A stretch of DNA of 64,000 nucleotides, from contig NC_086376.1 in NCBI RefSeq assembly GCF_036588685.1, positions 62,744,001 to 62,808,000 of the forward strand. Reading direction: 5' to 3'. Positions 1 through 64,000 of the stretch are shown in pieces (the stretch's first letter is position 1; every line of letters begins with the position of its first letter). Origin of the DNA: Mytilus trossulus (lineage: Eukaryota). The position numbers and the translations under genes were made by a program. Below the pieces are notes generated by a model, which had not been told where the DNA came from, searched no databases, and saw nothing but the letters and a program-made list of their open reading frames with translations.

Positions 1-465
1 ATATTCTGACTTATTCATGTTTTCTAAACATGAGGCTATATTGCTGAAAGGTTCATAAATTGCCGAAAGACACCTAAATTGCTGAAAGACACCTAAATGA
101 TTAAAATCAACCTTTTTGCATATTAACTGTAACATCTTGGTGTATAATCAGAGACCACATACGGGTTTATAGCCTCATCAGTGTATAATCGTTTCCCTTA
201 TACAGTATAATACTGTACAAGGATACAGTATAATACTGTACAAGGGAAACGAATATGCGTATTAACTTTACTTACTCAAAAAGATAGGACACCAATCAAC
301 CTTCATAACTTCAATGTGAAGTTCAAAATTGAAATAGTGCACAATAAATATCACTGAAGAATACACCTTTATATTTACAAACAATTATATAATTTTTTTA
401 TCTGATAACATATTTTTATCAACGTTCAAGGTAATGTTTGATTGTTTATTTTATAGTCGTAGAAG

Positions 466-3372
466 ATGGATACTGTGGAGAAGAAGCAAAGGATATGTGT
501 CCTGGCTGTCGATGGAAGCAAACATTCAGATCTAGCTTTGAAATGTAAGTTATATAATGTTATCGGATTGCTCTATATGTGCTTCTTGTGTTTCTATATT
601 AATGTGGTGGTCATTCGTTGACTTCATGGCAACCTTGATCCTATGATCGAAAACTGGGTTACTCTTTACCTATATCATATCCAAATCTCCAATAAAACAA
701 ACAGTCACAACAAATTGAAATACATCTAAAATACTGCTATTTGAAAATAAATTGTATTTCAAAAACAAAAATTCACCAACGAAGGTACCGAAATTTGGTG
801 TTTTAGGCAACTTTCAAACATACTTCATAGATTTCTTTTGAAAAATGACATCGTTAAGGTACTTATTTAAAAAAACAAATGGTATGTTGAAGAAGATGGT
901 GTTACTTCGCTCATCTATTTGTTCTTTAGTCCGAACTTTGACCATGTAAGTAAAATAATACTTCACTGCTTTGATCATGGATTCGAAGTAAAATAATACT
1001 TTGATCAACTTTGTATCTCTCTGTAACTTAATGCCTTTGATTTTAATGATTTTAATCACACATTCGACCGAACTCTAGTTGAATTTGAAACTCTTTGCTG
1101 CGGAATAAACAATAAAAATCAAAGCACAGACCACAGAAGAAGAGTATTGGAGTATTAGCTCTAATTGCAAATGTCCACATTCAAAACGACACCCCATTGA
1201 TGTTTTCATACATTGTATTTAATCAGTATCAAAACTTTGAAAACATTAACTTGCAATATTTATGTATGTGTTTTACAGGGTATACTGAAAATGTTCACAA
1301 ATCTGGGGACAAAGTTTTGCTAACACATTGTGTTGACCACAGAAAACATCTTACGTATGGATGTAAGTATCACCCCTTTTACAAGTATAAGGGCGAAATG
1401 TGTATATAATGACAAGGAAGATAGCTTACAAGATGTGGTAAGTGTTCATGTTGAACTCTCATAACACAAAACATGTTACATATTATTGTCAGTAATATTT
1501 TGGGACTATAAAGTGTTTTATGTATATATATCAACAACACATATAGGATCATGCATAATGTGAGGACAGTTGTATCTTTTTATAAATATCATATATTTAT
1601 ATATACACGACCCACACGAAAAAAACCCATAACTTTTCAAAACCATTAAAGTATTATACATGTGGAAGAAACCCTCTAATATGATTCAAAAGAGAAACAA
1701 GAACTATCTATAAAAAAAGATATCCGACGTATTTTTTTAGTATATGTTTAAAACTGTCATTTCGATAACCTTCAGAAGCACAATGACTTAATGATGCAGG
1801 ACCTCTTCAATAAAATCTCAATCTGAATGTAACTACAAGAAATTCTTTACTAATGTAAAAAAGAAGATGTGGTATGATTGCCAATGAGACAGCTATCCAC
1901 AAAAGACCAAAATGACACAAACATTAACAATTATAGGTCACCGTACGGCCTTCAACAATAAGCAAAGCCCATACCGCATATTGTCAGCTATAAAATATCA
2001 ATGTAAATCAGTTTTGCCCTCAAAAGTTGAAAAGTGTACATCTTTAATAAACAAAACAGCAGTTTATGTGTTTAGAGGGATGACACTGTATTGTTTATTG
2101 TTCAGTATGACCAAGTACCGTTACACGTTAGATTAGGGAAAACTAGATGGAACCATACGAAAACTAGATTTAGATAATAAAGCAGACAATTTGATGATCT
2201 CGCAGTTGTTGAATATTTTACGGTTGTGGTTGAAATGGTTATTAAAACTGTTTCTGCTGTTTGGTCGGGTTGTTGTCTCTTTGTAACATTCCACGTTTAC
2301 ATTCTCTCGATTTTATTTTAATGATTATGAGATCAACAGTAAAAATAACACCACGCATGTTAGAGGAAATTAATGTGCTCGAAAAAGAATACTTCATTTA
2401 AGAATATTCATAGACATATATGTCACTGGTGGTATATTGAAGAAGAAAATTCAGGAATGAAAGCAATATTGTTTTTAAAATGTAAGGATGTGCTTTGAGT
2501 AAAGAGGGGTTATAAGTATTACAATTCATTAAATGACGATACACAATTTTGAGGATGTATTGTCAAGTTTTACAGAACATATCATCTACCATTGCAGCTG
2601 TTTCCATGGTACCAGGTAATCCAGATTCTATAACTCATGCTTTCGCAGCAGAAGAAAAGAAAGCCAAAGAACTGATGGAGAAGTATGTAGCGGATTGTAA
2701 AAAGCTTGGAGTAAGTATATTTGTGCACAAACTATAGACTGTTGATTCGTTATTTTTCGTTGGATACCAATATTCGTGGGTTTTGTGGATACAGGTGAAC
2801 CACGAATTAAAATATTCAACGAAATACAAATTTCTATAAAGTTGTAGCCAGACTTTGGAAGAACCACGAAATCACATATCCACGAAAATGAAATGTTTCC
2901 GTAATCCACGAAAATTGGTACCAACGAAAATAAAAGAATCCCCAGTAGTACTCAACAATATGCAGACCTTTTCTTGGGGCAAGAAATATTTCATAGTGGG
3001 TTATTTTATCAAAGTTTCCGTCTTTTTTAAGCGAGCACCGGCTTTATCATCCTGCTTTTCTATTTGGCGGTGGCGTTAATCTCTCTTTATTAAACTTACA
3101 AGTTTCCGTCCCCTTGGTATATTTTAATAAGTATTTTTATATTAATCAAATAATTCATTGAAATATCTATTTGACAGCTACATGATGTAGATTTAGTGAA
3201 AGTAATCGGTGAACCAGGAGATGGGATCATAAAGGCTGCGGAAGAAAAGAAAGCGGACATGATTATCACAGGCTGTCGGGGTTTAGGACAGATCAGAAGA
3301 ACAATGGTCGGCAGTGTCAGCGACTATATATTACACCATTCGCATGTACCCGTCTTTGTTTGTAGACATTAA
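466..3372 (+). CDS. Universal stress protein A-like (USP domain) gene, 4 coding exons: 466-544, 1279-1362, 2598-2710, 3178-3372; 156 aa
   Basis: GT-AG exons join in frame (phases 1,1,0) to give [44 protein letters not shown]...[54 protein letters not shown]. This has the USP N-terminal 'VAVDGS..S..A..W' motif and the ATP-binding G-2x-G-9x-GS motif. AATAAA at ~3601 and ~3644. Confidence 0.93.
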
Positions 3373-4233
3373 CACTGCTAAAATATACATTTCTTATCTC
3401 AAAATAAAGGAAGATTGATATTAGGTCAAAACCATTATGAAAATATATATCATAAATGTATTGCCAAGTATAAACTGGGCTATACATATATATTCTTATC
3501 GTCAGTGTTGACGATATTTATACTAATGTATTAGAGTAAGATGCCATAAATATGCTCGTGTAATAAGATATTAACTATTTCTGATTTGCGAGTTTTTAAA
3601 AATAAATACATACATTCAAATCAGTTCGTTATATTGTTAACAGAATAAATTGTTGATCATGCACTATTTGGAGTTATCTATTTCTCCTTTTTCGTATTTC
3701 GTATGTTCATGCAATGGTTAGTAAAGTTTTCTAATAGTTTAATCCGAGGAATTATATCCAAATCAAATTCAAAGTATATGTTCTACGTTTCATAAAATCA
3801 AAAGGGTTCATCAAGTTATATGAGATCAAGTCCGGCATATTTGATTAACAAAGTTACATAGTTATTTCTCCCAAGATAAAGCTACCATATCTCTTATGTA
3901 TTTAGAAAAATTCTACCATTGTGCAGCTGGCAACTGACTACCAATCTGTCATCTTCAAGACAAAAAACCAAGACACATTGCAAATTATTAAAAGAGGGCA
4001 ATATTTGAAATGAAAGTCACATGACTGGCACAGTTGGTCAGTGAAGTCCTGATCTACGGCTCGGTACAACCAAGGATTTATATAGGTGCAACAACCTTCA
4101 GTTGCCAGCCAGAACCTTTAAAAATACAAAAATAAAATCAATTATCACAATGATCTGAGTCCACAAACACTGAACACTCAACTTTCCGTAACTTAATTTT
4201 GGTGAGTTGTTTTTTTCATTTTACCGGGTAATT

Positions 4234-4296
4234 ACCTACGTCACAAAATCTGATACAGGTAGTTTTTAAATGTACATGAATATATATTTATATTGA
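4234..4296 (+). promoter_or_regulatory. Upstream promoter module of vault-RNA-like gene 1 (dyad ACCTACGTCA-N7-TGATACAGGT plus TATA-like tract ending TATATTGA)
   Basis: The same module lies at fixed distances upstream of all six small-RNA copies, including the diverged ones. Confidence 0.6.
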
Positions 4297-4309
4297 TCTC
4301 GAATAGAAT

Positions 4310-4428
4310 GTGCTGGCGTAGTCGAGTGGTTACTTCGAAACTCAAATGTTTAAATCTTTCCTAAGAAATGAAATTTAACACGCGGGATCGCATCCCGTAG
4401 AAACCACTGACGCTATCTAGCATTTTTT
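4310..4428 (+). ncRNA. Vault RNA-like Pol III gene, copy 1 (subfamily I)
   Basis: GTGCTGGCGTAGTCGAGTGGTTACTTCG (A-box plus vault GGTTACTTCG signature) ... GGGATCGCATCCCG (B-box-like hairpin) ... AACCACTGACGCTATCTAGCA then T6 terminator. The 5' and 3' ends pair. Confidence 0.78.
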
Positions 4429-4491
4429 CGTGTTTTTTTTCTTGTATTTTGTTGTCGTTTAGCATGGGATCATAAATCAAATAGGTTAAAG

Positions 4492-6331
4492 CAGTCGGAA
4501 ACCCGGTTGAAATAGAACAAAAGAATCGAAGCTCTTTGTTAGAGAAGGCGATAAATGTTTACTGTATTATTTACTATAGTGACAAAAAATTAAAACGTTA
4601 ATAGAATCAAACAAAAAAAACAATTTTCTTCTCAATTACGAGGTGTTTTATTTTAAAAATACCATTTGCATAAGTTTTCAATTTATCTAGTACATAGTTA
4701 AGCAGAACAATTAGATATCAAGTCGACGATATATGGGTATCTTTCAAGTTGGATGAAGAAAATGCATAACCTCCGATTTAATTTTTTTTTACCACGGACG
4801 GAAAACATATCAATCTATTAGTTCAGTAGTTTTCGTGTCTGCACTTCCATTATATGACTCAAGAAAAAATATCAAAAAAATGAGTAACAATTGCATCGAA
4901 AAGAGAAAATAGAGTACACCTTTCTATGTTAGTGCGTGTTTGAGTTGAATATTTTGTCTTGATATCGTACAAAGTTAGAATATTTGATACATCGTCTCGC
5001 TTCAGATTCTCTCATTTTTATATATCAAAGCTACAGGTTGACTTTATAACACAAACAAATCACAGTACTAAAAGATGAAATATATGGGTCAAGTGAAATA
5101 CCTAGTCTAATGAGTCACAAAAACAGAGAAGGTGTGTTCGAATAGTTATTTTTTTACTGAAAGTACTTGACGACAGTCTTTCAAGTTGGATGATGAAAAT
5201 GCATATCTTCGAAAAATTATATTTTTTTGTATGTGATATCTAGGGTTTATAGTCTTCATACACTGAAGAAATTTAGTCTGCCCTTCCACAAAATATTTAA
5301 TTAGATTTTTTTTTAAATGTTTATGAATTTTCGGAAATTCCACCTGACAACCGATTAGACAATAGTTTTAAGTTGAATCAATGCTGAAAAAAACATTAAC
5401 TGATGCTCATTAGCTAGATGATACATTTGTCTTTTAAAATACATCTGAAATATAAGGATCGTAATGGTGCAATGTGGATAAATTTATCGGTTTCCAAGAG
5501 CAAAATTGGTAGCGCGTCATCCCTACAATGGCTTCCATTTGTACGATTGTGAAAATGAACTGGCGTAATGGGGAGATAATTTTGACGCAGTAGAATCCTG
5601 ACTGAAAGGAGATCATACAGAAAATTTCTGGAACCGCAACTGCCCAATATCCCGGGTTTAAAAACATGAAATCCTGAGGTTCTGAATTTATTATACAAAT
5701 TAAATATCTCGACATCCCGAAATTCGAAAAAAGAAATCCCGGATCCCGAAATGGTCAATCCTGAAATTTCGATCTTAAAAACACCCGCTCCAGACGTCCC
5801 GAAAGTGTATTTTCTTTTTACAGTCATATCTCAGTTTAATAATTGATCCACAGTGGCGATTGATTGATTATTCAGACCCTCTCTATTAAATAAACCCTGT
5901 GACTGCCGTGGATAGTAAACTTGAAAATTATATCAGACAAAAATTACACTTTATTCGTAGTATATGTATTTGTTTCAAAGTAAAAAGAAAAATACAAACC
6001 GGGGTTCTAATTTGACTTAAATTTCGTCCAATGACGGATAAAAGACAGAAAATACACTCTATTCGTAGTATTAATGTATGTTCAAAGTATGGCAGAAAAA
6101 CGCAAACCGGAAATCTAATCTGACTTAAAATTTCGCCCAATGACGGACACATATCCGGACGTCTTTTTTCTCGTTTTTCACCCAAAATAATTCAATCCGA
6201 ATAATCATATGAATGGATGACAAATGCGATTATGCACTGTACCCATAGGACACAGAGGCATGATGATTTATTTATTGTAGAAAGAAGAGAAGCGACACCC
6301 AAAATGAGGTCTTCTCGTTTAATAGTATAGA
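4492..6331 (-). mobile_element. Helitron-like non-autonomous element/repeat block, 5' terminus at 6331
   Basis: Minus strand begins A|TCTATACTATTAAACGAG, a typical Helitron 5' TC end at an A-T target. No CTRR 3' end found. The block is absent from B-type sub-units. Confidence 0.5.
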
Positions 6332-7460
6332 TATATTTATATATACACGACCCAACTGAAAAAAAAAACCATAACTTTTCAAACCCATAAACGTTTTATA
6401 CATGTATGTGGAAGAAACCCTTTAATATGATTCAAAAGAAGAGAAAAAAACATGTGCACTTTTCCCAACATCATAATTGCCCTGATCTTCCGCGCCTTGT
6501 TCTTTCAATTTCTTGCACTGAAGCAATTTCTTTTGGAGGCAGATAATTTGAATAAATGGTGGTGTAGCTATAGTGTGGTCGCCGCAGGTGTAGGAGGTTG
6601 CGAGTTCTATTCCAAGTTGGCTCTAATTATAGACTTAAAATGTGTGGGATTTTACTCAGCATATGGAACTTTTCACACTAAAGCAGACTGCTCGGATCAG
6701 CGTCGAGTAAAATTTAACTGCATCTGGAAAAACATGAGAAAAGATGAAATATTTCGCTACATTGAAGACCTGTTGGTGACCTTCTGTTGTTGTTTTTTTA
6801 TTTGGTCGGGTTGTTGTCTCTTTGACACATTCCCCATTTCCATTCTCAATTTCATTACTTATATGTAAATCAGTTTTGCCCTCAGAAGTTGAAAAGTGAA
6901 CATCTTATACAAAACAGCAGTTAATGTGTTGAGAGGAATGACACTGTAATGTTTTTGTCAGTATTACCAAGTACCGTTACACGTTAGATTAAGGAAAATC
7001 AGATGGAACCATACGAAAACTAGATTTAGATAATAAAGCAGACAATTTGATGATCTCGCAGTTGTTGAATATTTTACAGTTGTGGTTGAAAGGGTTATAA
7101 ACTGTTTCTGCTGTTTGGTCGGGTTGTTGTCTTTTTGTAACATTCCCCGTTTACATTCTATCGATTTTATTTTAATGATTATGAGATCAACAGTAAAAAT
7201 AACATCACGCATGTTTATAGAGGAAACGTCATTAATTAATGTGCACGAAAAAGAATACTTCTTTTAAGAATATCCATAGACCTATATGTCTCTGGTATAT
7301 TGAAGAAGAAAATTCAGGAATGAAAGCAATATTGTTTTCAAAATGTAAGGATGTGCTTTGAGTAAAGAGGGGTCATAAGTTAAACAATTCATTAAATGAG
7401 AATACACAATTTTGAGTATGTATTGTCAAATTTTACAGAACATATTATCTACCATTGCAG

Positions 7461-8222
7461 CTGTTTCCATGGTACCAGGTAATCCAGATTCTATTACTCA
7501 TGCTTTCGCAGCTGAAGAAAAGAAAGCCAAAGAACTGATGAAGAAGTATGTAGCGGATTGTAAAAAGCTTGGAGTAAGTATATTTGTGCACAAACTATAG
7601 ACTGTTGATTCGTTATTTTTCGTTGGATACCAATATTCGTGGGTTTTGTGGATACAGGTGAACCGGGAATTAAAATATTCAAATACAAATTTCTATAAGG
7701 TTGTAGCCAGACTTTGGAAGAACCACGAAATCAAATATCCACGAAAATGAAATGTTTCCGTAATCCACGAAAATTGATACCAACGAAAATAAAAGAATCC
7801 ACAGTAGTACTCAACAATATGCAGACATTTTCGGGGCAAGAAATATTTCAGAGTGGGTTATTTTATCAAATTTTCCCTCTTTTTTTAAGCGAGCACCTGC
7901 TTTTCTATTTGGCGGTGGCGTTAATCTCTCTTTATTAAACTTTCAAGTTTAGTTTCTGTCTCCTTGGTATATGTTAATAAGTATTTTTATATTAATTAAA
8001 TAACTCATTAAGATATCTATTTGACAGCTACATGATGTAGATTTAGTGAAAGTAATCGGTGAACCAGGAGATGGGATCATAAAGGCTGCTGAAGAAAAGA
8101 AAGCGGACATGATTATCACAGGCTGTCGGGGTTTAGGACAGATCAGAAGAACAATGGTCGGCAGTGTCAGCGACTATATATTACACCATTCGCATGTACC
8201 TGTCTTTGTTTGTAGACATTAA
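7461..8222 (+). pseudogene. Partial USP duplicate (exons 3-4 only: 7461-7573, 8028-8222)
   Basis: Near-identical exons with intact splice sites and one E>K change. No exon 1 or 2 between this copy and the previous one. Confidence 0.8.
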
Positions 8223-9115
8223 CACTGCTAAAACATACATTTCTTATCTCAAAATACAGGAAGATTGATATTAGGTCAATACTATTATGAAAATATGTCA
8301 TAAATGTGTTGCCAAGTAATTGGACCAAACATATATATTCTTATCGTCAGTTTTGACGATATTTATACTGATGTATTAGAGTAAGATGCCATAAATATGC
8401 TCGTTTAATAAGATATTAACTATTTCTGATTTGCAAGTTTTTAAAAATAAATACATACATTCAAATCAGTTCGTTATATTGTTAACAGAATAAATTGTTC
8501 AACATGCACTATTTGGAGTTATTTGTTTCTCCTTTTTCGTATTTCGTATATGTTCATGCAATGGTTAAAAGTTTTCTAATAGTTTAAATTAATCCGAGGA
8601 ATTATATCCAAATCAAATTCTAAGTATATGTTCTACGTTTCATAAAATCAAAAGCGTTCATCAAGTTATATGAGGTCAAGTCATATTTGATTTACAAAGT
8701 TACATAGTTATTTCTCCCAAGATAAAGCTACCAGATCTCTTATAAATGTATTTAGGAAAATTCTACCATTGTGCAGCTGATAACTGACTACCAATCTGTC
8801 ATCTTCAAGACAAAAAGCCAAGACACATTGCAAATTAAAAGAGGGCAATATTTGAAATGAAAGTCACATGACTGGCACAGTTGGTCAGTCAGAAGTCCTG
8901 ATCTACGGCTCGGTACAACCTTCAGTTGCCAAAACCTTTAAGAATACAAAAAAAAACAATTATCACAATGATCTGAGTCCACAAACACTGAACACTCAAC
9001 TTTCCGTAACTTAATTATTTTTCATTTTACCGGGTAATTACCTACGTCACAAAATCTGATACAGGTAGATTTTAAATGAACATGTATATATATTTATATT
9101 GATTTCTATTAGAAT

Positions 9116-9234
9116 GTGCTGGCGTAGTCGAGTGGTTACTTCGAAACTCAAATGTTTAAATCTTTCCAAAGAAATGAAATTTAACACGCGGGATCGCATC
9201 CCGTAGAAACCACTGACGCTATCTAGCATATTTT
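9116..9234 (+). ncRNA. Vault RNA-like Pol III gene, copy 2 (subfamily I)
   Basis: Same sequence as copy 1 apart from a loop SNP. Ends CTAGCATATTTT. Upstream dyad at 9040. Confidence 0.75.
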
Positions 9235-9316
9235 CGAGTTTTTTTTCTTGTATTTTGTTGTCGTTTAGCATGGGATCATAAATCAGACAGGTTAAAGGAG
9301 ATCATACAGCTTCCAT

Positions 9317-9723
9317 GGGAAGACGGACTCCGGAGGGAGGGTAGTGCTAGTCGACCCATGTTTTTTGTGGGTAGACGGACTCCGGAGGGGGTAGTGCTAG
9401 TCGACCCATGTTTTGTGTGGGTAGACGGACTCTGGAGGGGGATAGTGTTATTCGACCCATGTTTTGTGTGGGTAGACGGACTCTGGAGGGGGTAGTGTTA
9501 TTCGACCCATGTTTTGTGTGGGTAGACGGACTCCGGAAGGGGGTAGTGCTATTCGACCCATGTTTTGTGTGGGTAGACGGACTCCGGAGGGGGTAGTGCT
9601 ATTCGACCCATGTTTTGTGTGGGTAGACGGACTCCGGAAGGGGGGGTAGTGCTATTCGACCCATGTTGTGTGTGGGTAGACGGACTCCGGAAGGGTAGTA
9701 GTGCTATTCGACCCATGTTTTGT
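9317..9723. repeat. GC-rich ~50-bp minisatellite, 8 units (GGGTAGACGGACTCCGGAGGGGGTAGTGCTATTCGACCCATGTTTTGTGT)
   Basis: Units start at ~9317, 9369, 9419, 9470, 9520, 9571, 9621 and 9674. Confidence 0.95.
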
Positions 9724-10072
9724 TACAGGTGATTAGCTGAGATATTCAGATTGGAATTCCATCATGGCTTAGATATTTAAAAAGAGAAGAATAAGGAAAT
9801 TACCCAGAAAGAAAATACATTGTATAGTTGAAGATAAACATTTGAACTTAGTTGAAAAGGACAAAGTGATTAATAAATTACATTAAAACTAAAAGACACA
9901 TATAAACCAAACACAAACTCAAGAGTATTTTGAAAATGTGCATAGAACACCCATGACAGTAACATAAAACAAGGACGAATATCACATAAAACAAGCAAGC
10001 TTAATAAAATCTTGCATTACATGCTGTAGGCAATTAGCTGTAGCTTGCAATATTCATTTATGTGTTTTACAG

Positions 10073-12201
10073 GGTATACTGAAAATGTTCACAAATCTGG
10101 GGACAAAGTTTTGCTAACACATTGTGTTGACCACAGAAAACATCTTACGTATGGATGTAAGTATCAACACTTTTCACAAGTATAAGGGCGATATGTGTAT
10201 ATAATGACAAAGAAGATAGCTTACAAGATGTGGTAAGTGTTCATGCGCACACCTTGGACTCTCATAGGACAAAACATGTTACATATTATTGTCAGTAATA
10301 TTTTGGGACTATAAAGTGTTTTATGTATATGTATCAACTACACATATAGGATCATGCATAATGTGAGGACAATTGTGTCTTATAAATATCAGATATTTAT
10401 ATATACACGACCCAACTGAAAAAAACATAACTTTTCAAAACATTAACGTATTATACTTGTGGAAGAAATTCTCTGATATGATTCAAAAGACCAAAAAAAA
10501 TCATGTGCCCTTTTCCCAACACCATTATTGCCCTGATCTTCTGTGACTGGCGCCTTGTTCTATCAATTTCTTGCACTGAAGCAATTTACAATTTATTTTG
10601 GAGGCAGATAATTTGAACAAATGGTGGTGTAGCTATTGTGTGGTCGCCACAGGTGTAGGAGGTTGTGAGTTCTATTTCAAGTCGGCTCTAATTATAATAG
10701 ACTTAAAATGTGTTGGATTTTACTCAGCATATGGAACTTTTCACACTAAAGCAGACTGCTCGGATTAGAGTCGAGTATAATTTAACTGCATCTGGAAAAA
10801 CATGAGAAAAGATTAAATATTCTGTCTATACTTATATGTAAATTAGTTTTGCCCTCAGAAGTTTAGAAGTGTACATCTTATACAAAACAGCAGTTTATGT
10901 ATTTAGAGGGATGACAATATGTTGTTTATTGTTCATTATGACCAAGTACCGTTACACGTTAGATTAAGGAAAATCAGATGGAACCATACGAAAACTAGAT
11001 AATAAGGCAGACAATTTGATAATCTCGCAGTTGTTGGATATTTTACGGTTGTGGTTGAAATGGTTATTAGAACTATTTCTGCTGTTTGGTCGGGTTATTA
11101 TCTCTTTGGCCCATTCCCCTTTTACATTCTCGATTTTATTTTAATGATTATGATATCAACAGTAAAAATAACACCACGCATGTTAGAAGAAACGTAATTA
11201 ATTAAGGTTCACGAAAAAGAATACTTCATTTAAGAATATTCATAGACATATATGTCACTGGTGTATTGAAGAAGAAAATTCAGGAATGAAAGCAATATTG
11301 TTTTCAAAATGTAAGGATGTGCTTTGAGTTAAAATGGTCATAAGTTTAACAATTCATTAAATGACAATACACAATTTTGAGTATGTATTGTCAAATTTTA
11401 CAGAACATATTATCTACCATTGCAGCTGTTTCCATGGTTCCAGGTAATCCAGATTATATTACTCATGCTTTCGCAGCAGAAGAAAAGAAAGCCAAAGAAC
11501 TGATGGAGAAGTGTGTAGCAGATTGTAAAAAGCTTGGAGTAAGTATATTTGTGCACAAACTATAGACTGTTGATTCGTTAGTTTTCGTTGGATACCAATA
11601 TTCGTGGGTTTTGTGGACACAGGTGAACCACGAATTAAAATATTCAACGAAATACAAATTTCTATAAAGTTGTAGCCAGACTTTGGAAGAACCACGAAAT
11701 CAAATATCCACGAAAATGAAATGTTTCCGTAATCCACGAAAATTGGTACCAACGAAAATAAAAGAATCCCCAGTAGTACTCAACAATATGCAGACCTTTT
11801 CTTGGGGCAAGAAATATTTCATAGTGGGTTATTTTATCAAAGTTTCCCTCTTTTTTAAGCGAGCACCGGCTTTATCATCCTGCTTTTCTATTTGGCGGTG
11901 GCGTTAATCTCTCTTTATTAAAACTTACAAGTTTCCGTCCCCTTGGTATATTTTAATAAGTATTTTTATATTAATCAAATAATTCATTGAAATATCTATT
12001 TGACAGCTACATGATGAAGATTTAGTGAAATTAATCGGTGAACCAGGAGATGGGATCATAAAGGCTGCTGAAGAAAAGAAAGCGGACATGATTATCACAG
12101 GCTGTCGGGGTTTAGGACAAATCAGAAGAACAATGGTCGGCAGTGTCAGCGACTATATATTACACCATTCGCATGTACCTGTCTTTGTTTGTAGACATTA
12201 A
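10073..12201 (+). pseudogene. Partial USP duplicate (exons 2-4: 10073-10156, 11426-11538, 12007-12201), no ATG exon
   Basis: Splice sites and frame intact. Four amino-acid changes versus the full gene (S>Y, Y>C, V>E, V>L). Confidence 0.8.
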
Positions 12202-13117
12202 CACTGCTAAACTGAAATACATTTCTTTTCTCAAAATACAGGAAGATTGATATTAGGTCAATACTATTATGAAAATATGTCATAAATGTATTGCCAAGTA
12301 ATTGGGCTATACATATATATTCTTATCGTCAGTGTTGACGATATTTATACTAATGTATTAGAGTAAGATGCCATAAATATGCTCGTGTAATAAGATATTA
12401 ACTATTTCTGATTTGCGAGTTTTTAAAAATAAATACATACATTCAAATCAGTTCGTTATATTGTTAACAGAATAAATTGTTGAACATGCACTATTTGGAG
12501 TTATCTATTTCTCCTTTTTCGTATTTCGTATGTTCATGCAATGGTTAGTAAAGTTTTCTAATAGTTTAATCCGAGGAATTATATCCAAATCAAATTTAAA
12601 GTATATGTTCTACGTTTCACAAAATCAAAAGCGTTCATCAAGTTATATGAGATCAAGTCATATTTGATTTACAAAGTTACATAGTTATTTCTCCCAAGAT
12701 AAAGCTACCATATCTCTTATGTATTTAGAAAAAATCTACCATTGTGCAGCTGACAACTGACTACCAATCTGTCATCTTCAAGACAAAAAGCCAAGACACA
12801 TTGCAAATTAAAAGAGGGCAATATTTGAAATGAAAGTCACATGACTGGCACAGTTGGTCAGTGAAGTCCTGATCTACGGCTCGGTACAACCAAGGATTTA
12901 TATAGGTGCAACAACCTTCAGTTGCCAGCCAGAACCTTTAAAAATACAAAAATAAAATCAATTATCACAATGATCTGAGTCCACAAACACTGAACACTCA
13001 ACTTTCCGTAACTTAATTATTTTTCATTTTACCGGGTAATTACCTACGTCACAAAATCTGATACAGGTAGTTTTTAAATGTACATGTATATATATTTATA
13101 TTGATCTCGAATAGAAT

Positions 13118-13235
13118 GTGCTGGCGTAGTCGAGTGGTTACTTCGAAACTCAAATGTTTAAATCTTTCCTAAGAAATGAAATTTAACACGCGGGATCGCA
13201 TCCCGTAGAAACCACTGACGCTATCTAGCATTTTT
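13118..13235 (+). ncRNA. Vault RNA-like Pol III gene, copy 3 (subfamily I)
   Basis: Body identical to copy 1. T5 terminator. Upstream dyad at 13042. Confidence 0.78.
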
Positions 13236-13314
13236 GCACCGGCCTCTTTTCGGTGTTTTTTTTCTTGTATTTTGTTGTCGTTTTGCATGGGATCATAAAT
13301 CAAATAGGTTAAAG

Positions 13315-15155
13315 CAGTCGGAAACCCGGTTGAAATAGAACAAAAGAATCGAAGCTCTTTGTTAGAGAAGGCGATAAATGTTTACTGTATTATTTACTAT
13401 AGTGACAAAAAATTAAAACGTTAATAGAATCAAACAAAAAAAACAATTTTCTTCTCAATTACGAGGTGTTTTATTTTAAAAACACCATTTGCATAAGTTT
13501 TCAATTTATCTAGTACATAGTTAAGCAGAACAATTAGATATCAAGTCGACGATATATGGGTATCTTTCAAGTTGGATGAAGAAAATGCATAACCTCCGAT
13601 TTAATTTTTTTTTACCACGGACGGAAAACATATCAATCTATTAGTTCAGTAGTTTTCGTGTCTGCACTTCCATTATATGACTCAAGAAAAAATATCAAAA
13701 CAATGAGTAACAATTGCATCGAAAAGAGAAAATAGAGTACACCTTTCTATGTTAGTGCGTGTTTGAGTTCAATATTTTGTCTTGATATGGTACAAAGTAA
13801 GAATATTTGATACATCGTCTCGCTTCAGATTCTCTCATTTTTATATATCAAAGCTACAGGTTGACTTTATAACACAAACAAATCACAGTACTAAAAGATG
13901 AAATATATGGGTCAAGTGAAATACCTAGTCTAATGAGTCACAAAAACAGAGAAGGTGTGTTCGAATAGTTATTTTTTTACTGAAAGTACTTGACGACAGT
14001 CTTTCAAGTTGGATGATGAAAATGCATATCTTCGAAAAATTATATTTTTTTGTATTTGATATCTAGGGTTTATAGTCTTCATACACTGAAGAAATTTAGT
14101 CTGCCCTTCCACAAAATATTTAATTAGAATTTTTTTTAAATGTTTATGAATTTTCGGAAATTCCACCTGACAACCGATTAGACAATAGTTTTAAGTTGAA
14201 TCAATGCAGAAAAAAAACATTAACTGATGCTCATTAGCTAGATGATACATTTGTCTTTTAAAATACAACTGAAATATAAGGATCGTAATGGTGCAATGCG
14301 GATAAATTTATCGGTTTCCAAGAGCAAAATTGGTAGCGCGTCATCCCTACAATGGCTTCCATTTGTACGATTGTGAAAATGAACTGGCGTAATGGGGAGA
14401 TAATTTTGACGCAGTAGAATCCTAACTGAAAGGAGATCATACAGAAAATTTCTGGAATCGCCACTGCCCAATATCCCGGGTTTAAAAACATGAAATCCTG
14501 AGGTTCTGAATTTATTATACAAATTAAATATCTCGACATCCCGAAATTCGAAAAAAGAAATCCCGGATCCCGAAATGGTCAATCCTGAAATTTCGATCTT
14601 AAAAACACCCGCTCCAGACGTCCCGAACGTGTATTTTCTTTTTACAGTCATATCTCAGTTTAATAATTGATCCACAGTGGAGATTGATTGATTATTCAGA
14701 CCCTCTCTATTAAATAAACCCTGTGACTGCCGTGGATAGTAAACTTGAAAATTATATCAGACAAAAAAATACACTTTATTCGTAGTATATGTATTTGTTT
14801 CAAAGTAAAAAGAAAAATGCAAACCGGGTTCTAATTTGACTTAAATTTCGTCCAATGACGGATATAAGACAGAAAATACACTCTATTCGTAGTATTAATG
14901 TATTTTCAAAGTATGGCAGAAAAACGCAAACCGGAAATCTAATCTGACTTAAAATTTCGCCCAATGACGGAAACATATCCGGACGTCTTTTTTCTCGTTT
15001 TTCACCCAAAATAACTCAATCCGAATAATTATATGAATGGATGACAAATGCGATTATGCACTGTACCCATAGGACACAGAGGCATGATGATTAATTTATT
15101 GAAGAAAGAAGAGAAGCGACACCCAAAATGAGATCTTCTCGTTTAATAGTATAGA
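13315..15155 (-). mobile_element. Second copy of the Helitron-like block (duplicated with the segment)
   Basis: Colinear with 4492-6331, with the same TCTATACTATTAAACGAG terminus on the minus strand. Confidence 0.5.
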
Positions 15156-16285
15156 TATATTTATATATACACGACCCAACTGAAAAAAAAACATAACTTT
15201 TCAAACCCATAAACGTTTTATACATGTATGTGGAAGAAATCCTTTAATATGATTTAAAAGAAGAGAAAAAAACATGTGCACTTTTCCCAACATCATAATT
15301 GCCCTGATCTTCCGCGCCTTGTTCTTTCAATTTCTTGCACTGAAGCAATTTCTTTTGGAGGCAGATAATTTGAATAAATGGTGGTGTAGCTATAGTGTGG
15401 TCGCCGCAGGTGTAGGAGGTTGCGAGTTCTATTCCAAGTTGGCTCTAATTATAGACTTAAAATGTGTGGGATTTTACTCAGCATATGGAACTTTTCACAC
15501 TAAAGCAGACTGCTCGGATCAGCGTCGAGTAAAATTTAACTGCATCTGGAAAAACATGAGAAAAGATGAAATATTTCGCTACATTGAAGACCTGTTGGTG
15601 ACCTTCTGTTGTTGTTTTTTTTCTTTGGTCGGGTTGTTGTCTCTTTGACACATTCCCCATTTCCATTCTCAATTTTATTACTTATATGTAAATCAGTTTT
15701 GCCCTCAGAAGTTGAGAAGTGAACATCTTATACAAAACAGCAGTTAATGTGTTGAGAGGAAAGACACTGTAATGTTTTTTGTCAGTATTACCAAGTACCG
15801 TTACACGTTAGATTAAGGAAAATCAGATGGAACCATACGAAAACTAGATTTAGATAATAAAGCAGACAATTTGATGATCTCGCAGTTGTTGAATATTTTA
15901 CAGTTGTGGTTGAAAGGGTTATTAAAACTGTTTCTGCAGTTTGGTCGGGTTGTTGTCTTTTTGTAACATTCCCCGTTTACATTCTCTCGATTTTATTTTA
16001 ATGATTATGAGATCAACAGTAAAAATAACATCACGCATGTTAGAGGAAACGTCATTAATTAATGTGCACGAAAAAGAATACTTCTTTTAAGAATATCCAT
16101 AGACCTATATGTCTCTGGTATATTGAAGAAGAAAATTCAGGAATGAAAGCAATATTTTGTTTTCAAAATGTAAGGATGTGCTTTGAGTAAAGAGGGGTCA
16201 TAAGTTAAACAATTCATTAAATGAGAATACACAATTTTGAGTATGTATTGTCAAATTTTACAGAACATATTATCTACCATTGCAG

Positions 16286-17049
16286 CTGTTTCCATGGTAC
16301 CAGGTAATCCAGATTCTATTACTCATGCTTTCGCAGCTGAAGAAAAGAAAGCCAAAGAACTGATGGAGAAGTATGTAGCGGATTGTAAAAAGCTTGGAGT
16401 AAGTATATTTGTGCACAAACTATAGACTGTTGATTCGTTATTTTTCGTTGGATACCAATATTCGTGGGTTTTGTGGATACAGGTGAACCGGGAATTAAAA
16501 TATTCAACGAAATACAAATTTCTATAAGGTTGTAGCCAGACTTTGGAAGAACCACGAAATCAAATATCCACGAAAATGAAATGTTTCCGTAATCCACGAA
16601 AATTGGTACCAACGAAAATAAAAGAATCCACAGTAGTACTCAACAATATGCAGACCTTTTCGGGGCAAGAAATATTTCAGAGTGGGTTATTTTATCAAAG
16701 TTTCCCTCTTTTTAAGCGAGCACCTGCTTTTCTATTTGGCGGTGGCGTTAATCTCTCTTTATTAAACTTTCAAGTTTAGTTTCTGTCTCCTTGGTATATT
16801 TTAATAAGTATTTTTATATTAATTAAATAACTCATTAAGATATCTATTTGACAGCTACATGATGTAGATTTAGTGAAAGTAATCGGTGAACCAGGAGATG
16901 GGATCATAAAGGCTGCTGAAGAAAAGAAAGCGGACATGATTATCACAGGCTGTCGGGGTTTAGGACAGATCAGAAGAACAATGGTCGGCAGTGTCAGCGA
17001 CTATATATTACACCATTCGCATGTACCTGTCTTTGTTTGTAGACATTAA
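16286..17049 (+). pseudogene. Partial USP duplicate (exons 3-4: 16286-16398, 16855-17049)
   Basis: Encodes the same peptide as exons 3-4 of the full gene. No exons 1-2 nearby. Confidence 0.8.
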
Positions 17050-17586
17050 CACTGCTAAAATATACATTTCTATCTCAAAATAAAGGAAGATTGATATTAG
17101 GTCAAAACTATTATGAAAATATATATCATAAATGTATTGCCAAGTAATTGGGCTATACATATATATTCTTATCGTCAGTTTTGACGATATTTATACTGAT
17201 GTATTAGAGTAAAATGATATAAATATGCTCGTTTAATAAGCTATTAACTATTTCTGATTTGCAAGTTTTAAAAATAAATACATACATTAAATCAGTTCGT
17301 TATATTGTAAACAGAATAAATTGTTCAACATGCACTATTTAGAGTTATTTGCTTCAAGTTTTTCGCATTTCGTATGTGCACGCAATGGTTAGTAAAGTTT
17401 TCTAATAGTTTAATCCGAGGAATTATATCTAAATCAAATGCTTAGTATATGTTCTACGTTTCATAAAATCAAAAGCGTTCATCAAGTTATATGAGATCAG
17501 GTCATATTTGTTTTACAAAGTTATATAGTTATGTCTCCCAAGATAATAGATGTTATAGGAAGATGTGATGTGAGTGCTACCACAAG

Positions 17587-18358
17587 CGGCGTTTTGCATT
17601 TGCGCCGATCTGCATTTCATTTGCGCCGATTTTTTCTTTCATTTGCGCCGATTTTTGTTTTCATTTGCGCCGATTTTATTACAGGTAAATTACAGGTGAA
17701 TAGATATAAGAAGATGTGATATGAGTGTCAATGAGAAAACTCTCCATCCAAGTCAAATAAATATTTTTCATTTATCATTATAGACCTCTTCCATTTGCCA
17801 CTTGTACAAATGTAATGAACTGTCAATCACAACATGTATATAACTGTTGTCCCCTGCTCACCACTGGGAGGTGGAAAAAGGCCTACAAGATACATCTCCA
17901 GACCTTTTTCCTTGTTGACCGTATCCGTAGTTCTTTAGCATCTGTCTTTCTGGCATCTGCCACATGGTTATGCTCGATCTGTGTTTTGACAATAGAATCC
18001 GTGGTAACTCTGGCTTTACACGATTTTATGGTACATTAGAAAGTTCTGATATGTAGTTATGTTTAAGAACACTGACCTTCCGATATGTATGGCCCTCGAT
18101 GATTAAAGAATTGAATCCTCGGTCCGTTTCAGTGTGCAATATGTCCATCAAGTTACAACGAAGTTCCAAAACGATATGAATCAAAATTAACTTAAACATG
18201 GATGAAAAACAATTATAACCAGATTTTACCAATGGTATAGCACAGTACATGTACAAGTTTTAACTTACCTGTAAATTTAATTAGGAGCAAATATAAAATC
18301 GGCGCAAATGAAAGAATGAAAATTTTCAAAATCGGCGCAAAATTTATGTCATACGCCC
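17587..18358 (-). mobile_element. TIR DNA-transposon derivative with a decayed FLYWCH zinc-finger fragment
   Basis: Subterminal (CATTTGCGCCGATT)n on the left, inverted copies on the right. 8-bp TSD ACCACAAG/ATCACAAG. Minus-strand TDRGFNSLIIEGHTYRK.../CTIKSCKARVTT...EHNH, frameshifted. Confidence 0.6.
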
Positions 18359-19008
18359 ATCACAAGGTCAGGTTTTTCTCCGGCTTTTTATTGACATATT
18401 TGCACTAGATCCATTGGAAGTTTGATGTGTACTGATTGATAATTTAGTCTTAGATGCATGATTTTATTTATTAGTTTTTTTGTCTTTTTGTTGTAAGGAT
18501 GTACAAATATCCGGCCATGCCCGCTTGTAGTATTTGCATGTTTATCCATTTGATGGGTTAAGCCATTTCAACTGATTTGTATAGTTCGTTCTTATGTTGT
18601 ACCACTGTCCCATGTAAGGGGGAGGGGTTGGGATCCCGCTAACATGTTAAACAGCGCCACATTCTGTATGTATGGGCCTGTCCCAAATCAGGAGACAGTA
18701 ATTCAGTTGTTGTCGTTTTTTTTATGTCACGGTGTTTTTCTTTTCATTTTTTGTGCATAAATAAGGCCGTTAGTTTTGTCGTCTAAACTGTTTTACATTG
18801 TCATTTCAGGGCCTTTTATAGCGGACTATGCGGATTTGTCAAGAAATAGACAATGATCATTAAAAACATTGTTATTGTACGCCAAATAAATAATGAAAGA
18901 ATTTAGTTCAATCAGGCTTGTGCAGAAAGGATTTCGACACAATTCACAAAGTCATCAACGCCAAAGTTGGTTACTGTCCTATATTGAAATCTGCTCTCAT
19001 TATTCGTT

Positions 19009-19112
19009 CAATCTAATTAAAAATTGATCTCTGATTACATTATACTACATATGAGCTCATACATGTATGTAGTATATTAACGTAATCAGAGATCAATATT
19101 TTAATTAGATTG
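19009..19112. mobile_element. 104-bp palindromic miniature element with 10-bp TSD
   Basis: CAATCTAATTAAAAATTGATCTCTG...CAGAGATCAATATTTTAATTAGATTG flanked by an exact ATTATTCGTT on both sides. Confidence 0.8.
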
Positions 19113-22100
19113 ATTATTCGTTGGTCATTAATTGCAATGTTGGTTGGCTCAAAAATTTGACTTCCATCGTCCATAAGATCATCAATGTTTCCCTCTTATC
19201 CATAATCAACTAAATCTCGTTCACTGAGTTGTGTACCAGCTTGATTTTGTGTTTGACCGGCGATCCAAATATTGACTGGAGATGATTTTGTTGTTCTCAT
19301 TTTATGGCCTGCCCAGGCGTCAGTTCAAATATCAAGTCTTCTGTTAATGTCATCCATGTAAATGTAGTGCATTGCTATTAGATGTAGTTGATTTAGTGGA
19401 TCGGTATTTCCCTGGTCTTCCAAATGATAGAATAAGTTGTAAAAGTAGCACAAAACACCCTCGTTTACGTTCCTCCACAATCTATCTATTCCCCGAATGT
19501 GCGTGCTTGGGCCTGTAATCATCATGCCACCAAAAATTTCTGAATCCGCCACTGATGACAGAACAAAAAACTACTTCAGAGAGGAAGCTTCTCAATACTG
19601 TGGCGGAAGTGTTTTTGTCACGACAATGTAGAAACATAATAAGCCTACTGAACCCATCAACTCCAAACCAGTATAATGAATCTCCATCTTATTACTTTAT
19701 GATTAGTGTCTATGTACCATAAGTGATTCGGTGTCGTAACGTTGCATACACGTCTGTGCAGTCGAACGGTCTGTCTCCCTTGGGTACCTGGTATCTCTTA
19801 ACCTCAATATTTGAACTTTTATTCTTTTTCCTTTCGATATTTCACGCAACATGCTTTCTCCACAACGGCGAAAGTCCACGACAATGACGGAAAATATACT
19901 GTCAATAAAATTGAGAATGCAAATTGGGAATGTGCCAAAGAGACAACAACCCGACCATAGAAAAAACAACAGTAGAAGGTCACCGAAAGGTGTTCAATGT
20001 AGCGAGAAATTCACGCACCCGAAGGCGTCCTTCAGCTGGCCCTTAAACAAATATATCATGACTAGTTTTCTGTGTTTTCATAATGTTTATTTAATACAGT
20101 GCCATTCGCTACATAATTTTTTTTATAACGGATAAAAGTACAAAAATTTATCTCTATTTTGATATTAAATTCCCATAAATCAAATCTAATATACAAGATA
20201 TCAGATAAAACTAAAATGTCCGATACAATGTCCCCACATACGATTTTGACGTTATTTAATAAAATATGCTTCTAACGTTCCGTCTCATTCATTGTCATAA
20301 TTGCGGTTTTCACAGACGATTTGGAATACGGCTATTTTATTTTGTTGCTTAAAGGGAAACTTCGCAAAAAAATCAAAAATTGATATTATGTCCATTTTGT
20401 ATAAAAATGCTCAAATTTATAAATATTAAAGTTTTATTCCGCCAGATAAGAGATCACCATCGATTTTAAATTTTGTGTATCAGTTCTTTGCGGTCCGCCA
20501 TTTTGTTATCTTGTCCAAATAAAAATCACGATATGTCTATAAACCACAAAGAAACAAAACTACAGTAACCAATGTAGTCGTAATTACGTGTCGATATCTT
20601 GTCAATCGTACGGTTGTTTTATCTGACTAACTAACTTGATTCGGAAAATGTTCTTATTTTTTTAATAACCATATAGTCTGTTATTTTTAAACTGTTAATA
20701 TTGGAATTAATTAAAAAGTCAAAGTTCAAATCATAAATAAGTGTTCCGTGAAAATTGTTTTCGAAAATCTAATTCGTTCATAATTCTTTAAAGTAATATA
20801 CTTTATTCAAATAAATTAGGATCTTCGCTCCACTGATCACCCGCATGGCTTAAGGTATTACTCCCAAAGGTATTGTGAGGGGTGTAAGATGACACGTCCA
20901 GGTATTCAAGCGATTTCCTGTCGGGCTTGCAAGTTCATGCATCGTTTCACTTCTGTAGGTATTGATCAGTGTACACGGCCGATAACTTATAACTTTCCAT
21001 TTTGAACTATCAGGTGCATGTATAATATACATCTCTGTCTTGCGTGTCCGAAAGTGATATAATATACTTGTCATTACTTAACTCATACGCTTGTTTATAA
21101 ATAAAATTTCTTGTGTAAAGAATATTATTTATAAAAAAAACAAAATGATACAAAAAAAAATCAAAAAAATCAGAGACTATTATATGTCTCTGGGAAAATG
21201 TAATATTTACTCGTTGTCAATAGTAAAGGACATAGTTGGATCATTCCAGAAATGTTGATTAAAAAAATGTGCGCACTTGTCGACGATTCGTTTATACGCC
21301 CGGATAGAAAGTTACGGAACTACAGCGCAATTTAAAATATATACATGTATACATTGAACATAAGAAAGAAACATACATTTTGTGCAAATTGGGGTAAAAG
21401 TTTTGTAAATAGACTAGTCCACGTATACCAACAGTATGTAATCATCCAATTCGATAGCGGCCATTCGATAGACTATTATATACCAAAAGAAGAAGAAGAG
21501 AACCAATTTGATGTAAATACAGGTCGATCTATAACTTGCTTTGGTTCATCGTTATAAACATAGTAAAATCACAGATTTATATATCAATTAGATTGTTCTC
21601 GAATAAAGAAAGAAATTCGTCATCACCACAATTATTCCGACATATGCAACTGGACGTACACTAATAATCCCCGAGGGATGTGAATATTTTCTAGGAAAGC
21701 TATTGAGTATTAAAGTTTCGGGATTTATTTCTTTCTTGATATTCAATGACAGCAAATTTAAAGAATAAACTGCTTGTCAGATATTTGTCCGCTTTAGGGA
21801 TATTCTTGCCAGTTGAACAGACTTATAATTACATTCAAAAATAGGGAAAGATGACATTAATTTCTTTGTGTTTTGTTTTTAAACATCTTTGGTCAAATAG
21901 TTATTTAAATGTATTATACGTTGTGAGACGCAGACTATTTTAATAAGGACGTCCCCGATTATGATTAAATTTGGTTTACGTTTTTCACACTTGATAAAGA
22001 ATATCTATTCGTAATTTTTCGATTCCATACCAAGAAGACCGTAAATTTGCTGTCATTTTTTTTTAAACTTCTCAAGTAAAAAAGTATTTTTTCTTTATTC

Positions 22101-23179
22101 GTTCATATTATATTCCGCTTCGGTAGAGTTATCTTCAGTGAGTTCCAGTTATTACTTTGTACGTGGCTTTTAAAAAGTCTAAATCTAAGTGTTCTCATTC
22201 ATTTATTTGCCTAATAAAGACAAATAAAAATCCTTTGGTAAAGCTTTTTTTAATTTCTAAGTTCTCCTTTTTATTAGACATCAATCAAGGACAAAAGGTG
22301 TAAATCATTTCAATCGGACATATGAATTAAGTTTCCCGTCTTTAACCGAAAATTGTGTATTTCTTAGTAAATTAACTTATTTGAATTCAAATAAATTAAA
22401 GCACCAAACATAATTAAATAATTCCACGGCGATCAATTTTTATTTGTCACCAACTTGAATATATATTTTAAATATGTGTATTGAATGCTCCCTTGTCTTA
22501 TAATTCACTGATCCGAATAGACAGTCACACCTGGCAAGGTGTGCCCGAGAGGCGTGGTTAAATACCGAAGTGCAAATAACAATTTACCTTTCAACAAGCA
22601 ACTACGAGTATTGCCACAAAACTTTGAAATTATTTTTTTATTTTGAAACTCTACCTATTAACAAAGAAAGGGTGGGGAGAGAGATTTTCTCGCGGAACTG
22701 AAGTGTTTTCCGGACTATAATAGTCGGATCCGCTATAATACAAATTAATAGAAAAAAACAGCTATAATAATTGTTCCCCCTAATTCCCTTGCATATATTT
22801 GTACAGAACTGCCATTCTAGATATGCCGTAGTCCTTTTGCCTTGACTTTCTGGAGTGCAAAAATGAATGCATTATTTTGCAGTGCATAGTTTATCAATAA
22901 TAAAAAAAGAAATCGATTGCCCTTATACTTAAAATGTATATAATTAAATGGTTTCAATTCAAGTTACTTTTTTATCTTTAATTTGTTAATAAAACTAATT
23001 TAAGAAAAGCTTAACATCTTTTATCTAAGAAAAAAAATCCTTTCTTAGGGAAAAAAATCAATCCTTAAAAATTTATTGTTAAAAACCATCTGAACAACAT
23101 GCATTCCAACGTTTTTATTTTGTCTTACGTCTTTGAGTGTGTAACGTTAGGTGACACCAGTATCGTGCGACGTTTCTAT

Positions 23180-24124
23180 ATATTATTGCTGTTTACAGTT
23201 TATCTCTATCTATAATAATATTCAAGATAACCCAAAACATTTTTACCAATTTAGGGGCAGCAACCTTACAACCAGTTGTCCCATTCATCTAAATATTTCA
23301 GGGCAGATAGATTTGACCTGGTGAACAGATTTACCCCATGTCAGATTTGCTCTAAATGCTTTGGTTTTTGAGTTATAAGCCAAAAACTGCATTTTACCCC
23401 TTTGTTATATTTTTAGCCGTGGTGGCCATCTTGGTTGGTTGGCCGGCCGGGTCAAAAACACAAATTTTAAACTAGATACATCAATGATGATTCTGGCCAA
23501 TTTTGGTTTAATTTGGCCCAGTAGTTTCAGAGGAGAAGATTTTTGTAAAAGATCATGGAAATTTACGAAAAAAGGTTAAAAATTGACTATAAAGGGCAAT
23601 AACTCCTAAAGGGGTCAACTGACCAATTTGGTCATGTGACTTATTTGTGAATCTTACTTTGCTGAACATTATTGCTGTTTACAGTTTATCTCCATCTATA
23701 ATAATTTTCAAGTAAATGACCAAAAACAGTAAAATTTCCTTAAAATTACCAATTCAGGGGCAGCAACCCAACAACGGGTTGTCTGATTCATCTGAAAATC
23801 TCAGGGCAGATAGATCTTGACCTGATAAACAATTTTACCCCATGTCAGATTTGCTCTAAATGCTTTGGTTTTTGAGTTATAAGCCAAAAACTGCATTTTA
23901 CCCCTATGTTCTATTTTTAGCCATGGCGGCCATCTTGGTTGGTTGGCCGGGTAAAAAAACACAAATTTTAAACTAGATACATCAATGATGATTCTGGCCA
24001 ATTTTGGTTTAATTTGGCCCAGTAGTTTCAGAGGAAAAGATTTTTATAAAAGTTAACGCCGGACGCCGGACGCAAAGTGATGAGAAAAGCTCACTTGGCC
24101 CTTTGGGCCAGGTGAGCTAAAAAA
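23180..24124 (+). mobile_element. HINE/DINE-1 (pearl-like) non-autonomous element, 5'-truncated, with ~480-bp internal tandem repeats
   Basis: Internal repeats, GACGCCG microrepeat, terminal hairpin GCTCACTTGGCCC-TTT-GGGCCAGGTGAGC followed by an A-run. Homologous to 33317-35481. Confidence 0.7.
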
Positions 24125-24129
24125 TACAT

Positions 24130-24905
24130 GCTAACAAAGTCCAGAGGCTCCTGGCTTTGAACAGGCGCAAAAATGCGGCGGGGTTAAACATGTTTATGAG
24201 ATCTCAAACCTCCCCCTATATCTCTAGCCCATGTAGAAAAGTAAATGCATAACAATACGCACATTTAAAATTCAATCCAAGAGAAGTCCGAGTCTGATGT
24301 CAGAAGATGTAACCAAAGAAAATAAACAAAATGACAATAATACATAAATAACAGCAGACTACTAGCAGTTAATTGACATGCCAGCTCCAGACTTCAATTA
24401 AACTTATTGAAAGATTATGATTTCATCATATGAATATCAGGCACAATACTTCCTGTTAGGGGTTTAGTAGCATATCATCATAACATATATGAGAAGAACA
24501 TAACCCGTGTCATGCCAACAACTGTTTTTTTTAATAAATGTGTTTAGTTCCGATGTAAAGACCCTATAAGTGAATCAATATTAACGCCAAAATCAGCAAT
24601 CTTTAATGACCTGACAACAGTATCGTAACTATATCCCTTCTTGATAAGTCTATTTAAAGGTTTTGTTAGTTTCTTATGTGAATACTGACATTTTTGTGCT
24701 TTTTAAAGAATATTTCCATAAAAAAATGGATGTGAAATACCTGAACGTATAAGAAGTCTGCATGTTGAGCTATATTTACGAATGATGTCCTTATACAGAT
24801 GATAAAATTAAGTAAATGTTTTGACTAGTTTGTGATATCGAAAACCCCGGTGTAATATTTTTTCAGTAATACATAAATTTCTCTCGTTAAAATCTAAAAC
24901 AAGGT
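24130..24905 (-). mobile_element. Penelope-like retroelement relic
   Basis: Minus-strand VLDFNERNLCITEKILHRGFRYHKLVKTF resembles the post-RT region of Penelope-like ORFs. Decayed; boundaries approximate. Confidence 0.5.
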
Positions 24906-25355
24906 TGTCATCTTCATTGTCAGTTCTGTAGTCCAAAGTGAGCAATTCGTCAATATATTGTTCTGTCTGAGAGTTGTAACATATTTCCAATTTCCGATAT
25001 CTTGAAGTCACAATCCAACAACGATTCTAGTACATTTTTGTCGACATGGTATTTTGGTTGGCCATCCAAACAATCAGTGTTCACAGATTTCACGTTTCCA
25101 TACTTGATGCATTCCATTCGCAGTGGCATCATATGCGCTAGAATGGTAACTCCTAAATATTCCGGTTCATGTTTTGAATGCATGCTGACGAAATTTGGTG
25201 TTATTTTTTCTTCATTAAACATTTCTCGCACATGGAGCATTCCAACATTCCGAAGAACTGTTAACATTTCTGATTCTGCCATTTTCCTTTTTGTTTGATC
25301 TTAATTTTCTTAATTTCCAATGATTCTCTTAATTTCCCATGATTCCCTTCTAACA

Positions 25356-25685
25356 GCTCATCATAATAGAGAAAAAAACTCATCATTAAGAAAAACCTCA
25401 TCATAATAGAGAAAAAGCTCATCACGATAAAGAAAAAGCTCATCATAATAAAGAAAAAGCTCATCATAATAAAGAAAAAGCTCATCATAATAAAGAAAAA
25501 GCTCATTATAATAAAGAAAAAGCTCACCATAATAAAGAAAAACCTCATCATAATAGAGAAAAACCTCATCATAATAGAGAAAAACCTCATCATAATAGAG
25601 AAAAACCTCATCATAATAGAGAAAATGCTCATCATGATAGAGAAAATGCTCATCATAATAAAGAAAAACCTCATCATGATAAAGA
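25356..25685. repeat. 21-bp minisatellite (CTCATCATAATA(G/A)AGAAAAA(C/G)), ~15 units
   Basis: Direct tandem periodicity, which also explains the FFSIMMR and FLYYDE pseudo-ORFs. Confidence 0.95.
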
Positions 25686-26486
25686 ATGAAGTACAATAGG
25701 TCAATGTACGGCCTTCAACACAGAGCCTTGGCTCACACCGAACAACAAGCTATAAAGGGGCCCCAAATTACTAGCGTAAAACCATTCAAACGGAAAAAAC
25801 AACGGTCTAATCTATATAAAAAAACGAGAAACGAGAAACACATATAAATTACATAAACAAACGACAATTACTGTACATCAGATTCCTGACTTAGGACAGG
25901 TGTAACCATTTGCAGCGGGATTAAACGTTTTAATGATACCAAACCTTCTCCCTTTTTTCTGAAACAATAGCATAACATAACAACTTGGAAAAACACACGA
26001 TAAAATATCAATTGACAGGCCTAACACACGATAAAATGTCAATTGGCAGGCCTAACTCTAAAACGTAAATTAATACACTATGAACGAATAAGCTACCAGA
26101 TCTCGTATGTATTTAGGAAAATTCTACCATTGTGCAGTAAAACAACTGACTACAAATCTGTCATCTTCAAGACAAAAAGCCAAGACACCTTGCAAATTAA
26201 AAGAGAGCACTATTTGAAATGAAAGTCACATGACTGGCACAGGTGTTCAGTGAAGTCGGTACAACCAAGGATTTATATATAGGTGCAACAACCTTCAGTT
26301 GTCAGAATCTTTAAGAATACAAAAAAAAATCAATTATCACAATGATCTGAGTCCACAAAGACTGAACACTCAACTGTCCGTAACTTATTTATTTTTCATT
26401 TTACCTAATTACCTACGTCACAAAATCTTATACAGGTAGTTTTTAAATGTACATGTATATATATTTATATTGATTTCTATTAGAAT

Positions 26487-26603
26487 GTGCAGGCGTAGTC
26501 GAGTGGTTACTTCGAAACTTAATGTTTAAATCTTTCTAGCGAAATGAAATTTAACACGCGGGATCGCATCCCGTAGAAACCACTGACGCTATCTAGCATT
26601 TTT
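26487..26603 (+). ncRNA. Vault RNA-like Pol III gene, copy 4 (subfamily I)
   Basis: Same motifs. A T>A change (GTGCAGG) breaks one terminal-stem pair. T5 terminator. Upstream dyad at 26411. Confidence 0.72.
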
Positions 26604-26701
26604 GCACCGGCCTCTTTTCGGTGTGTTTTTTCTTGTATTTTGTTGTCGTTTAGCATGGGATCATAAATTAGATAGGTTAAAGGAGTTCATACAGCTTCCG
26701 T

Positions 26702-26800
26702 GGGTAGACGGACTCCGGAGGGGGTAGTGCTAGACGACCCATGTTTTGTGTGGGTAGACGGACTCCGAAGGGGGTAGTGCTAGTCGACCCATGATGTTTT
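26702..26800. repeat. Two-unit version of the 50-bp minisatellite
   Basis: Paralogous position to 9317-9723. Confidence 0.9.
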
Positions 26801-28075
26801 GTTACAGGTGATTACCTGAGATATTCAGATTGGAATTTCATCATGGCTTAGATATTTAACAAGAACTATCTTTAAAACAGATATCCGACGTAGTTAAATT
26901 TGAGTATTATGTTTAAAACTATCATTTCGATAACCATTAGAAGCACAATGACTTAATGATGCAGGACCTCTTTAACAAAATCTCCATCTGAATGTAACTA
27001 CAAAAAATTAAGACTAAGTCTGGTTATATTAAGGCAATAATATATAAGAATATTGTGATGACACCTACACATTTTATTTGTTAAAAAATCTAGTGCAAAT
27101 AAAAAGAAACAAATATAAATTTACTACTGTTTACATTAAACTTAGTTCATGGTTTAACCGTTAACAAAGCTAGAAACTATTGGTAGTACCATCAGCAGTA
27201 TCTTTCTGTTTACATTAACCAAAACCCCGCGGAAATCTCACCGTGATGCGTAGACCTGTGCGTTCTAAAAGTTATGTACGTTCGTACAACAAAGTTTACA
27301 TTAACAATTATATAATTGTCCCGAATAAACAGCTGTCATGGATGCAAAGAGCTATTGGAGAAACAAAATAATAAAAATAGAAATCTTTGTAAGATATAGT
27401 TCAAATATTTATAGTTTTTCACCTGTTTTCAATCACGATATAATTTTCGAGACGTTTTTTCAAACACAACCAAATCACCCATCATGACAGCATTTTGTCC
27501 AATCACAGAAAGGATTTTCGACCATGCGTAGTCTGTTGCCATAGTGAAGCGTCCTTAAGTTCAAAGTGCACAAACCGAAACTATACCGACTACGTCGGAA
27601 AAAGAGAATAATAAGGAAAATACCCAGAAAGAAAATATAGTTGAAGATAAACATCTGTACTAAGTTCGTGTTGTTTATTTTTTAGTTTTCTATGTTGTGT
27701 CATGTGTACTACTGTTTGTCTGTTTGTCTTTTTCATTTTTAGCCTTGGCGTTGTCAGTTTGTTATAGATTTATGAGTTTGACTGTCCCTTTGGTATCTTT
27801 CGTCCCTCTTTTGAAAAGGACAAAGTGACTTATCAATTACATTAAAACTAAAAGACACATATAAATTAAATACAAACTCAAGAGTATTTTGAAAATGTGC
27901 TTAGAACACCCTGACAGTAACAGAAAACAAGGACGAGTATCACATAAAACATAAACAAATACAAACTATCATACAAAGCAATCGCTTTTATTTTGGTTCT
28001 TCATCTTAGAGTAAAAGTCATGTCTTGGACTTCAATTGCAACTGTACCCAATGCAAGCACAGAACAGCATCCATG

Positions 28076-30247
28076 CAGCCGGCATTATCATTTAAATTGT
28101 AATAAGAAATTGTTCCACTGTGAAATATTTATAGACGTTACGCGTGATGTTCGTACCTCATTGGAAAATCGGTGTAATTGGCAAGATGCAAGTCCAAAAT
28201 ATATAATTTTGAGATATCATATTCGTTACTATTGTACGTATTTTCAAAAATAATGTTTTTAAAATAAAAACGAAAAAAAATAATTGTTGAAATTATGTTT
28301 TATGCTGCATGCGTGCGACAAGCTTCATTTCTTAATACGGCCATTTTTATGCTGGTCCGCGTAACATATTCATTTATTGTAACCACTAAACTATGATTTT
28401 CGTCTAAACTAATTTTTTTTTAAACTTTTTTTCCCCATTATTTAACAGAAAGGTTCCTTCAGTCTTTTATACATTTTTATGACATTATGACGAAGTCTGA
28501 GAAAAAAACCCGTTCCATACTACAAGGGCAAATATGTCCCACGGGGGAAAAAATTGGGATTTCAAATTTGAGAATAAAAAAAAAACATTTATCTAAAATG
28601 GAAAAAGGTTAATCTTTGTATTTACTACATCAATATTAATTTGCTTAATTTTATGAATTTAAAGACAAATATCCTGAAAAAAGATATATAGTAATATATA
28701 CTGAGTGCCAATGAAAACGCAACACTTTTGTTTTTCAAAAAAATATTATAATTTTTATTTTATTTATATCAGAACTTTGTATAGTTGGTTAAAAATTACT
28801 TTTATGCCGACACCTTTACGGTAGAGTGATTTTTGGAACAAATGCGAAGTAAAGGTTATTTTGAACGGACATAAACCGAATTCACTGCTTTTCAACATAC
28901 GCACCATTTTCACGATTTTGTCATTCAAAGATTGGCTAATGTCATGAATTTTCCCGCCCTTATTGTTAAGAAACTGCAATAAACATCTGAGTAAATGCCA
29001 GGACTTTCTGACAATGCTGTTTTGGGCATGATCCAATGAAGCCTTTCACAGCATCTAATTACGATAAGACTGAAGTTGTAGCCTGTACAATAACATAAAT
29101 CTTCCACAAATTCAACAAAAATGGATCATTTCATGAGAAGCCAAATCCCGGGGTCCAAAAGGAAAAAAACGCTCAGCCAGACCGATACATTTGGTCTTAA
29201 ACATATCCGATATTGACTCTGATGGCTGTACAAAGGTCACGAGAGTTCAATGGTGGTCACGGTAGATCCTTTGGAGCAATTTCAGTAAAGCGCATAGATT
29301 GTTAAAGAGCACCAAAGTCTTTCCTTAGTGACATCTAAACGGCCGTCAGGCGTAAACATCGTATTCTGTAGACAAAAAATCATTTATTATGTACCAAAAA
29401 CCGTCAGTGGTGGTTACATAGACATTTGACACCCATCTTGGCCAAAAGTCATGTGTTTCGCCCGATTTTGGTCCGATCGAGCAAATTTTGCATTAGATTA
29501 CACATGGTTTAGACGATGAAAACCACCAACAATATCATAAAGTCAGCTTGAGTTTGCTTTGCGGGACAAGTTGAATATCATTCCTCGAGATCAAATTAAA
29601 CGTCCCGGGAATGAGCAATTCCACGGCGCTGTCGAGATTGCGCTGCACCACGGGTTGTAACATGTTTTGTTAGGACTGTGAGTTGATGATTCGACATTGG
29701 ATGTTTCGTTTACCCATAGCGTCTGAAAGATGACAACGAAACCGTGGCATTTTTGTTTGATATCGATCTATTGTTGGAATTGTTAATTTTCAAGAACAAT
29801 TTATTTTGAAAGATTATCATTTCTAATATAAATTTTATTTTTGAAAACTCAAGTGTTGCGTTTTCATAGGCACTCAGTATATGAGCGATTTTTCAAAGGC
29901 TTACAAGGTTGTAGACGAGCACCGCCATTTTTCGACGTAAAAAACGAACTCAACTCAACATGTACGAACATCGCGCGTAACGTGGTTGCAAAATTCCTTA
30001 TTTTCTGTAAAAAAAAAAAAAAGGTTCGAGTAGAACTTATTCATAGTTTCTGTAAAATATGTTCCTTCACAATTTATATCACAGTAACTTATTACACGTA
30101 TTGGAACAAAATCCATGGAGCTGTGATTTTTGTTCCAAAACAAAACTTATATACATTTGGTCAAAAAATTATTTTGGGAACAAATTTTAAAATGTATATT
30201 ATTCCGGTATAACTTTTTCGTGATATAAATTTCCATAATGCCGGCTG
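28076..30247. mobile_element. MITE/non-autonomous TIR element hosting a nested Tc1-like relic
   Basis: TIR CAGCCGGCATTAT / ATAATGCCGGCTG, plus an inner inverted motif CGTTACGCGTGATGTTCGTAC (28136) / GTACGAACATCGCGCGTAACG (29962). Confidence 0.65.
28699..29879 (+). mobile_element. Decayed Tc1/mariner element
   Basis: TIR TACTGAGTGCCAATGAAAACGCAACACTT and its inverse, in TA context. Internal remnants AVLGMIQ*SLSQ (HTH-like), QPDRYI and WP...SPDFGPIEQ (cf. Tc1 WPxxSPDLNPIE). Confidence 0.75.
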
Positions 30248-31378
30248 TAAAATCACTGAACAGTTACCAGGAGTTTTGCCGTATCCCTTTTGTGCTTTGC
30301 TATTTTATAACAACTTCCGTGCATATCTTGACACCGATCTGCATCATTTTATTATTAAATTGACTGTACCTCTTGTATCTTTGTTTATCTGTTACAAGTT
30401 AGGCTAGAAAATAAACCAATCAGTATCGTTAGTGTCAGTATAAATTCTCTTATTTGATGTAATAATATCTACTCTTTTATTTAAGTCACGTAATTTATTA
30501 GATTTCACCTTACACGAACGTTATTTCTTTACTTGTAACTGGATGTTTGGAAGTACATATGCGTGAATTTGGTATTGGGTTAGTTCGCACATAGAGTCCG
30601 TTGCTTGCCATGCATCAAGTTGACCATTCTGAGACGAATGTATGGCATTTAGTTATAGAAAATTTTATTTGAATCAACAGATTTTTATGCTTATTAAAGT
30701 GAGTTTTGGTTGAGTTATAGGTATTATTAAAGATTTTTTTATTTTTTTTTTAAAATACGTTGATAGCAATCATGCTAGGTTGAAGGGGGTTGCATGTATG
30801 GTAATTCAATTTACCTTTTATACATCTATGAGCATTACGCTCTTTGATTTAATTAAAGAACCCGGGTCAAAATTTGGCAATATGAAAAAGGTCTATTGTT
30901 CGTTAGGTTTCGGTAACTGTTCCCTAGCAGTTCCCTGATCGAAAAACAACTGGATTGTTTTATTTGAAATTGTGTTTTTTAGTAATACATCTTAATTGTT
31001 CGCTGGCTTATTGTTCGCTACAATTGTTTCCTAGCTTGCGTCAAATAGTAGCTGTATATAAACACTTTTCTTCAACATCGAGCATAATATTGCTTTCAAT
31101 TGACTTGTGCAAGAATCTACACACAATTTCATATTTTTAATAAAAGTGTCATAACATTACCAGCATCTTATTCTATTCACAGAAAATAACTTCAATTCAA
31201 AAGTAAACAAAAATTCAGCAATAGTTGTTTTTGTGACCAGTCAGCCATTCACCGATTTTTAGTTCACGTATTGCTTTTCCTTTTTTTTTTTAAAGCATTT
31301 AACGGGTTAATTGCCTGCGTCACGTGATTTTACACGGGTAGGTTGATATAAGTATTATATATTGACCACATAAATACT

Positions 31379-31493
31379 GTGTCGGCGCAGTCGAGTGGTT
31401 ACTTCGTAACTATTTAACAGTACAAATTTTCAAATGGATTGAGATTTAACGGGTCGAATCCCGTAGAAACCACTGACGCTTTCCAGCACTTTT
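31379..31493 (+). ncRNA. Vault RNA-like Pol III gene, copy 5 (subfamily II)
   Basis: GTGTCGGCGCAGTCGAGTGGTTACTTCG...GGGTCGAATCCCGTAGAAACCACTGACGCTTTCCAGCACTTTT. Near-canonical B box. Upstream dyad at 31313. Confidence 0.72.
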
Positions 31494-32600
31494 GCTCCCT
31501 TCTTTGTGTTTTTTCTTCTTTTTGTATTGATGCCTCTTTTCATAGAATAGTAAATTACATGTTATAGATTAACCCATGCAGTAGTGGGATTGTGCTCTTC
31601 GGCTCATTTAATGTAAGGGATGACCACCTCAGTGAGACATTCAGCATTTTCAAATCCGTTCTAGATTTTTTTTATGGCCCTACCATATTCCTTTGATAAA
31701 ACAGACCTAACTACAGCTATATTTTTGTACGTTATTTATTAAAATATATTGCTTTTGGGGCCCTTTTATAGCTTGCTGTTCGGTGTGAACCAAGTCTACG
31801 TATTGAAGACTGTACCTTGACCTTTAATGGTATATTTTTATAAATTGTGACTTGGATGGAGAGTTGGCATTGGCACATATCTTCCTATATATATCTAGTG
31901 ACAAAAGTTAAATTAAGAGTATTTTGAAAATGTCCCATAACCTTTGTATGACTAGAAGATTTTAGAACAGCCATGAAAGTAACCGGAAACCACATAAAAC
32001 ATACACAAATATAAACTATTGTCCATATACAAAAAAATAAATAATTATTGTATGATTTTAACATATGTTTATCTTTTACCAAAAATGACGGTAAATAACC
32101 GATAACCAAAAATGTTGTCTGAGCTTTCAACAATTTAATAGTTTAAAAATATCAGTACTTTATGTACTTTGGATAAATAGGACCTTGTTCCCACAACAAA
32201 ACTGTAAATAAACAACTAGCCAACTAGTAATAGGTAATGTAGCACAATAGTTATATTCAAGTTAGTGATTTCGAGGGACCCTGTCTGTCATGGTTTACTG
32301 TGACAATTTCGCATCACGTAAGGAACATTAAATTCTGGACTAAGTGCTTTTGGTTATTTTTCATGTCGTTTTAGGTAATTTAGCGCTTTATTTGTTTCGG
32401 TTCTCATATATCCTTGGCTTTCAAATATTCGGCTTTGATCGGGCATGGTGAAGGTCAACCTATAAAAACGCTTCAAACACATTTAATTTATAACGTGCCG
32501 TTTTCATTTTTTTGTCGTTTGGTTATTTTTCATTTACCGTTTTGGCCATAAATTAGGTCGTTAATTGTCTCGTTTGAACTATTTTACATTAGTCATGGTC

Positions 32601-32700
32601 CAATCTAATTAAAAACCGATCTCTCATGCTCCCGTTTTCTGATATGCAACGCGACATATCAGAAAACGGGAGCATGAGAGATCAGTTTTTAATTAGATTG
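32601..32700. mobile_element. 100-bp palindromic miniature element (46-bp arms)
   Basis: Near-perfect inverted repeat with the same termini as 19009-19112. Degenerate 9-bp TSD GTCATGGTC/GTAATGATC. Confidence 0.75.
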
Positions 32701-33316
32701 GTAATGATCATTAGTTGTATTTCATTCCTCACTATAGTTATGGAATTTTCTCATTATTGGACGCCTTATGTTGATCTACAGATGTTAAATTCAGCGTCAG
32801 TTGGTATCTGGTGGCCGGAGTTAGCAATTATACCACAGTACGTTTTGTCGACTTTTTAGAGGAAGAATCACTCTTTTATTTTGCTCGCATCATCGGTTTT
32901 TCCACTTTATTTGTATAAATTATAGAGCTACACTCATGTCTGTGACGTAAACAAAGCAATGGGAGTTTATAGAAAAGAGGGACGAAAGATTCCAAAGGGA
33001 TAGCCAAACTCATAAATAGAAATTAATGGATAACGGCATGGCAAAAAATGAAAAAAGACAAACAGAAAAACAAAAGTACACATGACATGTAACATAGAAA
33101 ACTAAAGAATAAAAAACATAGAACATGCTCAGACAGAATAAATTCCAAAAAGAAAATATGCATTTATGTATTGTCATCACTTTATTTTTAACTTTTCACA
33201 TTTATATCCTCTGCATTAAAACAAACTACTGACTAATAAGGTTAAAAGGTCAAATTTGAATGTACACTGTACAGTTCATACTGACATGAGCATAAAACAT
33301 TAGATTTTAAAATTCC

Positions 33317-35481
33317 AACTAGAGGCGCTCACCTTGGTCTATGTGAATTCATTGTATTAAACAAAGGACGCAGATGGATTCATGACAATTTTTGTTTTGT
33401 TTTGGTGATGGTGATGTATCTGTACATCTTACTTTACTGAACATTTTTGCTGCTTACAATTATTTCTATCTATAATAAACTTGTCCCAGTAGTTTCAGTG
33501 GAAAATGTTAGTTTATATTACAAATTTTATGAATTTGTTATAAATTGACCATAAAGGACAATAACTCCTTAGGGGGTCAATTGACCATTTCAGTCATGTT
33601 GACTTATTTTTAGGTCTTACTTTGCTGTACATTATTGCTGTTTACAGTTTATCTCTATCTATAATAATATTGAAGATAATAACAAAAATTCATAAGGGTT
33701 CCGCGGAACCCAGTGTCTCGCCTACTTTTGCTGTAACTCCCAGGCTCAACAAAACTGAGGAAAACAATCAATAAAAATATTCCTCTTGATACTATCTTTT
33801 GATTGTAAGAAGCGTCTGTCCAAGTTTGGTAAAAAATTCAGTATAGTTGATGAATCGAATAAATGTTTTAAAAACTTTAACTGCAGATTGTATGTAATCT
33901 TAACTGGAAGAAAAATTAAGTCCATTTATAATAAGTAAAATACAGATACACAGGTACAAAATATTAACAAAACTTCTTTTCTAGATACTAGCTTTTGATC
34001 ATAAACAAGCTTCTGTCAAAGTTTGGTACAAATTTAAAATAGTATAAAAAAGTTATTAAATTTTTAAAAAATTTAACCACATCTAGTGAATGTGTTGTTT
34101 CCTAGCAGAAAACCTAAGTCTATTTAAAAGAAAAATACGGAAAAAATGGATATATTTTTTTACAAAATTTACTTCTAGATACTATCTTATGATCATAAAC
34201 AAGCTTCTGTCCAAGTTTGGTACAAACCCAGGATAGTTAAATAAAGTTATTAAAATTTAAAAAACTTTAACCACAGAGTGAATGTTATGTTTCCCTGCAG
34301 AAAAAACTAAGTTCATTTATAAGTACAAAACAGAGAAAAAAAATTATTTTAGCAAAATTTACTTCTGGATACTATCTTATGATCATAAACAAGCTTCTGT
34401 CCAAGTTTGGTAGAAACCCAGTATAGTTTAAGAAAGTTATTAAATTATCAAAAACTTTGAACCACAGAGTGAATATTTGTGGACGCCGCCGCCGCCGCCG
34501 ACGCCGACGACGGAATGTAGGATCGCTTAGTCTCGCTTTTTCGACTAAAGTCGAAGGCTCGACAAAAACGGAAAAATTTCCTTAAAATAACCAATTCAGG
34601 GGCAGCAACCTAACAACAGGTTGTCCGATCCATCTGAAAATTTCAGGGCAGATAGATTTTCACCTGATGAACAATTTGAAAGTGGTCTAAATGTTTTGGT
34701 TTTTGAGTTATAAGCAAAAAACTACATTTTACCCCTATGTTCTATTTTAAGCCGTGGCAGCCATCTTGGTTGGTTGGCCGGGTCACCTACACATTTTTTA
34801 AACTAGATACCCCAAAGATGATTGTGGTCAAGTTTGGATTAATTTGGCCCAGTAGTTTTAGAGGAGAAGATTTTTGTAAAAGATTACTAAGATTTACGAA
34901 AAATGGTTTAATATTGATTATAAAGGGCAATGACTCCTAAAGAGGTCAACTGACCGTCATTTTGGCCATGTTGACTTATTTGTGAATCTTACGTTGCTGA
35001 ACATTATTGCTGTTTATAGTTTATCTCTATCTAATAATAATATTCAAGATAATAACCAAAAACAGCAAAAATTCCCTAAAATTACCAATTCAGGGGCAGC
35101 AACACAACAACGGGTTGTCAGATTCATCTGAAAATTTCAGGGCATATAGATCCTTACCTGATAAACAATTTTCCCCATGTCATATTTGCTCTTAATGCTT
35201 TGGTTAATGAGTTATAAGCCAAAAACTGCATTTTACTCCTATGTTCTATTTCTAGCCATGGCGGCCATCTTGGTTGGTTGGGCGGGTCACGCCACACATT
35301 TTTTAAACTAGATACCCCAATCATGATTGTGGCCAAGTTTGGTTTAATTTGGCCCAGTAGTTTCAGAGGAGAAGATTTTTGTAAAAGTTCACGACGACCG
35401 GGACGACGACGACGACGACGGACGACGGACGCCAAGTGATGGGAAAGCTCACATGGCTCTTTGGGCCAGGTGAGTTAAAAA
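33317..35481 (+). mobile_element. HINE/DINE-1 (pearl-like) element with internal tandem repeats
   Basis: 5' GCTCACCTTGGTC motif, internal ~480-bp repeats, (GAC)n microsatellite, 3' hairpin GCTCACATGGCTC-TTT-GGGCCAGGTGAG plus A-run. Confidence 0.7.
33685..34563 (+). mobile_element. Second HINE-like element nested inside 33317-35481
   Basis: 5' palindrome GGGTTCCGCGGAACCC, ~190-bp internal repeats, (GCC/GAC)n, 3' hairpin TTCGACT-AA-AGTCGAA. Host sequence resumes afterwards. Confidence 0.65.
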
Positions 35482-35850
35482 TGAATAAAAAAAAAAATTA
35501 ATAAGTTTATAAAATGTCCACTTGTTAAAAGATAAAAAAAATGTGATAAAATTTATTTATGTCATAATTGATGATAAAAAGTTAACAATCAAACGAGGTT
35601 ACTCCAATTAGACGTTTCATTAAAATCTAAAATTCAATTACTCAAGTTGTTAATTTCTTTTTTTACATGTACTATTATTAATTCATGTAAAACATAAAAC
35701 ATTGAGGGTCATTTTAGACATTATTTATCATACAGCAACATGTTTAATTCATTACGAAAAACATTTTTCATTCAATGCGTTATCACCTGCGTCACGTGCT
35801 CTGACACAGGTAGTTTGATATAAGTATTATATATTGAACACATTTTTAAT

Positions 35851-35965
35851 GTGTTGGCGTAGTCGAGTGGTTACTTCGTAACTATTTAACAGTACAAATT
35901 TTGAAGAGATTTGAGAAATAACGGGTCGGAACCCGTAGAAACCACTGACGCTTTCCAGCACTTTT
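35851..35965 (+). ncRNA. Vault RNA-like Pol III gene, copy 6 (subfamily II)
   Basis: GTGTTGGCGTAGTCGAGTGGTTACTTCG...ACGGGTCGGAACCCGTAGAAACCACTGACGCTTTCCAGCACTTTT. Fully paired terminal stem. Upstream dyad at 35785. Confidence 0.78.
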
Positions 35966-36995
35966 GCTCCCTATTTCAACTTTTTCTATTGTTCTCTTTT
36001 CATATAATTTGAATACTGAGTAAATAACAGTCTGATATAAAAGGCACTGACATGAGAAATTTAATAGTTGAATTTATTATCATACAAGTTACCAAAAACA
36101 AATATGACAGATATGCATTAACTACAACTTATTAATGTGAAGAAACAAAAAACAGTAAATAGAAGTTGGATGGTGCTCGCCGGCCCATTTTATGTTCGCT
36201 CTCACCTCATATGGAATTTACTGACCCCATAAACATCGTATTAGGTCCCTCACACACCATGTAACTAATAACATACAGAGTTGATTCTTGCACGCCATTC
36301 TAATAACAGTTACACGACTACAATATGGCGAACATACGCCACTCGAGGTACAACAGTTCTACAGAAAAAAAGTCAAAAGATACAAAAAGATCGTTCAAGA
36401 ATAAAATGCCGAAGAAAAACTGAAAAAAAGCTTGGATTAAGAATTACAAGATGATAGGTAAACAAAATTGTAAAATTTGTCATTGAAGGGTACTCATATG
36501 AGAAGTCGTCTAACAGTTTTGACGTAGATAGACAATAGGTAGAATTTATCTCTACTTATAGCGGTTTTCAAAATAATAGTAACCAATATGTTCTATATTA
36601 GTATTTAGCACTTTCGACCATTTTGCCAAGTTTGCATTGCAGGCAGGGTCACCAGGCATTTTTAAAACAAGATACCCGATGATGATTGTGTCCATGTTTT
36701 GTAAAATGTGTGCAAGATGTTTGAGAGAAGATTTTTGTAAAAGTAAAGGGACGTATAGTTGATATCAATAAGGATTCTCGTAGCAGTTAATGGTCTAAAG
36801 TAATGAAAAAGGAATACAATAAAATCAAAATATTTTTATATTCTTGGGACAATATACAAGCGACACAAATGATGACTAACTTATCACAAGACAATAACAG
36901 CAACACTAAAAATACTTAGGCTGACACCGGAAGATGGGATTTCTCATAGTCTTAGCCATTTTACGAACCATGCAGATTGACATCTTCTCTTGAAA

Positions 36996-37535
36996 TTTAT
37001 GACCCCTTCTGTAGCCATTTTTGTACGAATTTTTCAAACTTCAATTGTATCACAACTACAAATGTAATGAATACTAGAGATAGGCTATTTTGTACATATA
37101 CCAAGGGAAAATTTGAAGCAAAACATTATTATTCATTGTTTAAAAAAAAAATGGACAAAATCAAGTGACCTTTTAGGGTGCGCTCGACTTAAGTGACTCA
37201 GTACAAGGCATTTTGAAATTTACAGGTTGGTTAGAACATTTTGTAGCACATCATAGAAAAGCAAGTGAGTAATCAATGTTTTAAATTCTATAACTAAAAT
37301 CTCTACAACTATTAAAGGCTGTTCATTTTCTATAAAAATCTTTGTTTATGTACCACAAAGTACTCTCTTTCTAGTAAATGAAACGAAACAGTAAATTATT
37401 ATGCTTTCCATCAAGTTTCCCCTTGGTATATGTACAAAATGGCTTTTCTCTATTATTCCTTATATCTGTTGTTTTGATACAATTGAAGTTTGTAAAATTC
37501 GTACAAAAAAATGGCTACAGAAAGGGTCATAAACC
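36996..37535. mobile_element. MITE with ~120-bp inverted arms, TTAA at right end (Kolobok/piggyBac-like)
   Basis: TTTATGACCCCTTCTGTAGCCATTTTTGTACGAATTTT... mirrored by ...AAAATTCGTACAAAAAAATGGCTACAGAAAGGGTCATAAACC|TTAA. Confidence 0.7.
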
Positions 37536-38082
37536 TTAATAAACTTGTTTTAATAATCTTATATCTATCAGTCATGAAATAACCAAATATGAGGGTACAA
37601 GGATAAATGCTGTAGATTTTCTATAAAATTTCCATATGTTTAGCATTGAATTAACACAAGGGTATTACTCTATTTATTTCACTTGACTGGGCGGAGTTTA
37701 ACCGGTTCGCTCATAATAAACTAGTCCATCTATAGATAGGTGTTTTAGGATAAACTCATCAATGAAGTTTCTAGTCATTCTTTTGTAAATTCCTTTGATG
37801 ACACTGATTGGTGATTAGAAATCAATATTAATTATAACGGCAATCATCCTTATCACACACATCTTCAAATAGACTGTCCACATGCAAATTAAAACGTTAG
37901 CTCCGCTGGTTCTTTTGCTGATTTATTTATTTTTGAAATCCAGTATCAACAATAAGTAGAATCCCGAGAGACATATTTATTTATTTGTTTATCACCTGTA
38001 CCCTGGGGTGTATTGTATTCCAAGTGAACAGTAATTGAAACTACGATTTATATATTGAGGCTCTATACGAGTGGGTTAAAAT

Positions 38083-39177
38083 ATGGAGTCAAGCCAAACG
38101 GAGACATCTACAGTATTAACCGAAAGTAGGGATGTTCTTTACGGAGATCCTAGCCAGGACATTACATTACAAAACGTCTATCAACTGCTAATAAACATGA
38201 ATGGCAGACTTACTTCTATTGAAACGGGAATGACACAAGTCACCCAAATGAACAGAACATTAAATACTTTAGCTAAAAACTTTAGCGAGTTAAAAACAAA
38301 AGTTAACGAAGTTGAATCAAAAGTTCAAAAAATAAATGTAAGATGCGAAAAAAGTGAGTCCGAAATATCACAAATTAGAACACAACATGGAAATCTAGAT
38401 AAACAATTAAAGAATTTACATGTTAACAATAAAGAAGTGAATACTAATTTACAGAGTATAAGTGATTTTATGGACGACTTTAAAGTAAAACATGACAACA
38501 ATGTAAAAGATGTAAAACAAATAAGATCTTCTGTTAGTAGAGTAGCTAACGACTTAGACGACCGAACAACCGAATTGAGATCAGAAATTAAATCAGCTTT
38601 AAGTGATGCGCAAGAGGAACATGAAGAATTTCGCAACAAAGTAATCGATTTGCAATGCAGATCGATGAAAAATAACTTGGTATTCACAGGAATACAAGAG
38701 ACGGAGCACGAAAATACAGAACAGGTAGTGAAAGACTTTATACGCAAAGAATTGCATATTTCAGATTGGATAGAACTGGGAAATGTTCACCGCTTCGGCA
38801 GTGGAGCTCGCGCAGGAAAAAGAGGCCGCCCGCGACCAATCGTAGCCAGATTTATCTTCTATAAAGATCTTGCAAGGGTACTATCTAACACCTACCGCCT
38901 GAAAGGTAAATCGTTCGGAGTCAACCAACAATTCCCGGACGAAATTGAGCAGGCTAGAAAGAGTCTTTACCCGATCATGAAGAAAAAACGAGCTGAAGGT
39001 TGCCAGGTCAAGTTAGTGTGGGACATCTTGTATGTCGATGGGGTAATATATAATGAAGAACGCAATGTTGAAGACGATATAGCTACGAACACACAGACTC
39101 ACACAAAAATGTCGCATACTCCAGATAAAAACCCTGTACAAAAACGCAAACGTACAACGACGCCAAAACACTATTAG
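38083..39177 (+). CDS. LINE ORF1p (coiled coil + RRM + CTD, L1 ORF1/Transposase_22-like), 364 aa
   Basis: Heptad-rich N-terminal half, then DLQCRSMKNNLVFTGIQE, VHRFG, RPRPIVARF and VNQQFP motifs. Confidence 0.88.
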   Translation: MESSQTETSTVLTESRDVLYGDPSQDITLQNVYQLLINMNGRLTSIETGMTQVTQMNRTLNTLAKNFSELKTKVNEVESKVQKINVRCEKSESEISQIRTQHGNLDKQLKNLHVNNKEVNTNLQSISDFMDDFKVKHDNNVKDVKQIRSSVSRVANDLDDRTTELRSEIKSALSDAQEEHEEFRNKVIDLQCRSMKNNLVFTGIQETEHENTEQVVKDFIRKELHISDWIELGNVHRFGSGARAGKRGRPRPIVARFIFYKDLARVLSNTYRLKGKSFGVNQQFPDEIEQARKSLYPIMKKKRAEGCQVKLVWDILYVDGVIYNEERNVEDDIATNTQTHTKMSHTPDKNPVQKRKRTTTPKHY

Positions 39178-39228
39178 CAACCCCATAGAGAGTCAGTCGT
39201 TACCGATGCTTTACTGAAAGACATTAAA

Positions 39229-42200
39229 ATGTTAAACCTAAACTGTTGCGGTGTAGTGAGAAAATCGCAGTATCCTGAATTTATCAAATTGATAAGTGAC
39301 CATGATATTATATGTTTGACTGAAACAAAAACTGATAATTTTGATAATATTAACATACCAGAATATACTTTTAAATTTAAAAATCGAAAGTCACACTCCA
39401 GAGTAAAATCAGGTGGCATAGCTTTTGGGTATAAAAATGAAATGTCTAAATATATTCATATCATTGAGACTAAGAGTAGCCTAGTGCTATGGGCTAAGAT
39501 ATCTGCAAATTTCCTACAGACTGATGAAGACTTGGTGATTGGGAACGTGTACATCCCTCCTGAAAATTCGCTGTACAAAATAACCGATTCATTAAACGAA
39601 CTAGAGCAAGAGTTGTTGAAACTTTCTGTTAACTATAAATACATTATGCTTGTCGGAGATTTTAATAGCAGAACTGCTTCTGATATTGATTTTTCAAATA
39701 TTGTAAATAGCAAACATGATATAGTTAGTGATTCAGATTTATGCTATGATTACTCAAATGCTTTACAAGAGTTAAATATGTTAAGTTTTAGAAAAAGTAA
39801 AGATATATCGAAAAACACTTATGGGAACGCTTTACTTGATATTTGTAAAAATAACAATTTGTTCATTTTGAATGGTAGAGTGAATGGTGATAAAGAGGGA
39901 ATATTTACATGTAGAAGTTCTAGTGTTGTTGACTATTTTATTTGCTCATTTGAATTATTAAATCATGTTGTAAATATGCATGTAGATACGTTTTCGTCTC
40001 TTTACTCAGATGTACATTGTCCATTGACACTTTTGTTAAAATTTAAAATTGAGCAAAATGCTGTAACTGAAGCTGAAAACAATGATGTAACAAGTGGTAG
40101 TGAAAATATAAAGTTAAAAAAGTGGGATAATGAAAAAAAAAAACAAGATTTCATTGAGAACATTGATGGAAATAAGATTACAGAATTAGAAAATGAATTA
40201 ATGTTTTTGCATTCAAGTGTTATGTCGCAAAATTCTGTAAATAAATTGTCCGAACATATAAATGATATACTTTTGGAATCAGCAGAAAAGGTACTAGGTA
40301 CCATTACTTATAACACGAAGGTTAAAAAGAGCACAAAGGAAAGCAAACCATGGTTTGACAAAAAATGCTGGGAGCAAAGAAAGTGCTCACGAATTGCAAA
40401 ACGACGATATAAAAACAACAAAACATCAGATAATCATGTTCAAATGAAAGATGCAGAGAGAAAGTATAAAAAGCAGATGGATTGTTCTATACAAGAGTAT
40501 AGAAAGATTTTTAGAAAAAAGATGCAAAATCTAAAAAACAGTAACTCTAAGGAGTTCTGGAAAATTTTAAATGAAAAAAGAGAAAAACGTAGTCCAAATA
40601 TTTCCATCGATGTTCTCTTTGATTTCTTTAAAGACTTGAATTCGTCAGATTCAGTCGACGATGTCCCTGTTTCGCAGGTACCAAACCAGTTCAATGAAAC
40701 TCTTAATAGTATCATAACAGAAAAAGAAATATTTAATTGTATTAAAGATTTAAAAAACGGAAAGGCTTGTGGAGATGACAAAATTATTAACGAATATATT
40801 AAAAGCACATGTCATATTTTTATGCCTATATATGTTCAATTTTTTAATATTGTTTTCGATTCTGGTAAAATTCCAGAAGCATGGTTAGTTGGTAACATTA
40901 TTCCTTTTTATAAAAATAAAGGTGATACAAAAAAACCAGAAAATTATAGACCTATCACAATTCTAAGCTGCATGGGAAAGCTATTTACTTCAGTTTTGAA
41001 TTCAAGACTATCCACTTTTTTGGAAAATTACTTATTGTTAAATGAAAATCAATCAGGATTTAGAAAAGGCTATTCAACCATAGATAGTATTTTTGTCCTA
41101 CATATTCTTTTTGAACTATTGAAGATGCGAAAGAAAAAACTTTTTTGTGCTTTTATAGACTTTGCTAAAGCCTTTGACACAGTTTGGCGATCTGGTTTAT
41201 GGCAAAAACTTCTGGAGAATTTTATCAGTGGAAAAATGTATGATACCATTGTAAATATGTATAGTAACATTAAATCAAGAATTTTTGATGGTAGTGTATT
41301 TTCAGAGTATTTTCCGTGTAATGTCGGTGTACGTCAAGGCGAAAGCCTCTCACCTTTATTATTTTCACTGTATATTAATGATCTTGAACATTTTTTAAAA
41401 GAACAAGATGTAGAAGGGTTAAAAACAGTATCCGATGATATTGAAAATGAGCTAGACTACTATTTAAAATTGTTTCTGATTCTGTATGCAGATGACACTG
41501 CTCTTTTGGCAGAGTCAAAAAATGACTTACAAAAGCAGCTTGACTCTTTGTATAACTATTGTGAACTTTGGAAATTGAAGGTTAATGTAAATAAAAGTAA
41601 AATTGTAGTTTTTTCAAAAGGTAGACCATTATCAAATATAGAATTTAAATATAATAATACTGTTTTAGAAATTGTAAATGAGTTTACGTACCTTGGTGTT
41701 ATTTTTTCTAGAACAGGAAGTTTTTCTAAGGCAAAAAAGGCACAAGCAGAAAAAGCCACACACGCTATGTACGATGTTATCCGCAAAGGTCGAAAACATA
41801 ATTTATCTATAGAATGCCAACTCGATCTTTTCGATAAAATTGTTAAGCCTATTTTATTGTATGGAAGTGAAGTTTGGGGAGTCGGCAACATTTCTGTTAT
41901 TGAAAGGGTCCACCTTAAATTCTGTAAAATTTTGTTAAATGTAAAGAAGTCAACGCCAGATTTCATGATTTATGGAGAACTGGGAAGATATCCTTTGGAA
42001 ATTGATATCAAGTTGCGGATTTTAAATTACTGGTCGAAACTTATGTGTGGAAAGCAAGAAAAACTTCCTGTTATTTTGTATAAATATGCATATAAAAAGT
42101 ATGGGATGAGTATTCCATGGCTTAATAATATAAAATCTATTCTAGATAGTTGTGGACTGTCATATGTTTGGAATTCACAGTACTTTGTTAGTAATACATG

Positions 42201-42657
42201 GTTATATAATAAGGTTAAAGTTTGTGTTGTAGACCAATTCAAACAAAATTGGCACTCTATCTTATTAGAATCGCCAAAAGCTATTAATTATCGTCTATTC
42301 AAAGATAATGCTGAAAGAGAAAACTATTTTAAGATACTAGATGATAAAAATATTATTACTTTTTGTAGATTCAGGATACTCAGTCATAAACTTCCTATTG
42401 AAACTGGAAGGTGGAAAAATATACCTAGAGAAAATCGAAATTGTAAACTTTGTAATTCAGGAGATATTGGGGATGAATTCCACTATATTTTTAATTGTTC
42501 GAAATTTAATCATGATAGAGAAAAAAATTTGAAACCATATTATCTAAATAGACCAAACGTATTGAAATTTCATGATTTGATGAATACTAGAAACATCAGT
42601 ATGTTGAATCATTTGTGCAAATTTATCAAACTGATTAATAAACAGCTGGACTCTTAG
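39229..42657 (+). CDS. LINE ORF2p: APE endonuclease + reverse transcriptase + C-terminal CCHC, 1142 aa
   Basis: EN motifs LTET, GDFNSR, VVDY, SDVH. RT motifs YRPITIL, QSGFR, FIDFAKAFD, GVRQGESLSP, YADD, YLG. C-terminal CKLC...HYIFNC. Confidence 0.97.
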   Translation: MLNLNCCGVVRKSQYPEFIKLISDHDIICLTETKTDNFDNINIPEYTFKFKNRKSHSRVKSGGIAFGYKNEMSKYIHIIETKSSLVLWAKISANFLQTDEDLVIGNVYIPPENSLYKITDSLNELEQELLKLSVNYKYIMLVGDFNSRTASDIDFSNIVNSKHDIVSDSDLCYDYSNALQELNMLSFRKSKDISKNTYGNALLDICKNNNLFILNGRVNGDKEGIFTCRSSSVVDYFICSFELLNHVVNMHVDTFSSLYSDVHCPLTLLLKFKIEQNAVTEAENNDVTSGSENIKLKKWDNEKKKQDFIENIDGNKITELENELMFLHSSVMSQNSVNKLSEHINDILLESAEKVLGTITYNTKVKKSTKESKPWFDKKCWEQRKCSRIAKRRYKNNKTSDNHVQMKDAERKYKKQMDCSIQEYRKIFRKKMQNLKNSNSKEFWKILNEKREKRSPNISIDVLFDFFKDLNSSDSVDDVPVSQVPNQFNETLNSIITEKEIFNCIKDLKNGKACGDDKIINEYIKSTCHIFMPIYVQFFNIVFDSGKIPEAWLVGNIIPFYKNKGDTKKPENYRPITILSCMGKLFTSVLNSRLSTFLENYLLLNENQSGFRKGYSTIDSIFVLHILFELLKMRKKKLFCAFIDFAKAFDTVWRSGLWQKLLENFISGKMYDTIVNMYSNIKSRIFDGSVFSEYFPCNVGVRQGESLSPLLFSLYINDLEHFLKEQDVEGLKTVSDDIENELDYYLKLFLILYADDTALLAESKNDLQKQLDSLYNYCELWKLKVNVNKSKIVVFSKGRPLSNIEFKYNNTVLEIVNEFTYLGVIFSRTGSFSKAKKAQAEKATHAMYDVIRKGRKHNLSIECQLDLFDKIVKPILLYGSEVWGVGNISVIERVHLKFCKILLNVKKSTPDFMIYGELGRYPLEIDIKLRILNYWSKLMCGKQEKLPVILYKYAYKKYGMSIPWLNNIKSILDSCGLSYVWNSQYFVSNTWLYNKVKVCVVDQFKQNWHSILLESPKAINYRLFKDNAERENYFKILDDKNIITFCRFRILSHKLPIETGRWKNIPRENRNCKLCNSGDIGDEFHYIFNCSKFNHDREKNLKPYYLNRPNVLKFHDLMNTRNISMLNHLCKFIKLINKQLDS

Positions 42658-43744
42658 GGGAAACATTGTTAAATGTATTTTTTTTATATAATATTGTATA
42701 CATGCATAATGTGGTTTTTTTTATATTACATGTAGCTGGAAATATTTTTCCAGTTGTAGATCATACATTTGTATTAATTCTGACTTTATGTTATATTATA
42801 AATGTTTATAATATCTCTGTACCATGGATTTTGGTTTATGAGAATAAAGATATATAGCCCGATCAGTTAAAATAACATTGGTAATACATTATCCGTAAGA
42901 ACTCCGGTGATCAAGGTACTGTTTTTACAAAATGTCGGGAATGATTACTGGTAAAAGGGCGTCAAATGTAATGTTAGGGGTGAGTATCTGATATGAGCAG
43001 GTGGTCATCGATAATTTTTTAATAAATTAAACAACTACTATATAAAAAAGATGTGGTTCGATTGCCAATAAGATATTTCTTCAAAAGATACTACGTCACA
43101 CAGAAACCAACAACTATAGGTCACCACGCGGCCTTCAACAATAAGCAAAGCCCACACAGCTGATAGTCCCGAAATGGCAAATGTAAAACGGTAAAAAAAA
43201 ATAACGGCATGATTTATGTACAAAATATAAACGACAAACAAATATGTAATGATAAAACAAAAGTAAACTTCATCAATGTTCTGAGATTAAAATGATTAAA
43301 TAGTATATTCATATGTTGTGTACAAATCATAATCATGCATGTACATTTTGTAATGTTTACATTTTTTTGTACAATATCAGAGTTTTCATAAACTCTTGGC
43401 ATACTAGAAGAAACAAGCCAATTTGCATTAGTTTGACGTCTTATCATTACCATTCTAAAAAGACTACATTCTACAGTCTTGTCCTTGTACAAAGTTTTTA
43501 TAATGACACTATACGATGATTTGGGTGCCTACTGGTACAATACATTTCGTATATTGAATTTCCCCAGTTAGTCGTCATTTGCAGCTTTATTCTTCAAATG
43601 GGACAGTGCGTTTTAAAGGTATATTAGGAAATAGAATGGCGATGAAAGAAGGCGGAACCGGGATATCAGAATACTGATAACTTGTACAAAAAGTCTGTAA
43701 TAATCGTAAGTTGCACTTGAACATAATATATCAAGTAACTGATA

Positions 43745-45693
43745 TTAGTATTTTGTTGGCAGTGGATTTTGCTTAAAAAAATCATATCTCGGTGGTTTAG
43801 AATGAGTAAACATTAGGGCTTTTCTGTCTATTTCATCATCCATGTAAGTATCTTTCACCGAATATGGATCTTTTAAGTGAGGTTTTCGTTTCGGTTCTCT
43901 GTCAATCTTGTCTTTGTCGACATACGAGTTATTTTTAGTATCGTATTTCCTATACTGCATATCATCAAAGAAAGTGTCTGTTGGAACGATCGCCATTTTG
44001 TTATAATATGGATATTCTTTTAAATCTGGAATCAAGCATAGCATTGAAAAAAATGCTAATCCCGTTGCTATCATGGACATTCCAGCCGACCAAGCTAGGA
44101 AATATGGAAAATCTATCTGCAGGATCCATAATACAATTCCAGCAATCGGAAATAGAACTGTAATACAACAAACAATTATTAATCTTTATAAAGACGATAA
44201 TTTCTTAGAGATATAGTACCGATTAAAACATTATTGAAAGATTTGACTACGATGTCAGAATCCTATCCTTATAATAAGTTTGTTCAAATTACCAAAGAGT
44301 GGATATGGATCGTGTCTTATTTCACTGATCTGCAATCAGATTTTCAAAGGACCATTTCATTAAATAAGTAAATATACTTCTGTTTGAAAATTTATCCAAA
44401 ACATCAAAACAGTTTTTGACAACACAAAAATAATTAATCTATTATTTGTATACGCCATATTACATATGTGGCGATTCCAAATGAAAAAAAATAACCCGGA
44501 ACCACTAAATTTTCAATGAGACCGCTATATGATGTTGTCTTTGTGATCTTCGTGACCACAAGATCAAGCCAGATTTCGAAACCCGGCTTGTTTACTATAA
44601 TAATCAGAATATTATGTTCTTTATATCAACAGGGTCACACGAGCCGTGCAGATTAAATCATATATACCGACTTGCTTGGTCAATAACTATAACATGATCA
44701 TGTATTTACCTGATGTGACTAGTATAATTATCAAAGATATGGCTGTTGCCCTTGTCCTGCTTCTGTCTGCTAGTACGTAGAAGGCATAAATCACAACAAT
44801 GATGAAAAATAGGCCGATAGTTACACCTTCAAATATTTTGGTCAGGGTGAAGAATACTGAAAATAAGTAAAAGGAACGAACTTATATTTGTACAAACAGA
44901 ATATGTGTCATATATTCCTTGATTTTCGTTTTTTTAAATGATCGTAATAACAGGAGGTCAAACTGAAATAGTACAATTTCTTAAGAAATAGACATTTTAT
45001 TTTCTTCTATTTTATGTTATGCAGTGAAAAAGAAAAATTACGGTGACTCTGATCTTTTTTTTTTTTATATTTTGAAAGCATTTTCCGATGAAATGTCTTC
45101 TCGTATTTTATTTTACAATTCAATCATTTAGGTTACCCTCAATTTTCAAAATACACGATGTTTCATTTTTTCAAAAGCTGTAGCATGAAAAAATAATTTG
45201 TCAAAAGCTGTAGCATGAAAAAACAATTTGTCAAAAGCTGTAGCATGAAAAAACGATAAGTTACCTAGCATCGTTATTATTATAATGTTTAAAAAATCAC
45301 AATAAAATATTTTATGAAAGAACAGTATTTTTTAACATTAAGAAACAAATACAGCATCAATAAGACTATCAATCTGTTTTAAAATGTAAGATTTCTATTC
45401 TTTCGTTCACCTTATATCTATGTATTGAACGTCGTCACCAAATTTCACAAGAAGATAAAACATTACACATTCTACTTACACGAATGGTAACTGCTCGGGG
45501 TTGTAGAAGTAGCACAAGCAGACGTACAATTTGTGAACCAGAGTAACCCAACTCTTATATCGAACAGATCCTTAGCTGTGTTATACACCATCCAGTAGTT
45601 CGTCAGAAAAGCAGCTGACTGCAATCCAAACGCAAGAAAGATGCAGATGAAACCAATTTTAGCCCAACCAGAAGCATCGCCACAACATGCCAT
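43745..45693 (-). CDS. Claudin/PMP22-family tetraspan membrane protein A; exons 45693-45480, 44856-44710, 44157-43745; 257 aa
   Basis: GT-AG exons in frame (phases 1,1). Four hydrophobic segments. W-x14-GLL-x4-C-x3-C first loop. LAWSAG motif before TM4. Confidence 0.85.
45170..45253. repeat. 30-bp tandem repeat, ~3 units (intronic)
   Basis: TCAAAAGCTGTAGCATGAAAAA..AATTTG repeated. Confidence 0.85.
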
Positions 45694-46838
45694 CACTTTG
45701 TTTATGATTCTTCGATTCTTATCATATAGTCATGACAGCCCAGTAAGATAAAGACTTGTGAAATGTGTTTTGTCATAGCTTAATTAAAACAAAGGGAATT
45801 TTCATTTAAGGAGTCTAGGGTGAATTTGACCTAGATATCTATTGAAATTAATCATAAAGGTGAAATAAGATATAATACGAATGAATTATGACTGACAATT
45901 TTAAAAGAAAGTAAAACAATTAACTATTCAATAACAATCAATGATATAAGTATGTCTTACTTATTTGGCTACATTATTGATTTTTTAATAAATAGTTTTA
46001 AGTGCATTTTTATATACACAAGTGTTGTTAAGGTAAATTTACTATTGAAGAGTCATGTTGAAACTAAAACTTTAAGACCAATTAATCATCCCAGCATTAT
46101 ATGAAATAGCTAGATGACCAGACCACACTGCCTGCACCATCGTTGGATTTTTTGTTTAGTCTGCCGGATAAAGCCATTTAAGATAATTTTGCATGTTAAA
46201 ATTGGTGCTTTTCTTTAACTTTAGATCTACACAATGATTACCAACACAAAATATAGACCAAGTTCAAAATTGGGTGGCATCACTTTTAATGTACATGAGT
46301 TATGCTCTTTTATAAATTCAAATTGTTGAAATTTTAATTTCCCATCGTGATTTTAACTTTTTAATACGTCACTCAAATGTTATGAAGCTTATTACCACTA
46401 AACATAGACCAAGTTTAAATTTGGATGGCGTCACTTTCACGGTTTTTGATTCATGTTCCTTTATAAATGAAAAAAAAGCTAAATGTGACGTGTCAAACTC
46501 GCAAGAATAAATGGATGGATCGATTGCTGTTTAACATGGATCAACATCTTAAATGCTTTTAAAAAACTGAAAGAGTCAAATCAATAAGATTAGAAATAAA
46601 AGAAGAAACTCGTAGGACTAACAACAAAGTTCAAACTGACAAGAATGACCATGAAGTACAGATTTTGTCATCTTGGATTGTAAAATAGCAAATCTAGTCC
46701 AATGAAAAGTGCATGTTTTAAAAGAAATAAGGCATGGTTATGATGGTGTTTTTTTACACACATTTATAATTGAACTCTAATGTTCTTTTATTCTATATAT
46801 TGTATTGTATCACATTGTATTTCATTGTATTGCATTGT

Positions 46839-47054
46839 NNNNNNNNNNNNNNNNNNNNNNNNNNNNNNNNNNNNNNNNNNNNNNNNNNNNNNNNNNNNNN
46901 NNNNNNNNNNNNNNNNNNNNNNNNNNNNNNNNNNNNNNNNNNNNNNNNNNNNNNNNNNNNNNNNNNNNNNNNNNNNNNNNNNNNNNNNNNNNNNNNNNNN
47001 NNNNNNNNNNNNNNNNNNNNNNNNNNNNNNNNNNNNNNNNNNNNNNNNNNNNNN
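46839..47054. other. Assembly gap (N run) preceded by an (ATTGT)n microsatellite
   Basis: 216 N bases; degenerate pentamer repeat at ~46799-46838. Confidence 0.99.
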
Positions 47055-47890
47055 TGATTTTATTGCTTGACCCTTATGCTTATGGGTGTAATTTTGCAAT
47101 AAAGATTTATTATATGTATGTCATTCATTTGTTAACACTTTTCATTATATGAAGAAAATGATGTTTTTTATATTTTTGCGTTGTGAATTTACATATTTCG
47201 TTTTGTAGCAAGAAAGCAATTAAAGACTTTGAAGTGGCGTGCCCAATTTTTGTTTTTATATAAAAAAAAAAAGATGTGGTATGATAGCCGAATTTAAGAG
47301 ACAACTCTCCCCAATAGACCAAATGGTACAGAAATTAACAACTATGGTTACCGTTTGTTTGTTTGATTGTATTTTGAAAGCCTATTGTGAGAGTTCTCTT
47401 CTCAGTTTTTATCTAAACATTCTACGGTTTGGTTTTCTTTTTATCACACAAAATTGTGTTTTCCATGAATAACACGTATACAATCTGACAATTTTGCACA
47501 TGTATAGCTAAAATAAAATCCCCTTTTTATTATATTTGAGAAAGCCAAATAACGTATCTAAATTTTGGCCAATTATTCAAAAAGTCTCTTGATTTTCCAA
47601 TCTAAATTTACAGGAATAGAATATAATAATAAACACATAAAATGTCGATGTATACTTTATTTAAACAATCTATGTTTAGACAGTAAATAAAACAGCCTGA
47701 CATCTACTAGGGGGCATCGTGTGACCTTCAATGATACCAGTGTCAAACTTAACATTAATCGCTACAGAATATAAAAAAATCAGTGACAGGCGAAACTAAT
47801 GGATTATGGCTGAGATATTTGTAACGAAAGTTTACTTGACGTCTTTATTTCATTTAGATGTTCATACAGTCAATCTAGAAAACGTCAATT

Positions 47891-50153
47891 TTAAACATAA
47901 AAGTCACGTGCACCATAATCGTATCCGAAGTCCCGATTGCTTTTGACATCTGCATATGAATTACGTTGTGTATAATCAGTGCCAAGTGAGCTCCCCTTCT
48001 TTTTGTCCGTACCATGTTTCGTGTACACCGTCTGTCTTTCAAGAGGCAGAGGACGTTTATTGTTTGACGGCCTCTTGCGTAACTTTTCGTATGGATATTC
48101 CTTAAGATCTGGAACTAAGCAAAGCATTGCTATGAGTGCAAATGCAGTAGCTACAACCGAAAGTCCGGCTGACCATGCAACGTAATAAGGAAAATCTATT
48201 TGTAAGATCCACAGTACCAATCCAGCTGCTGAACTACACACTGAAACAGATTAAATTATTTACGTAAGAGATACAATTTCTACATGGCTGTAGAGCTATT
48301 GTCAATCTTAATTACAAAGCATGAGCAAACATTGATGCAAATAAAGCAAGCAAGCAAACCAAACCAAACCTTAAACTAGCATTAGGAAAATAGCTCTAAA
48401 TATGGGCGATTTTATTGTTTGTTACTTGGATTTCATTTGTTAGTTTGTTCTTTACCAAAAATTGACTGTTTACATTTGATTTGATTTACAGGGCAGTTGT
48501 GTTTGAATACTATCCAGTGAATGCATTAATATAATTTTTTTTAAGGAATGACTGTAATAGTTTTTCTGTCTTTGAAGAAATAACATAAGAAAACGTGGTG
48601 CACACTACATAACGCGCGTAGCGGGTTATTTAACAGTGTGCACCACATTTTTTGTGTTATCTCGAATACACAGAAAAAATATTAGTCATTTCTTATATTT
48701 TAATTCTAAGATAATTCCATTCGAACCCGTAGAAAACCATGAAAAAAACTTTGATGACGTCACGGTCACATGACTATATTATGTCTACGGGCTGATAACA
48801 AAATAACGTCAGCCAATCAGAAGGAGCGTTATATCAAAAATTTAATTATTTTAAAGTAGAACTGTTTCTATGAAATTTAAGGATCTCACGTTTTGTGATG
48901 TTTATGTTTATAATACATCACCTAACGCACTTACACATCCATCTCATTTTTTTTAGGTTCGTTGTTTCATATCTAGTTGTATGAGTTGTGTTTTAAGGAT
49001 TGTTGTTTTTGAAAAAAATGGAACGGTTGGTTTATATGTCAATGAGGATTGAGGTAACAACACAAAGACATTAATCTACCAATATATATCTAGAGGTAAA
49101 CAATGTTTATAGACAGACTAGTAACTTTACAATATTCAGGCAAACGTAAGCCTTAACCTACTTACTCACCAATAAATACATACATATTACATAAAGGTGT
49201 GTGGAGAACAGAAAGATTTACCTGCTAAAACAAGAAATATAATAATGGCAGCTGCCATTCCACGCCTTCTGCTACAATCTGCCGCGACATAACACCAATA
49301 CATGATCATCGCTACCAGAAGCAATCCAGCACAACCACCTTCAAATCCCAGAGTCAATGTGAAAGTCACTGAAAAATTATGATATTGATTACAACTTTTT
49401 TTCGTTCAATTTCATGTGTATTCATTGGTTTAAAGAAATATATAGATAGGATGTGGTTGCAAGAGAGACAATTTTAACAAAAGATAAAACACTATATTCA
49501 TAAAAAAAAACCTGCTAATTTTTTTTATGGATAAGGTTTCATTGGATACGAACAATTCAAATATATTTACATATATACAAGAACAAAAGTTGTGAAAGGT
49601 ATTGACAGACAATTTTAAAAATTCTAAACAAAATTTGGGTAGCTTATTCAATATTGTCAATATAACGAAACTATACACAACTGTTATACAGTTGGGAGGT
49701 TCTGCTAGCTACAAAATCAGGTATTACAGGTTTAAGAGACTATTTTCTTCAAAAAATGTCTGTATCAAGCCAGGAATATGGCAGTTGTTTTTCACTTGTA
49801 CTGTTTATGAAAGCGTTTGGTTGTGTCAGGTTTTTATGAACTTGCTCTTTTTGAATTTGCCATGGAGTACAGTATGTTTGTTATACTCTTTTAATTTTGA
49901 ATCATTAAAAAAAAGGTGAAATTTCATACTTACAAGATTTATAGGAAGACGGTGTAAGCACTGAAAAACAACTTATTTCAGCCGAACAGTTGCTAAACCA
50001 CCATAACCCAACACGAAGATCGTTAAGATCTAGTACTGTATTGTATACCATCCAATTATTTGTTACATAGCCAGCTGCCTGGAGCCCAAATGCACATACG
50101 GCACAGAGAAGTCCAATCTTGGACCAACCGGAAGCACGGCTACAGCATCCCAT
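47891..50153 (-). CDS. Claudin/PMP22-family tetraspan membrane protein B; exons 50153-49934, 49368-49222, 48240-47891; 238 aa
   Basis: Same intron phases and 147-bp middle exon as paralog A. W-x14-GLW-x4-C-x5-C signature. C-terminal -FYV PDZ-binding motif. Confidence 0.88.
48541..48845. mobile_element. Intronic dispersed element: ~155-bp long hairpin plus tail
   Basis: AAGGAATGACT...GTGGTGCACACT / AGTGTGCACCAC...AGTCATTTCTT imperfect palindrome at 48543-48694. Confidence 0.55.
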
Positions 50154-53100
50154 GACTAATGTGTGTGTTAACGAAAGAGAAATCTCGTATTAAGGCCTCA
50201 ATGTTTAAAGTTTTCCAAATCGTAACCAATTCCAATGTTGCCGTTCCAAATATATAGGTTCACTGGGTTATAACATTTAAAAAATCGGCTGGAATATCAC
50301 GTAATGACTTTTGATAATAAATAACAATTCAGAGATACGCTTTTAACCTTTGTAAGACGAAACGTCACACGATCCAATGATATGCTTTTACCGTTGTAAA
50401 ACAAACCGTCAGACGATTCACTGCACATCTGATTTTAACAAAGCATTGAAAATGTGAATAATTACAATCCACCAAGTTGGCCCCAAAAAAATAAGAATAT
50501 TACCATTAATACATCCATTTTCTGGTAATGTACTCTTTAAAATTATGTATAGAATAATATTAAGAAAAAGAATAGAACTATTCCATCTGCTGTCCAACTG
50601 ATTTTTTTTTTCTTTTTATAAAATTAACTTCAATAGTGCAGAACAGCGCAATTTAGATAAAAAAAAATATGATTAATTGCGCGTAATTGAAATTTAGGAG
50701 TCTCAAATATTAGCGTTACTAGATTTTGGTGATATTCCTAAATGTCATTGGGATGTTTGAAAACACATATTGTTTTCCTTCAGACTGTTTCGGTTGTCTT
50801 TCCGGTGAATTAAATACCACAAGGAGGAAGTTATCAATAGAGCAGAATAGCACAGATAAAGATATTCTTCATACAAAATATATTGCATACTTGATTTAAT
50901 TAGGCAAAAAATAGCCTATATGCAAATTGTCAGCAAAATGTCAATACGAGATCAAAACTGTATTGTATGCCCTTAACTTCTCATCATCTTCTTAACTTTC
51001 TATTACATATTTTTTAAATGGCGTTTTTTCTCTCTTTCATCTCCGTTTTTTCCGCTTGATCACCAAAAAGAGACAAACAGTTATATGAACTACTGCATAA
51101 CTTAGCCTTTCTGAATCCTGTAATGGGAGACCTCTGGAGCTCCTGATATTGAAGGAGTGGTAACATGTTTACAATCCTCAGTTAAATGTATATATAGTAA
51201 TTTGTATATTATTTGTTGTATTTGTGACTTATATTCCTGAAGCGATGGACCGTCTATCTTTCGAAGTATGGTTGTTATTACTTCTATGGCATATGCTTAA
51301 TTTTAATAGTATATAAATATATATCTTTGATTATACATATTTCATCTAAAAATTGCAAAACACAAATAAATAAAATTTCTTTTTATTTTCAGAAATAAAA
51401 ACAATATTAGTCTATTTTGCAATCAAAACGGGTAAAATGCATATACAAACATTTCTTACGATAAAAAAAACTATTCATAATAAAATTTCTAACAATAAAG
51501 CTTAAACATGTTGCATCATTTCTTCGATATTGAAATACAAAATAAAATGACAATTGTAAAATGTTTCAACAAACTCTACATATAAAACTTGAAACAAGTT
51601 GTTATATAATTTACCTCAATATTTCCCTTTTTTATACCTTTAATAATAAAAGGACATCACCTTTAACGTTTTCACAAATTGAATTGGGACGTCAACATTT
51701 GTGTCAGAAGCATCTCTGTACTTGTGGGCGATTGCAAAATTCATGTTTTCAAGTATGTTACCGTCTTTTTTATTTACAAGATCACTTTCCTATAAAATAG
51801 ATTTCTTGTTATATCTTATATTTTAACTATTATTTGCTGTCTATTGTTAGGTTAAATAAACACAACCCGTACCCTTTATGTCGCTTAGAAAACCGAGAGG
51901 TTGTTTTAACATATTTTTATCTGATAAAAGAGAGATAACTCTAATATATAAAAAAAGATTTCCCGCCACAAATAAAAATGCATTAATTACTAGTAAGTCA
52001 GTTAAGCTATTAAAGTCTGATATCATGGCAAGTAGAAATTTGAGTCTCTTGTCCGGGGATTTCAGTCATAATAATTCATACTTAAAAAATAAAAATGAAG
52101 TGCAAATGAATAAATAGAATTAATAAATATTCCAACTGCATCAGTTAACATTACAAGGTTCTTTCATTCACAGTCAGAGCATGTACAATAGAGACATAAA
52201 CAAAATACTTTAGTAACAGGTAGAAATTCCACAATAGGAACGATAACTCTAGTATAAAATTCACATTACATATAACGTTTTCACATTTAGGTCTAAATTA
52301 TGTTGAACATATCCGACTCGATCCCCATTATGAAAACAAATCTTACATTGTAAACATGTGTGTTATGTTGATTTTTTAGCTTACGTCTACATCTATATGT
52401 TTGTTTATATCAAGCATTCGTGTTTACATACACTATACGTTTGTTCTCTTTATGGAATATAAAACAAGTAAACACAACGGTGAAAATGTCACTAAATGTC
52501 AACAATCGATGTTTAAGTTAATACAACAGTAGCAGTGGCATAATTTTCCTTCAAAAAAGTAATTCTAAATATCAAGAGGATATTCAATAATTTAAATAAG
52601 AAATGCCATTTCTAATAACTTATATACATCACATGCTGTTATAGTACAGTAGAATGTAGTACAACTTAGAATTCTGTGGTAGAAACCAATTATTTTCTAC
52701 AAATTTGGATACTATTTCGTATATTTTTTGAATATTCAGTTAGAAAATCCAATATTTTATTCAATTTTTACAACGATGAAAATGTTCTCTTGATATAAAA
52801 GAGTTCTTTGAGATGCAGTGTACGCATTAATTTTCTTGAATTACAAACACAGAAACTTCTACCAAAGATGAAAATTAGCAGTTACAACAGCAAGCATGGT
52901 ACAAGAAATAAAATAATCATTTCACTCTCAATTAGCCGAATCACAAACTATGTGATCTGCATTTTTTTCCACTACAAACACACATAATTATATATAAACA
53001 ACAGAGTGTAAATCAATTTGTACAGGCAAATGTAAAATAACTGTTTTCCAGTCCACTGATAGTTAACTCTTTTCCCAATCAATATGCATTATGTGTATTG

Positions 53101-53885
53101 GAATAGAAGCAATATTCACACGGGCAAATTGTAAAGTAAAAGAATGTAATTCAATAAAAAATCCAATAATGTTGATCTTTCTGCTAGAATTTCCTTTGTA
53201 ACAACATAGCTGTTCAAATGAAAAACACATCCAATAGAAACCCTGAGATATTATCAGAGCTACATTTAGTGTTACGAGTTACTTATTTCACAATATGAAG
53301 TGTTTACTGTTTCGTTCTGTGGAAATATTTACATGCTGCATGAAAGTGTACTGCTCTTAATTATCTGGAGAAATTTATTTTGTAACATTCATATCCGTTT
53401 TAGTATCTCAATTATGTCTTTAAAGGAACAAAAGGGGGAATATGAGTGGATAAACGGTATACACCAGACACCATTCTCGTGGGTGTATTTATCAACAGTG
53501 TAATCTCGCTTACCCAAAGCTTGTTTCTCATATGTACACAGTTCAAATGATTCCGTCCATATTACAAGTATATAAAATAAGATAAGATATATATGTTAAA
53601 TTCATACTATTTAGAGAAAATCTCGTTCACATTACATGCATAATAAACTCATACCATTTTAAGAAAATCTCGTTCACATTATATGCATATTAAACTCAAA
53701 CGTTAAAGAAAATCTCAGTGGCTCTATAATTATTGCTTTGTAATAAATAACAGTATTGAAGTATATAATGATAGTACAGTTTCTTTAATGATAGCTTTGT
53801 AACCAAATTATAAAAGTAAAAAGCTGTATCCCCCTTGTTCTTTAAAAACCCTCCCAATATTTTGTCATTTAAAACATAAATTAAT

Positions 53886-56800
53886 TCACGTTGATGTTGT
53901 GACGTATTTTCTTCGATTTCCTCCTTTCTCGTTACTCTCAGAGGTAGATGGGGGTGGAGCTCTGAAAAAAAGAGAGAGAATAAATAAACTCATCATAGAT
54001 AATAGGATTGACTGAAATTTTATTTTTACGCCAGACGCGCGTTCGTCTACAAAAGACTCATCAGTGACGCTCGAATAAAAAATGTTCAAAAGGACAAATA
54101 AGTACAAAGTTGAAGAGCACTGGTAAACGATTTCAAAAGGCAAGATGCAGGTTAGTTCTCATATATTTTATGAAACATTATTTCAATTTTGTCTGATTTC
54201 GAACTATAAGGAAAACGAATCATATGGAGCACATGACGGTTTATGCATCTTATCTCAAAAAGGTGTTTATCTTCTTAACAATAAATCTTTTGAAATTTTA
54301 AGACAGAAACTTGTTACCCCATTCAAGTCCGAGTCGGATAATTCCATGTTTTGTATACGGACTTTACTCTGACAACCAAAGTCACACTATTATAGTAGTC
54401 CACACAATAGGCCGACGGATGTCAGCCAAGGATAGTTTTCAAGAAACACGTTTGATGCAGACAGTCAGCAATCAAACTTGTACGAGAGAATCGCGTTTTT
54501 ATAATTACGTAATCGGTACCATTTTTTCTACACCCGATGCGTACTTCGGCAATTAATGTCTCTTCAGTGAAACTATAACAGACGACGAAGAGTAAATAAA
54601 AATAAAATTGAACCAAAGCCTTAACCATAAATAGCATGATTTACATGTGGAAGGCTACTTATGAATAACTTACAATGGTGTTGAGTCCTTTTTCTTCCTG
54701 CCACAAAGAATGATAATCAAAAATAAAGCTAAAACTTCCACTATTATACCGATGGCTGGCCATAAAGGTGCAAGTTTACCTGGAAATAAAACAAATAACA
54801 TGAAATATTGTAAACAATCATCTTTTAATTTATTTATTTTTATTAACGTTAACTTTATCGTCCTGAACATGAATGAAATATTTGTCACTGGACGTTAAGC
54901 CACCAACAATCCATCAATCAATAAGTTTTACCGTCCCAATTATCTTTCAATTCATACACGTGGACTTCGCAATGACATAGTCGTTTATCAGTACCACACT
55001 GTTATGATTATTTACTGACTTTGTTTTATTTGAAAGGCATAAAACGTATATATATACAAATTGAAGGAAATCATATGCTTCACAACATGATAGTCTCTTC
55101 ACATGGTAATGCCCAAGTTTAAATTTTGTAAAACAGGTCAAAAATTTGGGTTAATATTGTTTTATATTTTTTTTAATTTTTTTTTACTTTTATTGAGATT
55201 TTTTTCCTCGTATCATCCAATCAAACAACGTTGCTGTAAATTTAAAATCCTGGTTTCAAATACTCGAAAATTATCTACAACTAAAAGGGAAAAATAAATC
55301 CAATTTCCAGAAAACGATCGGAACTTCACATGTGTGCCGTTTACTCGAAAAAAATTCCATAGCTTATGATAACCAGATGCTCTGCAGGGCGCAGTTTTAT
55401 ACGACCGCAGAGGTCGAACCCTGAATAGTTGGGGCAAGTATGGACACAAGATCTAATGAATTTAAAAAAAAAATCTTGCATTTGAGAATACACTATGCTG
55501 TTAAATATAAATCCATAAAAAAAAATATTTGAAGAAAAATTCTTTTTTAATTTCCAAATCTGAAATGAGAAATATTTTACTCCCACCCCTCCCCATTTTT
55601 TTCACCTCCCCCAATTCCTTAATCCAAAAATAATCTCAATTCCAATGTCTAATTAAGTTGGCACCTATAAATACTTATTTAAATTCACTAAGTATTAACT
55701 TTATTGATTTCTGTTTACTTATACTAAAGTTATTATCCGGAAACCACCCGTCTTCGGACGACGACGACGTGATACCAATATAGTTTTTTATTTACAACCG
55801 CAAATTTTTTTATGGTTGTATAAAAATTAACAAAAAAGAATACAATAAAACAAACTTGTTTAAACCCGCTGCATTTGTTTATCATTTGTCCGGAACCTGA
55901 TGTTCAGTGGTTAGCGTTTTTTCATTTGGTTCACAGCTATGTGTTTCTGGTTTCTTATATTTTCCTATACAGTTGGGTTTCTAGTTTGAATGGTTTTACA
56001 TGTCATTTTTGGGGCGCTTTAAATAGCTGGCTGTTCATTGTGATCCAAAGCTGCGTTTTAAAGACCACACTTTGACCTATAATGGTTTACTTTTACAAAT
56101 TGTGACTTGGATGGAGCCGGAGTTGTCATAATTGGCATTCATACCACATCTTCATGTATCTATTGACTTACTTTTTACACGAACTAAGTGTTTGAATGTA
56201 GCTTCTCCTGAGTACCATTTAGCTGTACACATATAATGTCCTCTATCTTCTGGTGTAAGATCTGTTATTGTCAATTTTCCATTTGTTGTTGTTGTACCAT
56301 CCACAGAATAACTTGCTCGTTCAAGCTTTTCCAATTCAGGAGTTACGTCTCTTGACCACGTGACGTTAGCCATCAATGCACTTAATATTGGACATAACAG
56401 TTCAAGTTTTTCACCTTCTGTGTAAACACTAGAAGTCGTCTTGAAATTCTTTTGATCTTTTTCTTTCGTATCTGGAATGATATTAAAACGAAACATTGTT
56501 GTTAAACGGTGTAGGTTTATTTTATACATTAACAAGTTCAAACGCGACGACTCAGTCGCCAGCACGAACCCCCAAAACTTAATTATGGATGATTTTATTT
56601 AGAAGGGCTACATATCCTGCTCCACAAGTGCATGGCAACCGTCGCGTTATCCATAATCCATTGTGCGTATACAAATCGGAGTTGATTCTCATCAGGTGAT
56701 ACCTTATAAATGGATAACGAGGACAATTATAGAACATAACGACCGTACAAAGGCTGCATAGCCAGTCAAGGTCGTTAAAAACTTCCATTTGTTGTATCTT

Positions 56801-59800
56801 AATACTTAAAAGACGAGGTCCAATTTGTCAGCCGTCATCACGTCAAATCGACGATTCAAAGAATTCAACTAATATAGTACAAAGGTGTAGATTAAAAATT
56901 ACATCACTCCAGGTCCTTTTGTTTTTCACGTAATTAATATTGCCAATAATTAAGAAGTTCCGGGTCGAGTCCGATACCGATACCAATAGTATATTCACCT
57001 GTTACCTATTACCTTATCTGTACGTTCCGCATCTGACAGGCGCACCACCAAACGGTGTATTCAGGATTAATATGCTATATACACGGGTCATAATCACAGG
57101 GTTGACACTACTAAATTGTCAAATTGTTACCTATTGTACTATTTTAATCAGTAAGACTTTCTAAGAGGTTAACAATACGAATACTAAAAAACTGGACTAA
57201 AAATAAGGCGTATAGGTACAGTTTTCAATTTGTCAGCTGGTATGACGTTAAACAGCGAATCAAAGAATTCAACTTTATTCATAACTCATAAAGGACAATG
57301 CTGTTGATTAAAAAATACTCCTTTCCAGGGACTTTTGTTTTCCAAATAAAATTAATAATACCAATAATTGATAAGTTCCATTTGACGGGTTCAAACAGAA
57401 AGATGTTGAAAGCATAGAAAACTGTGCATCTTATAATCGGCATGACTTTATCAGATGACAATACCAATACTAAAATAAGGCTTATGCATATTTATATTCT
57501 TTCATTCAATCACAGACCCACAATATCACGGGTGTGTTCTAGTAGAACATATTCTTGGACGTGGTCAGCTGTGACACAGATACTTCACAACGGCTAACCT
57601 ACGTGTACATAATGGCGTCCGTAATCTTACGATCGGATAACTTTACAACATTATATCTTATGAATTATTGTTTCAATAGCTTTCTAGAAAGTAGCAATAC
57701 TATCCTCTATCAAGGAAATAGTAATTGTAAAAGTGAACTTTTTAATGTTGTTTCAACTGTGAGATATATTCTCAATAAACAGACGATGCAACGAAATGTT
57801 GCTAAATAGAGATGGAAATTGACCCTGTCGTACGAATTGAGAGTACTCGCAGTTACTGAACATCGACCAATATCATCCCTCGGGCTGAAATTCGTATCTC
57901 GGATGATACGGCATGTGATACGGATTCTCCTATGTATTGTTTTCTATATACTAGACCCCTAAGTGGTTTATGTCCATTTCGAGATTTTTAAATATTCTAA
58001 ATAAGAAATAGCTGGTATTATTATACATAAAAACACTTTTAAATATTCTAAATGAGAAATAGCTAGTATTATACATAAAAACACAAGTGGTGTGTTATGC
58101 GTTCGTCTCAATTCTACAAGCGTATTATCATATGTGAGATGAATGCAATTGTCGCTATTAATAAACATCAAGGCATATCAAATATGTAATCTGTAACAAA
58201 CAATTGGCAGGTAACTATACCTGATCATGCATATAAATATGTTCTTCTGGTTCATATGTTTACCCCTCAACATTTCAACAATAATGGTGACATAACATTT
58301 AAAATACACAAAGGTTTAGATTTCAATTTGATCTTAATAGAGATAAATACAACAACAACAATAATACATAATTCATTTTCGATACTTCTTTAAAGGAGAA
58401 AATAACTCTTTACAGCTTATAAGCTTACCTTTGAACACTTCTATGGATACGGATCGTTCATCAGATGACCCATCAAATTTACAGGTGTATGTTCCGGTGT
58501 CCCCTTCCATAACTTTATCTTTACTTATAACTAGTGTACTTAATTTAGTATTGCTATCAAAACTTCTGGTTTTGGTATAATTTGTGCCAGTTACACTTGG
58601 AATAGAGAACATCAGCTTGTTACTCATATCTGTGCTCGTGGAATGACTACATGTTAAATTGATGCCTGCACCTTCTAAAAACGTCCGCTTTCCCTTTATA
58701 CCTTCAATTTCAACTCCTGAAAAGACAACAATAAACAATTTTGTAGCTATGAACAAGATACCAATAAATGATATATCAATGAAAAATATACGAACAATTT
58801 ATAAATCAAATGAACAATATGTCAATGAAAAGATATCAAAGAACAAGATATTCATGAAAAAAATACCAATACGCAAGATACGAGGTAGCAATACACAAGT
58901 TACAAATACACAAGATATCAATGAACTTGATATCCACGAACAAGATATCAATGAACAAAATATCAAATGCACAAGATATTAATCAGCAAGATATTAGTTA
59001 AAAAGATATAAATGAAAAAAGTCATGCAATAAATCAATGAAAAAGATATCAATGAAAAGAATACCAATGAACAATGCACCAATGAACAAGAAATCAATGT
59101 ACAAGGCATCAATGAACACAAGATATCAACGAACAATACATCAATGAATAAGATATCAATGAACATGATACCAAAGGAACAATCCATTAAATGACCAGAT
59201 ATCAATTAACATTAACAATATAGCCATGGTCAAGTCAGGAATCACGGTGGCAGTTGTTATCAAATAGTCCGTTGTTATATGTGTTGTGGGTTTTTTTTAG
59301 CAGTTCAGTATTTCTGTTGTCCAGTTATTTCCTTATAGTTGATGTCTTTCCCTCGGTTTTAGTTTGGGACGACCCGGAGTTATTTTCGTTTAATCGATTT
59401 ATGACTATTGAACAGCGGTATACTACTATTGTTTTTATTTGGACGGGTATATAAAGAATGAAATTGGATTTTACGTGGTTGGTGATCAGCTGTCCATCTT
59501 AAATCGTTGTCAGAATTGCCCGTTTCTCAAAATCATGTCTTTATATCATCAGTCTGGTTAATTCAGATCTATCGTCACTCGTTCTCCCTTATGAGGATAA
59601 CAAATTCATAGTCAGGGATGTTTTAGTCATTTTGTTAGATTATCTTATTGCATTCAGGATTGTCGTGTAAAAATTCGACAGGTTTTATGGTGCCGCGAAT
59701 TGTCTGTTGTCTAGCAATAGGGAAGACGCAAACGAGCCAAAGACGAAAAAGAAGATTTTTTTTTCAAATTGACATGGTACTGGTTCTAATAAGGGCATGA

Positions 59801-61513
59801 ACATATGTCAACAAAAAGGTAAACTTAAATAAAGATACAAATGTCTGGTGATAAAGCAAAGTCGTTTATTATCAGTTGGTTTGTGTAAAATACAGCTAAA
59901 ACAAGGTAATTAACTATAAATTTAAAATATATGTTGGTTTATCAGCTATAAATATTGTAGACGGATGACTGTATAAGGTGTACGACATTTTTGCTTTATC
60001 ATATTTTGAGATGATAACTTGTGTATGCATGTCATCATTATCTCTTGTAGGTCGGGTTTGTGTTGTTCGATCTTTAATTTCCTATGTTGCTTTTGTAGAC
60101 TGTAAATTAAGTTTTTATCTTATCGTTTTAGTTTTTGACATGGCGTTGTCAGTTTTCTTTTCTTTTCTAGAGTTTGAATCTCCCTGTGATATCTTCCGCC
60201 AGGCTGCCGTTTAGCTATGTTGGGTGTATTCTTTTGTCATTCATGTAACGTTGTGGTCCATCTGATATAGTTTTCGTATTATTTATTTGCTTATGTGCAA
60301 TAGCGTCTAGAGTTTCTAATACTAATAGTAGTCTCAGCACTAATTCAAAGTGGATCCGTCTAATTTTCTCAAGCGACATGACATAAACTCGAGCTCCCAA
60401 CTTATTTTTATCATGTAAATACTGAACCTCAGTATTTTCGCCTAAGGTTACCAATTGGTAAAATTAGAAGGAGGCAACAGTCATTGCTTCACCAGATGTT
60501 TCGATAGCTGATCTTTTTTTCAGATTTCCAAAAATAGAAAGTTAAAGACAAGTTTTAGGCTGACTGATGCCGTTAATCACGTTATTTAACGTTTGATTCT
60601 GATCTGAATATTTTCCCCTGTCTCGTCATTGGCTTATTGTAGCGTGTGGATTGATACTACTTTTTCTAACAAACCTGACGAGTGATGTCAGACAGAATAT
60701 TATATGATGTGTAATTAAGAGATTAATTAATGACTACGTATGTACGTGTGTGGAATGTAAATTGATCAATACAAATAAATGTATTATGTATACTATGTGC
60801 CGGTGAAAATACAAGCCGCATTTTTCATCAACGGTATCATGTTGTATGTGGTGAGACTTTAATAAGCTATTGAATCTGAATCGGTAAAAACATAATCCGA
60901 AAAAAATAATCAGTCGATTGTCGATGTTTTGTGAATTTACATTTTTACAACGGTAAAATGAACGCTAAATCCTTTTGAAATTTTCTTATTTGACTTGTTA
61001 TGAGGGTCTATTGTATACGTACAAACATGAATTTATATAGATTTAACGAGAAGATTTTCTCTATAAAATATTATATATCCGTACAACAGGTTGCCTAAAG
61101 AGAAAAATTTAAATGACGAAATATGATCTTGTTATGGGCTGTATACAATACATGTATCGGTTGATAAGTTTTCTAAAGGGGAAACCCAAATATGGAATTT
61201 CTTAAGTATTTTAAACTGTTCTTCATAACGTAGTACATACAAATCAATCATTCGCCTTGCATATGTTTAATATTCAAATCAGTGCTACCATTTTATAATT
61301 TTATAATGATTATTGAATGTATATATTTAACTTATTATTCAAGGTCATTTATCAGATATTGAAAGCTTTGACCCTTTAATATATAAAAAGAAGTATTATC
61401 TACCTGTAATTCATAAATCTATATAGCCATTTGATGTATAAATATAGCTTACCTGAAACCAGAGATAAAGCCAAGATTCCAAATGTTACAAAAACATGAT
61501 ATTGGTAAAACAT
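53886..61513 (-). CDS. BSG: Basigin/neuroplastin/embigin-family Ig membrane protein; exons 61513-61453, 58716-58429, 56471-56172, 54779-54674, 53961-53886; 276 aa
   Basis: Signal-peptide exon, two Ig exons (C...DTGTYTC; C..W...DRGHYMC), TM exon KLAPLWPAIGIIVEVLALFLIII with the family's intramembrane Glu, and a short tail. All junctions are GT-AG and in frame. The symbol indicates family, not proven orthology. Confidence 0.88.
58750..59210. repeat. Degenerate ~19-20 bp tandem repeat (ATCAATGAACAAGAT core), intronic
   Basis: Repeated ATATCAATGAA(C/A)AA units. Confidence 0.8.
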
Positions 61514-61553
61514 CTTCGTATTATTGAGTGATAAGAAAGCTACATTTACTTAG

Positions 61554-61662
61554 TGACGTCAAACTGTTCTTCCTCACTCTGTTTATATTTGATATCGACC
61601 GGCCGCTTAGTTTACTTTATCTCTCCTACATAACACACGGGTAATCCACAAATCAGGGGCGG
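61554..61662 (-). promoter_or_regulatory. Likely proximal promoter/5' region of the basigin-like gene
   Basis: Perfect CRE TGACGTCA at 61554-61561 and GC box GGGGCGG at 61656-61662, just upstream of the ATG exon. Motif match only. Confidence 0.35.
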
Positions 61663-63352
61663 TAACCCTAATCCAGTTTTTTTTCGGGTGTGAAATGATC
61701 GCTGTATTTTTTAACTATGCGCATCAATTCGTACACAGTTAACACTTGCACATTTGCATGTGCACGTTATTGTACTTGTATTTTATACATGACAATTGAT
61801 GTGTTTTTGATGACATCTGACCAATATAAAGCACTACAGGCTATGTAAAATGACATTTACATGTAAGAGAAAACTTATTAATTTACAAGACAGTTATATC
61901 GTCCCGTGTTATATATAAATCAACAGCCAGTTAATATTGGATAGAACTGTATTGATTCGAGCTTAAAATATCCTATGAATGAGAGCAAATTAACGCAAAC
62001 TGACACCATCGTGAATATCGATCGCAAACTTATCAATGGAAGAAAATTAATGTGTATTAATAACAATATCGCTGAAATCTGTAAATTACAATCGATTTGC
62101 AATGATAATTCACAATTTTTATGTCTTTCTTGGTAAAATATTTGCAGTGGCTGATCCAGGGAGAGGGTTCAGAGGGTTTGAAACCCCCCTTTTTTCAGGA
62201 CAATCAATGCATTTAATTGTAGTTGCAACCCCCACCCCTTTATCATGGGTTCGGACCCCCCTTGTGAAAATGGCTGGATCTTTAATTGATTTGATATGTT
62301 TCGACACATTTTAGTCATAATCATTGTGTTACATATGCACCGTCATAATTTGCCAATTTTTGAATAGTTGCTATTTCTTCCAAAAATAAAGGTTTGTTTT
62401 TTGGTGGTTTTTTTTATGTAATGGCCTAATCACAATCAGGTTGTGTATATGTTGAATTTTTGAATTGAGGACCTATATGCGCCAATATGGTACCCCTGCG
62501 AACTATATTAATTATGTTTTTCTTAACGTGTTTGGTCGATAGTATTACACGAAGAGTCTGGCTAATTTTCTATGTTGGACTCGTAATGTGTTTAATTGGA
62601 AATCATGATCCAAATATATTGAATATGCTGAATAAATGAATCAGTAATCTCAGAAAATATCAAGCGAAAGGCATATGTGCAAACTGTCACATGTCAAGTT
62701 TATTTCCATATTTAAAGAAAATGTTAAACCAGTGGTTACAACAAAGGATTACTTGCGGATAACGCGTTCTGCCATTTAATACCATGCACTCCCGATGGTT
62801 TGCAACTCAGGTTTTATACATCATCGGATATATTGTTGTAATATGCAGGTTACCATGCATAGTGTTCGACTAAAAGATGTTCCCAAACATAAATATATAC
62901 TCCACATATTCAAAATGGCTTTATACAAGACCACGTAACTTTTGAGATTTCTATGTTTAGATACTTTACTCCAAATATATATATAAAAAGGGAATTCCTT
63001 ATGATCAATTATATACAAACAAGTCGTTTCACATAATATGGATTGATATGACAAAATTATAAAAGTAACTATTCGAGCAAAAGAAAAAGAAGAATGAGAA
63101 TCAATTTTGATATTATTCATATGATTGACACAGGTGCCACAGTGGATAAATAGACGATATTTGATTTCGATAATTTTTTGACATTTATATTATAATTTCG
63201 TAAAATTTGTGTTTTTCTTATATTTGCAATATTTCACTTACATATTTTGTTATTGTTTTATTGTGAAAGGTTTTATGTCAAGTTTAGAAGATTAAAGCTT
63301 ATCTAATTCCATGTTTCAATTAGTTTTTCAATTAGCGACATTTTACTTCAAT

Positions 63353-63389
63353 CAGAGACATATAATACAAATTGTATTATATGTCTCTG
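63353..63389. mobile_element. 37-bp perfect palindrome with 7-bp TSD
   Basis: CTTCAAT|CAGAGACATATAATACAAATTGTATTATATGTCTCTG|CTTCAAT. Confidence 0.65.
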
Positions 63390-64000
63390 CTTCAATTCAT
63401 CTATTATTCGTATAAGCATGTTTAATTGCATTATTCAGATTATACAGTTCTATTGTTAATTAGTATCTATGTGCTAAATTTTTTTCTGTAATTCGTTTAT
63501 TGAATTTGTCACTCATTTTGAGAAATATTAGTCATATCTATTCAAGTAATTTTTGGTTTGTTTTCTTATTTCCATATTACAGATTGGATTTAGTATTATA
63601 CATTGAGCAGTTCCCACTTCATGCTGAACTGATTAAAGTATACATCGAGCTAACCAGAGACGGTCGTCTTTAGTTTGCGAGAGTAACTAACAGAGTCAGA
63701 GTCGGTGCATGCAGACAAGTAACTCGAATAATTCAGCGCCCTCTATCGGTCAGTGTCCTCTCGTAGTAGCGATCGATAGTGAGTCGGAATATAACGACTG
63801 GATTATTCGGGTTAGCAGACAAGTAGTATTTATTATTGTGTGTGTGTGTGGTTTCAGTTTTATGCTACTTGTGATGTCGCATGTCTTTGTCTTGAAGCAA
63901 AAGCAAAAACAAATGTTTCTAAAATGTAGTATTTTATGCATAAAAAATTAATAAATAAAGCACACTATTTTGCTTTTGATTATCGTTCTTTATTATTCAA

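What the first reader, a model, noticed from the sequence alone, without database searches (positions are those of the whole stretch)
4310..35965. Cluster of six vault-RNA-like Pol III genes in an invertebrate (probably molluscan) genome
Seen: six same-strand ~115-119 nt copies (4310, 9116, 13118, 26487, 31379, 35851). Each has a 5' block G-T-G-Y-N-G-G-C-G-Y-AGTCGAGTGGTTACTTCG, a variable AU-rich middle, a B-box-like hairpin, a 3' block GTAGAAACCACTGACGCTWTCYAGCA and an oligo-T stop. The ends fold into terminal stem (GUGCUGG/CUAGCAU), internal loop, GUC/GAC, bulged G, then AGUGGUU/AACCACU. Known: human vtRNA1-1 reads GGCUGGCUUUAGCUCAGCGGUUACUUCG...GUUCGAGACCCGCGGGCGCUCUCCAGUCCUUUU, with the same GGUUACUUCG after the A box, the same GCUGG/CCAG closing stem and the same stem-loop-stem-bulge-stem panhandle; vertebrate vtRNA genes also occur in clusters. 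Inference: this is the vault RNA locus of this species, expanded to six copies. vtRNAs are best known from deuterostomes and trypanosomes. I cannot verify whether molluscan homologues have already been reported computationally, but ORF-based annotation would miss this locus. The GUCGAGUG/CACUGAC bulged stem also resembles the Ro60-binding stem of Y RNAs, which is relevant because TEP1 and Ro60 share a TROVE domain.
Basis: partly seen in the sequence, partly recalled or inferred. Interest (0 to 1): 0.92.

Follow-up and report, generated by a model that had tools for sequence, protein, structure and literature searches.

The report
Vault RNA gene cluster, six copies
The six small repeats are genuine members of the vault RNA family, which standard RNA-family software recognises and which was already reported by computation in molluscs and annelids, so this is a solid but ordinary annotation.

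Summary
Observation confirmed. Exactly six same-strand genes of 115-118 nt lie at 4310, 9116, 13118, 26487, 31379 and 35851. All six match Rfam Vault (RF00006) over the full model at 43.9-51.8 bits, against a cut-off of 34. The tRNA model scores 15 bits and Y_RNA does not match.

The 5'/3' panhandle is supported by covariation. Across 39 homologues, 97% of cells are paired, against 30-53% in slid controls, and six pairs show compensatory changes. Gene and promoter are far better conserved than the flanks.

The repeats are not a SINE. A genome-wide motif count gives 36, against 3 for the control, in about eight clusters.

This is therefore one vault RNA locus of several, not "the" locus. A seventh copy lies 5.8 kb upstream of the window.

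The genome encodes MVP and a TEP1-like gene.

Lophotrochozoan vault RNAs were described in 2009, and Rfam holds Lottia and Helobdella sequences. The verdict is a new member of a known kind.

Other first-stage notes cover the same stretch (s1-830329, s1-830410).

Two side observations: a subfamily on another chromosome carries a tRNA-Lys-like centre, and the genome has an expanded set of Ro60 paralogues.

The parts
4310..4427 (+). vault RNA gene copy 1 (subfamily A), including the T-run terminator
   Evidence: Rfam RF00006, 51.8 bits, model positions 1-99. The fold gives the panhandle, z -3.5.
9116..9233 (+). vault RNA gene copy 2 (subfamily A). It has one substitution in the centre, and its terminator reads A then T4.
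   Evidence: Rfam, 49.0 bits. 113/114 identical to copy 1.
13118..13235 (+). vault RNA gene copy 3 (subfamily A). The RNA is identical to copy 1.
   Evidence: Rfam, 51.8 bits. 114/114 identical to copy 1, while the flanks are 91-92% identical.
26487..26603 (+). vault RNA gene copy 4 (subfamily A variant). It has one A-A mismatch in the closing stem and the lowest score of the six.
   Evidence: Rfam, 43.9 bits. 16/17 panhandle pairs. Fold z -1.65.
31379..31493 (+). vault RNA gene copy 5 (subfamily B, with a different central domain)
   Evidence: Rfam, 47.6 bits. 16/17 panhandle pairs.
35851..35965 (+). vault RNA gene copy 6 (subfamily B)
   Evidence: Rfam, 50.7 bits. 17/17 panhandle pairs. Fold z -3.4.
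4236..4309 (+). Upstream promoter module of copy 1: CGTCA at -71 (4239-4243), ACAGGTAG at 4255-4262, and a TATA-like run at 4280-4295. The same module lies at the same offsets before copies 2-4.
   Evidence: Read directly. Conserved columns. Offsets. The promoter is 92-99% identical among copies 1-4.
31304..31378 (+). Upstream promoter module of copy 5: CGTCA at -61, GGGTAGG, and TATA-like at -24
   Evidence: Copies 5 and 6 share only 188 bp in total, that is, the gene plus about 65 bp upstream.
35776..35850 (+). Upstream promoter module of copy 6: CGTCA at -61, ACAGGTAG (AGGTA at -43), and TATA-like at -24
2001..17546 (+). Segmental tandem duplication that carries copies 1-3. Positions 2001-8725 match 10836-17546 at 96.5% identity, and 2001-4491 match 6863-9297 at 91.5%.
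   Evidence: Self-BLAST of the window.
3196..3372 (+). Exon encoding the C-terminal part of a universal stress protein (Usp) domain, about 0.9 kb upstream of copy 1 and duplicated together with it
   Evidence: Pfam PF00582, E 2.6e-17, profile positions 87-141 of 141. It lies inside the repeated unit.

Best explanation
The window holds six paralogous vault RNA (vtRNA) genes, each a small RNA polymerase III unit.

Inferred gene layout:
- Transcription starts at the G that lies about 20-30 nt downstream of a TATA-like box.
- It is driven by a hybrid promoter. Upstream lie the TATA-like box, an ACAGGTAG element and a CRE-like CGTCA. Inside the gene lie an A box (TAGTCGAGTGG) and a degenerate B box inside a T-arm-like hairpin.
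- Transcription stops at the T4-T6 run, which gives an RNA of about 111-118 nt.

The 5' and 3' ends pair into a panhandle. A covarying closing stem is followed by an internal loop and an invariant GUC(G)-GUGG / CCAC-(U)GAC helix. The central 45-50 nt differ between two subfamilies (copies 1-4 and copies 5-6).

By homology, the invariant panhandle is the binding platform for the TROVE domain of TEP1. TEP1 would recruit part of the RNA pool into vault particles built from MVP.

Copies 1-3 arose by recent segmental duplication together with a Usp gene fragment. Copies 5-6 are older duplicates in which only the gene and its promoter survive.

What is shown: the sequence family, the structure, its covariation, conservation above the flanks, a low clustered copy number, and the presence of MVP and TEP1-like genes. 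What is inferred: transcription by Pol III, the exact RNA ends, and binding to TEP1 and vaults.
For: - Family match: all six copies match Rfam Vault over model positions 1-99 at 43.9-51.8 bits, cut-off 34. In a permissive scan no other family is significant; tRNA scores 15.3 bits against a cut-off of 29 and Y_RNA is absent. ARAGORN finds no tRNA.
- Folding: folds give the panhandle plus a B-box hairpin.
- Covariation within this genome: 94% of cells are paired against 37-53% in slid controls.
- Covariation with 25 metagenomic homologues added: 97% against 30-53%, six pairs with changes on both sides, and 49 compensated cells against 18+-3 in shuffles.
- Other species: all nine gene copies on the eight metagenomic contigs tested also pass the Rfam Vault cut-off.
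- Constraint: copies 5 and 6 are 90% identical in the gene and 79% in the promoter, while the flanks are unalignable at about 30%. Copies 1 and 3 are 100% identical in the gene against 91-92% in the flanks.
- Promoter: a TATA-like box at -40..-15 is present in 27 of 36 family members (background 12%). AGGTA at -75..-30 is present in 15 of 36 (background 3%).
- Copy number: 11 BLAST hits, 36 motif hits against 3 control hits, and all in clusters.
- Partner proteins: MVP repeats mark two genes on C8 and one hit on C10. A gene with TROVE, DUF4062 and WD40 exons in TEP1 order lies on C4.
- Literature: TEP1's TROVE domain binds vtRNA (PMC3762200). MVP is abundant in mussel gill (PMC5302490).
Against:
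- Association with vaults cannot be tested in silico.
- The B boxes of the window copies are degenerate (9-10 of 11 consensus positions).
- The window copies lack the central GTCAC motif that is shared by the C1 and C2 subfamilies and by many metagenomic homologues. This cluster may therefore be a lineage-specific offshoot rather than the canonical vault RNA.
- Copies 4 and 5 each have one mismatch in the closing stem.
- The TEP1 assignment rests on domain order only. TEP1_N gave no hit and the TEP1 beta-propeller model was not specific.
- The genome also has many Ro60 paralogues that could bind such RNAs.
Confidence: 0.85

Rival explanations
1. The RNAs are Y-RNA-like ligands of Ro60 rather than vault components. 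On this view the bulged panhandle stem is a Ro60 binding site, and the family expanded together with the Ro60 paralogues.
For: The genome carries at least eight intronless Ro60 paralogues on C9, with TROVE and vWA_Ro60 domains and E 5e-134 to solved Ro60. No Rfam Y_RNA was found genome-wide, although only 51 of about 189,000 candidates were scored. From memory, GCUGG...GAGUGG / CCACUG...CUAGC is loosely reminiscent of human Y3.
Against: The Rfam Y_RNA model gives no match even at E<=10 on a copy, while Vault gives 51.8 bits. The conserved GGUUACUUCG and CGCU.UC..G blocks are vault signatures in the Rfam consensus. MVP and a TEP1-like gene are present.
Confidence: 0.07
2. The copies are a tRNA-derived SINE or another dispersed Pol III retroposon family.
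For: They have internal A and B boxes and a T-arm-like hairpin, there are many copies in the genome, and a LINE lies 2 kb downstream of copy 6.
Against: There are only 11 BLAST hits and 36 motif hits in 1.3 Gb, all in local clusters. The 3' end is an oligo-T terminator, not an A-rich or simple-repeat tail. A conserved upstream promoter travels with the gene, which retroposition would not copy. The tRNA model scores 15 bits and ARAGORN finds none. Copies 1-3 spread by kb-scale segmental duplication.
Confidence: 0.02
3. Most of the six are silent duplicates (pseudogenes) of one or two active genes, kept similar by recent duplication or gene conversion rather than by function.
For: Copies 1-3 sit in units that are 91-96% identical. 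Copies 4 and 5 have a closing-stem mismatch. Copy 2 has an interrupted T run. The B boxes are degenerate.
Against: Copies 5 and 6 have lost all flank similarity but keep the gene at 90% and the promoter at 79%. Copy 4 keeps the gene at 94% while the flanks are 45-77% identical. All six keep the TATA-like box, A box, panhandle and terminator.
Confidence: 0.06

Closest known systems
Vertebrate vault RNAs (Rfam RF00006; for example the human vtRNA1 cluster)
   Same: Length class. A box followed by GGUUAC.UCG. A B-box hairpin. A CGCU.UC..G 3' block. A panhandle with internal loop and bulge. An oligo-U end. A variable centre between paralogues. Small tandem clusters. Upstream TATA-like and CRE-like elements in addition to internal boxes (the last point for human genes is from memory: Stadler 2009, Kickhoefer). 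Full-length covariance-model match at 44-52 bits.
   Different: The family is much larger here: at least 36 members in about eight clusters, against four genes at two loci in human (human numbers from memory). The centre is AU-rich and 45-50 nt long. The B box is degenerate. There is a 9-nt extra stretch between the B-box hairpin and the 3' arm (insert in the alignment). Vault association is untested.
Lophotrochozoan vault RNAs already in Rfam and the literature (Lottia gigantea, Helobdella robusta, Macrostomum lignano; five Fasciola hepatica vtRNAs)
   Same: Box A plus TTACTTCG, panhandle and oligo-T. In Fasciola four of the five genes cluster within 133 kb and are expressed (PMC8824774). Homologues in two lophotrochozoan lineages were described in 2009 (PMC2770079).
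   Different: The family described here is larger and has distinct subfamilies.
Y RNAs (Rfam RF00019) and their Ro60 complex
   Same: Pol III RNAs of about 100 nt whose paired ends carry a bulged helix bound by a TROVE-domain protein. Ro60 is present and expanded in this genome.
   Different: There is no Y_RNA model match. The conserved blocks are vault-type.
Bacterial YrlA-type Y RNAs (Ro60-binding stem plus a tRNA-like domain; PMC4201824, seen by title and abstract)
   Same: This applies only to the C11 subfamily outside the window, which has a terminal protein-binding stem enclosing a tRNA-like module.
   Different: The stem here is vault-type, the host is an animal, and the six window copies have no tRNA-like centre.

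Membership tests
Vault RNA (Rfam RF00006) | Full-length covariance-model score at or above the curated gathering score (34 bits) | tested here: met
   43.9-51.8 bits, model positions 1-99, for all six copies.
Vault RNA (Rfam RF00006) | Pol III gene layout: 80-150 nt, internal A and B boxes, oligo-T terminator | tested here: met
   111-114 nt up to the T run. The A box TAGTCGAGTGG is invariant. The B box matches 9-10 of 11 consensus positions inside a hairpin. T4-T6 follows the closing stem. This is sequence evidence only.
Vault RNA (Rfam RF00006) | Conserved TTACTTCG directly after box A | tested here: met
   GGTTACTTCG is present with 0 mismatches in all six copies. It is the motif used in PMC8824774 to find lophotrochozoan vtRNAs.
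Vault RNA (Rfam RF00006) | Panhandle formed by the 5' and 3' ends, supported by compensatory changes | tested here: met
   97% of cells paired against 30-53% in slid controls; six pairs with changes on both sides.
Vault RNA (Rfam RF00006) | The genome encodes the vault shell protein MVP and the vtRNA-binding protein TEP1 | tested here: met
   MVP repeat exons on C8 (two genes) and C10. TROVE, DUF4062 and WD40 exons lie in order on C4:83.35-83.38 Mb, and this TROVE domain is not Ro60-like by tblastn. TEP1 is probable, not proven.
Vault RNA (Rfam RF00006) | Transcribed as a discrete small RNA | not testable with these tools
Vault RNA (Rfam RF00006) | Physical association with vault particles through TEP1 | not testable with these tools
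   This needs vault purification or TEP1 immunoprecipitation.
Y RNA (Rfam RF00019) | Covariance-model match, including the Ro60-binding helix | tested here: not met
   No Y_RNA match at E<=10 on copy 1. None was found genome-wide, but that was a weak test.
tRNA or tRNA-derived SINE | Cloverleaf or tRNA model match | tested here: not met
   tRNA model 15.3 bits against a cut-off of 29. ARAGORN finds 0 tRNAs in the window.
tRNA or tRNA-derived SINE | Hundreds to thousands of dispersed copies with retroposon tails | tested here: not met
   11 BLAST hits and 36 motif hits, clustered, with terminator-type 3' ends.

The most novel reading that the evidence does not exclude
The vault-type panhandle may serve in this lineage as a reusable chassis for a diversified family of TROVE-protein ligands. 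The family has at least 36 genes whose central domains have been swapped. One subfamily has a whole tRNA-Lys-like module in the centre, which parallels bacterial YrlA. The family sits in a genome that also has an expanded set of Ro60 paralogues. On this reading some subfamilies, possibly including the window's lineage-specific ones that lack the widely shared central GTCAC motif, would work with Ro60 paralogues in RNA surveillance or stress and immunity rather than in vaults.
Probability: 0.1. Interest if true: 0.65.

Novelty: new member of a known kind. Interest (0 to 1): 0.3.

Why it matters
The result gives a clean, well-supported annotation of small RNA genes that ORF-based pipelines skip. 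It shows that the vault RNA family in this invertebrate is unusually large and clustered, with a conserved hybrid promoter. It also supplies material for a lophotrochozoan vault RNA model: 36 paralogues and 25 metagenomic homologues with strong covariation.

It does not change what is known about vault RNAs. Their presence in molluscs and annelids has been reported since 2009, and the standard Rfam model detects these copies. The tRNA-bearing subfamily and the parallel Ro60 expansion are the only parts that could lead somewhere new.

Tried and rejected
Names are withheld, so the phylum is not established. The only hints towards a bivalve are 32.6% GC, the 1.3 Gb genome size and a TROVE expansion like the one reported for bivalves.
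- TEP1-specific Pfam models: TEP1_N gave nothing, and Beta-prop_TEP1_2nd hit generic WD40 repeats. Neither is informative.
- Y_RNA genome scan: no hit, but only 51 of about 189,000 candidates were scored. This is no evidence of absence.
- Literature search by sequence motif: it found only an unrelated primer. Searches for vault RNA with Crassostrea, with mollusc, or with invertebrate found no paper on bivalve vtRNA genes.
- SINE, tRNA and Y-RNA readings: rejected for the reasons given under the rival explanations.
- Bacterial-type promoter and terminator scan: not meaningful for a eukaryotic Pol III gene.
- The N run at 46839-47054 was left untouched.
- Linkage to protocadherin genes, as in vertebrates, was considered but not tested.
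Full report
OBSERVATION

None is expected in shuffles. The 3' block also occurs exactly six times. There are no orphan halves and no further copies in the window.

An Rfam 15 scan of the whole window at gathering thresholds returns exactly six matches, all to Vault (RF00006). They lie at 4310-4427, 13118-13235, 35851-35965, 9116-9233, 31379-31493 and 26487-26603. They score 51.8, 51.8, 50.7, 49.0, 47.6 and 43.9 bits against a cut-off of 34, and each covers model positions 1-99.

WHAT IT IS NOT

- A permissive Rfam scan of copy 1 (E up to 10) lists Vault at E 3.8e-11 and nothing else of note. The tRNA model reaches 15.3 bits (cut-off 29) and Y_RNA does not appear.
- ARAGORN finds no tRNA in the window.
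- A 201-nt query (promoter plus gene) finds 11 places in the 1.3 Gb genome.
- The degenerate A-box/TTACTTCG motif finds 36 places, against 3 for the reversed control. All lie in local clusters.
- The 3' ends are oligo-T stops, not retroposon tails.
- A conserved upstream promoter accompanies the gene.
- Copies 1-3 spread through kb-scale segmental duplication.

Together these points exclude a SINE.

STRUCTURE

They also give a T-arm-like hairpin over the B box. The z-scores are -3.5, -1.7, -2.5 and -3.4.

On 17 paralogues from this genome, 94.3% of pair cells are standard pairs, against 37-53% when the 3' partner is slid. Compensatory changes occur at pairs 2/126 (UA to GC) and 21/107 (UA to AU).

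A scan of public metagenome contigs with the A-box motif gave 42 contigs. Among them are 25 distinct genes with the same architecture, most with a TATA-like box near -30. All nine gene copies on the eight contigs I tested pass the Rfam Vault cut-off, at 40-58 bits.

On the combined alignment of 39 sequences:
- 97.0% of cells pair, against 30-53% in slid controls.
- Six pairs change on both sides.
- 49 cells are compensated, against 18.4+-3.0 in shuffles.
- Five of the seven closing-stem pairs covary.
- Eight of the ten pairs of the inner helix keep the same bases in 38 or 39 of the 39 sequences.

That invariance fits a sequence-specific protein site overlapping the A box.

GENE AND PROMOTER ARE UNDER CONSTRAINT

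Copies 5 and 6 share only 188 bp, that is, the gene plus about 65 bp upstream. Their identity is 90% in the gene and 79% in the promoter, with unalignable flanks at about 30%. Copies 1 and 3 are identical in the gene inside a duplication whose flanks are 91-92% identical. The binomial P values are crude, because flank alignments include duplication breakpoints.

Upstream of copies 1-4 lie CGTCA at -71, ACAGGTAG (AGGTA at -53) and a TATA-like run from about -30 to -15. In copies 5-6 the CGTCA sits at -61 and the TATA-like box at -24.

Across the 36 family members, a TATA-like box at -40..-15 occurs in 27 (background 12%). AGGTA at -75..-30 occurs in 15 (background 3%).

This is a hybrid Pol III promoter, with upstream elements plus internal A and B boxes, as reported for vertebrate vault RNA genes. 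That last statement is from my own knowledge of Stadler et al. 2009 and Kickhoefer et al., which I did not read here.

The first-stage note s1-830329 on the same stretch points to the spacing difference. I confirm a 10-nt offset of CGTCA between the subfamilies but did not study it further.

GENOMIC ORGANISATION

Positions 2001-8725 match 10836-17546 at 96.5%, and 2001-4491 match 6863-9297 at 91.5%. Copy 4 shares 600-700 bp with copies 1-3.

Each unit carries an exon for the C-terminal part of a universal stress protein domain, about 0.9 kb upstream of the RNA gene (3196-3372; Pfam Usp, E 2.6e-17). This agrees with first-stage note s1-830410. "USP" there means universal stress protein.

A seventh, subfamily-B copy lies 5.8 kb before the window on the opposite strand (L003, 53.6 bits).

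Genome-wide, Rfam-positive or motif-positive copies cluster as follows:
- C1: 5.65-5.69 Mb and 6.02 Mb.
- C2: 51.64-51.75 Mb, about eleven copies.
- C4: 60.04 Mb and this locus.
- C6, C9, C11, C14 and C15.

Of the 36 copies, 30 keep at least 14 of 17 panhandle pairs and 33 keep at least 13. A few (L030, L031, L034) look decayed.

The window's cluster is thus one locus among several. The C1 subfamily has a perfect B box (GGTTCGAATCC), and the C1 and C2 subfamilies share a central GTCAC motif with many metagenomic homologues. The window copies lack both, so they may be a lineage-specific offshoot.

PARTNER PROTEINS

- Pfam Vault (MVP repeat) exons mark two genes on C8 at 33.61 and 33.65 Mb, plus a hit on C10.
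- TROVE hits fall into two classes.
- The first class is at least eight intronless ORFs of about 500 aa on C9. They are Ro60 paralogues, with TROVE and vWA_Ro60 domains and E 5e-134 to solved Ro60.
- The second class is an intron-bearing gene on C4:83.35-83.38 Mb. Its TROVE exons are not Ro60-like by tblastn. They are followed on the same strand by DUF4062 and WD40 exons, which is the domain order of TEP1.
- TEP1-specific models were uninformative.

From the literature: TEP1's TROVE domain binds vtRNA (PMC3762200). MVP is abundant in blue mussel gill (PMC5302490).

MECHANISM

The best-supported reading has three steps. Pol III transcribes each unit from the hybrid promoter to the T run. The RNA folds into the panhandle. 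The invariant inner helix and loop bind the TEP1 TROVE domain, which brings a fraction of the RNA into vaults.

The variable centres give paralogue-specific functions, which are unknown here as they are in vertebrates.

What is shown: family membership by sequence and structure, covariation, constraint, copy number and partner genes. What is inferred: transcription, RNA ends and vault binding.

COMPARISON AND NOVELTY

PMC2770079 (2009) states that vault RNA homologues had been described in two lophotrochozoan lineages. PMC8824774 used the Lottia gigantea (mollusc) and Helobdella robusta entries of Rfam RF00006 to find five expressed vtRNAs in Fasciola, four of them clustered.

I found no open paper on bivalve vtRNA genes. 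Even so, the standard Rfam model detects these copies well above threshold. The finding is a new member of a known kind.

The unusual aspects are the family size and the side observations below.

LIMITS

Hints towards a bivalve are 32.6% GC, the 1.3 Gb genome size and a TROVE expansion like that reported for bivalves in PMC8382680 (9.2 against 1.9 genes).
- Genome-wide counts are lower bounds, because only the best candidates are scored.
- The N run at 46839-47054 was not touched.

Noticed in passing
L036:242-386, L037:242-386, L038:242-386 (G000 C11:61.10-61.13 Mb): Three tandem genes about 11 kb apart have vault-type ends (14-15 of 17 panhandle pairs) and a T5 stop. Their whole central domain is a tRNA-like sequence: Rfam tRNA 33-37 bits, and ARAGORN calls tRNA-Lys(ttt) in L036, with a 9-nt anticodon loop. 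Two of the three have no upstream TATA-like box; L038 has one match at -18. The layout of a stem plus a tRNA-like module recalls bacterial YrlA Y RNAs.
   Followed up: partly
L022-L025 and further hits on G000 C9 (13.8, 15.5, 25.5, 33.8, 38.1 Mb): At least eight intronless ORFs of about 475-540 aa are Ro60 paralogues, with TROVE and vWA_Ro60 domains and E 5e-134 to solved Ro60. A TROVE orthogroup expansion in bivalves has been published (PMC8382680). No Rfam Y RNA was detected, but that was a weak test.
   Followed up: partly
G000 C4:83350000-83383000, minus strand (L044, L046, L047): A probable TEP1 orthologue, with TROVE exons, then DUF4062, then WD40 repeats. It lies 20.6 Mb from the RNA cluster on the same chromosome.
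   Followed up: partly
L003:1501-1601 (-), G000 C4:62738150-62738250: A seventh member of this cluster lies 5.8 kb before the window on the opposite strand. It belongs to subfamily B, has a 14-nt shorter centre and scores 53.6 bits.
   Followed up: yes
window 38083-42657 (+): A non-LTR retrotransposon with two long open frames. ORF1 is a coiled-coil protein of 364 aa. ORF2 is 1142 aa with an endonuclease and a reverse transcriptase domain. It lies 2 kb downstream of copy 6.
   Followed up: partly
window 56152-56565 (-): An open frame encoding an immunoglobulin (I-set / Ig_3) domain, probably an exon of a neighbouring gene.
   Followed up: no
L049-L090 (metagenome contigs): Twenty-five distinct vault RNA genes from unnamed organisms, most with a TATA-like box near -30. 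Many share a central motif close to CYGTCACTTCR, which the C1 and C2 subfamilies of this genome also carry and the window copies lack. L064 (33% GC) is close to this genome's C2/C6/C15 subfamily. L050 and L062 share even the central domain with the C1 subfamily.
   Followed up: partly
L004 (G000 C1:6021576-6021688): A copy whose L001-type promoter is pushed about 66 nt away from the gene by an insertion. It also has an A-C mismatch in the closing stem, so it is a likely pseudogene.
   Followed up: no
window 9316-9723 and 25352-25686: Two tandem arrays, with periods of about 51 bp and about 21 bp. The first starts just downstream of copy 2 and the second lies upstream of copy 4.
   Followed up: no
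L041-L043 (G000 C9:49.95-49.96 Mb): A divergent subfamily with GAGG/CCUC in place of GUGG/CCAC in the inner helix (a compensatory flip of pair 18). It has no clear B box and falls below Rfam's reporting level.
   Followed up: no
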